Shown: piece after piece, positions 1 to 64,000 of the stretch
Layout of the letters: each line of letters opens with the position of its first letter
Numbering within the stretch: position 1 is the stretch's first letter
DNA from: Balanoglossus misakiensis
Taxonomy: Eukaryota; Animalia; Hemichordata
Direction of reading: 5' to 3'
Length of the DNA: 64,000 bases
Assembly (NCBI GenBank): GCA_040954595.2
Contig: CM082588.2
Location: 2,874,513-2,938,512, forward strand
Position numbers and translations under genes: made by a program
Notes under the pieces: model-generated
Seen by the model: the letters and a program-made list of their open reading frames with translations, nothing else
Database searches by the model: none
What the model was told of the DNA's origin: nothing

Positions 1-1094
1 TGAACTAGAATGGACCTTTTTTTGCCACAGGTGTATATAAAAATCTATATAACATTTCACAGATAATTGCCTTTATATGTATATTTAAGAAGTTTTCATT
101 GTGGAACAAAACGTTGTACCTTGACGCTCAGGGTTCCTTTTTTTATTAAAACGAAGTGTGATTTTTAACTTTTGCGGGATACTGGACGAAGTATTTAGCA
201 TGCAGGATTTTCAAAGAAAACGCAAACATTTTGAATGCAAATTTCCTTGTATTTTTCAATCAAAATGCTCGTTATGCAGTCTTTAAGTAGATTTGATTTA
301 CTTCGAGATCAAAAACTTATTTACCTAACTTTATCATCGAGGATGTCCTTCTGCACTGCCAAAGCCAAACAGCAGATTTAAAGTTTTGCTGTTCCGCCAT
401 ACTGCCAAACTATGGAGCAAACGTATCTTTCGTACTGGCGCATGCGTCCTCAGTTGGTCATAATTTGCGCTGAGTGGGGTGGGGGGAGTTGTCCTGGGGT
501 TGATGTGGGGATTATTTATTTATTTAACTGCAAGAATTTCCTTTAAGAGACGCCTATGTAACGTATAGGTTGCGTAAAAGGGTGAGGGGATCGACTCAAA
601 TCAATTCTGGTTCGTGGAGAATAGTGATTAATATTGTTCTATTCTGAAACTTACTTTTATTTTATGCCCAGTGTATATAAACTTCATTCTTCTCGACTTC
701 TCTGCCACTACAATGTTTGGAGACCGATTTCAAGAATGTTTTTTTTTTTTATAAATGTCACACAATTACGAGATAATTATGTTATGGTGAATAAAACATT
801 GTTCTAAATGATTTGCATTAATGCACATGTATGTGTTTCCGGTTTTGTTTTGTTTTTCGACAACTTCAAACTTTTGTAAAGGCATGGGCACAAGCTGGCG
901 TTGGTGGCAGTCTGACATCACCCGGCCATTCCTCGTATTACAAAACGTGCCGTAAAGCAGAAATATGTGGCATTTACCATTGAGGTGAATTCAGTGGTTC
1001 AGTCTCCGTGAGTGCACCTGATTGCATGGTAATTGAAGAAAGTACTTTCTTCGTGTGCTTTTACAAACTGCGCATCGGTTCTCCGTTTATTTCA

Positions 1095-1214
1095 TGACGT
1101 CACTTTTCTTAGCACTATATTCGACAGTCGCTGTCTCACCCTAATCAGCATCGCACTCACCGACAAGGAATCACGCAGGATTGTATACTATCGAACGACT
1201 CCGTGCAGGTAAGA
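1095..1214 (+). promoter_or_regulatory. Possible promoter and non-coding first exon of the knottin-like gene
   Basis: Full CRE palindrome TGACGTCA at 1095-1102, a TATAT element at ~1116, an Inr-like CAGT at ~1125, and a strong splice donor CAG|GTAAGA with GT at 1209. The next good acceptor before the knottin ATG is ttttcag ending at 3311. Linking these two sites is inference. Confidence 0.35.
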
Positions 1215-3330
1215 AGAACATGCCCCAGAAAAGAGTGAATGTTTCTCTGTTTTTAAACACAACCATCATTTGGACTTAACGTTTCGTCAGCGCGATTCTT
1301 AAAGATGACCGTGAGTGCAAGCCTTCTTTGACATTGACCTTCTTGAATTGTGAAGAAAACAAGACATCTTCGTACATGTGTGGTCTCTATATACAAACGC
1401 CTTGTCGATCAGAACCAACTCGGTGTTCGTACATGTCATATGAGCTCATTTTGATGACCTCGGATGTAAATTGACTGCAGCCTATGTGTAGCCTGGGTCC
1501 TTAAAGATTTACAGATGATAGAGTCGCGCTTGTCGTTTGCATGGCTACACATCGATATTTATGATGTCATTCGGGTACAAGCATAATCGTGGGTTCGACA
1601 CCCCGTATACCTGCTCGCAGTAAGACATTAGTAGTAAATGGCCATTACATGAAAGTTAATGAAGTTATCTATTTTAAGGTGAATGCAATGTAACATTAAG
1701 TTATATATCCTAAGCGGAATGAAGAAGTCATCTTCATTACAATTTTTTCTCCAAAATCTCTCTAACTAAAACGTTAATCGTCGGAAAGATTCAAGCGCCT
1801 GTTCATTGGCCCATGGCCAAAGCAATTGCCAAGAATTTGTATTCGAAGACATGCGCTCACTGATAAGAATAAGGAAGTACATTTTGTACTCCTTATCGCA
1901 TGCTTTCTGAATGAACTAACTCGCCTTCAGTGAAGCATTTTTATAGTCACTAGGGACCGAAATGCATTAAAATTGGTTTATCCTTGTAGCAACGCTTGTA
2001 GAAAGCCCTCTGATACTCTACACAGAAACACAGCTACTATTCACCGACTGTTCTGGGGTTGAAACCGCTTTGATTCCATTATTCTTAATTGGCATATCCT
2101 GTTGCCATTTTCTGTCTATTTTAACTACTTTATGTCGTTTTCTGGTGGTAAGCTCGCAGTTAAATGTCATTTAGTACTGATTTGCAAACACCAATAGCAT
2201 CGCAGTCACCGTGGTTACCTTGTACAGCCCAATAATTTATTCTGCACTAGTGACGTCAGATTATGTCCATTTTACGTAAATTCACTCACCAACGTAAGCT
2301 TTAACTGAATTTATGCTAATATGGCAGCACCCGAAAAAGGTTAATGTTTGAGATTAGCATGGGTGTTAATGTTCGCTACCTGAAAACGCATATCATGTGC
2401 CTCGTCGACCTATAGCTTTCCGAGCACGTGTGTTTATTTTTTTTTTCCACATGATGGAAGACTAAATAAGAACATGTTACGCATAATCTAGCAATCGAGG
2501 GAGTAGACATTGGAGAGAAATGTTATTACGAATTGTCTGGTGCGTTGTTATTGGATTATTTCAAGAGACAGACAATAATACAATTGAGTTTTCCAGACAA
2601 TCGACAGAAGAAAAAAATGGTTGAAGGTGTTGGACGTAGTGAATTGAGGGTGAATGCCTGCATGTACACCATACTTGATCATTCTTTCCCATTGTTTTGG
2701 ATCGAAAATAGAGAGAGGCTAAATATAAGATACATCAAGAGTGCGTTATTTCTGGACTATGATTTGTCAAGTGGATGGGGTAGAGGCAAATTTAGCCAAA
2801 AAAACTCGTAATGTATATCAATTTTATTACTTTGAGACTCGGTGAGGCACTGTAAGAAATTCGTATCAAACGAAATGACAGTCACATGTAAATATGACTT
2901 ATGGGGGCAACCTTCAGATTTATTAGCTCAGCTAGCGTGTAAATATTATTACAACTAAATTGGATTAAACCAAATTTACGATGATTTAGCCAGCTATTTA
3001 CATGTACTATCTCGACAGGTAAAGTGTTTTACATGCGTTGTGGTTTAAGTCTAACGTTGTTGAGTATTGGTGCAATTGTGCTCGTTTAGGCAAAGGGCAG
3101 TGGCCCTAACCAGAAAAAAGTGAACATTAAAATTCAAGAGAAAGGAGAAAAATGAAACCTCACAATAATATATTTATCTGTACTAGTTTTTATCATTTTC
3201 ACAGATGGAAAAGAAGACCTAATGATTTATTTTTTTCACTGATATTTATTTGTGTTTGTCGTTCAGTGTAGGAGCCTTTTTATTGTCGTTGTACCTGACT
3301 TTTATTTTCAGGAAATCAAACTATTCCAAG

Positions 3331-3732
3331 ATGGCTCCTGGGGTCAATTGTGTGATGGTCGTGTGTTTCGTGATGTTCCTGATGATGTCGTTAGGAGAGA
3401 CTACATTCGCTGGCGGCTTGTTCGACCTTGACAACGTGGAGGGTAATCTTGGAATACACCACCGAGTGAGTCATAGTTTAACCTTGAGGTTTTGACGTAA
3501 ACACTGTACATGCTTCTGTGTATTAAAGACAGTAGAGCGAAAATGGACATGCAACCATAGACGGTCTAAGCACAACTCTCAATTTCTTTTCCAGATCCAT
3601 TGCATTCCAGAGGAAGTGGAGTGTTACCCTGAAGAGGGCGCCCTCGAGTGCTGTGAAAACACAGCTTGTTTAGATGTCGACGGCTTCCCCTGTGCCGGCT
3701 CCGAGGACTGTCGATGCCTGCCGATCCCATAA
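3331..3732 (+). CDS. Secreted cysteine-rich knottin/ICK-like prepropeptide, 90 aa, two coding exons (3331-3465, 3595-3732)
   Basis: Exon A encodes MAPGVNCVMVVCFVMFLMMSLGETTFAGGLFDLDNVEGNLGIHHR (hydrophobic signal peptide plus a pro-region ending in R), followed by a phase-0 donor GTGAGT at 3466. The acceptor ttcttttccag ends at 3594. Exon B encodes IHCIPEEVECYPEEGALECCENTACLDVDGFPCAGSEDCRCLPIP-stop, with Cys framework C-x6-C-x8-CC-x4-C-x7-C-x5-C-x-C. AATAAA follows at 3842. Confidence 0.8.
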
Positions 3733-3841
3733 GGACACAGTTCGGCAGACAACACAGCGCCACCAACATTCAAAATTACTTTATATTAAAACATTGCGTG
3801 CATATACCTGACAAGCTCAGCAACATTCTCAGTTAAGATTT

Positions 3842-3847
3842 AATAAA
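3842..3847 (+). terminator. Poly(A) signal AATAAA of the knottin-like gene
   Basis: Canonical hexamer 110 bp after the stop codon and about 115 bp before the satellite array. Confidence 0.55.
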
Positions 3848-3959
3848 ATCGCAATTTAAAGTTACAAAAATATAAGCTTACTATCCTCAAAGCTAACCCC
3901 GATGTACATATGTTTTGCACATGTACTTGACATTGGTGAAGATTATTAAAACATGGAAA

Positions 3960-6900
3960 AGTTTTGAAAATTCGCAAAGTGGAACAATTGTCATTTTTTG
4001 ATGATTTTCATGAGCTATATAACCCATGATTTTTTCGAAAAATCGGCCAAATTTTGAGATTTCGCAAAGTCGAAAAATTGTCATTTTTTGATGATTTCCT
4101 GAGCTATAACCCATGATTTTTTTCAGAAATCGGCCAAATTTTGATTTTCCGCAAAGTCGAAAAGTTGTCATTTTTTGATGATTTCCTGAGCTATAACCCA
4201 TGATTTTTTTCATAAATCGGCCTAATTTTGATTTCCCGCAAAGTCGAAAAATTGTCATTTTTTGATGATTTCCTGAGCTATAACCCATGATTTTTTTCAA
4301 AAATCGCCCAAATTTTGATTTTCCGCAAAGTCGAAAAATTGTCATTTTTTGATGATTTCCTGAGCTATAACCCATGATTTTTTTCAAAAATCGGCCTAAT
4401 TTTGATTTTCCGCAAAGTCGAAAAATTGTCATTTTTTGATGATTTCCTGAGCTATAACCCATGATTTTTATCAAAAATCGGCCTAATTTTGATTTTCCGC
4501 AAAGTCGAAAAATTGTCATTTTTTGATGATTTCCTGAGCTATAACCCATGATTTTTTTCAAAAATCGCCCAAATTTTGATTTTCCGCAAAGTCGAAAAAT
4601 TGTCATTTTTTGATGATTTCCTGAGCTATAACCCATGATTTTTTTCAAAAATCGCCCAAATTTTGATTTTCCGCAAAGTCGAAAAATTGTCATTTTTTGA
4701 TGATTTCCTGAGCTATAACCCATGATTTTTTTCAAAAATCGCCCGAATTTTGATTTTCCGCAAAGTCGAAAAATTGTCATTTTTTGATGATTTCCTGAGC
4801 TATAACCCATGATTTTTTTCAAAAATCGGCCAAATTTTGATTTTCCGCAAAGTCGAAAAATTGTCATTTTTTGATGATTTCCTGAGCTATAACCCATGAT
4901 TTTTTTCAAAAATCGGCCAAATTTTGATTTTCCGCAAAGTCGAAAAATTGTCATTTTTTTGATGATTTCCTGAGCTATAACCCATGATTTTTTTCAAAAA
5001 TCGGCCAAATTTTGATTTTCCGCAAAGTCGAAAAATTGTCATTTTTTGATGATTTCCTGAGCTATAACCCATGATTTTTTTCAAAAATCGGCCAAATTTT
5101 GATTTTCCGCAAAGTCGAAAAATTGTCATTTTTTGATGATTTCCTGAGCTATAACCCATGATTTTTTTCGAAAATCGGCCAAATTTTGATTTTCCGCAAA
5201 GTCGAAAAATTGTCATTTTTTGAATTTCCTGAGCTATAACCCATGATTTTATTCGAAAATCGCCCAAATTTTGATTTTCCGCAAAGTCGAAAAATTGTCA
5301 TTTTTTGATGATTTCCTGAGCTATAACCCATGATTTTTTTCAAAAATCGGCCAAATTTTGATTTTCCGCAAAGTCGAAAAATTGTCATTTTTTGATGATT
5401 TCCTGAGCTATAACCCATGATTTTTTTCAAAAATCGGCCAAATTTTGATTTTCCGCAAAGTCGAAAAATTGTCATTTTTTGATGATTTCCTGAGCTATAA
5501 CCCATGATTTTTTTCAAAAATCGGCCTAATTTTGATTTTCCGCAAAGTCGAAAAATTGTCATTTTTTGATGATTTCCTGAGCTATAACCCATGATTTTTT
5601 TCGAAAATCGCCCAAATTTTGATTTTCCGCAAAGTCGAAAAATTGTCATTTTTTGATGATTTCCTGAGCTATAACCCATGATTTTTTTCGAAAATCGGCC
5701 AAATTTTCACTTTCCGCAAAGTCGAAAAATTGTCATTTTTTGATGATTTCCTGAGCTATAACCCATGATTTTTTTCGAAAATCGGCCAAATTTTCACTTT
5801 CCGCAAAGTCGAAAAATTGTCATTTTTTGATGATTTCCTGAGCTATAACCCATGATTTTTTTCGAAAATCGGCCAAATTTTGATTTTCCGCAAAGTCGAA
5901 AAATTGTCATTTTTTGATGATTTCCTGAGCTATAACCCATGATTTTTTTCGAAAATCGGCCAAATTTTGATTTTCCGCAAAGTCGAAAAATTGTCATTTT
6001 TTGATGATTTCCTGAGCTATAACCCATGATTTTTTTCAAAAATCGGCCAAATTTTGATTTTCCGCAAAGTCGAAAAATTGTCATTTTTTGATGATTTCCT
6101 GAGCTATAACCCATGATTTTTTTCAAAAATCGGCCAAATTTTGATTTTCCGCAAACTCGAAAAATTGTCATTTTTTGATGATTTCCTGAGCTATAACCCA
6201 TGATTTTTTTCAAAAATCGGCCAAATTTTGATTTTCCGCAAAGTCGAAAAATTGTCATTTTTTGATGTTTTCCTGAGCTATAACCCATGATTTTTTTCAA
6301 AAATCGGCCAAATTTTGATTTTCCGCAAAGTCGAAAAATTGTCATTTTTTGATGTTTTCCTGAGCTATAACCCATGATTTTTTTCAAAAATCGCCCAAAT
6401 TTTGATTTTCCGCAAAGTCGAAAAATTGTCATTTTTTGATGATTTCCTGAGCTATAACCCATGATTTTTTTCAAAAATCGCCCAAATTTTGATTTTCCGC
6501 AAAGTCGAAAAATTGTCATTTTTTGATGATTTCCTGAGCTATAACCCATGATTTTTTTCAAAAATCGCCCAAATTTTGATTTTCCGCAAAGTCGAAAAAT
6601 TGTCATTTTTTGATGATTTCCTGAGCTATAACCCATGATTTTTTTCAAAAATCGCCCAAATTTTGATTTTCCGAAAAGTCGAAAAATTGTCATTTTTTGA
6701 TGATTTCCTGAGCTATAACCCATGATTTTTTTCAAAAATCGGCCAAATTTTGATTTTCCGCAAAGTCGAAAAATTGTCATTTTTTGATGATTTCCTGAGC
6801 TATAACCCATGATTTTTTTCAAAAATCGCCCAAATTTTGATTTTCCGCAAAGTCGAAAAATTGTCATTTTTTGATGATTTCCTGAGCTATAACCCATGAT

Positions 6901-9900
6901 TTTTTTCAAAAATCGGCCAAATTTTGATTTTCCGCAAAGTCGAAAAAGTGTCATTTTTTGATGATTTCCTGAGCTATAACCCATGATTTTTTTCAAAAAT
7001 CGCCCAAATTTTGATTTTCCGCAAAGTCGAAAAATTGTCATTTTTTGATGATTTCCTGAGCTATAACCCATGATTTTTTTCAAAAATCGCCCAAATTTTG
7101 ATTTTCCGCAAAGTCGAAAAATTGTCATTTTTTGATGATTTCCTGAGCTATAACCCATGATTTTTTTCAAAAATCGGCCAAATTTTGATTTTCCGCAAAG
7201 TCGAAAAATTGTCATTTTTTGATGATTTCCTGAGCTATAACCCATGATTTTTTTCAAAAATCGCCCAAATTTTGATTTTCCGCAAAGTCGAAAAATTGTC
7301 ATTTTTTGATGATTTCCTGAGCTATAACCCATGATTTTTTTCAAAAATCGGCCAAATTTTGTTTTTCCGCAAAGTCGAAAAATTGTCATTTTTTGATGAT
7401 TTCCTGAGCTATAACCCATGATTTTTTTCAAAAATCGGCCAAATTTTGTTTTTCCGCAAAGTCGAAAAATTGTCATTTTTTGATGATTTCCTGAGCTATA
7501 ACCCATGATTTTTTTCAAAAATCGGCCAAATTTTGATTTTCCGCAAAGTCGAAAAATTGTCATTTTTTGATGATTTCCTGAGCTATAACCCATGATTTTT
7601 TTCAAAAATCGCCCAAATTTTGATTTTCCGCAAAGTCGAAAAATTGTCATTTTTTGATGATTTCCTGAGCTATAACCCATGATTTTTTTCAAAAATCGCC
7701 CAAATTTTGATTTTCCGCAAAGTCGAAAAATTGTCATTTTTTGATGATTTCCTGAGCTATAACCCATGATTTTTTTCAAAAATCGCCCAAATTTTGATTT
7801 TCCGCAAAGTCGAAAAATTGTCATTTTTTGATGATTTCCTGAGCTATAACCCATGATTTTTTTCAAAAATCGGCCAAATTTTGATTTTCCGCAAAGTCGA
7901 AAAATTGTCATTTTTTGATGATTTCCTGAGCTATAACCCATGATTTTTTTCAAAAATCGCCCAAATTTTGATTTTCCGCAAAGTCGAAAAATTGTCATTT
8001 TTTGATGATTTCCTGAGCTATAACCCATGATTTTTTTCAAAAATCGGCCAAATTTTGATTTTCCGCAAAGTCGAAAAATTGTCATTTTTTGATGATTTCC
8101 TGAGCTATAACCCATGATTTTTTTCAAAAATCGGCCAAATTTTGATTTTCCGAAAAGTCGAAAAATTGTCATTTTTTGATGATTTCCTGAGCTATATAAC
8201 CCATGATTTTTTTCAAAAATCGGCCAAATTTTGATTTTCCGAAAAGTCGAAAAATTGTCATTTTTTGATGATTTCCTGAGCTATAACCCATGATTTTTTT
8301 CAAAAATCGGCCAAATTTTGATTTTCCGCAAAGTCGAAAAATTGTCATTTTTTGATGATTTCCTGAGCTATAACCCATGATTTTTTTCAAAAATCGGCCA
8401 AATTTTGATTTTCCGCAAAGTCGAAAAATTGTCATTTTTTGATGATTTCCTGAGCTATAACCCATGATTTTTTTCAAAAATCGGCCAAATTTTGATTTTC
8501 CGCAAAGTCGAAAAATTGTCATTTTTTGATGATTTCCTGAGCTATAACCCATGATTTTTTTCAAAAATCGCCCAAATTTTGATTTTCCGCAAAGTCGAAA
8601 AATTGTCATTTTTTGATGATTTCCTGAGCTATAACCCATGATTTTTTTCAAAAATCGCCCAAATTTTGATTTTCCGCAAAGTCGAAAAATTGTCATTTTT
8701 TGATGATTTCCTGAGCTATAACCCATGATTTTTTTCAAAAATCGCCCAAATTTTGATTTTCCGCAAAGTCGAAAAATTGTCATTTTTTGATGATTTCCTG
8801 AGCTATAACCCATGATTTTTTTCAAAAATCGGCCAAATTTTGATTTTCCGCAAAGTCGAAAAATTGTCATTTTTTGATGATTTCCTGAGCTATAACCCAT
8901 GATTTTTTTCAAAAATCGGCCAAATTTTGATTTTCCGCAAAGTCGAAAAATTGTCATTTTTTGATGATTTCCTGAGCTATAACCCATGATTTTTTTCAAA
9001 AATCGGCCAAATTTTGATTTTCCGCAAAGTCGAAAAATTGTCATTTTTTGATGATTTCCTGAGCTATAACCCATGATTTTTTTCAAAAATCGGCCAAATT
9101 TTGATTTTCCGCAAAGTCGAAAAATTGTCATTTTTTGATGATTTCCTGAGCTATAACACATGATTTTTTTCAAAAATCGCCCAAATTTTGATTTTCCGCA
9201 AAGTCGAAAAATTGTCATTTTTTGATGATTTCCTGAGCTATAACCCATGATTTTTTTTCAAAAATCGGCCAAATTTTGATTTTCCGAAAAGTCGAAAAAT
9301 TGTCATTTTTTGATGATTTCCTGAGCTATAACCCATGATTTTTTTCAAAAATCGGCCAAATTTTGATTTTCCGCAAAGTCGAAAAATTGTCATTTTTTGA
9401 TGATTTCCTGAGCTATAACCCATGATTTTTTTCAAAAATCGGCCAAATTTTGATTTTCCGCAAAGTCGAAAAATTGTCATTTTTTGATGATTTCCTGAGC
9501 TATAACACATGATTTTTTTCAAAAATCGCCCAAATTTTGATTTTCCGCAAAGTCGAAAAATTGTCATTTTTTGATGATTTCCTGAGCTATAACCCATGAT
9601 TTTTTTCAAAAATCGCCCAAATTTTGATTTTCCGCAAAGTCGAAAAATTGTCATTTTTTGATGATTTCCTGAGCTATAACCCATGATTTTTTTCAAAAAT
9701 CGCCCAAACTTTGATTTTCCGCAAAGTCGAAAAATTGTCATTTTTTGATGATTTCCTGAGCTATAACCCATGATTTTTTTCAAAAATCGCCCAAACTTTG
9801 ATTTTCCGCAAAGTCGAAAAATTGTCATTTTTTGATGATTTCCTGAGCTATAACCCATGATTTTTTTCAAAAATCGCCCAAATTTTGATTTTCCGCAAAG

Positions 9901-12900
9901 TCGAAAAATTGTCATTTTTTGATGATTTCCTGAGCTATAACCCATGATTTTTTTCAAAAATCGGCCAAATTTTGATTTTCCGCAAAGTCGAAAAATTGTC
10001 ATTTTTTGATGATTTCCTGAGCTATAACCCATGATTTTTTTCAAAAATCGCCCAAATTTTGATTTTCCGCAAAGTCGAAAAATTGTCATTTTTTGATGAT
10101 TTCCTGAGCTATAACCCATGATTTTTTTCAAAAATCGGCCAAATTTTGATTTTCCGCAAAGTCGAAAAATTGTCATTTTTTGATGATTTCCTGAGCTATA
10201 ACCCATGATTTTTTTCAAAAATCGGCCAAATTTTGATTTTCCGCAAAGTCGAAAAATTGTCATTTTTTGATGATTTCCTGAGCTATAACCCATGATTTTT
10301 TTCAAAAATCGGCCAAATTTTGATTTTCCGCAAAGTCGAAAAATTGTCATTTTTTGATGATTTCCTGAGCTATAACCCATGATTTTTTTCAAAAATCGGC
10401 CAAATTTTGATTTTCCGCAAAGTCGAAAAATTGTCATTTTTTGATGTTTTCCTGAGCTATAACCCATGATTTTTTTCAAAAATCGGCCAAATTTTGATTT
10501 TCCGCAAAGTCGAAAAATTGTCATTTTTTGATGTTTTCCTGAGCTATAACCCATGATTTTTTTCAAAAATCGGCCAAATTTTGATTTTCCGCAAAGTCGA
10601 AAAATTGTCATTTTTTGATGATTTCCTGAGCTATAACCCATGATTTTTTTCAAAAATCGGCCAAATTTTGTTTTTCCGCAAAGTCGAAAAATTGTCATTT
10701 TTTGATGATTTCCTGAGCTATAACCCATGATTTTTTTCAAAAATCGGCCAAATTTTGTTTTTCCGCAAAGTCGAAAAATTGTCATTTTTTGATGATTTCC
10801 TGAGCTATAACCCATGATTTTTTTCAAAAATCGGCCAAATTTTGATTTTCCGCAAAGTCGAAAAATTGTCATTTTTTGATGATTTCCTGAGCTATAACCC
10901 ATGATTTTTTTCAAAAATCGGCCAAATTTTGATTTTCCGCAAAGTCGAAAAATTGTCATTTTTTGATGATTTCCTGAGCTATAACCCATGATTTTTTTCA
11001 AAAATCGGCCAAATTTTGATTTTCCGCAAAGTCGAAAAATTGTCATTTTTTGATGATTTCCTGAGCTATAACCCATGATTTTTTTCAAAAATCGGCCAAA
11101 TTTTGATTTTCCGCAAAGTCGAAAAATTGTCATTTTTTGATGATTTCCTGAGCTATAACCCATGATTTTTTTCAAAAATCGGCCAAATTTTGATTTTCCG
11201 CAAAGTCGAAAAATTGTCATTTTTTGATGATTTCCTGAGCTATAACCCATGATTTTTTTCAAAAATCGGCCAAATTTTGATTTTCCGCAAAGTCGAAAAA
11301 TTGTCATTTTTTGATGATTTCCTGAGCTATAACCCATGATTTTTTTCAAAAATCGGCCAAATTTTGATTTTCCGCAAAGTCGAAAAATTGTCATTTTTTG
11401 ATGATTTCCTGAGCTATAACCCATGATTTTTTTCAAAAATCGGCCAAATTTTGATTTTCCGAAAAGTCGAAAAATTGTCATTTTTTGATGATTTCCTGAG
11501 CTATATAACCCATGATTTTTTTCAAAAATCGGCCAAATTTTGATTTTCCGAAAAGTCGAAAAATTGTCATTTTTTGATGATTTCCTGAGCTATAACCCAT
11601 GATTTTTTTCAAAAATCGGCCAAATTTTGATTTTCCGCAAAGTCGAAAAATTGTCATTTTTTGATGATTTCCTGAGCTATAACCCATGATTTTTTTCAAA
11701 AATCGGCCAAATTTTGTTTTTCCGCAAAGTCGAAAAATTGTCATTTTTTGATGATTTCCTGAGCTATAACCCATGATTTTTTTCAAAAATCGGCCAAATT
11801 TTGTTTTTCCGCAAAGTCGAAAAATTGTCATTTTTTGATGATTTCCTGAGCTATAACCCATGATTTTTTTCAAAAATCGGCCAAATTTTGATTTTCCGCA
11901 AAGTCGAAAAATTGTCATTTTTTGATGATTTCCTGAGCTATAACCCATGATTTTTTTCAAAAATCGGCCAAATTTTGATTTTCCGCAAAGTCGAAAAATT
12001 GTCATTTTTTGATGATTTCCTGAGCTATAACCCATGATTTTTTTCAAAAATCGGCCAAATTTTGATTTTCCGCAAAGTCGAAAAATTGTCATTTTTTGAT
12101 GATTTCCTGAGCTATAACCCATGATTTTTTTCAAAAATCGGCCAAATTTTGATTTTCCGCAAAGTCGAAAAATTGTCATTTTTTGATGATTTCCTGAGCT
12201 ATAACCCATGATTTTTTTCAAAAATCGGCCAAATTTTGATTTTCCGCAAAGTCGAAAAATTGTCATTTTTTGATGATTTCCTGAGCTATAACCCATGATT
12301 TTTTTCAAAAATCGCCCAAATTTTGATTTTCCGCAAAGTCGAAAAATTGTCATTTTTTGATGATTTCCTGAGCTATAACCCATGATTTTTTTCAAAAATC
12401 GGCCAAATTTTGATTTTCCGCAAAGTCGAAAAATTGTCATTTTTTGATGATTTCCTGAGCTATAACCCATGATTTTTTTCAAAAATCGGCCAAATTTTGA
12501 TTTTCCGAAAAGTCGAAAAATTGTCATTTTTTGATGATTTCCTGAGCTATATAACCCATGATTTTTTTCAAAAATCGGCCAAATTTTGATTTTCCGAAAA
12601 GTCGAAAAATTGTCATTTTTTGATGATTTCCTGAGCTATAACCCATGATTTTTTTCAAAAATCGGCCAAATTTTGATTTTCCGCAAAGTCGAAAAATTGT
12701 CATTTTTTGATGATTTCCTGAGCTATAACCCATGATTTTTTTCAAAAATCGGCCAAATTTTGATTTTCCGCAAAGTCGAAAAATTGTCATTTTTTGATGT
12801 TTTCCTGAGCTATAACCCATGATTTTTTTCAAAAATCGCCCAAATTTTGATTTTCCGCAAAGTCGAAAAATTGTCATTTTTTGATGATTTCCTGAGCTAT

Positions 12901-15900
12901 AACCCATGATTTTTTTCAAAAATCGCCCAAATTTTGATTTTCCGCAAAGTCGAAAAATTGTCATTTTTTGATGATTTCCTGAGCTATAACCCATGATTTT
13001 TTTCAAAAATCGCCCAAATTTTGATTTTCCGCAAAGTCGAAAAATTGTCATTTTTTGATGATTTCCTGAGCTATAACCCATGATTTTTTTCAAAAATCGC
13101 CCAAACTTTGATTTTCCGCAAAGTCGAAAAATTGTCATTTTTTGATGATTTCCTGAGCTATAACCCATGATTTTTTTCAAAAATCGCCCAAATTTTGATT
13201 TTCCGCAAAGTCGAAAAATTGTCATTTTTTGATGATTTCCTGAGCTATAACCCATGATTTTTTTCAAAAATCGCCCAAATTTTGATTTTCCGCAAAGTCG
13301 AAAAATTGTCATTTTTTGATGATTTCCTGAGCTATAACCCATGATTTTTTTCAAAAATCGCCCAAATTTTGATTTTCCGCAAAGTCGAAAAATTGTCATT
13401 TTTTGATGATTTCCTGAGCTATAACCCATGATTTTTTTCAAAAATCGCCCAAATTTTGATTTTCCGCAAAGTCGAAAAATTGTCATTTTTTGATGATTTC
13501 CTGAGCTATAACCCATGATTTTTTTCAAAAATCGCCCAAATTTTGATTTTCCGCAAAGTCGAAAAATTGTCATTTTTTGATGATTTCCTGAGCTATAACC
13601 CATGATTTTTTTCAAAAATCGCCCAAATTTCGATTTTCCGCAAAGTCGAAAAATTGTCATTTTTTGATGATTTCCTGAGCTATAACCCATGATTTTTTTC
13701 AAAAATCGCCCAAATTTTGATTTTCCGCAAAGTCGAAAAATTGTCATTTTTTGATGATTTCCTGAGCTATAACCCATGATTTTTTTCAAAAATCGGCCAA
13801 ATTTTGATTTTCCGCAAAGTCGAAAAAATGTCATTTTTTGATGATTTCCTGAGCTATAACCCATGATTTTTTTCAAAAATCGCCCAAATTTTGATTTTCC
13901 GCAAAGTCGAAAAATTGTCATTTTTTGATGATTTCCTGAGCTATAACCCATGATTTTTTTCAAAAATCGCCCAAATTTTGATTTTCCGCAAAGTCGAAAA
14001 ATTGTCATTTTTTGATGATTTCCTGAGCTATAACCCATGATTTTTTTCAAAAATCGCCCAAATTTTGATTTTCCGCAAAGTCGAAAAATTGTCATTTTTT
14101 GATGATTTCCTGAGCTATAACCCATGATTTTTATCAAAAATCGGCCAAATTTTGATTTTCCGCAAAGTCGAAAAATTGTCATTTTTTGATGATTTCCTGA
14201 GCTATAACCCATGATTTTTATCAAAAATCGGCCAAATTTTGATTTTCCGCAAAGTCGAAAAATTGTCATTTTTTGATGATTTCCTGAGCTATAACCCATG
14301 ATTTTATCAAAAATCGGCCAAATTTTGAATTTTCCGCAAAGTCGAAAAATTGTCATTTTTTGATGATTTCCTGAGCTATAACCCATGATTTTTATCAAAA
14401 ATCGGCCAAATTTTGATTTTCCGCAAAGTCGAAAAATTGTCATTTTTTGATGATTTCCTGAGCTATAACCCATGATTTTTATCAAAAATCGGCCAAATTT
14501 TGATTTTCCGCAAAGTCGAAAAATTGTCATTTTTTGATGATTTCCTGAGCTATAACCCATGATTTTTATCAAAAATCGGCCAAATTTTGATTTTCCGCAA
14601 AGTCGAAAAATTGTCATTTTTTGATGATTTCCTGAGCTATAACCCATGATTTTTATCAAAAATCGGCCAAATTTTGATTTTCCGCAAAGTCGAAAAATTG
14701 TCATTTTTTGATGATTTCCTGAGCTATAACCCATGATTTTTTTCAAAAATCGGCCAAATTTTGATTTTCCGCAAAGTCGAAAAATTGTCATTTTTTGATG
14801 ATTTCCTGAGCTATAACCCATGATTTTTTTCAAAAATCGGCCAAATTTTGATTTTCCGCAAAGTCGAAAAATTGTCATTTTTTGATGATTTCCTGAGCTA
14901 TAACCCATGATTTTTTTCAAAAATCGGCCAAATTTTGATTTTCCGCAAAGTCGAAAAATTGTCATTTTTTGATGTTTTCCTGAGCTATAACCCATGATTT
15001 TTTTCAAAAATCGGCCAAATTTTGATTTTCCGCAAAGTCGAAAAATTGTCATTTTTGATGATTTCCTGAGCTATAACCCATGATTTTTTTCAAAAATCGG
15101 CCAAATTTTGATTTTCCGCAAAGTCGAAAAATTGTCATTTTTTGATGATTTCCTGAGCTATAACCCATGATTTTTTTCAAAATCGCCCAAATTTTGATTT
15201 TCCGCAAAGTCGAAAAATTGTCATTTTTTGATGATTTCCTGAGCTATAACCCATGATTTTTTTCAAAAATCGGCCAAATTTTGATTTTCCGCAAAGTCGA
15301 AAAATTGTCATTTTTTGATGATTTCCTGAGCTATAACCCATGATTTTTTTCAAAAATCGCCCAAATTTTGATTTCCGCAAAGTCGAAAAATTGTCATTTT
15401 TGATGATTTCCTGAGCTATAACCCATGATTTTTTCAAAAATCGCCCAAATTTTGATTTTCCGCAAAGTCGAAAAATTGTCATTTTTTGATGATTTCCTGA
15501 GCTATAACCCATGATTTTTTTCAAAAATCGCCCAAATTTTGATTTTCCGCAAAGTCGAAAATTGTCATTTTTTGACGATTTCCTGAGCTATAACCCATGA
15601 TTTTTATCAAAAATCGGCCAAATTTTGATTTTCCGCAAAGTCGAAAAATTGTCATTTTTTGAGGATTTCCTGCCCATAATTTTTATCAAAAATCGGCCAA
15701 ATTTTGATTTTCCGCAAAGTCGAAAAATTGTCATTTTTTGATGATTTCCTGAGCTATAACCCATGATTTTTATCAAAAATCGGCCAAATTTTGATTTTCC
15801 GCAAAGTCGAAAAATTGTCATTTTTTGATGATTTCCTGAGCTATAACCCATGATTTTTATCAAAAATCGGCCAAATTTTGATTTTCCGCAAAGTCGAAAA

Positions 15901-18900
15901 ATTGTCATTTTTTGATGATTTCCTGAGCTATAACCCATGATTTTTATCAAAAATCGGCCAAATTTTGATTTTCCGCAAAGTCGAAAAATTGTCATTTTTT
16001 GATGATTTCCTGAGCTATAACCCATGATTTTTATCAAAAATCGGCCAAATTTTGATTTTCCGCAAAGTCGAAAAATTGTCATTTTTTGATGATTTCCTGA
16101 GCTATAACCCATGATTTTTTTCAAAAATCGGCCAAATTTTGATTTTCCGCAAAGTCGAAAAATTGTCATTTTTTGATGATTTCCTGAGCTATAACCCATG
16201 ATTTTTTTCAAAAATCGGCCAAATTTTGATTTTCCGCAAAGTCGAAAAATTGTCATTTTTTGATGATTTCCTGAGCTATAACCCATGATTTTTTTCAAAA
16301 ATCGGCCAAATTTTGATTTTCCGCAAAGTCGAAAAATTGTCATTTTTTGATGATTTCCTGAGCTATAACCCATGATTTTTTTCAAAAATCGGCCAAATTT
16401 TGATTTTCCGCAAAGTCGAAAAATTGTCATTTTTTGATGATTTCCTGAGCTATAACCCATGATTTTTTTCAAAAATCGCCCAAATTTTGATTTTCCGCAA
16501 AGTCGAAAAATTGTCATTTTTTGATGATTTCCTGAGCTATTACCCATGATTTTTTTCAAAAATCGCCCAAATTTTGATTTTCCGCAAAGTCGAAAAATTG
16601 TCATTTTTTGATGATTTCCTGAGCTATAACCCATGATTTTTATCAAAAATCGGCCAAATTTTGATTTTCCGCAAAGTCGAAAAATTGTCATTTTTTGATG
16701 ATTTCCTGAGCTATAACCCATGATTTTTATCAAAAATCGGCCAAATTTTGATTTTCCGCAAAGTCGAAAAATTGTCATTTTTTGATGATTTCCTGAGCTA
16801 TAACCCATGATTTTTATCAAAAATCGGCCAAATTTTGATTTTCCGCAAAGTCGAAAAATTGTCATTTTTTGATGATTTCCTGAGCTATAACCCATGATTT
16901 TTATCAAAAATCGGCCAAATTTTGATTTTCCGCAAAGTCGAAAAATTGTCATTTTTTGATGATTTCCTGAGCTATAACCCATGATTTTTTTCAAAAATCG
17001 GCCAAATTTTGATTTTCCGCAAAGTCGAAAAATTGTCATTTTTTGATGATTTCCTGAGCTATAACCCATGATTTTTTTCAAAAATCGGCCAAATTTTGAT
17101 TTTCCGCAAAGTCGAAAAATTGTCATTTTTTGATGTTTTCCTGAGCTATAACCCATGATTTTTTTCAAAAATCGGCCAAATTTTGATTTTCCGCAAAGTC
17201 GAAAAATTGTCATTTTTTGATGATTTCCTGAGCTATAACCCATGATTTTTTTCAAAAATCGGCCTAATTTTGATTTTCCGCAAAGTCGAAAAATTGTCAT
17301 TTTTTGATGATTTCCTGAGCTATAACCCATGATTTTTTTCAAAAATCGGCCAAATTTTGATTTTCCGCAAAGTCGAAAAATTGTCATTTTTTGATGATTT
17401 CCTGAGCTATAACCCATGATTTTTTTCAAAAATCGCCCAAATTTTGATTTTCCGCAAAGTCGAAAAATTGTCATTTTTTGATGATTTCCTGAGCTATAAC
17501 CCATGATTTTTTTCAAAAATCGCCCAAATTTTGATTTTCCGCAAAGTCGAAAAATTGTCATTTTTTGATGATTTCCTGAGCTATAACCCATGATTTTTTT
17601 CAAAAATCGCCCAAATTTTGATTTTCCGCAAAGTCGAAAAATTGTCATTTTTTGATGATTTCCTGAGCTATAACCCATGATTTTTTTCAAAAATCGCCCA
17701 AATTTTGATTTTCCGCAAAGTCGAAAAATTGTCATTTTTTGATGATTTCCTGAGCTATAACCCATGATTTTTATCAAAAATCGGCCAAATTTTGATTTTC
17801 CGCAAAGTCGAAAAATTGTCATTTTTTGATGATTTCCTGAGCTATAACCCATGATTTTTATCAAAAATCGGCCAAATTTTGATTTTCCGCAAAGTCGAAA
17901 AATTGTCATTTTTTGATGATTTCCTGAGCTATAACCCATGATTTTTATCAAAAATCGGCCAAATTTTGATTTTCCGCAAAGTCGAAAAATTGTCATTTTT
18001 TGATGATTTCCTGAGCTATAACCCATGATTTTTATCAAAAATCGGCCAAATTTTGATTTTCCGCAAAGTCGAAAAATTGTCATTTTTTGATGATTTCCTG
18101 AGCTATAACCCATGATTTTTATCAAAAATCGGCCAAATTTTGATTTTCCGCAAAGTCGAAAAATTGTCATTTTTTGATGATTTCCTGAGCTATAACCCAT
18201 GATTTTTTTCAAAAATCGGCCAAATTTTGATTTTCCGCAAAGTCGAAAAATAGTCATTTTTTGATGATTTCCTGAGCTATAACCCATGATTTTTTTCAAA
18301 AATCGCCCAAATTTTGATTTTCCGCAAAGTCGAAAAATTGTCATTTTTTGATGATTTCCTGAGCTATAACCCATGATTTTTTTCAAAAATCGGCCAAATT
18401 TTGATTTTCCGCAAAGTCGAAAAATTGTCATTTTTTGATGATTTCCTGAGCTATAACCCATGATTTTTTTCAAAAATCGGCCAAATTTTGATTTTCCGCA
18501 AAGTCGAAAAATTGTCATTTTTTGATGATTTCCTGAGCTATAACCCATGATTTTTTTCAAAAATCGGCCAAATTTTGATTTTCCGCAAAGTCGAAAAATT
18601 GTCATTTTTTGATGATTTCCTGAGCTATAACCCATGATTTTTTTCAAAAATCGCCCAAATTTTGATTTTCCGCAAAGTCGAAAAATTGTCATTTTTTGAT
18701 GATTTCCTGAGCTATAACCCATGATTTTTTTCAAAAATCGGCCAAATTTTGATTTTCCGCAAAGTCGAAAAATTGTCATTTTTTGATGATTTCCTGAGCT
18801 ATAACCCATGATTTTTTTCAAAAATCGCCCAAATTTTGATTTTCCGCAAAGTCGAAAAATTGTCATTTTTTGATGATTTCCTGAGCTATAACCCATGATT

Positions 18901-21900
18901 TTTATCAAAAATCGGCCAAATTTTGATTTTCCGCAAAGTCGAAAAATTGTCATTTTTTGATGATTTCCTGAGCTATAACCCATGATTTTTATCAAAAATC
19001 GGCCAAATTTTGATTTTCCGCAAAGTCGAAAAATTGTCATTTTTTGATGATTTCCTGAGCTATAACCCATGATTTTTATCAAAAATCGGCCAAATTTTGA
19101 TTTTCCGCAAAGTCGAAAAATTGTCATTTTTTGATGATTTCCTGAGCTATAACCCATGATTTTTATCAAAAATCGGCCAAATTTTGATTTTCCGCAAAGT
19201 CGAAAAATTGTCATTTTTTGATGATTTCCTGAGCTATAACCCATGATTTTTATCAAAAATCGGCCAAATTTTGATTTTCCGCAAAGTCGAAAAATTGTCA
19301 TTTTTTGATGATTTCCTGAGCTATAACCCATGATTTTTATCAAAAATCGGCCAAATTTTGATTTTCCGCAAAGTCGAAAAATTGTCATTTTTTGATGATT
19401 TCCTGAGCTATAACCCATGATTTTTTTCAAAAATCGGCCAAATTTTGATTTTCCGCAAAGTCGAAAAATTGTCATTTTTTGATGATTTCCTGAGCTATAA
19501 CCCATGATTTTTTTCAAAAATCGGCCAAATTTTGATTTTCCGCAAAGTCGAAAAATTGTCATTTTTTGATGATTTCCTGAGCTATAACCCATGATTTTTT
19601 TCAAAAATCGGCCAAATTTTGATTTTCCGCAAAGTCGAAAAATTGTCATTTTTTGATGATTTCCTGAGCTATAACCCATGATTTTTTTCAAAAATCGCTC
19701 AAATTTTGATTTTCCGCAAAGTCGAAAAATTGTCATTTTTTGATGATTTCCTGAGCTATAACCCATGATTTTTTTCAAAAATCGCCCAAATTTTGATTTT
19801 CCGCAAAGTCGAAAAATTGTCATTTTTTGATGATTTCCTGAGCTATAACCCATGATTTTTTTCAAAAATCGGCCAAATTTTGATTTTCCGCAAAGTCGAA
19901 AAATTGTCATTTTTTGATGATTTCCTGAGCTATAACCCATGATTTTTTTCAAAAATCGGCCAAATTTTGATTTTCCGCAAAGTCGAAAAATTGTCATTTT
20001 TTGATGATTTCCTGAGCTATAACCCATGATTTTTTTCAAAAATCGGCCAAATTTTGATTTTCCGCAAAGTCGAAAAATTGTCATTTTTTGATGATTTCCT
20101 GAGCTATAACCCATGATTTTTTCAAAAATCGCCCAAATTTTGATTTTCCGCAAAGTCGAAAAATTGTCATTTTTTGATGATTTTCTGAGCTATAACCCAT
20201 GATTTTTTTCAAAAATCGGCCAAATTTTGATTTTCCGCAAAGTCGAAAAATTGTCATTTTTTGATGATTTCCTGAGCTATAACCCATGTTTTTTATCAAA
20301 AATCGGCCAAATTTTGATTTTCCGCAAAGTCGAAAAATTGTCATTTTTTGATGATTTCCTGAGCTATAACCCATGAGTTTTTTCAAAAATCGCCCAAATT
20401 TTGATTTTCCGCAAAGTCGAAAAATTGTCATTTTTTGATGATTTCCTGAGCTATAACCCATGATTTTTTTCAAAAATCGCCCAAATTTTGATTTTCCGCA
20501 AAGTCGAAAAATTGTCATTTTTTGATGATTTCCTGAGCTATAACCCATGATTTTTTTCAAAAATCGCCCAAATTTTGATTTTCCGCAAAGTCGAAAAATT
20601 GTCATTTTTTGATGATTTCCTGAGCTATAACCCATGATTTTTTTCAAAAATCGGCCAAATTTTGATTTTCCGCAAAGTCGAAAAATTGTCATTTTTTGAT
20701 GATTTCCTGAGCTATAACCCATGATTTTTATCAAAAATCGGCCAAATTTTGATTTTCCGCAAAGTCGAAAAATTGTCATTTTTTGATGATTTCCTGAGCT
20801 ATAACCCATGATTTTTTTCAAAAATCGGCCAAATGTTGATTTTCCGCAAAGTCGAAAAATTGTAATTTTTTGATGATTTCCTGAGCTATAACCCATGATT
20901 TTTTTCAAAAATCGGCCAAATGTTGATTTTCCGCGAAGTCGAAAAATTGTCATTTTTTGATGATTTCCTGAGCTATAACCCATGATTTTTATCAAAAATC
21001 GGCCAAATTTTGATTTTCCGCAAAGTCGAAAAATTGTCATTTTTTGATGATTTCCTGAGCTATAACCCATGATTTTTTTCAAAAATCGCCCAAATTTTGA
21101 TTTTCCGCAAAGTCGAAAAATTGTCATTTTTTGATGATTTCCTGAGCTATAACCCATGATTTTTTTCAAAAATCGCCCAAATTTTGATTTTCCGCAAAGT
21201 CGAAAAATTGTCATTTTTTGATGATTTCCTGAGCTATAACCCATGATTTTTTTCAAAAATCGGCCAAATTTTGATTTTCCGCAAAGTCGAAAAATTGTCA
21301 TTTTTTGATGATTTCCTGAGCTATAACCCATGATTTTTTTCAAAAATCGGCCAAATTTTGATTTTCCGCAAAGTCGAAAAATTGTCATTTTTTGATGATT
21401 TCCTGAGCTATAACCCATGATTTTTTTCAAAAATCGGCCAAATTTTGATTTTCCGCAAAGTCGAAAAATTGTCATTTTTTGATGATTTCCTGAGCTATAA
21501 CCCATGATTTTTATCAAAAATCGGCCAAATTTTGATTTTCCGCAAAGTCGAAAAATTGTCATTTTTTGATGATTTCCTGAGCTATAACCCATGATTTTTA
21601 TCAAAAATCGGCCAAATTTTGATTTTCCGCAAAGTCGAAAAATTGTCATTTTTTGATGATTTCCTGAGCTATAACCCATGATTTTTTTCAAAAATCGGCC
21701 AAATTTTGATTTTCCGCAAAGTCGAAAAATTGTCATTTTTTGATGATTTCCTGAGCTATAACCCATGATTTTTTTCAAAAATCGGCCAAATTTTGATTTT
21801 CCGCAAAGTCGAAAAATTGTCATTTTTTGATGATTTCCTGAGCTATAACCCATGATTTTTTTCAAAAATCGGCCAAATTTTGATTTTCCGCAAAGTCGAA

Positions 21901-23600
21901 AAATTGTCATTTTTTGATGATTTCCTGAGCTATAACCCATGATTTTTTTCAAAAATCGGCCAAATTTTGATTTTCCGCAAAGTCGAAAAATTGTCATTTT
22001 TTGATGATTTCCTGAGCTATAACCCATGATTTTTATCAAAAATCGGCCAAATTTTGATTTTCCGCAAAGTCGAAAAATTGTCATTTTTTGATGATTTCCT
22101 GAGCTATAACCCATGATTTTTTTCAAAAATCGGCCAAATTTTGATTTTCCGCAAAGTCGAAAAATTGTCATTTTTTGATGATTTCCTGAGCTATAACCCA
22201 TGATTTTTTTCAAAAATCGGCCAAATTTTGATTTTCCGCAAAGTCGAAAAATTGTCATTTTTTGATGATTTCCTGAGCTATAACCCATGATTTTTTTCAA
22301 AAATCGCCCAAATTTTGATTTTCCGCAAAGTCGAAAAATTGTCATTTTTTGATGATTTCCTGAGCTATAACCCATGATTTTTTTCAAAAATCGCCCAAAT
22401 TTTGATTTTCCGCAAAGTCGAAAAATTGTCATTTTTTGATGATTTCCTGAGCTATAACCCATGATTTTTTTCAAAAATCGCCCAAATTTTGATTTTCCGC
22501 AAAGTCGAAAAATTGTCATTTTTTGATGATTTCCTGAGCTATAACCCATGATTTTTTTCAAAAATCGGCCAAATTTTGATTTTCCGCAAAGTCGAAAAAT
22601 TGTCATTTTTTGATGATTTCCTGAGCTATAACCCATGATTTTTTTCAAAAATCGCCCAAATTTTGATTTTCCGCAAAGTCGAAAAATTGTCATTTTTTGA
22701 TGATTTCCTGAGCTATAACCCATGATTTTTTTCAAAAATCGGCCAAATTTTGATTTTCCGCAAAGTCGAAAAATTGTCATTTTTTGATGATTTCCTGAGC
22801 TATAACCCATGATTTTTATCAAAAATCGCCCAAATTTTGATTTTCCGCAAAGTCGAAAAATTGTCATTTTTTGATGATTTCCTGAGCTATAACCCATGAT
22901 TTTTATCCGAAATCGGCCTAATTTTGATTTTCCGCAAAGTCGAAAAATTGTCATTTTTTGATGATTTCCTGAGCTATAACCCATGATTTTTTTCCGAAAT
23001 CGGCCAAATTTTGATTTTCCGCAAAGTCGAAAAATTGTCATTTTTTGATGATTTCCTGAGCTATAATCCATGATTTTTTTCCAAAATCGGCCAAATTTTG
23101 ATTTTCCGCAAAGTCGAAAAATTCTCATTTTTGGATGATTTTCATGAGCTATAACCCATGATTTTTTCAAAAATCGGAAAATTTTGAAATTCCGCAAAGT
23201 CGAAAAATTCTCATTTTTGGATGATTTTCATGAGCTATAACCCATGATTTTTTCAAAAATCGGCCAAATTTTGAAATTCCGCAAAGTCGAAAAATTCTCA
23301 TTTTTGGATGATTTTCATGAGCTATAACCCATGATTTTTTCAAAAATCGGCCAAATTTTGAAATTCCGCAAAGTCGAAAAATTCTCATTTTTGGATGATT
23401 TTCATGAGCTATAACCCATGATTTTTTTCAAAAATCGGCCTAATTTTGATTTTCCGCAAAGTCGAAAAATTGTCATTTTTTGATGATTTCCTGAGCTATA
23501 ACCCATGATTTTTTTTCCAAAATCGGCCTAATTTTGATATTTCGTAAAGTCGAAAAATTGTAATTTTTTGATGATTTTCATGAGCTATAACCCATGAATT
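3960..23600. repeat. Satellite DNA: tandem array of an 87-bp AT-rich monomer, ~225 copies
   Basis: Consensus aaagtcgaaaaattgtcattttttgatgatttcctgagctataacccatgatttttttcaaaaatcg(g/c)ccaaattttgattttccgc repeated head-to-tail with no spacers. The period matches the 29-aa repeat in the minus-strand ORFs. The interior is highly homogeneous and the edge units are diverged. Confidence 0.98.
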
Positions 23601-23615
23601 TTTTTAATGAAGAAA

Positions 23616-23762
23616 TTTATTGTGATCAATTCGTAAATAGTCTTAATCGACATAAATCACCTGGTAACCACACCCACACATTACCCTTGTAATTACTGAA
23701 GAAGAATAAAACAACAACGCTTGTTTTGAGAAATACAGATAAACATGAAAATAACGTTTATT
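23616..23762 (-). terminator. Candidate poly(A) signals of the GPCR gene (AATAAA on minus strand at 23757-23762 and 23616-23621)
   Basis: TTTATT hexamers on the + strand downstream of the GPCR stop (24511), within AT-rich 3'UTR-like sequence. Confidence 0.45.
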
Positions 23763-24510
23763 CATAAAAATACTGTAGGGTAAGTGCACTTTGGTATACT
23801 TAGAAATAAGTAGCCGACAACACAAGTACAACTGTGCTGTATTCACATCATACAAATGGTCTGTTTACAAAATATACAAATTTATAGTGACGTACTTTAC
23901 AATGATATATCTTTTGGCATAGCCAGTCTCATATTTTTTCGATAGCACCTATTCGAATGAACATGTACCCCACCCCCACCCTAGTGACACGCATGCGTAT
24001 CCATGTCCCCCAGATAACTGACAGATGAGAATCTGATGGCATATTACGTCATCGATTAATAACTTCGAAGTTCATCACGAGTAACATCGATATGAAATGT
24101 AATTTGATAACTAAAGTAAACGGTACGTTCCACAACAAAACTAACTTGTTATTTGTAACCTTTGTCTGCATCTCCAAGCAATATGTGCCTGAGTAAATCA
24201 TGGTTATTACGATTGCAAATCCAACTTTTGCACCGACGTTCAACTAAATCAGCTACGACATAATGCATTAAACAGATACAGTGGCACACAAGTTAAATAT
24301 CCTATAAATAAACAGCCAAAGAATTCATAAAAGAGTACAGACTGGACCTGAGTTTTTCAGCCATGACGGGATACATAACAATGAATATGTTAATGTTAAA
24401 AACAATTGTACAAGTCGGCCATAACATAAGTGAGAGTTCAGTACAACAAAATCCGTGAAATCATGTTCTCATAGCAACTAAGCACTTGATCTAAGCTTAT
24501 CTGAGTAAGG

Positions 24511-27500
24511 CTATATATCAGGAGATGCCATATCGGCCCCGTATACGTCACCATAGTCGGGTAGAATGATATTCGAGCGAATGACCACATTCTTCTGAAT
24601 GAACATCTGTTCTTTGGCCCGGGCGGCTGCTTCCACATAGACATCCGCAGGCTGACAAAAATAAATTAAAGATTTTTTCTACAATCGAAAATAATCCTGC
24701 AGCTCTAGGTGTAAATGCGACAGTTACAACATTTCATTGCGCTCACTCCAGATACGCCAGACGGACTATTGAAAGGGATACCGTCGTGACGTTTGCGGCT
24801 GCTCAAACAGTTTATTTGTCAACAATAACTTTTGCCACAAACGGGGCCAGGTATGACGTACCTCTTGGTGGTTGCACAAGTGGCGCAGTTCTTTCAGCTC
24901 TGCCTCAGCCTGCCGACAACTTCCGCAAGAATGTTGGAAAGTATTGACTCTGGAGTCAAGAGTACGAATTGAGAGCCCGATATCAGTGCCGATTTCTCCG
25001 GTATTGATCTTCCTAGTTGTTATAATCTGTGGAAGTCCGAAGGTGCTGGATGTTAGGATTCAATTATTTCATTCAATTCAAGATGTAATGTCTTTGTAGT
25101 GCCGCACGCTTACTTTTTACTCCAGTTGTCGATTCCGAGTAAACTGTATCCACACCAAAGCACGGTTCAGATACTAGGCGCGGCGTCAGGCTCATAATGT
25201 ACGATTGACGGGTTTTACATCTTTTTTTTACGTAAAATATGGCAATAAATAATTTTTATCGTGTAAAATCAACACAAAGTGATTTTAGGTTCAACTTACC
25301 TTTGGCACAAAGACAAGACACAGCGTCACAGTGGTACTGAAGACCAGGCAGAATGCTTCAATCCCATACACCAGGTCACATTGGTCCGGTCTGAGCGTCA
25401 TGATAGTCGGGATGCCGAAGATGGCGAGGATGGAAACGATGTAGGCCGAGGCACCGATGTACTGTGAATCGTTCAGCTGTTGGAAATGTACCTGTACAGC
25501 AAAGCAAAGCAATGATTGGTTATTATTGCCGCTTTACATCTGCATGTGCCCAGTTAGCCAATGAACGCCTACACTGTGTTGCATAATAATGACAAGAAAA
25601 CAGACAAAAAAAAATAAATTCTACCTTTCTGGTTTCCCATGCCAGGAACACTCCCAGCAATAACAGGAGTCCTTTGTAGCTGTACATGGTCGCAAGCCAT
25701 GCCAGCTGATTTTTGGAAACGCATTTTACAATCATGGAGTCGGTCGCAAAGTCCTCGCCATTTTTGTCCATCTAAAGAGAAAATGAATGAATGAATGAAT
25801 GAATGAATGAATGAATGAATGAATGAATGAATGAATGAATGAATGAATGAATGAATGAATGAATGAATGAATGCAAAGCGTGGGAATTTGTCATTTTTTT
25901 TACAATTGGCATGAGCTATAACCCATCAAAATTGTCCAAAAATGACAAAATCACCAAAGTTTGCAAAGTCAGGAATTTGTCATTTTTGAAATTTTTCATT
26001 AGCTTTTGCCCATGAAAAATGTCCAAAAATGACAAAATCACAAAAATTCACGAAGTCGAGAATTTGTCATTTTTGACAAGGTTCATGAACTATAACCGAT
26101 GGAAAATGTCCCAAGACAATGAGAATCAATCAAGGGGCCAGCTATCTCACGAAATATAATCGAATGGATGGCAAGATGACCATGTGTGGTAAATAGCGCC
26201 ACTCACTTGATACGGCAGATGCTCGATTATCGGTTTCAGAGGATCAATGGTTGTCCATGCTGTAAGGATAACGACGTCAACAAACAAAAATACGAGAACA
26301 AAAACAAACAAATGACGGTCCAAAATTTTCTAGAAAACAAACAAAGAAACAAATATATGTTTACTTGTGATTAGTTGGTTCGATAAACATAGCAACAGTG
26401 ATCAACTTCAAATATTAAGAGCAAATAATGTTGAAAATATGTAGCCGTCATTGACCTTTGCAACTTACCTTTGACTGTGCCGTTTTATTGGTGAAAATTA
26501 TATGCACTCTCCATGTCTTACTGAATATGGCGCCGAAGGTCAAGGTGAACCCCACTGCTAAGGTCCATGCACGCGCCTAACAAAAAAAAAGAAAACGAAT
26601 GTGTTGCAATGTTTTCGAGACATGCGCAACCCGACAGACATGTCCACCCTCTTTTCACACAATGTACAAAGCGAAACCAATTATTATGCGGGATACTGAC
26701 AAAAACAATAAAGGCTGAATACGTAGGAAACCTTCCTATCCAAAGGACAGTGTGATTGCCAAGCCAACAACTCCGCTACCATGCATGTGTGTGCCAAAAG
26801 TGCAAATAGAGGATAATTAAACAAATTCTAATTTTCAATAATACATATGTTCCAGAATTTTTATGGTCACGTACATCAGATGAACAATGGTATACTAGTC
26901 AAGGAATACCGCAACTCAAACGAAAGCTTGAATACAAGCATAGCACTTTAAATGTTAAATCAAAGCTTACCTGACAGACGACTTCGGTTTGTTGTAATCC
27001 AAACAGAATAGTCGTAATGTACACCAAAATCCCACCGATAATGATGACATTATTCAGTCTGGGTGACGATAACTTGATATGTCTAGGAAAAGAAACGTAA
27101 ACAGGTAAATGTCCCTAACAACATTGCATGTTTGTCATTGTATTGCATTATGTGTTGTGAAATATTCGCCTTTCACCTGAGGTCGTTAAATTAAATCGCA
27201 CATGAAATTATTCAGGTAGTCACCTTTTGTTGCGGTTAATGACATTGTAAACCAAGAAGACGACGGACAGGAGTACCCCCAACGATGCCACAACACAGAC
27301 TCCGATGAAGAACCCAGGTGTTATAGAGTGCAATACGTTGAACACCCTCAGGTCATCGACGGGAACATTTCCACCTAAGAACAAGAATTGTGCGAAGTAA
27401 GTAAATAATGGGAGGGATTATAAATGGATCTTTCATATTCTCGGATGTGTCTGTCTGTCTGTCTGTCTGTCTGTCCAGTATATTACATGTTGAAATTACA

Positions 27501-30500
27501 TATACTTTACATAAGCATTTCCAAATTTGACCACTTACCGTCCCAGCGCACATCTGATGTCCATCTGAAAACCTTTTCGTCTGTGTTGTATACACCTCGA
27601 AGAATGTATTCACCATCTGAAAAGAAGGAAACACGGTGTTAACCGTCTTGTTGCCATACTAAATCACTAATTTTATTTTTCTCCATAAAGCTAGAGGTTA
27701 CACAGAGATTCAATTTGGTGGCCATTTTGAATTTCAAAGTTGAGGTAATTTTGCTCTCTCATTCAAAATTTCGCGCGAATACCTTAAGAGTTAGGCAGAT
27801 ACTACCGTTAATGGAAACATCAAAAAATAACCGGGTTCGTTCAGTTTCATCCATCATTCATTCACACACACACTCACTCACTCACTCACTCACCCTGTAC
27901 TTGATAAACAGCCAATGGCTGACCTTTACGATCAGCCCCTTCGAAAGCAACTCTTCCCTGCAAAACAAATCGGTTGTGCATTGAGATTAAAGATTATTCA
28001 GTGCATAGATCTGCCTATTGGAGAATTAAGCAAGCCAGGTACGGCTTCCGTAATTAAATATTGGAACTGCACACCAATTCAAGTACAAAGGATACAATTA
28101 GTCATATCTATATAACCCGGAGTCGGAAACATAGTAAGTAAACACCAATTACGCAAATGTCATATTGAATGGTTTTATACATGTATTCACTTTCCTGGCG
28201 GTCTTCCGATTATAAGTTTTGAAAGCCATAATCTCAGGTATCATTTTCGTGCGAGCTCTTACCAAGGCCTACACAGACGCTGCTAGCATTTGTTAGTCTG
28301 TGCTACTAGATAGTGACAGGCTCGTTACAGCGAGTCGATCATGAAAACAGTTCCGGTCGATGACGTAAATTGTTTTAGTCTGTGCTGTTCTACGTCAAAT
28401 CGGCGGTGGTGATTCGTGACAATTCATTGATTATATATAATAATAATGAATCCAACATAGATTTGATTGACACGGGTAATTGGAGCGATACCCTTATAAT
28501 TAGTGTTCGTGACATTTGTTAAAATATATTTACACATTTCTTGTCCTTATAGACGCGGCTCTTTTCCTTACACTGCAAAAAAAAACATTTCCTGGCAGTT
28601 TCTTGACTCAGCTTGTAAACCCTTCTAAGGGAAAGACAGCTTTTTAACTAGTATCTTGGTTTGGCTATAGTTGCAATACAAGCTGCTGTGGTGATTATGT
28701 TTAGCTTGCTCGAATCGCCGCCGCTTGCAGACACGTATATACATGTCGAAGAAAGCCCTTTGAGTTACATGATATATTCAACAGCATCAAATCTGTTGAT
28801 GTGAAAATTATTAGTGTTCAAGCGTTGTTATTATTTCTGGTTTGATCAAAACATCAGAATTATGACATCGTCGTCACTTATCATCGGGGCTTTAGGAATG
28901 CTTTCATTTGTCATTTTATGTCCTTTTGTACTTCGCAAACGTCTGTTATAATTTCAGAAGAGTACTAGAAATGCTTGAATGCGCAGACACAGCTGTACCA
29001 GATTTTCAAAAAATAATTGGGTGATGTTTTCTGTCCCTGTATTGGGGTTATTTCGGCGGTACGACTGACAACGGAAGAAATTTTGCAAGTTTGAAAGGGT
29101 TGTTAGGCGGAAACTACTCTGGCGTGTCACTCAAAAAGAGCAGATGCATCATGGTTCATACTGTCCCCCATTACACTAATGCTAGCACAGACTGGGTATT
29201 CTTCAACACGGAAATATATGCAGGACACCAGATATGCAAAGCGCCCTAAATACACACCTTTCGAATCTCGCAGAAGCGCTATGTTAACTAGGTGTACCGG
29301 AAGTAGAGTACTAGTATTTGAAAATGTAGCTCCATATACGAGTACATGATATAGATACGTCCCGGGAACTCCTCTATGGTTTCAGAAGAGTTCGCTGAAC
29401 AGACAGAGCAATTGACGAATAATCAAATGAACCTACGTACCGACATGCCTTGAAAGCGCACCCTTGACATTGCTGAGAAAATCTGGTATTTAATGGCGCT
29501 GTTGTAGCCGAAATCTTCGAGGCTCTGACCAGCAGGGAGGCCGGTAATCGTGTCGTTTATTGCAAGAGTCACCGCCCATATGGCATCATACGCGAAAGGT
29601 GCGTAGTCTGTGAATGGGTATCCTCCTATTTCCTCCCTGATGTCATCATAGGCCTCCAGAAACTCCTGCTGCGTCTTGGAGTAGCGAGAGTTAGGAGAAG
29701 AAAAGAAAACGAAAGACGTCAATATCACAAGACTCATGCGGAGTCAAAGAAGCGTCATCGTCGAAGTGCGCATTTCGACGCCTGCCGTGCCAACGAACAC
29801 GCGTTTCGAATTTGATGCCGCCAAAACATGATTTAGATGACGGAGCATGTTTACCTGACTTATTTTTTTTAGAGGCAATGCATGTAATTCACGTCAAAAG
29901 CAGTAAACATGCACAAAATATGATGACAAGTTCAAGACTTTGATTTTCGAGTTGCCTACCTGTTGAGAAACGGATAGCATATCATCTGTTCCCAAAATCT
30001 GCGCATCGATGACCAAGGTTCCCTCGGCTGCCTTTGCAAGCTCCTCCGGAGTGCAGGACAATGTATCATCTTCGGTCTCATCTTCATCCTCCTCCTCCTC
30101 CTCTTCAGCTGAATTATGCAAAGTGGCGTTTCCCCACCATTTGATGGTTGGTAGGTGTTCCGTGATCGCTATCCAGACATACTTCGGCGCCACAACTCCG
30201 GCCTTAAAAGCCTGCACAAAAACGTGAAATTCATTTGAGGGGATGCTGACGAATATTGGGAAATTTGGAATAGAAGACATATGGGAATAATCATAAAATT
30301 AATAATACACATTAGTTTTGTTGATCAAGTAATTTCATAGCTTATTCATTGTTGGAGGCTTAGCTGCAATCTGAATCGATGATGGTGAAAATCTGATTAA
30401 TTTTCTATTTTTAAATGATTGTAATCTGGCAAATGTGAAATTTCTGATTAATTTTCTATTTTTAAATGATTGTAATCTGGCAAATGTCAAATTTCCTTTT

Positions 30501-33500
30501 GATTTAATTTCTTATGCCAACTTGACGAAGATTTTCAAGGTCTTAAAAAGAAGACATGAAAATCGATACGTCTGTACAATAAAATTGCCTGGGGCTCACC
30601 TCACAGTATACTTTTGGTTTATCATACGGACTGTCGAAAAAAGCAACGATGATTCGACCGTTCAGCGCCTGGGAAGTAGAGAAGATAGAATAGAAAATTA
30701 TACCTTTCCTTAACTTAGTACATGTATGCAGTTTGAAGTAGAACAAGAAATATAAAAAAAAGCCAAAAGTTACAGCTGTGTCACTTTAATATGAAACAGA
30801 TGACTTGAAGAGAAGTGTTTATCACATTTACCTTTAGACGTGTCATATACGTATCGACTTTTGACGTCATCGCCCCTGCTTGGACTAAAGTAATATTGGC
30901 CTTCTCAAAGTCATCAAGCAATATTTCTGCAGACTGTAGGAAAATATAACAAATGTGACATGGACGTCACGCAAACTGGAACGGCGCACTCACGACAGAT
31001 CGATCTAACATCAAATTAGACTCTTCATATTCTGAGTTTACAACAGTGACATAAGGGAAGAATAATTTTGTTTCGGGGGGGGTTGAAAGATTTGGGGTTG
31101 TCAGCAGATTTTGTTTCAGCCACTGTTGCCGCTATTGATTTAAATTGCCTGTCCTCTTTTCTCAAGGCATTGCAGAAGACATTTTTGTTCACGACACCAT
31201 CTGCCGAACAAACATTTTCCTCAAATACTCACCCCCCCAGATCAAACGGTTCTCCCCTGACTGATGACATACGGATAAACACTCACCGGGTGGAAACTCT
31301 CCTCGTCTATGTCGAGAAGAGAAACTCGGTTCCAATTGAAGTATTTCAGCAGAGCGACGGCGACCTCGTTCAGAGCCACAAGAGGGATGCGGGTACGGAA
31401 GAAGTTGGGAAATCTTTGACGGTCAGAAAATTCACCAGTTGAAGCCATACTTGAGATCTGTATAGAAGCAAAAGCCACCAGTGACTCGGGGGAGCTCTTG
31501 AATTTGCATACAGGTGCACACCGAGGATCTGGGTGTGATCCGTAACAATGACTCATTGTTCGTTACGCAATAAACCTGGTGGTGTGTGTATGTGTGTGTG
31601 GTGCTCAGTGTTTCTCCCAAGACGTCCTATTTCAAACTTGATCTAAACCCCATTTCGCGACAACAAGTTAACACACAGCAAACACCATACATGTACCTGA
31701 ATGGGATTCCAAAATCTGCCAACTTCGTATAACAGCCTGCACCCTGCCGAGTCGTCGCTGTCCTCTTCGCACATGATGGCTATATTCTTCTGTTCATTTT
31801 GTATTTGTTCGATAAAACTTCGTACTACCACACCTTCTTCGCTCTGTGCATTGCATGCACGGGGGTGGAGGAGGGAAGGACGGAGGGGCAGGCAAGGACG
31901 GGCAGAAGCACGGATGTGTGTAGAGAAAAATAAATCAAGAAAGTACATGTAATGCGTATGAGAGGATAGACCAGATTAACAAACAAGTAAAAGACAAACA
32001 AACATAGGCTTTCTATCACATAAACCTCCAATGCCAAAAAGGACTTACGCGATAACCAGGGAATGAAAATGACAGCGTGTAATTGCTGTTGCGAAAAGAC
32101 ACGATTCCAGGGACCGTGAAAATCATAGATAAAGAGCTCTTCTTCCGAAGAGCCCAAAACCTTCATCTGCGTGCCGCGTCTTCTGACTGCGTTTTCTCTC
32201 AGGCGGCGAATCAATCATATGCACCTATATGGAGCGTTATGACCGTGACATATACACTATCATATTGCAACATGAAAAGGCTAAATTGGCCACCTGTGCA
32301 ATAATCACTGAAGATTAATACATTATATCTTCAATTAGGTATATAATTTTTTTCTCGTGTTGCATTTTGTGAGGCATTAGTAGTGTTTGGCATTTAGTAA
32401 AATGTACGGATTGCATGTTCTTGTCCAATTCTCGCTCAGTGGGATGGAAAATATATATTGATTTTTGTAATGACGTTAACTTTCGCTGGCTTCATTCTTT
32501 TTACAGGAAGCCTGCCTGGCTGGCAAGCAAAAACAGAAATTATTGAAGGAACCAAAGTCGATTATCCTGATATAAATACAAATTCTCATAACCTTGGCTG
32601 CGTTTGTCTGTGTGCATTAGGCATAGAACTACATGTATTATGGTTGTTCTGCACTATTTTTTATATAAGTATGTTGGAGCTGAGTTGTATATGGTTTCAG
32701 CGCGACTTATCAAATGTTATTGAAACACTAGTAAGTCTACTCTTGTAAAAAGAACGGGCGTTTTTCTTTTATATGTACTAACTTCAGAGCGAAAAAAGAT
32801 CGATTGTGTTAATTGAAGAGGACCAACCTTAGTGTCGTTGAGTTGAAACTCTAATTGATATCCGGGCATGATGTCGGATCGATTATTGACATGTCGTCGT
32901 GCCAACTCTATAGCCGGATATATGCCGGCAGCCCAAAAGGCATGTCTTCCCGTCATAGGAAGCATGCATCCGATATACAGTGGCACGTCCTCACCTATAA
33001 AATACAAAATATTCTACGGTAAGGAAGGAATCTATGGTCAGGAAATTGCAAGTTCAGTTTATGTTCTACGATCCCAAGACTTACACGTTCATACACGCTA
33101 TACGCGTTTATGGCGGTACTGCCATATCAACAGTCTGAGTTTCTCCACATATTAAATGATGAAATTTTGCAATTAATAGCGCATTACTGAAATTACTCGA
33201 TCAAATTTGCTACAGATTCTAATCTGACACAGATCGCATGTCAACACTTTGAACTTTCGTTTTGATAGCGAGAGGAGGGTTTTAATCTGAACGATCAAAA
33301 TTCTCTTTTGATCGTCTGCAGCAATCTGAGAATATCGACAAATATACAGATCTCTCTGTGGACATATCCATTGTAAGCCTTCGATATCTTTTCCGCGAAA
33401 TATGGCAACTAAGGTTTTACATGTAATGGACCTGAGCTGCGGAGACACGCTACACGCCACCAGAACTATCAATATTTCACGTTCAGGTTGGATCGCCTCA

Positions 33501-34680
33501 AGAAGGTGCCAAATGGTGCATTTTAAGTGAAGTTAAAATAAATTTAATTGACGTGACCCTGCCAAACACGCTGTCTAGATGTATGTCAACTCAATATGCG
33601 CATGTACCTTTGGTGTCGTTTTTACGGAAATGTCAAACGTTTACAAAATATGCGACTGGGCAGCTAACTGTCATGACAAACAATATAGCATTGCGCCTTT
33701 GATATCTGAAGAAAGTGTCTGTGCTGGGTGGATTAGATATGCGGGAAAAATGAAAGAAAATCGAGAAGCAGATCAAGAGGATCATGTCGTGAAACGCAGA
33801 GAGGAATCCACCGTCCAGTTGCACACTAATAGGCTTAAGTCTGGCGGTATGAACGTGTCACGTATCCGTAAAGACATATAAGCTTTACCGTATTAACCCG
33901 TGTGTTTTGAAACGAAATACTTAGAAAAATAGATATTACATTTATATATTATATTAATGTTTAGTTTTCACAGAAATGTGTATTCTTTAACTGACGAGCA
34001 TTTTCCTACGTACACTTTTGTCACAGGTTGCCCGACTTGTATATCTAAGGAGGTTTACAGATTCTTTGTTCAAGCGACCTCTAACACGTACATGTATAGA
34101 GTGAAACTAAACCACTGTGTTCATGTCTGGAAAGCACAGCAAATATTGTTGGTGTTGAATTTCATGTAAAATCAAAGTCCGATATCTGTAAACTGCGACA
34201 TGGTCAAGAAATAACGAAGTCTTAATACCAGCAGCTTTTCAATTCATTCTCAAGTCTAGAGACGATTTAAGGAAATTTTATGTATGCTGCATTTTCAACC
34301 GCTGTATTATAGAATGGCGCGATTGCCATCGGTTGTTACAGTGATTCCCTCTCGGCTTAATCAATTTCATTGCAATTTAATTTGCAGTTCGGGCTGTCAT
34401 GAGACGGTAATAAATACGGTCCTTCTTTTGAACGACCGCGTACACTGAATGGAAATGTGTGAAAGCGTCTTTTTTCATCAAGACTGTGTACTATTTTTTT
34501 ATAATATTAAGATCTGAAGAGACGCCTGAAAATAAGCCTTACAGCTCAATTAAAAAATGGAGCAACTTTTTAAAAGCTAAAATGATAAAAACTAACACAG
34601 AAAAATCATCACCTACCTGCCACAGAACATCCTGAAATCACAATCACTAACGCTAACAGGCCACAGCTTGTGCTATTCAT
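24511..34680 (-). CDS. GABA-B-receptor-like class C GPCR (signal peptide, Venus flytrap domain, 7TM, short tail), 18 coding exons, 828 aa
   Basis: Exons assembled by hand, all GT-AG with consistent phases: 34680-34617, 32994-32828, 31843-31697, 31457-31287, 30933-30832, 30668-30600, 30211-29960, 29674-29441, 27957-27894, 27616-27539, 27374-27224, 27082-26971, 26576-26469, 26329-26207, 25771-25625, 25491-25300, 25026-24862, 24651-24511 (2487 nt in total). GABA-B family motifs: LYIGCMLPMTG, PAIELARRHVNNRSDIMPGYQL, SDRQRFPNFFRT, KYVWI, APFAYDAIWA, IKLSSPRLNN, GFTLTFGAIFSKTWRV, YKGLLLLLGVFLAWETRKV, LNDSQYIG, TLCLVFVPK. There is no Cys-rich domain between the flytrap domain and TM1, as in GABA-B and unlike mGluR/CaSR. 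Orthology to GABBR1 or GABBR2 is not established. Confidence 0.92.
25783..25872. repeat. (GAAT)n microsatellite, ~22 copies, in a GPCR intron
   Basis: Perfect tetranucleotide run. On the minus strand it ends about 10 nt before the acceptor of the exon starting at 25771. Confidence 0.95.
25873..26112 (+). repeat. About 2.7 diverged, palindromic relatives of the 87-bp satellite monomer inside a GPCR intron
   Basis: Shares gcaaagtc..aatttgtcattttt..catgagctataacccat..caaaaat with the large array, at a period of ~87-89 bp and in the same orientation. Confidence 0.8.
27448..27474. repeat. (GTCT)n microsatellite in a GPCR intron
   Basis: About 6-7 perfect copies read directly. Confidence 0.85.
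27675..27790 (+). repeat. Fragment of a dispersed repeat, possibly a non-autonomous DNA element
   Basis: The core ggtggccattttgaatttcaaa..gaggtaa..tttg..ctctc..tcaaaat recurs in inverted orientation at ~55200-55275 (atttaccttgattgaaattcaaaatggctacc). No termini were identified. Confidence 0.5.
27863..27893. repeat. (CA)n/(CACT)n microsatellite overlapping the GPCR exon 9 donor
   Basis: CACT x5 plus CAC at 27871-27893, which reads GTGAGTGAGT... on the minus strand starting exactly at the donor. Confidence 0.9.
30392..30487. repeat. 51-bp-period direct tandem duplication in a GPCR intron
   Basis: tctgattaattttctatttttaaatgattgtaatctggcaaatgt occurs at 30392 and again at 30443. Confidence 0.9.
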
Positions 34681-36178
34681 GCTACCTACGGATATTGAGA
34701 GTGAAAGACGAAGATAACGAAATTTTGAGCTCTTCATAATAATATTGCATGGACGAACTATTTTCTGGGCAGGGGGGGATCAATTCAAGTTCCGTTGCGT
34801 CTAATGACTGCGCACTTCCTTCACATTGCCTCAACATTAAAACAATGACCAATCATTTGAAAACTACTCGATGCGCACATGCGCATTCCTACCATCCTCA
34901 CGACAACAGCCAGTAGTGTGTCGTTATTGAACATTCTGAAATGAAATGATTTCTATTTAAATTCCAAGAAATTTGCAAACATAAAAAGTCCTGTTACTTT
35001 CTACATCGGATGGAGGTACCTGCAGCTGATTATTTTGAACGACCCAACTCCTTATGTTGACGTCAAATTTGTTTTTGAACTGTAACAATTGTTATCTTCA
35101 ATTTATGACCTTTTATGAACATTATAACCATGGCAACCACAGAAGTAAATACAATAGCATAGAAACATCTTTTTATCGAATGTAATCTCGATTTACCCAT
35201 GTACCTAGTCCATGTCTTGGGTCTTAAGACGGCACATTTTAGGGATTTGGGTCTTTAAAGGATAAGTGGTTTAATCCACGTTAATAACTGAAGGAATAAG
35301 AAGGCATCGAACATGATTGCTGCGTCATAAAAAAAGGCTTATTACGAGACTCGGTTGGATAAACGACAAGATACGTGCTGCGATATTAATAAAAAACATT
35401 CTATTCAATGTGTCTAATGTTTACCCAAAATTTAAATCGCCAGCCCCAGGTATAAGTATAAACAGTTCGCCATATAATAACCTGATACGTCAACAGACGA
35501 GCTTATTGCGGTTTATTGACAATGAGAAAATGTCACCATGTGTTTTGTTTGTGACGTTTTAGTACAACTTTGTTGCCAATCTATACTTCGGAAAACAAAT
35601 TACAGACATTTAACCGGAGGCAGAAGACGACCGAATATTGTCGAGACTAAAGAAACGTAGCACTCATACATAAATAACAGGAGAACCATTTATCCTTGCC
35701 TGACTTAAGCAAAATTTGCAAATCTCTTACAAATGTAAGTACGTGTTTTATGTCTAATGCTTCTGTAAGCCGCTTGCCCTGACGTACAGTGTACACATTG
35801 AAGAGAGATAACCGTATTTATATGATGTACTTTGTAGCAGTTCCAGTTTACGTCTACTTTGAATTGCTAGCAACTGTACTGTATGTGACCCTAACGCGCA
35901 GCCGCAGTCGGGACGCCACCCACACTCGAAGCCTATTAGCCTCAATGTCCTCGAGAGATGGGGTGGGTCTGAACCAATTCTGAACATTTTCGATGCCTTG
36001 AAATGCAACATTTATTGGCTTGGCATTTGTAAATCAAAAATGCCAATCAAGAGAGCAGTAATCATACATACATTAATTAACTAAATCTGTAATTACCACA
36101 ATCCAAAATACATAACTAAAAATAGCCAGTACACAATATGTTATCATGTTTGGTGTAAACGACAAATTACACGTTTAA

Positions 36179-37975
36179 TTACACCCATTCCCCGTTCACA
36201 TGTCCGTCCGACCCGTCGACATTCCGCGGCTTGGACACAAACATGGAGTTCAGTCTATCGTACGGGGAAGACGAGGCGTTCTTCGAGTTGGTCTTCGGCC
36301 TTACTCGGGTTCGGTGTTTGGTTTTCATCGGCACGGCTTCTTCTAGTTCTCCCGCCGCCGCTGCAGACTTCGCGTTGGTTGCCCGCCTTTTTCGGGTTTT
36401 ACAGAGAAACACGACGATGGCACAGAGGACGACAAGGAACATGAATGCGGCGACGGCCGATGCGGAAGTGATGTAGAGCAAACCCAAGTCCGTCGAGTGT
36501 CTCGTAGTTATGGCAACAGTTACGCTCGTTCGGCCATCCCTCGGACGGGATGTGTGCGGCGGCGCTGGAGGTGCGGAGATATCGACGATTTCACCTGGTT
36601 TCTCCACGGAAGTTGTCGTTGGATTTTGGCCTCTGCGTCGAGTGGCCGGACGTGGTGGCGAAGTTGCCGGCGGATTGTCCGCCGTCGAAAGGTGGCCTTG
36701 TGTCGTGTGCATACCTGTCTGCTTAGTTGCACGCGTTGAGGTGGGAAGGGAGATTGTTGTCGTTGCAGTGGAGGGGATGTCCTGGCGGTCATCACTTCCC
36801 GTGGGAAGTTCTGCCTGCATTGTCTGCAGTCTTGATGAACTTTGTACAGTTCCGGTAGACAGGAACATGTCTGTACTGCTATCATCACTTAGTGACGTCA
36901 CAGAGGTCGGGGATATTTCTGTCGTTGCGGAGATATTAACAATAACGCGACCGTAATTACGCGAATTTATAAGCGAAAACCCATAATCGACAGAACACGT
37001 AACGTTATATTCGCCTGTGTTACTCAGACCGTCCAACACAATGGTCCTGTTTCTGTCTTGGAAATGCACCACAATATCCCGACCACCTTGAACTGTCCAC
37101 AAATATTTGGCATTGTTTGGGGCAGCCGCCGCCACATCGCATGTGAATGAGGCATTGCGCATACCAGAGGTGTTAATAATGTACCCACTCTCAGGATACA
37201 CGTGTATTCTTGGTTGTTTGTAAACTTTAAACGGCCCGACCCGACAGTGTCTGTGTGTGCCACGATCCGGAACGGACAGGCGACACCGGAACTCGGTGCC
37301 TGTGTCGTCTTCAGTGGCCTGGAAACTAAAATTTGCGTAGACTCGATCGTGATCCTCGGCCAAAGTCACTCCGGCGACTGGTTGGCCGGAGCGGTGCCAG
37401 TGCAGCGCGACCTGCGGCGTCCCGGGATCTGATCGGCACGATAGAGCCATCACGTTGCCCTCGAATGTTTCATAGCTGTGGCTCACCTGGCCTTCGGTGA
37501 AGCAAATCGGAAACTCGTCGCGCGGGACCACCCGAATCGCCACTTCTGCAGGTAGAGATTCAACCATAACACTACCATTAGAGTTCGTTACAGCGCAGAC
37601 GTAATCCCCGGAATCGAAATCAGCCGTGTGGTAGTTCACGCCGGTAATAAATAAACGAAAAACCTCTGTGCCGTTCTCTTCTTTGCTATCGACGCTGTAT
37701 CTGTCTGGGTCGACCAGTCCGAAAGTTCCATCACCCGTTATCAGATCAGTTCCCGAACTGATGAACACTCCATCCTTGATCCACGATGCTCTTTGGTTTT
37801 CAGCCAGTGGTTCAGACAGCCGACATTTCAGAGACACCGAAGAGTTCGACACAGACCCATATTTCGCCTCCAGTTCAACGTCACTCGGTTCCTCAATGAA
37901 AGACAGAGCGGCATCTAATCGCGCACAATTCAAAACAAGGAGAACCACAATAAGTATCACACCGCGCCCGTCCAT
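36179..37975 (-). CDS. IgSF receptor 1: signal peptide, 3 Ig domains, long Thr/Ser/Pro mucin-like stalk, TM, ~70-aa tail with one ITIM-type motif (598 aa, single-exon CDS)
   Basis: Likely ATG at 37975 (MDGRGVILIVVLLVLNCARLDA). V-type domain C..W(IKDG)..DSGDYVC, second domain LSCRSDPGTP..FRC, third domain FTC..YLW..GEYNVTC. TM LGLLYITSASAVAAFMFLVVLCAIVVFLC followed by a basic stop-transfer. Tail contains SPYDRL and ends GEWV. Confidence 0.9.
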   Translation of the reverse strand: MDGRGVILIVVLLVLNCARLDAALSFIEEPSDVELEAKYGSVSNSSVSLKCRLSEPLAENQRASWIKDGVFISSGTDLITGDGTFGLVDPDRYSVDSKEENGTEVFRLFITGVNYHTADFDSGDYVCAVTNSNGSVMVESLPAEVAIRVVPRDEFPICFTEGQVSHSYETFEGNVMALSCRSDPGTPQVALHWHRSGQPVAGVTLAEDHDRVYANFSFQATEDDTGTEFRCRLSVPDRGTHRHCRVGPFKVYKQPRIHVYPESGYIINTSGMRNASFTCDVAAAAPNNAKYLWTVQGGRDIVVHFQDRNRTIVLDGLSNTGEYNVTCSVDYGFSLINSRNYGRVIVNISATTEISPTSVTSLSDDSSTDMFLSTGTVQSSSRLQTMQAELPTGSDDRQDIPSTATTTISLPTSTRATKQTGMHTTQGHLSTADNPPATSPPRPATRRRGQNPTTTSVEKPGEIVDISAPPAPPHTSRPRDGRTSVTVAITTRHSTDLGLLYITSASAVAAFMFLVVLCAIVVFLCKTRKRRATNAKSAAAAGELEEAVPMKTKHRTRVRPKTNSKNASSSPYDRLNSMFVSKPRNVDGSDGHVNGEWV

Positions 37976-38624
37976 GTTAAAAATGTCGACTGAACTCAAC
38001 TTCCACGTGCACACAAATAACAAGTTAGAGTGAGTAAGCGAGAATAAATACTCCTCGAAGTCAGAGCTCTCCAGCCATCCGGGTCCCCGACAATGTATTC
38101 TGTAATTGGATAACAGAGTTTGTTCTTCCCGCTCACAGTAGGTACACTCAGACCACAATCGCCACCCACTTCAAATACCTGCACATGCGGATATGTTACA
38201 GACGGGGCTGACGCCCTCTCTGACGGGTCAAAGTTCCAAACACCGTCCATATACATTTAGTATTGTCCTAGGCCTGTATATTATTAGACGTATTGTCTGA
38301 CGGTCATAAGTGCACAAGGTTATTACTCATTTTACGACAATAGTATAAATAATTGAAGTTCCTAAACTATAAGTTTACATGTATTATTTGTTTGTATTAC
38401 AATATGGCAGTTTAAGGGACTCTAGCTCTAGTACATTTTTTGAAGTTATTTTGCTCCATATTTTAACAACAGTCTCTAAGTTCTATACTGTCTATAGCAT
38501 TCTGAGATATCAAGTATCCCGTTGTTCACAGGCTATTAACTATATCCTGCATATGTGCATGCATGTTTTCTTTAAAAATGACGTCCAGCCGGACAATTTT
38601 GGGTCTTCCCTTTGGTTGTATATA

Positions 38625-40349
38625 TTATAAGGTTGTAATGCGCTCGACACGAAGTTCTGGGGTTTCAGTCAAAATATCGTTTCTTTCGTCTGATTCCCAA
38701 ACATTTCCGTCCTTCGGATAATCTGAACTTTGACTGCCGTCGCCGTTTGTATCATTGCTGTTTCGTGGCAATGACGAGATTTCGTCAGAAACCCTGCCAT
38801 CGCGCGGGGAGGCTTTGATGTCAGAAGATTGGACCAGTTTTACCGTTCGCGGGAATGACGGCTTTCGGCTTATTGCCGACATGTCCACGCTTTCAAATCG
38901 CTTATTGTACACGATAGTCTGCCCGACACTGTACTTTTCTAACTGCGACCCGATTCTGTACTGTCTCTTGTGGCGATAAACCTTTGCGTAGACTGTCACA
39001 ATGGCGAAAATGAGCAGAAGTCCGCCAACAACGGCGACTATAATGCAGATGACGAGAACTGTGTGAAATGTAGTGTTCGGTTCATCTGTGAAGGGGGCAT
39101 GAGAAGCAGTGGACATAGAGTTGTGATCTTGACCCGTCGTGGAATATCCAGTGACGTCAGGCCGCCAGTCTGTGGTGTTGTACGTGAACGAGATCTCTCT
39201 TTTGGCCAATCGACTTTTCGGTATCGGCATCGTGGTTTCCGGTTCCGGTTGTACGGCTGCTGCTACTGGCGCGTGCGGTATATTTACAGTCAAGGTGCTA
39301 CTTGCGTTCCGTGCACTGAAGCCGTAGTCAACCGTACATGATATAGTGTAGAGGCCGTTGTCTTTACTGCGCAGGTCATCCACTTCGATTGACCTGTTAC
39401 CATCCTGTAACTTAAAACGAATTCCCCCTGTCGACTGTCCCTGACGCTTGCTGATAAGCCAGATGTAGTTCTTAACGCCAGGAAGTATGCTTGTGTTGCA
39501 CGTCAAGTGGACTGAATCAGCGCCTGAGTTTACAACATACTGTCCGGGCTGAATTGAAACTTTTGGTTCTTCGAAGACAGCGACGGTCGTGAGGCACTCT
39601 CTGTCGCCAAAACTTTCGTGGTGCACTTTACAGATGAACTGTGAATTATTTCGAGGATGCAACGTATAGTTCAACATTAGCTGGGTTTGAGAAAGCCCTG
39701 CAGATGAGTTGACGAGTGGATTCGGATCATTATTACTGTACCAGGCCGCGGTTACTGGTGGAAACCCACACTCAGTCACACAGCTAAGTTGTAGGGAGTC
39801 TCCCGCGAATAAAAGTACCTCGTGGCTCGGTTGTCCGTTTGCTAAACACAAGGGGTGAGCGAAAAGTTCGACTTTCGCTGTGTTCGACCGAATGATGATG
39901 ACGTCACTTTTCACGCCCAGCACGGCGCAGTAGTAGTCACCGTTGTAGAGATCGGACACGGTCTGGAGTGACCGTGGATCGGAGACCCTCAACAGCGAGA
40001 AGTGCACATTGTACGTGCCGAATTCCCCGGCAGTCTCGATGTTGTACACGTAGTCACCTGGAAAGTCGACATCCCCGTCGACTTGAAGTATTTCCTCGTT
40101 ATCGCTGATGCGAACGCCGTCTTTGAACCACGACACTTTCTGCTCGGGTACCTGCAGGTCCGCCACTCCACAACGGAGCCGCACACGGCGCCAGTTCAGC
40201 GATTCTCCGTAGTTCAACGCACCGGTGACCGGTTTCGGCACTTCGGTGAAGCGTGGCTCTCGGCTTTCCGAGCTCGCGATGGCTATTATCACAGCGAGAG
40301 ACAGCAACCGGTACGGAAGGTAGCACGACATGGCTTTGGCAACGATCAT
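38625..40349 (-). CDS. IgSF receptor 2: signal peptide, 3 Ig domains, stalk, TM, ~120-aa tail ending in a class I PDZ-type motif (574 aa; alternative ATG 40331; single-exon CDS)
   Basis: LRCGV..VSWFKDG..NGDYYCAV, LSCVTECGFPPV..FICKVHH, LTC..YIW..DNGLYTISC. TM VLVICIIVAVVGGLLLIFAIVTVYA. C-terminus ERITTL. Confidence 0.9.
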   Translation of the reverse strand: MIVAKAMSCYLPYRLLSLAVIIAIASSESREPRFTEVPKPVTGALNYGESLNWRRVRLRCGVADLQVPEQKVSWFKDGVRISDNEEILQVDGDVDFPGDYVYNIETAGEFGTYNVHFSLLRVSDPRSLQTVSDLYNGDYYCAVLGVKSDVIIIRSNTAKVELFAHPLCLANGQPSHEVLLFAGDSLQLSCVTECGFPPVTAAWYSNNDPNPLVNSSAGLSQTQLMLNYTLHPRNNSQFICKVHHESFGDRECLTTVAVFEEPKVSIQPGQYVVNSGADSVHLTCNTSILPGVKNYIWLISKRQGQSTGGIRFKLQDGNRSIEVDDLRSKDNGLYTISCTVDYGFSARNASSTLTVNIPHAPVAAAVQPEPETTMPIPKSRLAKREISFTYNTTDWRPDVTGYSTTGQDHNSMSTASHAPFTDEPNTTFHTVLVICIIVAVVGGLLLIFAIVTVYAKVYRHKRQYRIGSQLEKYSVGQTIVYNKRFESVDMSAISRKPSFPRTVKLVQSSDIKASPRDGRVSDEISSLPRNSNDTNGDGSQSSDYPKDGNVWESDERNDILTETPELRVERITTL

Positions 40350-41369
40350 CAGTTGACTGGACGCGTATAAACCGACTACAACATTGACAGCAGGGAAAAG
40401 AGTTTAGAGATATGATCATATGAAACTGGTCACAGACTTCCTTCATCCGAAAGTAAAGGCAGGATATCGGAAGTTGTGACCCGAGTAAGCGCTTTCATCT
40501 GAAAATGCATCATTGTTATTTATTAAATAGACATGAGCCTAACATTGCCATTTTCTTTTCCGCATTATATTTTGTTATTGTTGATAAGTGAAACTCAGAT
40601 GCTGCCGGCCATCAATGCCAATGCGATATCCACACCGACTGGCATCCCGCTATTACGCTAGTGAAACCATGAGCAACGGGGCGACTTTCACCAATGAAGC
40701 AAGTCACGCTGGCGGCGTTTTGGAAATGGTGAATGTTACTCATTTCCTGTTTAACCTTGCAATACTAGTAGCACATGTACCCCTTGATCGAGGATTGCTT
40801 ATAGCTAAAGGCCTTTTTTAGAAATGTCAAGGGCATTGGATAAAAACGTGATGAAAATTGTTATTTCTATTACACTGAGCTACGGGAGCTATTCCGTACA
40901 CCTATGAAACGACATCTTCTAACAACCATGCACCTGTACAACCGATCTTTGGACTATTGAAATGACAAGCTGTAACAGTTAGTGGTAGCAAAGTGAACTA
41001 GGAATTTCGAAAACATTATTATTAACAATTTTCGCCCTGGGAGCTGCGTCATCCTACATGATTCATTTTTACCGACCCCGTGACGTCATGCAGTGTCTAA
41101 AGCTGCAGCCAAACAAACGCGGTGTATGAAAAGAATCGATGCCCTAACAACAACCCTTGGTGACAGGTCCCAAGTCATAAATTTACAAATATGCATTGTT
41201 CAACTTTGATAAAACATACAACAACACTTGAGTTATATCTGAACAAGTCACTGTGGTCCAGTTGATGTAACTTTGCTCGCTTCTCCCAAACACACTTGTT
41301 AGCTGCAAGGCCGCAGTCTCACTGTCTGTTCTCTCGAACGACCGTTTTGAGAAGCTCAAGTTGGTCGCC

Positions 41370-42410
41370 ATGGCGCTAAGAAGGAGAAAGATGACGATGA
41401 TATTGTCTTGTCTACTTTCGATTGCTTTTGGCGTGTTTTTCTCCGAGGCAAACTTGGTGACCGGGGCTCAGTGTCCGCTTCCCACCAACAGCAGTGGTGA
41501 ACCGTGCGAGTTGCATCTGGGTCCTGACCACCGTCTGGTCACCGATGGAGTTGACACCGTCCACTTCGAGTGTCACGAAGTCGACAGCGGATCCTGTCCT
41601 CCGGAGGCGTATTCTTGGACTGTGAATGACGAAGTCATCGGAGACGAGCACGCCTCGATTGAAATCATCTACGACACCAAGAAAGGGAAAAGCCTTCTTT
41701 ATATTTCCGATCTGTCGCATCAATGGAACGGGGCGCACACGATCACCTGCACGGCGAACTTCACCGACGGTAGCGAGACGAGCAGATATGCTTGTCTGGA
41801 GGTTAATATGACCAGTCCGTCGTCATCCACCGTCGCAGTGCCGACGACTGGCGGGATTCTCGCTTCAACAGAAGAACGACCAGTCATCACCGGCACTGAT
41901 GCACCGACCAGCAAACGACGTACAAGCGTGACCGTGGCAAGCAGACCATCGGAAACACACGGCTTGACCGATGTCAGTGCCAAGCGCACGGTTTCGACTT
42001 ACACAGGACAGACGATACCCGCATCTCCAACACACCACCCAACCCAGATTTCGTGGACAGAGGCCTACGAAAGCACCGCGTTATCAACAACGTGGGTAGT
42101 TATCGTTTCCATCGCATCGGCTGCCTTCATCATCATTATCCTCATCGCCCTGTGCAAAGTCGCATCGCGTCGCTCGAACTCGGGAACTCACGTCTTTGAA
42201 AACGAAACGTACAGCGCAGAATTCTCGCCATACAAAGACACCTCTCACGTCATCAAATTCGACAACCAGTACATCTCGGAATTTTCGACGTACGAGGACA
42301 CCGCATACGTTGTCAAGAACGAAACAAATTCCCCCGGCAACCCGCGAAGTGAGCGCCCGCCGGAAGCTGTCGGAATGAACGGTTCTTGCAATAGCTCGGT
42401 TCCGACTTAG
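41370..42410 (+). CDS. IgSF receptor 3: signal peptide, one Ig domain with extra Cys, Thr/Ser stalk, TM, Tyr-repeat tail (346 aa, single-exon CDS)
   Basis: First ATG is at 41370 (the ORF track begins at TTG). FEC..YSWTVND..NGAHTITC. TM WVVIVSIASAAFIIIILIALC. Tail has a duplicated Y-x-x-EFS-x-Y-x-DT unit. AATAAA at 42865. Confidence 0.85.
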   Translation: MALRRRKMTMILSCLLSIAFGVFFSEANLVTGAQCPLPTNSSGEPCELHLGPDHRLVTDGVDTVHFECHEVDSGSCPPEAYSWTVNDEVIGDEHASIEIIYDTKKGKSLLYISDLSHQWNGAHTITCTANFTDGSETSRYACLEVNMTSPSSSTVAVPTTGGILASTEERPVITGTDAPTSKRRTSVTVASRPSETHGLTDVSAKRTVSTYTGQTIPASPTHHPTQISWTEAYESTALSTTWVVIVSIASAAFIIIILIALCKVASRRSNSGTHVFENETYSAEFSPYKDTSHVIKFDNQYISEFSTYEDTAYVVKNETNSPGNPRSERPPEAVGMNGSCNSSVPT

Positions 42411-44134
42411 GCTTCTCTAACGACCGAAATATTTGGAGGTCTGGAATGTGACATATCAGTTATCGTAATATCATTATGACAAAAATATGGCGGACATGTG
42501 TTCACCCTACGAAAAGTCCAAAGCACTATTTTACTCGCAAAGCGACAGGTACTTGACAACATTCCTCCACTAACATAATCCCTTGATAAAAAAAGACTAA
42601 AATGCATTCTGCGCACTATGTAGTCAACAGGTTTGGAAACCGCTTTGACTTTGGACTGTTTTCATCTATTCATGATGGAAGTGAATTTTATTTTTTATAT
42701 ACAATCTCCTATTTACTCAGCCGTCTTCGAATCACTGGAGACAACCATTTTATCAGGTTACCTCGGAACTTATTATTGTATCATCAATCTTCAGCCTCTT
42801 GTATTTTTATTGGACTATAGTCACCTGTTATTATTCTGACATATATTAGACATTGCTAAGGTATAATAAATAACCAGAGATATAAGCTAAGTGCAACGAT
42901 ATATTACATTGTGTGCGTAGACTTTGCTCGCCAATCACATTGTGAAAATGTCCTCCCGTGATTTCTCCTCCTGCCCTCTAATCGACTTTTGTGACGTCAT
43001 GACATCTTTCTACCGAAATCTCACCTATAGTCACATTCCCTCTATCTCAGGGACTGTACCCTATCTAGTCTAGCACTGTCTACAGTGCACAACAAAATAC
43101 TGTAGCACATAAAGCATATCTGATACGGGATGGATATTACGAAGGCCTGCCAGTGCATGAATTTCAACCAGCAATCAGCGTTAGTGGAAAGCCGTGAGTG
43201 GACCAAAGGTTTCGGAAAGAACTCCAGCAATTCGTGGAATTGAAAGATACATGCAATCCATCGAAGTAGGAAATGAAAGTTTACCTCGGGTTTCTAGTAT
43301 TTTGTCTGTAATGTAAATGTTAGAGGGCTTCGGCACCCACCCACGTCATGCAGCTAATGTTTTCGGTTTCCTTCATTTGTACGTGATTCTGGCCAAGTTT
43401 CGGCGAGTCACATCTGGAGGTAGCAAAACGACTAAAAGCTTTCAGAAAATCGACTTGTACTTTTCAGAATTCGAACCCAGGTCTGCTTCCGAAAAGTACG
43501 CGACTACCCATATTGAGACGTTGTGCGTGGACACATAAACGTGATACTGCAAATTATTGAACAAATTGTGAGGGCGCTTTTCCCATGGTCATCTCTACTT
43601 TACATACGGCCACACATGGCTAAAGTACCATTTCTTAGTGTTCTAAAGAGCGTGTTGCGGCGCTCCTTTATGTGTGTGACACCCACATTGGCTATACAAT
43701 ATATTTATATTGTCCTTGTAAACAATAGTTAAATTTGCATAGGTGACCGTATACCTTTAATTTGATCATTTGAGGGTCATTGTATAGTCTGCCACTTAGG
43801 TAAATCCTGAAACCACATATTTTGGCAATACTTGGTGAGTTTCACTACCATGATACAACTTGGTGACTTCACTTGACCTGAACATGACAGCAGTTTGATT
43901 TCCGTTAAACGACGTTTGAATCAAAGGTTACTTTGCCAACGGTCTGTCGTGAGCACAGCGTGTCATTCATGTCGCTCTGAGTTATGGGTTCATTTGTCTT
44001 AGTTTTTGATGTATGGATTTCGCAAAAGCTTATAAACGTCACTAAATTGGCATTGCAAACATATACAAGGAAGCTTGTGATCTCGAAGCGTCACTGCATA
44101 TTTGGTCTTCACTGAGTCTCCAGTCGGTCCTGTC

Positions 44135-45262
44135 ATGAAGCTGGTGGTGATTGCATCTTGGTGCCTGTGGTGCTACACTTACGGCCAGCAGCTCCCCGGA
44201 GGAAACAGTCAATGCACAGGGGAGGACAACCGTCTGATACAAGACGGCGCACTTTCAGGGGAATGCGACAGTGTCCTGGGATTCAGATGTGGGATTCAGA
44301 TGCACCCTTGCCCATCTGACGGTGTTACTGTCAATACGACGGAATCTGTTGCTGAATTTCGCTGTTACTATGACAAAGACTTGTGTCCTGAAAGTGTCGT
44401 ATGGTATATAAACGGCAAAATTGGTAATAACGATAACAACGTGGACGAACTTGAATTACATGTAACGAGTTTAGGGAAGGGCAGTCAACTATGCATTTCT
44501 GGATTTACTCGTACTAAACACAGCGGCAATCATTCGGTGACATGTTCCTTGATTGTTGGCGGGGAAAATTATAATGAAACTACATTTCTGTGGGTCAATA
44601 TACCATCTATATCCACTCAATCTTACACATTTCCGACAACCACGCTTGAAGACGAGCAAAAGACCACTGCTGTGACCGAAGGGACCCAGTCTAACATTGT
44701 CGTCATTGTTGCCATTTCTGCAACTCTCGGAGCGGCTGTGATCATCGCCACAATTATTGCAGCGCTGTGTTACTGTAAGTGCCGCCGGAAGGCAAAGAAA
44801 TCGAGAGAACAGCGACAGACGCGGAGAGAAGTGACGGCCAACGAGTACGCCGACTCTTCTTTCATGATGCGAGTCACCGCAGAATCCGCGTCGCCGATGA
44901 CGTCATCGGAAATACCGCGGTATGAGGAACTAGCCGAGATGCAGTCCCCTCGACGGGGTGACATGATCAATGGAGCGACCAATCACATGTCACATGACGT
45001 CACACCGAACACAGAATTCCAAGGCTATGCCGACATCGAACAGATAAACCATGTATACACAAAACCAAACAAGAAAGGCGCAGGGCAGAAACTGGAAGCA
45101 GAGGAGAAAGACGCCACTCCGGACCTCGACCAACTGTACTCCAAGCCGAACAAGAACAAACAACACCAGAATCGGGAAGTGGCTTCCAAGACACCCGGTG
45201 ACGATATTGAGCACCTGTACGCCAAACCCGATAAGAAAAACAAACAGCATCACAAAGACTGA
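44135..45262 (+). CDS. IgSF receptor 4: signal peptide, Cys-rich leader, one Ig domain, short stalk, TM, tail with six Tyr motifs including three Y-[TSA]-K-P repeats (375 aa, single-exon CDS)
   Basis: ATG at 44135 (MKLVVIASWCLWCYTYG). FRC..VVWYING..SGNHSVTC. TM IVVIVAISATLGAAVIIATIIAALC followed by YCKCRRK. Tail motifs NEYADS, PRYEEL, QGYADI, HVYTKPNKK, QLYSKPNKNK, HLYAKPDKKNK. AATAAA at 45770. Confidence 0.87.
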   Translation: MKLVVIASWCLWCYTYGQQLPGGNSQCTGEDNRLIQDGALSGECDSVLGFRCGIQMHPCPSDGVTVNTTESVAEFRCYYDKDLCPESVVWYINGKIGNNDNNVDELELHVTSLGKGSQLCISGFTRTKHSGNHSVTCSLIVGGENYNETTFLWVNIPSISTQSYTFPTTTLEDEQKTTAVTEGTQSNIVVIVAISATLGAAVIIATIIAALCYCKCRRKAKKSREQRQTRREVTANEYADSSFMMRVTAESASPMTSSEIPRYEELAEMQSPRRGDMINGATNHMSHDVTPNTEFQGYADIEQINHVYTKPNKKGAGQKLEAEEKDATPDLDQLYSKPNKNKQHQNREVASKTPGDDIEHLYAKPDKKNKQHHKD

Positions 45263-46089
45263 TGTCACGACTTTTAACTCAAAGATTGATGTTATTGAAT
45301 TGACAATATAGACATGACAGCTATGTCATGACCTTATAATTCATTTGACGGCGTCACAGGTTTATTTTTTATATCATGAAACCACATCCTGACAAATTAT
45401 CAATCGCGCACCTGTAATATAATCACTACAAGGAAATTTCGTCTAAACCCCATGGACACGCCTGAGTTATATTTCACTTTTTCAAAACCACACGTATTAA
45501 TAGTCATATACATGTATGGTTATGACAAACATGCTCTTTCCCAAACAAAACGTCTGTTGGCTTTATACGACCATCTCTTTATATCACGTACCGATATGAC
45601 AATCAGTGAGTGGAATTAGTGACAATTATGCTCGGACACTTTCAGTATATACATGTATTGTAGTTCAACAATGATTGGCATTATACACGGAAACGGAAGA
45701 TAGAATATACACCAAGTCAGTATACATTAAATGTTCTGTGATATGACTTGTAGGCCTTTGTGAGAAAACAATAAATGACATGATGCAGGTTTGCTATTAT
45801 TATGCATTGTACTCTTTTCATTGATTGGGGTATTTCTTGGAACATGGCTTAACTGTATTCACTGGTTACTGAAGCAGTGTGCCCTTAACTGTGCGTAAAG
45901 TATAATTCATTAGCATGACAATAGATCAATATTATGACTGTCTATATTTAGCATCGATTTTACCATATTGTGATGACGGTTGAAATGACCCGGATTAAGG
46001 AAGTACTGCAGCTATGTTATGGGATGATGAGCACGTATTCTGCAGATGTCAAATCTTATAAAACCATCGCAGCCAACCAAACCAACAAG

Positions 46090-47574
46090 ATGCAGTTATA
46101 TGTCAGTAATCTCTGGTTCTTGCAGGCGTTCTTTTATTTAGCACCGCAGTATCGGCATGGATATGGTTCCACAACACAGGCACCAACACCCAGTTTTGAG
46201 AATACACCAAGCAGCAAAACTGAAATATTCGTATACGGGGACACGAGGGCAATAGACATTCAACTGAACTGTAAGGTAACAAATCTACAGTCTGATCAGA
46301 AAGTGTCATGGCTGAAAAGATTCGCCGATACAATCATCAGCGATGATCGTATTCTTCGTACAGAGCATGTCGATCATTTGGTGGACTATGATAGATATTC
46401 TATCGTTGGTGATGAGACTGTTGGAGAATACAACTTAGAGATAAGATCGGTGAGTTACCAAACTGCCGAGTTTGACAGTGGACGTTATCACTGCGCTGTC
46501 TTCTATGATGACCCCACTATCCTGGCTGCTGCCATAAGATCAAGATTTGCACAAGTGAATATCTACGTTGTTCCTCGTACCATATACCCACAATGTCTAG
46601 TCAATGGCGTCAATGGGACACTAACAACTAACGTCACTGCAGATGAAGCGGTAACTTTGTTATGTCAATCAGATGCTGGGTATCCTCATGTTACCATGAC
46701 ATGGTCCCGTGGTGACCAAGCTGTCATTTTGGCTGATGGCGAATCAGTTCAGAATGATATCGCATCAGTGCAATATACGTGGATTCCAAATTTAGAAAAC
46801 GACACTACTATTTTCACATGCTCGATTGATCATCAAGCTTTTACCTCATCCGGAGGTGACAGACTGCGCACATGTTCGGTGGGACCTTTCGACGTTCAGC
46901 CACAAACAACCGAAATTTCAACAGTTGCATTGCAAGCGACTAGTGATGCTGATGTCACGGAGAGCACCCATCTGCGACCGACGACCGAGAACTCTACAGG
47001 TACAACGGAGTCTAACGACACTACAGATGTTCGGCAATCAACGGTTTCTCCGGAAGTTCCCGAATCAGTCAACGACACTGTAAGTGCCGCCCCTCTCTCT
47101 CCAAACACCACAGGAGAAGTGGGTGGAGGGGGGACTTTTACCACTGGTCAAAAGAACAGAACAGTTATCATTGCTGCAGCCTGTGCTGTTATTGGCTTGC
47201 TTCTCATACTGATATGCGTAATCGTAATAATATGCATGGCGCGAAAATCAAGGAGAAACAACAGCAACGATGAGACATACGCTCAGAACGTCGGTCCATA
47301 CGGTAATGAAAGTGGTAATCCCGCGATAACTCCCAGTGGTGCGAGAGAAAATAACGGTCAGCCTCGCCCGGACTCCATCGGCACTAACTATCCTCAACGG
47401 GAGGAATCCATGGATTTTGCATCGTTCGGGAAGACAGAGAGGAATCTGCCCACCGGAAGAAACAGGAATGTGGAAGGACTCACTTACGCGGATTTAGACT
47501 TTTCTAAAATGTCCACAAAAGGGCGTAAACCGGTTCGCCGTGAAAGCACCGTGTATGCAGATGTACTGATTTGA
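46090..47574 (+). CDS. IgSF receptor 5: 2 Ig domains, stalk, TM, tail with ITIM + ITSM; inhibitory-receptor-like (~494 aa, single-exon CDS)
   Basis: Probable ATG at 46090 (MQLYVSNLWFLQAFFYLA); in-frame upstream ATGs exist, so the start is uncertain. LNCKV..VSWLK..DSGRYHCAV, LLCQSDAGYP..FTCSIDH. TM VIIAAACAVIGLLLILICVIVIICM. Tail LTYADL and TVYADV. Confidence 0.9.
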   Translation: MQLYVSNLWFLQAFFYLAPQYRHGYGSTTQAPTPSFENTPSSKTEIFVYGDTRAIDIQLNCKVTNLQSDQKVSWLKRFADTIISDDRILRTEHVDHLVDYDRYSIVGDETVGEYNLEIRSVSYQTAEFDSGRYHCAVFYDDPTILAAAIRSRFAQVNIYVVPRTIYPQCLVNGVNGTLTTNVTADEAVTLLCQSDAGYPHVTMTWSRGDQAVILADGESVQNDIASVQYTWIPNLENDTTIFTCSIDHQAFTSSGGDRLRTCSVGPFDVQPQTTEISTVALQATSDADVTESTHLRPTTENSTGTTESNDTTDVRQSTVSPEVPESVNDTVSAAPLSPNTTGEVGGGGTFTTGQKNRTVIIAAACAVIGLLLILICVIVIICMARKSRRNNSNDETYAQNVGPYGNESGNPAITPSGARENNGQPRPDSIGTNYPQREESMDFASFGKTERNLPTGRNRNVEGLTYADLDFSKMSTKGRKPVRRESTVYADVLI

Positions 47575-48177
47575 AAAAAAGACACAAATATACAAAATGC
47601 AATAACTGTTTAATTATGAAGTGAAAACGAGGGATTTTTTATTTCCCGGGCTGCATGTATAGTTTAATATCCGTCAAGTTAGAGATCTAATAACAAGTCC
47701 AATTCAAAAGGTATTACCTAAACTACGTGTTTGGGGAGAAGAACTATATTTATTTATTATTATTTATTTATTATTGAGAAGTGTAGTTGCAGCGGTTTAG
47801 ATATCTAGACGACAAAGAATTGACAAACGAAGAAAGAAGAAGCGGAAAACTCTAACAATACAATTTCATTCACAAACGAGTACATTAAGTACTTTCCACT
47901 TTGAATAGAATGACCTGTTGTCACATTGAGCAGTGTTCTCGGGGTGAAGACCCGGATCAAGGAAGAAGATTTGCCTTCCCCGTTTGTACCTGTCATTATG
48001 GTGATTAGTTCTGCTGAGACATGAAGCAAACAGCATCGATTTTACAGCGTGCAGGTATTTGCTGCTATATGTATCGACTCTAGAGAAGAATAGTCTTCTT
48101 CCGTTGCACGGCCGCGATTCCAGGGTTCAGGTCTGATTAAGCTGTGAAGGAAGCTGTACTGGTTTGCCTGCTTGAAG

Positions 48178-49899
48178 ATGTATCTGTTCGTTGGTGATAA
48201 TTTCCTTGTATGTATCTGCCTGGGTTTACTGTTGCACAGTCACACTGGGAATGGACAGACAACACCGACACCCGAACCCAGTATTCTGAATCAACCAAGC
48301 AGCAAAACGGTAACATTTGAACATGGGGAGACGAGAACAACTTCCATTGAACTGGGGTGTAAGGTAAATAATCTACAGTCCGATCAGAAAGTATCGTGGC
48401 TGAAAGGATTCGCCGATACAATCATCAGCGATGATCGTATTCTTCGTACTGCGCATGTAGATCATTTGGTCGACTATGATAGATATTCCATCATTGGTGA
48501 TGAGACTGTTGGAGAGTACAACTTGCGGATAAGGTCGAGTTACCAAACTGCTGAATTTGACAGTGATGAACGTTATTACTGCGCTGTCTTCCATGATGAC
48601 CCTACTATACTGGCTTCTGTCATACGATCAAATGTTGCACAAGTGAACATATACGTTGTTCCTCGTACGATATACCCACAATGTTTCATAATCAACGTCA
48701 ATGAGACGCCAACAACAGATGTCACTGAAGGTGAACCAGTAACTTTGTTATGTCAATCAGACGTTGGATATCCTCCAGTTACCATGACATGGTCGAATAA
48801 TAACACTGCTGTGAATTTAACAAATAGTGTATCATCAGTTCAGAACGATATTACCATATCTGTTGAATATACGTGGATTCCAAAATTAGATGATGGACCT
48901 GTTGTTTTCACATGCTTAATTGACCACCCTGCCTTCGCCTTGTCTGGAGGTGGTAGACCCCGCACAACATGTTCTGTTGGACCCTTCAACATTCATGGAA
49001 GAACAACTCCTCAGCATACCACGCTATCAACGCAGAAAGAAAGGTCTACCACGATTGCAACACAACAAACCAGTGGATACAGTACTATTGCAAACACCGT
49101 TCCCATGTCACCCACGAGTAACCTCGATGAGCAGAGCGGAACGATGGCTGTCGCTGTAGGCAGTGCCAGCGCTGGTGTGGTTGTGATGCTGTTGGTTATC
49201 GTCGTTGTAGCTGTGCTCTGTATTAGAAAATCAAGGACAGACAAAAGCCATCACACCAGAAATGACCGGGACTTTATCGAAAACCCTTACGCTGTAGATA
49301 TCGTAGCCAACAAACCTGGGCATAATGACGCGAATCCTTATGACAGCATTGAGACAGATGACGTGGGTCGTGGAAGGGGCAATGTAGTGGAAGTTTCTGA
49401 TGCCGGTGCGGACAATCCAGACCTCGGCACAAATCGACAAATGCGTCAAAATGAAAGTGTTGGCATGACGACGATTGCGACACAGCACTTTAATGGAGTC
49501 GAGAAGCAAGGACCAGTTTATGCCGTGGCAGACAAAGTACAGAGGGAAAAGATGCAGAGGGAAGTAGATGCGGTGGTAGATTCAAGAGAAGATTTGAAAG
49601 AAAACAACTTTGCAGAGAATTGTGACCCTAAATCTTCTGAAACTGCAACCTGGCAACCAACTGCGGACTTCCCCTTTCCTAACAAAGTAGAGACGCACGT
49701 ATACGATGACGTGAGCGCTGGAAACATCGGACATGACCCGCCTGAAAATGCCGCAGATTCTGTGCGCGAGAAAATGAGCAGAAACGTGGAGGGGCTAAGC
49801 TACGCCGACCTGGATTTGAAGCAGCTGACGAAAGGTAGGAGAGTTCGGTCCGGCCAGGTGGACGAACCCCGGACCGTATACGCCGAACTGCAGTTGTGA
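48178..49899 (+). CDS. IgSF receptor 6: close paralog of receptor 5; 2 Ig domains, TM, ~220-aa tail with six Tyr motifs ending in ITIM + ITSM-like (573 aa, single-exon CDS)
   Basis: ATG at 48178 (MYLFVGDNFLVCICLGLLLHSHTG). D1 is nearly identical to that of receptor 5. TM AVAVGSASAGVVVMLLVIVVVAVLCI. Tail NPYAV, NPYDSI, PVYAVA, HVYDDV, LSYADL, TVYAEL. ATTAAA at ~49964 and AATAAA at ~50033. Confidence 0.9.
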   Translation: MYLFVGDNFLVCICLGLLLHSHTGNGQTTPTPEPSILNQPSSKTVTFEHGETRTTSIELGCKVNNLQSDQKVSWLKGFADTIISDDRILRTAHVDHLVDYDRYSIIGDETVGEYNLRIRSSYQTAEFDSDERYYCAVFHDDPTILASVIRSNVAQVNIYVVPRTIYPQCFIINVNETPTTDVTEGEPVTLLCQSDVGYPPVTMTWSNNNTAVNLTNSVSSVQNDITISVEYTWIPKLDDGPVVFTCLIDHPAFALSGGGRPRTTCSVGPFNIHGRTTPQHTTLSTQKERSTTIATQQTSGYSTIANTVPMSPTSNLDEQSGTMAVAVGSASAGVVVMLLVIVVVAVLCIRKSRTDKSHHTRNDRDFIENPYAVDIVANKPGHNDANPYDSIETDDVGRGRGNVVEVSDAGADNPDLGTNRQMRQNESVGMTTIATQHFNGVEKQGPVYAVADKVQREKMQREVDAVVDSREDLKENNFAENCDPKSSETATWQPTADFPFPNKVETHVYDDVSAGNIGHDPPENAADSVREKMSRNVEGLSYADLDLKQLTKGRRVRSGQVDEPRTVYAELQL

Positions 49900-51109
49900 G
49901 AAAATAGGAGTCGGTATCAATGGGAGCAACGAACACTAACGTCACCTTAGTTGACCCTGTCCTATTAAAGAATTCTCCAACAAAGAATCCTCATAAACGC
50001 CAAGAAGCTGCGATTTACATATGAATATAGCAAATAAAAGCACCTCTACACAACGGTTTTATTTTTACCCAGAGATGACTATCGGAGTGGAAAGGTCGTG
50101 AGAGAGGGAAGTCAGATCTCTCCGAGTCGACACATAATCAAATTCCATTTCATGAAAACAATTTGAATAAGACAATTTTAGACTTATTTCATTTTGCTCA
50201 TTTATCCCGGATAAACATTATTGCCCTTCTAATTGTGTCGGCGCTTAGAATTTCAGAGCAACGAGTTCGTTGATGGATGATTCTTAAACAACGGTAACTC
50301 ATGTGACCTTTAAACCGGGAAATTCACAAGAGCAAATAAGACAACTATTTGCGAATAGTTATCAGCTGAACTATTTACATTTAACCTTGTATTTTTTTAG
50401 AACAAGATATGTTACTTCTGGCAGCACTGAAAAATTGATTTCACACTGTATCTGATGCTTTTTTGAGTTTAAACACCTAACGTTTAACAATGTATTCAGA
50501 TTTATAGGAATATGCATTTACAATTCAGATATTCAGTTCAATCTATAGGTGATACGGTATATATTCACAGGTTGTACCTATTATTGTAAACAGACTGTTT
50601 TACGTCATTCAATTATTTTGGAAAATGCCACAGTCCTCCACAAAGGGAGCGTGTAAATGTAAACATTGTAAAAGATCAGAATTTTTCTGTAAATAAACGA
50701 CATTTCGACAGATGGTAGTTGTTGACCCAAGTGAATTCTCGTCTATTTACATTTGCATCCCGCATGTGTGCGGAAGCGCATGCATGAGACGGCGTTCAAG
50801 TTGTTCAGCACAAAAAACGAGGTAGTATATCGAGTTTTAGTCGTTGGTGGCGCATACCCATTCCCCCGATTTAATCTTCGACTCCGATCAAGCTAAAACG
50901 CCCTCACCTTTATGACTTTCGTCCGAGCCTCATCATCATACGGTAGTCCCACAACATATTATTTTAATCTATCTATGCAGTAATCCTTAAAACTAATGGT
51001 TTATACAATTTTAATCCGTTCACACAATTAATGCCAGCTCCATCTGTGCATCCGCCTTGGGTTTTTTTCCATTAGACCATACATCAGTCAATTTGCTGAT
51101 GATAGCGAA

Positions 51110-51176
51110 ACAACAAAACTACAGCAGCAGCAGCAACAACCAAAACAACAACAACAACAACAACAGCAACAACAAT
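51110..51176. repeat. Imperfect (CAG)n/(CAA)n trinucleotide microsatellite
   Basis: Read directly; it explains the spurious poly-Cys ORF at 51088-51270. Confidence 0.85.
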
Positions 51177-51893
51177 AAATACATGTACATGTATATGTCA
51201 TTCGCCGATATTTTATCTGATGTTCGTTAACATAAATTATTGTCGGTTGCGATCTACCAGATGTTAGCATTGCATAAGCTTATATGTCCAGCTTGTTGAT
51301 TGCTTCATTAGAGACTAAAACACCAAATGTTTTTCTGGTCTTTTCTAGGACACATACATTTCTAATATAATAAATGTGTCAAAGCCGCAATCTATCTATC
51401 TTGACATGAGTGGCATTGACCTGCTGCGTCCGTTGGTATACCCACCCAAGCTCTTGTCTACAAACTGGGTCAGTATTGTCGTTGTTGCTAACGGGATTCC
51501 TGGACTAACTGTGCATGGATTTAGCTGTAAACGGTTAAGCCTATCTCAAGCGCATAACGCGACAGTCCTGCACTCAAATTTTACTATTTCGTTAAAAAAA
51601 CATCACTTAACACACTGGCTGTGGTTACAAAGAGGCGTCGCTCTGATCTCCATATGCAAAGAACCCCCAATACATTCATATGTTAATAACAATGCGTTAT
51701 TATAATGTAGATTTACAATTGAGGATTTACGGCCTCCAATGGTAGGCGAGTCGTCATAGGTCATAACAGGTCGCGTTGTATGAGAAGGAAGTATGCCTAC
51801 GTTGCTTTGCCCGGCTTTCCACCGAGATAGCGTCTGTTGTTCGTGCTTCTGTGTGAGCAGGTACCAATCAATCTGCCCCGATGATCTCGAGAA

Positions 51894-53600
51894 ATGCTGA
51901 GGACTGTCTTCACGACGGAGTTCGTGGTGTTCTTCTGGCTGATCAGCGCGAACACCTGCCTGGCGGCGGTGAGTTTTGTTGTTCAGCCGAGCGATGTCGC
52001 TAGAGTTTTCGAACATGGCTCCACCGACACCCTGTCGGTTGTCTTGCGATGTAAGGTATCGGGGCTACTGTCATCGCAAAAGGTATGTTGGATGAAAAAT
52101 GGGCGGATTATCAGCGATAACCTTAATGTGCGAAGTATCGTTACGTTAGTGGATCACAGGTACTCAGTGAAAAGTGATGGAGATTCCGGACAATTTAATC
52201 TGCAAATTTCTCCCATTAATATTTACCATGTCACGTACGACGTAGGACAATACATATGTGCCGTTCTGACAAGAGCTGATGAAAACCGTGTCATAGTTTC
52301 GCACAGTGCAGACGTGGATATATATGTGATTCCGCGAGTGGAATACCCAACGTGCCTTTATAACGATACAGAAAGATCTGGTGAAATAACCGTTCTACCG
52401 GGATCAACTGTGATTTTATCCTGCCAATCCGACTTAGGAACCCCGCGTGTTTCCCTCGACTGGTACGTCGGTGGACCGGACCAGTCATCTCAACCACTCC
52501 CAGCAACAGAATCGGGAATAACCAACGAAGGGTTGGCTTTTATTAAGTACGGATCACTGCTGTCATCTTTGTACGATGGGGCCGTTTTCACTTGCCATTT
52601 ACAGCACCCCGGATTTAACGTCCCCGGTCACGAAAGATTAAACACAAACTGTACAATTGGGCCTTTCAATGTATTGCACGCTCCCGAGGTCACTTTACGA
52701 CCGAGCGAGAATGTTTTGATCACGACAGAATACGCGACAGTGAAATTTCAGTGCGCCTCGGTAGCTAACCCCCAAGTCCGTCGATATCTGTGGTTCTTCG
52801 ACAACGTCCCGGTCGTTGAAAACGACAGCAGATTTGTCGTCAACAATGGTGGACAGAATCTGACTATTTTTGGATTCAGCAGTAACGATAATGGCGACCA
52901 TGTAGTGTCGTGCAAGGCGGAAAATGAGTACGGCGACGGAACAGATGTTGTTTCTGTTTCGGTCGCTATAAGTCCACCACACTCATCGACGCTGCCTCAG
53001 GAATTTTCACCAAAGACTGCCTTTTCAACGACGCAAGGGAATACGAGTCGAAACGGCAGTAACACCTACGCCCCTGAACGGCAAAAAAATACCAATTTAG
53101 TTATTTATATCACAATACCCTTATGCGTCGCAATAGCAGCCGTTGTGGTCCTAATTGTGGCGTTTTTTGTTAAATTTCGGAGGAAGAAACCGGGTGATGA
53201 ACCACCTCGGGATCAGGATTTTAATAGTTTCACCAATGATACCTGCACGGTCGAGTCGGAGTCGACGGTCATCAGCGAGGAAATAAAAAATTGGGACACG
53301 GATACATACATGAACGTCAGCGCCCTTCAAATGTACGAAAACTCGAGGTCAACCACGGAAAGCCTCGAATCGAGAACAGATGACGACGTCAGTGAACGAC
53401 GGGATGCCAGGAACGACAAATTCCGGGAAGAGGCGGTCTACACGAAGCGACACGCCGGCGAAGAAGCCGTGTACGTCCAGCGGATAAGCCAACCGAACGG
53501 CGTGCCGGCGGGCTGGGTTGTGGACAGTCCGGACGGGACAAGATCAAACGGTAATGCCGCAGGGAGAAGACCCCGAAGGGGAGAAATATTTTACATATAG
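51894..53600 (+). CDS. IgSF receptor 7: 3 Ig domains (nectin/CADM-like layout), TM, tail with YxN motifs and a hydrophobic PDZ-type C-terminus (568 aa, single-exon CDS)
   Basis: Signal peptide MLRTVFTTEFVVFFWLISANTCLA. LRCKV..WMKNG..DVGQYICAV, LSCQSDLGTP..FTCHLQH, FQCASVANP..YLWFFDN..CKAENEYG. TM LVIYITIPLCVAIAAVVVLIVAFFV. Tail YMNV, YENS, two EEAVY units, ending GEIFYI. Confidence 0.92.
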   Translation: MLRTVFTTEFVVFFWLISANTCLAAVSFVVQPSDVARVFEHGSTDTLSVVLRCKVSGLLSSQKVCWMKNGRIISDNLNVRSIVTLVDHRYSVKSDGDSGQFNLQISPINIYHVTYDVGQYICAVLTRADENRVIVSHSADVDIYVIPRVEYPTCLYNDTERSGEITVLPGSTVILSCQSDLGTPRVSLDWYVGGPDQSSQPLPATESGITNEGLAFIKYGSLLSSLYDGAVFTCHLQHPGFNVPGHERLNTNCTIGPFNVLHAPEVTLRPSENVLITTEYATVKFQCASVANPQVRRYLWFFDNVPVVENDSRFVVNNGGQNLTIFGFSSNDNGDHVVSCKAENEYGDGTDVVSVSVAISPPHSSTLPQEFSPKTAFSTTQGNTSRNGSNTYAPERQKNTNLVIYITIPLCVAIAAVVVLIVAFFVKFRRKKPGDEPPRDQDFNSFTNDTCTVESESTVISEEIKNWDTDTYMNVSALQMYENSRSTTESLESRTDDDVSERRDARNDKFREEAVYTKRHAGEEAVYVQRISQPNGVPAGWVVDSPDGTRSNGNAAGRRPRRGEIFYI

Positions 53601-55029
53601 GTACGTCATCAGCAAACTGTTGTACCCAGGAACTATGTATACGAGTTAGCACGAACAAATGTACAGTTTTTTTAACGCTGCCGGAAGAAAAACAATCAAA
53701 AACCCTAATTTAAATAATATTTTAACTTACGCTTTTGTGATTAATTGGCTATTGTTGTCACGGCGTTAACAGAATGCCACTGTAACGTTGATAATAACAC
53801 AGTGACGGACAGAAGATCAGTAGTGTGTGGCAGGAACAGTATTTCATTTGATAGAAGGCTTTATTGTGCTGCAAAGAAATGTGAACGTGTATTGTTCAAC
53901 AGATGCGTAGAAGAGAAATGTTAATTTGCTAACTTGGACCACTGCCTAATTTTTAAAGAATAGATAACTAGCCTATGATGATTCATTATGTTTCCCTTTG
54001 TCTAAGTTAATGCCATATCCCCGAAAGTCATCATGTATTTTCCAACATTGGCCATGTTTAAACAATCAATCAACCATTTTTGTATGCAGTGTACTAGAAA
54101 TGTTTACGCGCATTTAGTTTTAGTTTTTCGACCCAAATATTAATTTTCGTCCATTTTTGTAAAACAGCTATCTGTCCACCAATAAGTATTAACGTATGAC
54201 GTCACTGCACAAAGCAGAGAAGATATTTTCTTAACATTTTACTTCGGGTCCGCATTGAGAATGTAAATAGAAAATTTCTGTCACTTGTGAGTCAGATTCC
54301 TGTAGCTCGTTTCTAAATAATCATGCCCACCACTGCCCTCGTAATGGCTTGGTAAATGAAAACTATATATGTAGAAAATTGTGCATATGCTGAATCTCTC
54401 GGGATGACTATTTTTAATTAAACACACAGGATATGTTTGTAAGCCTTGGACTTTCACAGAGTGTGTCTTTGTGTGCGTGCAGTGCAGTACAAAACAGTTT
54501 GCCGGTTGTCTTTCTGCGTGTAATCAAGCTGGCTAATTTAATCAGGTATCAATTAGCACCCACGGCGCGGTCATTAACAGTTCGTCTGTGGTGGAAGCAA
54601 CAAATTGACACGTGGTTCATGGCCTCTGTCGGGTGCCTTTATTCACAGTCAAGCGACCCGGCGTCTTTTTTGTTCTCGGATTTATAAACACTCCCATCTA
54701 TGGGTTTAATACTGCAAAATTAACGTGCTGGAATATCACGCATGCGGGGAGTCTCGTGTATAGGGGCCTCATTTTTCTTAGGGATCGCATTCGGAGGATT
54801 TGCTGTCACCTCGCAGCTTGTCGTGTATTTTTTGTGTTTGCATTGGTCGCATTGTTCTGGGTTCAAAAACGCGTTGAATCAAACCGTCAGCTGTCAGATC
54901 TCGACCCCACTCTCTCGCAAGCAGGGTATCGCACAATAAAGACCGGGAAAGCCTGACAGCTTTGCAACACTGGTAACGAACACTCCCATACTCAATGAAA
55001 GAGGTCACACTGTCTGGAGGGCCTGTGAA

Positions 55030-55450
55030 AAATCCTATCCTCGATGACTCTAAAAAACGAAAGCAAATTGTTTCAAGGGATTTAAATTTCAAAGCCAAAC
55101 ACACACCTGGTGAGAGCAAATCGGAAAGGTACACAAGACAGACAAACGTGACCCTAATAGAGAAACTTTGGTGTTTTCAGGAAACAATAGAGTGTCCTTT
55201 GCAAATATTTGGATTGGGAGCCAAATTGAAGTTACCGCAAATTTACCTTGATTGAAATTCAAAATGGCTACCACTGATGTATTGTTGAGCTCCTTGAAAA
55301 CACTACGGTGTACGCCCTTTTGGCCGCGTTTTCTTCTTTCAAAATAACTCCACGTAACTTTCACAAGGTGAAGAATGCATGGGTATAAAACTTTAAAAGT
55401 CATTGTTTTTAAAATTTATATTGTCAGAATTATGCCCCTTTTGGCTTTTA
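55030..55450 (-). repeat. Probable dispersed repeat or degenerate non-autonomous element, related to the 27.7 kb fragment
   Basis: Contains the reverse complement of the ggccattttgaatttcaa core seen at 27720. Boundaries are approximate. Confidence 0.4.
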
Positions 55451-55666
55451 TCCGATGACATATCAACGATACTGTGGCATTCCTTGGTCTTTTGTGCTTC
55501 AGGCCGATAATTAAGCAAGACGTATTGTTATAGTATTTTGCGTGCAAGCGTGATTTGGAGAACCGTGTCGTAACTACAAACAATCTAAATGTTTAGCAAG
55601 CAAAGCCACCCACGTCAGTTTCCACGTGTACGCACAGGGGGCAATTTGAAGGTGCATGGTCAGACA

Positions 55667-55704
55667 GTGACTGACTGGCCGTGACTGACTGACTGACTGA
55701 CCGA
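55667..55704. repeat. Interrupted (GACT)n microsatellite
   Basis: gtgactgactggccgtgactgactgactgactgaccgacc read directly. Confidence 0.75.
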
Positions 55705-58700
55705 CCCTGATTGTGGATGCATTGATTACTTTCTTGTTGGTCTATCGATTAATTGATGAATGATCAATGCTTCCCTGCTTGCTTGAATGGACGGTTTGAC
55801 TGACGAGTAATTGACTGGCCGATCAACTTTTTGATTTTCTAACACCAAAGCATAGAATGGTCTTCCAGCTATCGATTTATTCCGGTATTCAATCATTAGC
55901 ATACTCCTTCATTAAGAAAAGGAAGCGTCCCACAATCCGGCTTAATCAAGAGATTGTGGCCATAAAAGCCTGGAATTTGTCCTCGAGGCACTCGATGTGA
56001 CTTTAGAACAATTAAAAGCGCGCAACTCATTTGTACAAGTTAGTGGGAATTATGGACGCAATGTGGTTTATTGCATGGGATCCAGGCACTGTGTGTTGGA
56101 CTCGTCTTTGTAGGTCACTTAATGTTCTAACTGACCTTTGCAAAGACAAAGGTGTACGCTAAGTGTAAGACTTGTAAATCCGAAATCTGGTATGTGATTT
56201 CACCCACCCGTGAAGGCGGGATTCGGAACACTAATCTGACTAAGAAGCCGGCGACTTAAAACCGCACATTTTGCTGAGACAAATCGAAACATCTCCCCTG
56301 GGCGTTGGTCAGCCGTGTTATTTTTTAAGTACCTGGCCATGTTTGTCCGACTCGTATACGGGTGATGGAAGTGTTTATCCCATGCGCGACACTTTCAGAC
56401 GGACATGTTTATAGTCCGTGGAGAAAGACAAAACAAACCACGTGCCCTTCCTTCCCCGAAGGAAACTCTTCCAAGTGTGAAAAAAAGGACTGAGACACAC
56501 AAGATGAAGGGTTGTCCCCACTTCTGTCCAATGCTAACATTCTTTGAACAAGAATTATGAGTTTGGGTAATCAACCAACCCGCAGGGGAAGTGCAAAGTA
56601 CTCGCATTCCACCGTCGTTTTACTTATTTTAGAAAAGAACACCATGAAATGTTTTCACGTAACTTCAAATGACCTAGCGACTGAGATATGCTAGTTTATG
56701 ACAAACCGGTTATATATCGACGCCCTGTAGATTTACATGGGTATTGTAACAAACACACGTCATCAATGCGACGATGCGAATACTTGCTGAGGCGACAGGG
56801 GAGGGATTGATGACAGGACAGTTTCTGACCTTTTGGTGTAACCACCATATTGGATATGACAGTATGGTGGTGACCCCTGTGTGATTGGACATGCCTTCGA
56901 TACGTTATTTGTTTGCAGACACAAACGTCCCATACAAACATGAACAATGCAGCTTAGCTTTACAATTCCTCCGAATTGTAAGTTTTTTGGGGGAATGCTG
57001 GCGATTCTGATGAGCCAATTGGGATCAAGGATAACACGGCGTGATTTCGACACTCAAACTCTCAGAGAGTATCACCCATTCTCGTGTGTATTTCCTTTAT
57101 ATGCGTGAATATTCTGACCAGATGGTACTCATCACTTCAAGACAGACAACACCTTATGTCGAGTGGTCGTTAAACTGAAGGTGTCTTGTCGGTTCAGTCA
57201 GAACCCTGAAAGAGCACAAGCGCTTGTTGTTTCAGTCACACAACAGCCACAACACACCATTCTTTGTCCGGCTCCAGATTGAAATAAATATTCATTCGGG
57301 CGAGATAAAGACAGTATTCTTGCAGTGGGAGGCCGGCTGCGACCAGTGTTGCCAACACCCGGCCAGGGCAAGAATGCTATTATTCAACGTTTATGCGTCC
57401 AATCACTTAATTTTAAAGTAATAGTCTGAACCAGTTTCAGCATCACCTATACCTCGCCAACTATATTCAGAGGCGGAGTTGGTGGACTCATTATGTGTTT
57501 CAAAGTACCGGTGGCCCTGAGGCTCTGGTGGTTGTTTTGTCGCTTTGATCGCCATTCAATTGACTGTACAGTTTGGTACTATATATCAATCGGGAGGATC
57601 TCATAAACCGAGGTCGATTTTGTCGTATAGTAGTGGCCACCGTCGAAGGGCGTAACGAAATAGCGTCGCTATGGCATTGGCATTAGTCACATACCCGAAC
57701 AAATTCAAAGTCACAGAAGAAGAATTTGTGGTAATTCTATTGAAATGCAAATTACTAGTTCCCTCCCTTATTTCACTTCCCACCGGGCCATGTAGTTAAA
57801 AACGGATTCCGTCAGCACACTGTGACGTCATCAACGACTGGGACAGCGTGACAAAGAAGATTTACAAAGTGAGGTTCATTTATGTGGAACATCTGCAAGG
57901 CTAACAAAGAAGCGAACATCACTGGTGGGGGGAAACGCCTTTCATTTCTACTCGACCAGCGACAGATTGGTCGTGTAGGCGGGAAGCCAATTTCAGTGCA
58001 CAATTTCTGGTTGAACGATACCCAAGATTGTGGCATTGTCACACCTTGCCGCCACCCGTTTCACCACCTTTCTGGGAGAATTGAATTTTTGAGAGCATTG
58101 CTAATAGACCTTGGGGATAGAATAGACTAGTAGTAACTGCAACCACTTAGAGAAAACATGTATACAGTTCATTAGTTGGTTTGCCGGTGTGGCAATGAAT
58201 AGGTGGGCCGTGATTGATGCACGAATTAAATTGTATACCACGTCACCAAGCGCGCACTGGTCGCGTTCAAAGCGGCGTCCAAACGGACACTTTAAAAGAA
58301 TAGAAATCCTGGCACTTATTGTGTTGAGTGGCTTTGTGTATTGACCGTCCAAGAAAAAAGGGTCTTACAGATCACGGAGGCCTCGCTCTAACCCCATTTA
58401 AATACTCATGGCTATTCCAGCACACAGTCACCAACGCAAATCATCATCGTTACGGAAACTGCAGATGACAACACGGCTATACATAAAATCATAGTTTGTT
58501 TTGTTACCGATGCGAAACGATACTATAAAATGCAAGCATGTCGACATTATTCAAATGACTAGTCCTTGTTTGTGTTTGTCATCAAAATGTAAGCTACACC
58601 ACGCCTATGTGAATGTTATTTACATTCAAATGAGTTTTGTCAACCTTTGTACTTGCCATGAACCCACTCATCAGACGGTGATATTTACATCAACAAGTGC

Positions 58701-59605
58701 GCCACCTGTGGAGTACGCAGCCAGGCGTGACTGTGCACTCAGTCTCCATGACCCGTTCGCTCAGGTTGCCTTCGTCATATAACAGCGCAACCAACGGTAG
58801 AAATGCTAGGAGATCCAGGCTATGCTGGTTGAGGGATCACGAAGGCTGGCGTAGATGGCGTGCTTGGAGAAAACAAGTTGTGTTGCTGTGCAAATTCAGG
58901 CAACCAACTCGAAGATGCGAAAGTGTAGCGACTGTATTAAGCAAAGCCGAAACGATTGCTGCCGGATCGCAGCCACCAAAGTCATTTCAGTTACTATAAC
59001 CATCGACATTAGAAAAGAATATTGATTGCGCTATAACCATGGAAAAGACACCTGGACAATCGATAGAAAATAAATATACAACGAAAGCACTTAAAGGCCA
59101 AAATTAGTTCAGTTCCGTACACAACTTGGAAAAGCAATACCATAATTGGCCAAAGATGACGCCAATATGATCGTAAATACATATGTACATATTGGGCATT
59201 CTTTATCGGTGCTTGCATACCGATCTGGTGATAAGTTTACTACATGCTAAGGCGTGTTCTGGTCATGTTTACCTAGCTCTAGGTCCAAGCAACTTCGATG
59301 ACCCAGTAAGCAAAAAAAATCCCCCAATTTTACCGTATCAGCCTGGCTTTTACAGCGCATTGTGTTAACAGCAATAAAAAGAAACCAGCCCGTTTTCATT
59401 GTGAACAGTAATTGGACCCCGGTCGAAGTTATCTTAAAACTGTTACCATTGTTGACATGGTAACCTGAATAAAGGCTCAGAATGTCCTTGTAGCCAAGAC
59501 ATACAATGCAGGTCATGTGAGGTCAGCAAGATGACCTATCCGTCAGTTTCGCTAGCCTGAAATGGCATGAGTGAGAGGTTCCAACATTCGTCAGAGTGAG
59601 AATAT

Positions 59606-59656
59606 GGAAAGTCCCGCGGGAAATTCATTCACAAGTATGTCTTTAAGTTGTGTGGT
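59606..59656 (+). promoter_or_regulatory. Paired NF-kB sites plus a RUNX site just upstream of IgSF gene 8
   Basis: GGAAAGTCCC (59606-59615) is the reverse complement of the canonical kB site GGGACTTTCC. GGGAAATTCA (59618-59627) is a 9/10 match to GGGAAATTCC. TGTGGT is at 59651-59656 and the ATG at 59690. Confidence 0.55.
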
Positions 59657-59689
59657 TGCAGCTGAGTTGTAGAGACAGAGATCTGAAAT

Positions 59690-60850
59690 ATGCTGTTTGG
59701 GTTCTACAAGCCATTGTGTGTTTCACTGTGGTCGTTGATAATCGTGAAAACCAGCTCATCACGCGCCGATGCATTGCCCTCCTTCAGACAACAGCCAAGC
59801 GACGCCGACATCGTGTTCGACCACGGACAGACAAGCAGCGAGACAATTTCCTTAGAGTGCCAGTTGGACGGAATAACCGCCAACCAGACAGTGTCGTGGA
59901 TAAAGAACGGCTGCGTTGTAAGCCAAGACTACCAGGTAATCGACTGCGATCCTGACCAACGCCATCGCATCAACAAAAGCATCGGCAATCACACATACAA
60001 CCTATACGTCTCAGTCAACATTCAACATGTTTACGTCGACCACGGGAACTATACGTGCGTCGTCTTCGACCGAGAGTCTGACGTAGAGGTGACCCGCTCC
60101 AGGACAGCCCGCATAAACATTTCCGTTGTTCCCCGCGAGACACACCCTGTCTGCCAGGACAAAGACTTCAACGCTTCGGATATCATCAAAGAAGGGCAAA
60201 AATGCATTCTTTATTGTATGTCGGATCTTGGATGGCCCTACGTGCAGTTGGAACTTCACAGGATTTGGGGAGAATCGACGACAGTTATTCAGCCGACAAG
60301 AGTTTACACAGAAGGCGGTTTTATTCATGCCGAGTATGACTGGTACGCGACCAGCGAGGATAACGGAGTGCAATTTATGTGCCGGGCCACCCACCCCGGC
60401 TTTTCGGTTCCGCGTGAGCCGGAGCGAAAAACTAACTGCACTTTTGGACCATACAATAACGTCCATTATGCGCCAAAGGTGGCGCTAGAGCCCACACAAT
60501 ACAATATCACATTCCCCCAAGATATCACGTTCAACTGCAGCGCCTCGGCCAATCCACAGGTTGAAAAGCTGGCCTTGCAGCTGGGAAATATGTCAGCACT
60601 CGTCACGACTGGGAATACGTTAACTTTCAGTACCACTCTCCCAGCTGACAGTCAGCTCAATGGCCAATATGAGGTCACCTGCGCGGCCGAAAACGACGCC
60701 GGCAAAGGGATGGCCACTGGCATTCTGATTGTACAGTTTAACGTTGAAGGTGACAAAGACGCTGTGTCGACGTCACCACCTGCGGTCCAAGTCGGCGTAC
60801 ACCTTTGGTTTGTGATAGTAATAATCAAAATCTTATTTCAGACTCCATGA
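59690..60850 (+). CDS. IgSF protein 8: 3 Ig domains with no cytoplasmic tail; probable GPI-anchored form (386 aa, single-exon CDS)
   Basis: Signal MLFGFYKPLCVSLWSLIIVKTSS. LECQL..VSWIKNG..DHGNYTCVV, LYCMSDLGWP..FMCRATHPGF, FNCSASANP..YEVTCAAENDAG. Ends with small residues (DAVSTS), a spacer and the hydrophobic segment VGVHLWFVIVIIKILF immediately before the stop. Most similar to receptor 7. Confidence 0.88.
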   Translation: MLFGFYKPLCVSLWSLIIVKTSSSRADALPSFRQQPSDADIVFDHGQTSSETISLECQLDGITANQTVSWIKNGCVVSQDYQVIDCDPDQRHRINKSIGNHTYNLYVSVNIQHVYVDHGNYTCVVFDRESDVEVTRSRTARINISVVPRETHPVCQDKDFNASDIIKEGQKCILYCMSDLGWPYVQLELHRIWGESTTVIQPTRVYTEGGFIHAEYDWYATSEDNGVQFMCRATHPGFSVPREPERKTNCTFGPYNNVHYAPKVALEPTQYNITFPQDITFNCSASANPQVEKLALQLGNMSALVTTGNTLTFSTTLPADSQLNGQYEVTCAAENDAGKGMATGILIVQFNVEGDKDAVSTSPPAVQVGVHLWFVIVIIKILFQTP

Positions 60851-63800
60851 CACCACTTGAGTACTTGACGTCACAACACTGATAGCCTTTGACCCTCGCA
60901 GTGACTGACAAGTAGGGACGCTACTACAACCGATTTTCTTACCACAAGCGTCATGATGGTTGTACACCACCCGAAGTTTCCAAAAGACCAGATCTGACTG
61001 ATTGAGGGACTGGATCCATGAAGCATGTGAATAGCGCCCCCGAGCGACTGACCTTTCAGTCCGTAACGCGGATAAATCAGATTTTAACGGTGACAAAACT
61101 AGTCAACCGAAGTGTTTTGTGCAATGAAATTACCCAGTAACAGAATACGTCCTTAAAATTTGACTGTAACCGCACGCCATTATCACATCCCTGCTATTCG
61201 TAACCATATTTACTGCTAGAGTAAGTAAGATATGAAGTTCAGTCTGAAATATTATTTAGAAAACTTAAAACACTAGTCACATTAGGGCATTAGTTAGGCA
61301 AGCATAGCATCTTACTACAACCTTGAATTACTCTGTGAACCCCAGGCACATTGCATTGATCAAATTTAAGCGGCAAAGTCGCGTTATGCTTTTCGATATC
61401 TGAAGTTAATTTAACAAATATACAACTATAACTTTCCACTCCAATTGTGTCGTTTGTGTTTTCTCATTTTCCGTCTCATCATATCCTATCAAGTCGAAGT
61501 ATAATAAAGATCATCTGGGTCACGCGGATTCAATTACAGTGAAACGATACGGTAAGTTCCGTCCTGGGACTAGCTGTCCATGTTCACTGTATCTGCGCAT
61601 GGATAATGGAGGGCGATATCAGTCCAGTTATCGTCATTTTTCACATTATGCCCCAGTGAAGCCATTCCATTCGGGGTGAGCGCGCGATAGTGGTTTTTTA
61701 TGACTAAAATAGTGTTTGTGCCATCTGGAACGGCTAAGTGCAATGTGTAATTAGGCAGTCAAATTATGCCAAGTTCAACTTATTTCAACTTGAAACCAAT
61801 CTACACGTATTTAGTTGAACAATCTCTCTTGGATTGCCTCATATAAGGATTCAACTTGTCACGTTGTAGATCTTTGGCAAAAAGCCCATGCCACATGGTG
61901 AATCTTTTTCTCTCGATGCTCGAATGCACATTGAGTACACAAACCACATTTCACTTCTCGTCATGTAACAGAAGATAGGATATGCAGGACCTCGACAATC
62001 TTGAAGACAGTAATTCTCTGGGTAGTATGCGTGTCTTACTTTACCGATGAAATATATCCTCGTCTAACGCGTAAATTACATTTTATTACAACATTATTGC
62101 CACGAGCATACATTATAGACTATCCCAGTACATGTACTTAACCGATGCTACGGAAAAAAATAAGAGCAAAGTTTGACACGTGACCGGCGGGCGTTTGGAT
62201 GGCATGGTAAGGTCATTAAGGTGTCTGGCGGACAAGGGCCATCAAATGAACACGACCTTTTAAATTTTCTGACACGGGGACAATTTATTGGTGATTTCCA
62301 AGCGGTCCTTCGAAGTCTGGCTGTGAATTAAGGTCACCACCAGCTTCCTTGTTTTTCCTTGACTGCATCACGGTCGGGCGGCTATCGAAAATGACGATAA
62401 CAGAGTCATTCGGTTTGGTTAGTAGTAAAAGATGTTGGGAACGTTTTCTCTATCGACTGTATAACTGCCGTCTTGACCTGTTTTCTTTCTGTCTCTCCTT
62501 AAATGGTTAGATTTCCCTCGTTCTGTATTATATTAAAACCTCGTCTGATACAGGGCGTTGTTCCTTGAACTTGTAAGGGAGGGAGGGTGGAGAAATATTC
62601 AAAATATTCTCTCAAAAGCAATCAGACATGATCAGACCTGACAGTACATTTTTACAAGTACGAAAACGTCGACTTTGTATCTCCACGACCCTTCAAAGCC
62701 ATTTTCGCTACTTAGTAGGTTTGTCCAGAATTATCTCTGTTCCAGATAGTCGGTATTGCTCTAAGACAACTAAAGCCACCCCCGTACCCCGACCCTTTTA
62801 AATCACACGGGTAATTGATATTCTCAGCTAGCATACAGTATTCATTGTTGGACAATGTATAAAAGATGATCGTCTCGTATCAATTTAAAATCTAATGTAT
62901 TAAAACTTCACACGACATAAAAGGGTGTGGCCGCTTCAATGTGACTCCACTTGTGAGAAATCGGTTCCCATGCAGACAGACTCTGACATCTGATGCTTTC
63001 GAAATGTCAGATATATTTGATTCCTTTCTTTGGTCGATTGTGATTAGTTTAATGGCGGTGACGCTGAGACTCACACGTAAGCAGAGTAGACGAGAAAGGT
63101 TACAGGGAGGCACAGAACAGTCGGGTTGTAATACACATAGATTATCTAGCAATTAAATTATCACAATATTCGCAACAACATAAGCTATCAAGAGAAACTC
63201 AAATAACCAAAATTATTTCAGGCGATTTTGTCCTTTTAATAATTGGTATGAGAAGAGACATAATTAATTAGACATTTTATCTCGGAAGACACCACAAATA
63301 TTGAAAGACGTTTATTGATATCACCCCCAAGATGGGGGGTGTTGCCTTTCACGTCGGTAATTTCTCACTGAATAACAACGACCTTCGTTGGGAATACTTT
63401 GACGGGTGTCAGCTCTGAATTTCTGTTGCCGACTGGTTCAGTGAACCGAGGCACTAAACTCTGTGTTATCTGTTGACCTCTGTTAATGATATCTTTCAAT
63501 TTTCTCGGACATTCTTCGAAATCTGCACCTTTACATGTTTACGATAAAATTCCCTGATGTTGGGATGGAAATGTAAATTTGATAATTTTCCATTTTATTT
63601 AAATTTAGTGTCATGTTCCTAATATGACATATTAAACTGTGAATTCTCTGTGCTCCGATGGTGGGCATATCCTGTTGTTTGTCTGCACATGCAGATTACA
63701 ACGTCAACGTACGTCAAATGGTTAATGATACCTGCTCCTATCAGTACATTTACACGTTGAAAAGTAACATCACGAAAATAATGCCAAAAGTGCAGCTTGT

Positions 63801-64000
63801 TGGTATGAAAAGCCTTGGCTGTCTTAAGGAGTCACAACATGAGCATTGAATAAAACATTGATGAGGTACATCATGGCCATTTGTCATCTGAAGATGAGAC
63901 CTCGATCGATTCAGTAACAAGAACATGAATACGTTAATCTCTCACTGGGGAGTTGTTGACAAGAACGAACAATTCCGTATATGTACGAGGTTTAAACGTA

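Follow-up and report, generated by a model that had tools for sequence, protein, structure and literature searches.

Intronless immunoglobulin-superfamily genes in an acorn worm: a candidate recognition array with predicted inhibitory members

Background

Vertebrate self-tolerance depends centrally on inhibitory receptors of the immunoglobulin (Ig) superfamily whose tails carry ITIM-ITSM, and how such receptors arose among deuterostomes is poorly documented. A locus of the hemichordate Balanoglossus misakiensis bears on this question: a 64-kb stretch of its DNA, here called the window, holds a cluster of Ig-superfamily genes with differing tails, which an earlier note had read from the letters alone as an immune or allorecognition complex. 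Is this a recognition array with immune-type outputs, or a set of adhesion genes with a developmental role? No published description of the array was found in the literature searched.

Organization of the array

The window contains eight uninterrupted ORFs of 346-598 residues, at 36179-60850, that encode Ig-superfamily surface proteins. As first described, they lie within 25 kb, two on the minus and six on the plus strand:

36179..37975, minus: g1, 598 aa; leader, D1 (V), D2 (four-cysteine C2), D3 (I), long Ser/Thr/Pro stalk, TM segment, 73-residue tail with a single ITIM-like motif (36251-36268) and a PDZ-type end
38625..40331, minus: g2, 568 aa; D1-D2-D3, stalk, TM, 123-residue tail with a class I PDZ-type end
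41370..42410, plus: g3, 346 aa; one Ig domain, of D3 type and with additional cysteines, then stalk, TM and a tail in which a two-tyrosine unit occurs twice (about 42201-42323)
44135..45262, plus: g4, 375 aa; a single I-set-like domain (weakly D3-like), short stalk, TM, 167-residue tail with three YxKP motifs of 27-residue period (45056-45229)
46090..47574, plus: g5, 494 aa; D1-D2 without D3, stalk, TM, tail ending in ITIM and ITSM, their tyrosines 23 residues apart (47479-47565); the start codon was picked by alignment to g6, with four in-frame ATGs upstream
48178..49899, plus: g6, 573 aa; D1-D2, stalk, TM, 224-residue tail ending in ITIM and TxYxxL, their tyrosines 26 residues apart (49795-49890)
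48400..48420, plus: within g6, seven codons following the core Trp of D1 (end of strand C and C-C' turn; strands assigned from the g7 structure model)
51894..53600, plus: g7, 568 aa; D1-D2-D3, stalk, TM, 142-residue tail with two YxN motifs (53307-53342) and a class II PDZ-type end
59690..60850, plus: g8, 386 aa; D1-D2-D3 and a C-terminal hydrophobic stretch, no tail

The frame is unbroken in all eight genes from the N-terminal leader to the tail or GPI-like end, and none has an intron within its coding region, unlike the adjoining GPCR gene, which is split into exons. A crude pattern search of the 150 bases upstream of each ATG found no splice acceptor in any of the eight, and no ninth copy or remnant was found within the window. 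The tailless end of g8, judged by eye, is a probable GPI-anchor signal.

Domain architecture and kinship of the eight genes

Pfam detected Ig families in seven of the eight genes, although g3, at E 0.002, missed the cut-off, and g4 gave no match; the g4 domain, when modelled by AlphaFold (pLDDT 76), is matched by I-set Ig folds, as the g7 D1-D3 model is by Ig folds, and the Ig beta-sandwich with its core Cys-Trp-Cys is present. Six genes (g1, g2, g5, g6, g7 and g8) share a V domain and a four-cysteine C2 domain, the cysteine pattern recurring in 6/6 window D2 domains, and the complete three-domain layout with TM occurs only in g1, g2 and g7. All-against-all comparison of these six (in a database of eight sequences) gave E<1e-13 at 23-60% identity. 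Most array ectodomains are 23-35% identical and D1 pairs other than g5/g6 27-42%, which bears out the earlier description of mostly very divergent members; g6 is a recent paralogue of g5, with 79% DNA identity across D1-D2. The mutual relatedness that had been proposed for all eight extends to g3, whose domain scores 34 bits against the D3 profile (maximum of 200 shuffles, 4; best CD22 domain, 16.5), but it becomes weak in g4, because its 13.6 bits fall under the CD22 control. We regard g3 and, weakly, g4 as probable single-domain derivatives.

Relatives of the array

Word-index homologue searches were nearly empty (two CD22 matches among 2532 candidates, 0/5771, and one crinoid match among 549), and it was a full-library profile search that placed the family. 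Its nearest named relatives are all from hemichordates, eight from Ptychodera flava and two from Saccoglossus, and all ten form one clade with six window units (support 98/95; 0.98 in a 92-row tree), g2 having the longest branch of these six. The P. flava protein XP_070567272 shares 63% identity with g5 and groups as the sister of g5+g6 (100/99); only g5/g6 have so close a P. flava partner, so that there is no one-to-one orthology across the array. Monophyly of the window genes was rejected (p=0.005), the clade spans Ptychodera and Saccoglossus, and in the tree the paralogues predate the split between these two. Thus, the array is not species-specific, contrary to the initial reading of it as lineage-specific. 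The in-clade P. flava models lie on four contigs, three sharing one 771-kb scaffold, and 7/10 in-clade models have no TM segment by our own threshold; models scattered over several contigs, many without TM, are what is seen in birth-and-death families. P0015, an in-clade P. flava model, likewise has no TM segment and may be mis-joined. The models of the clade from P. flava and S. kowalevskii (XP_070567272, XP_070550477, XP_070550467, XP_077868580) bear automatic names such as syg-1-like, kin of IRRE-like, CADM-like or nectin-3-like, several are incomplete, and no study of these proteins was found in the literature searched.

With respect to the conserved neural adhesion genes, nephrin orthology was rejected by the AU test (p=0.003 for g7, 4e-6 for g5), run against five nephrin-sized rows, one of them named nephrin. 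With one to three Ig domains and no coding introns, the array genes have neither the 8-9 Ig plus Fn3 layout of nephrin/SYG-2 nor the five Ig domains of Kirrel/NEPH/SYG-1, and they form a multi-copy, divergent family, in contrast to the conserved single genes SYG-1/Kirrel, nephrin, nectin and DIP. The likeness to SYG-1/Rst/NEPH-Kirrel, nephrin, nectin/Necl (CADM) and DIP lies in the D1-D2 fold, and these are the top sequence and structure matches; at the level of patterns, g1, g2 and g7 also have the V-C-C three-Ig ectodomain and PDZ-binding end of nectin/CADM. SYG-1 ranks first by sequence. By structure, adhesion proteins with neural or developmental roles come first: Rst (Z 15.8, rmsd 5.7, 202 aligned), Necl-4 (Z 15.8, rmsd 9.2, 280 aligned), SYG-1 (Z 15.6, rmsd 5.5, 207 aligned) and DIPs (Z 15.4), with SIRP-gamma lower (Z 14.1, rmsd 10.1, 278 aligned). 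The array genes appear to be members of a broader ambulacrarian family of SYG-1/Kirrel/Necl-like proteins.

The earlier note had recognized no named family, yet the array resembles the intronless KirrelL/Kirrel2L/IgTM/Hypp1164 group of echinoderms, which likewise has three Ig domains, a stalk and one TM segment (intronless being stated for kirrelL; PMC8903837). In that paper's protein file, read by eye, D2 has an additional pair of cysteines at the beginning and the end, giving the same succession of V, four-cysteine C2 and I-set domains, stalk and single TM. The window genes differ in forming a hemichordate clade with D1 insertions of its own (A'-B and E-F loops), in having D3-less, D3-only and tailless members, and in tandem ITIM-ITSM tails, the KirrelL sequences compared being records cut short at the tail. 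The crinoid protein P0003, with a KirrelL-type D2 motif, served as proxy for KirrelL in a tree that was built without KirrelL itself, an identified five-Ig Kirrel orthologue or chordate nectin/CADM rows; it fell outside the array clade and was rejected as sister of g7 (p=0.005).

These affinities favor the main rival to an immune reading, to which we give a substantial though lesser probability: a developmental code for adhesion, fusion or wiring, in which paralogues in different tissues mediate sorting, fusion or neurite wiring, as do KirrelL, SYG-1/Rst or DIP/Dpr, and tyrosine motifs tune cytoskeletal and growth-factor signaling instead of immunity. Besides the sequence and structural rankings, it draws support from the age of the paralogues, from the PDZ-type ends of g1, g2 and g7, and from the echinoderm relatives of the same layout, which are skeletogenic-cell genes; KirrelL, the only echinoderm member tested, mediates skeletogenic cell fusion (PMC8903837). 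The lack of one-to-one orthology speaks against it, as do KirrelL orthologues that, judged by eye, look far more conserved between echinoderm classes.

Sequence variation and selection

Additional g5/g6-like versions occur in public DNA contigs; they diverge by about 12%, where neighboring DNA diverges by 1.7%. In run X1, window-identical contigs occur together with second versions that differ at 103/876 bases (11.8%) of the g5/g6 ectodomains, while among the contigs listed the neighboring DNA differs at 110/6461 (1.7%). The second versions at g5/g6, 9-18% divergent and from one sample, may be paralogues rather than alleles. One g6-like version has a swapped D1 C-C' loop: the codons at 48400..48420 are replaced, with six of seven residues differing (codons read by hand). 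The end of g6 D2 occurs in at least three versions. Summed contig depth rises 2-6-fold across g5/g6 D1-D2, a figure that is not a copy number. In other contigs the frames stay open through compensating indels, and g3 has a 1-base deletion at 41357, upstream of its ATG, and a 21-base in-frame deletion at 42000, within the stalk. We discounted an apparent deletion that joins 37747 to 40356 in run X2: its junction falls at GATC, as do other ends in X2, and it is likely an artefact of proximity ligation.

Between g5 and g6 dN/dS is 0.34 over D1-D2 and 0.36 in D1. Among the differences listed, g1 has nine nonsynonymous and eight synonymous (about 0.37 per site) and g6 ten and six; the eight and one of g2 are too few to be meaningful. 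By these codon counts g5/g6 and g1 show the mark of purifying selection, which a developmental code would predict. Low polymorphism with purifying selection had been named in advance as evidence against an immune array; the second part is seen in g5/g6 and g1, yet divergent g5/g6-like versions with a replaced C-C' loop exist, and these fit a developmental code poorly.

The high divergence and extra copies are restricted to g5/g6 D1-D2, the other six genes being at ordinary difference levels. This would suit a mixed array, in which g1, g2, g7 and g8 are old adhesion paralogues of unrelated function, g5/g6 are fast-evolving pathogen entry receptors or gamete-recognition proteins, and clustering simply results from tandem duplication. 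Viruses commonly use nectin-like proteins as receptors (PDB rows of the structure search), but no match to g5 was found in the viral contigs searched; among 60 candidate stretches in metagenome contigs a single one passed, its match confined to the low-complexity residues 393-457 of the tail. The retained inhibitory pair and the repeated tyrosine units of g3 and g4 are also left unexplained, and we consider a mixed array very improbable.

Cytoplasmic tails

Tail motifs were scored against 5000 shuffles per tail, with 15 patterns tried. The terminal ITIM+ITSM-like pair of g5 and g6 was matched in 0/5000 shuffles, as were the three exactly spaced YxKP motifs of g4. Hence the pair claimed for both genes is beyond chance, though the last motif of g6 is TxYxxL and not a strict ITSM. 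The single ITIM of g1 (p=0.02), the two YxN motifs of g7 (p=0.03) and the PDZ-type ends of g1, g2 and g7 (p=0.01-0.04) are present as claimed but weak, since 15 patterns were tried. The repeated unit of g3 was recovered as two copies 20 codons apart with 38/57 bases alike; it does not form an ITAM. A 40-residue ITIM-ITSM block is kept at 50% identity between g5 and g6, whose remaining stalk and tail are unalignable; it is the only tail segment common between paralogues, and this unlikeness of tails also counts against a developmental code.

No ITAM was found in the seven tails of the window and, as already observed, none of its seven TM helices has a charged residue; therefore the classical activating partner is absent there, and the activating members of the mixed inhibitory/activating design proposed for the array were not borne out. 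Elsewhere in the family, the tail of P0015 closes with a canonical ITAM (shuffle p=0.005), and two ITAM-like pairs occur in the near-clade model P0120, which makes activating tails likely in the family. The ITIM-ITSM pair was seen in 0/10 in-clade models; P0007, the co-orthologue of g5/g6, stops after D2.

Comparison with clustered receptor systems

The analogy that had been drawn with clustered vertebrate and Alr receptors stands for the cluster, its fast divergence, the differing tails and an inhibitory-type pair. SIRP, LILR/KIR, FcRL/XFL and NITR share with the window clustering, ITIM/ITSM-bearing inhibitory members (here g5 and g6), domain-number variants and birth-and-death evolution. By the definition of paired receptors used here (PMC2413239), the analogy fails for near-identical ectodomains of opposite sign: at 23-35% identity most array ectodomains are too unlike, only g5/g6 are close and both are inhibitory-type, and a charged-TM or ITAM twin is absent (0/7). 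The vertebrate genes are multi-exon whereas those of the window are single-frame; the likeness is one of design, and homology is not claimed.

Hydractinia Alr is an invertebrate cluster of divergent Ig receptors whose tails carry ITIM (and ITAM) and diverge more than the ectodomains (10.1101/2022.03.04.482883). Its genes are spliced, multi-exon and exon-shuffled, with an Fn3-like fold and core Cys/Trp often absent (same source). In the window the core Cys/Trp are canonical, the frame is unbroken, and no Pfam Fn3 match was found, Ser/Thr-rich stalks standing in its place. That the array is a true histocompatibility locus of this kind, with allele-specific homophilic binding, we consider very unlikely, despite the clustered ITIM-tailed receptors and a g6-like version 12% different with its binding-face loop swapped. 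An Atlas look-alike (score 0.93) of P0019, an in-clade model, bears the name 'histocompatibility ligand', a lead only, as many Ig clusters share this score. The versions come from one sample and could be alleles or paralogues alike, six of eight genes vary ordinarily, and the Fn3-like fold and exon structure that define Alr are absent. Further, acorn worms are solitary, and we know of no natural fusion among them.

Proposed mechanism

The reading that we prefer, with confidence and doubt about evenly balanced, is that of a recognition array evolving by birth and death, some of its members inhibitory and its role likely immune-regulatory. The tandem genes would belong to a hemichordate branch of the SYG-1/Kirrel/Necl-like family and would likely serve as a panel for cell recognition. 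Within it, g5 and g6 are predicted to be inhibitory, quieting immune or epithelial responses when 'self' is encountered. By analogy with SYG-1, Rst and nectin/Necl, which bind via the GFCC' face of D1, D1 would bind a partner on the facing cell, most probably one from the family, for instance a tailless protein of the g8 type. YxN is a Grb2 and YxKP a Crk or Csk SH2 specificity. From motif consensus, Src-family kinases would phosphorylate the tails, the g5/g6 tyrosine pair could dock a tandem-SH2 SHP-type phosphatase, YxN of g7 Grb2 and the YxKP repeats of g4 Crk or Csk, and the PDZ ends may connect g1, g2 and g7 with junction scaffolds. The array probably arose from an intronless ancestor, a retrocopy as proposed for kirrelL, by tandem duplication, and in-frame deletion would have left D1-D2 only in g5/g6 and D3 only in g3/g4, with no exon shuffling because coding introns are absent. 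Some adhesion molecules, PECAM-1 and PZR among them, have ITIM pairs as well. The low g5/g6 dN/dS, the neural or developmental identity of the top structural neighbors and the fusion role of KirrelL run against an immune reading.

Implications

The compact, intronless array offers small, readily cloned candidates, ties a developmental fusion family (KirrelL) to immune-type signaling tails, and lets domain-number variation arise without exon shuffling. A bolder proposal, which we think doubtful, is that acorn worms, independently of vertebrates, turned an intronless Kirrel-like retrogene for adhesion into a complete Ig receptor system with inhibitory and activating arms. It would have hypervariable D1 binding faces and variable copy number in g5/g6, ITAM relatives elsewhere in the genome and GPI-anchored g8 as ligand or decoy, and would provide missing-self-type control of immune cells in a deuterostome outside the chordates. 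Even if its role is developmental, the array defines an unannotated ambulacrarian receptor family that is now mislabelled as Kirrel, CADM or nectin.

Cluster organization and domain architecture

Six-frame translation of the window revealed eight long open reading frames at 36179-60850, two on the minus and six on the plus strand, each opening with a methionine and leader, ending in a tail or hydrophobic stretch and free of internal stops, which bears out the earlier note's eight Ig-superfamily genes and their orientations (g1-g8 in order). The leaders of g4 and g5 fall below the hydrophobicity threshold used. GC content is 46-53% within these genes versus 36-43% between them. The GPCR-like gene upstream in the window is split into short separate exons (ANF_receptor match in 3 of 5 pieces); hence unbroken frames are a trait of the eight Ig genes and not of the genome, unbroken here describing the coding frame alone, as the UTRs may contain introns.

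Genes of the cluster and their neighbor (D1, V-type Ig domain; D2, four-cysteine C2; D3, I-set type)
~29400-33000, minus strand: class C GPCR-like gene of several exons with ANF_receptor ligand-binding pieces, GABA-B-like by eye
36179-60850, two minus and six plus:
g1, g2, g7: D1-D2-D3, stalk, TM and tail
g8: D1-D2-D3, then hydrophobic end
g5, g6: D1-D2 alone
g3, g4: single D3-type domain with extra cysteines

The four conserved cysteines are present in 6/6 D2 domains, and pairwise D1 identity is 27-42%, apart from g5/g6 (80%), in agreement with the claim that the members are related yet mostly very divergent. The g3 domain scored 34 bits by profile (shuffles 4, CD22 control 16.5), and by this score g3 belongs to the family; the g4 domain scored 13.6 bits, under the CD22 control, its model adopts an I-set Ig fold and it has its extra cysteines in common with g3. 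A profile made without window rows recovered exactly the six D1-D2 units in the window and zero remnants.

Several other features accompany the cluster. The GPCR-like gene shares the strand of g1 and follows immediately downstream of it. An 87-base satellite (3973-23605, ~226 copies, 98% match) yields long spurious minus-strand ORFs and has a diverged relative of 2.3 copies at 25910-26111. Between g3 and g4 lies a short element of high copy number (~43721-43764; contig depth in the thousands, many loose ends), probably one end of a SINE or MITE. The g5 frame stays open for a further 46 codons upstream of its putative start and contains four additional ATGs in that stretch (45952-46089), where a different contig carries two deletions of 3 bases each.

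Relatives and origin

A D1-D2 profile search of 1.84 billion representatives gave 2275 matches at E<=0.001, of which the best 150 were used and 30 of these looked up by name; as the profile was window-derived, close rows were favored. Among the matches listed, the best single-unit ones are hemichordate, with P0007 of P. flava 63% identical to g5. The six window units cluster with the identical ten proteins (8 P. flava, 2 S. kowalevskii) in FastTree (all 86 recovered units plus the six; 0.98) and IQ-TREE (LG+G4, 51 rows retaining 45/86 recovered units, those left out being mainly the repeated units of multi-unit proteins plus excess rows of nephrin size; 98/95). This placement points to an acorn worm as the likely source of the window. 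The hemichordate clade has D1 insertions of its own and is nested in a wider group (97/88) that also takes in three-Ig proteins of sea cucumbers and crinoids. The proposal of a lineage-specific array does not hold at the level of the species: monophyly of the six window units by themselves was rejected (p=0.005). On orthology to neural adhesion genes, which phylogeny was to check, tree tests rejected joining g7 or g5 with nephrins; joining g7 with the crinoid protein P0003 was likewise rejected.

Four three-Ig relatives in the crinoid Antedon (P0084, P0104, P0107, P0126) come from contigs of one and the same length, have nearby accessions and Tyr-rich tails, and are likely a parallel echinoderm cluster. 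P0004 (from the acorn worm Glandiceps talaboti, automatically named hemicentin-like), P0005 and P0008 are long proteins with 5-15 tandem four-cysteine D2-like units each; they are a multi-unit offshoot of the window-gene family.

The earlier note recognized no named family. By eye, over the ~400 letters available per entry, the echinoderm KirrelL, Kirrel2L, IgTM and Hypp1164 share the V, four-cysteine C2, I-set, stalk and TM layout of the window genes (PMC8903837). KirrelL is absent from the profile matches listed and from the trees; we would describe the window genes as a sister radiation to it. In the portions consulted of the same source, kirrelL is intronless in every echinoderm examined, possibly a retrocopy in origin, and required in skeletogenic cell fusion (PMC8903837). 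SYG-1 was the top sequence match in a solved-structure search, and the g7 model (pLDDT 81) placed Rst, Necl-4, SYG-1 and DIPs level (Z 15.4-15.8), with SIRP lower (14). That the array is a developmental adhesion code is a reading we hold possible, with some doubt.

Cytoplasmic tails

Tail motifs were compared with 5000 shuffles per tail, 15 patterns being tried. In g5 and g6 the tails end in an ITIM plus TxYxx[VIL] pair, and g4 has three YxKP motifs; shuffling reproduced neither (0/5000 each), and both lie beyond chance. The other proposed motifs are present with weak significance given 15 patterns: the single g1 ITIM (p=0.02), two YxN in g7 (p=0.03) and PDZ-type ends (p=0.01-0.05), which g5 and g6 fit too. 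The sole significant tail-tail similarity joins the final 40 residues of g5 to those of g6 (50%, E 1e-7); this end block has therefore been conserved while the remaining tail diverged. In the g1 tail (36200-36230), a five-residue stretch resembles that preceding the g5/g6 ITIM and has no following tyrosine; it is possibly a remnant.

We found no ITAM in the window tails and, as claimed, no charged TM residue in g1-g7. An activating arm is described in the part of PMC2413239 consulted as the defining feature of paired receptors, whereas the window genes have none. P0015, an in-clade P. flava model, ends in a canonical ITAM (shuffle p=0.005), in a model that has no TM and is possibly mis-joined. 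A different reading, in which old adhesion paralogues of unrelated roles merely neighbor one fast-evolving pair (g5/g6), appears improbable to us.

Variation and selection

Three DNA runs, all of one sample, contain the window sequence. Outside the g5/g6 ectodomains, six long contigs of run X1 differ from the window at 110/6461 bases (1.7%), versus 103/876 (11.8%) for three pieces of divergent second versions over these ectodomains, the contigs being hand-chosen among the matches listed. Window-identical contigs coexist with second versions at 2/3 g5/g6 places. In one second version, g6 residues 75-81, in the C-C' region, are exchanged (6/7 positions differ); the C-C' face contacts partners in SYG-1 and nectins. 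Loose contig ends give at least three versions of the end of g6 D2, and therefore at least one extra paralogue, provided the sample is one diploid animal. Comparison of g5 with g6 gave a dN/dS of 0.34, and this value and the nonsynonymous:synonymous counts among the differences listed (g1 9:8, g6 10:6, g2 8:1, the last too small to be informative) speak against diversifying selection. Strict allorecognition we regard as an improbable role.

Proposed function

D1 would bind a partner on an opposing cell, and the tails would be phosphorylated by kinases. g7 may dock Grb2 and g4 Crk or Csk, partners that we assume, and g8 might act as ligand or decoy. The g5/g6 tails would recruit an SHP-type phosphatase, following the ITIM definition and SHP binding set out in the sections consulted of 10.1101/2022.03.04.482883; those of PMC4030455 gave no motif consensus. 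No published account of clustered Ig receptor genes in a hemichordate turned up in the mainly open literature covered, at the level of titles and abstract openings, and hemichordate genome papers or supplements may list the expansion; the portion consulted of a 2025 invertebrate IgSF review mentions echinoderms once, merely as a phylum (PMC11999971). The cluster is real, apparently undescribed so far and a variation on a known design, and there is an even chance that its role is immune-regulatory recognition.
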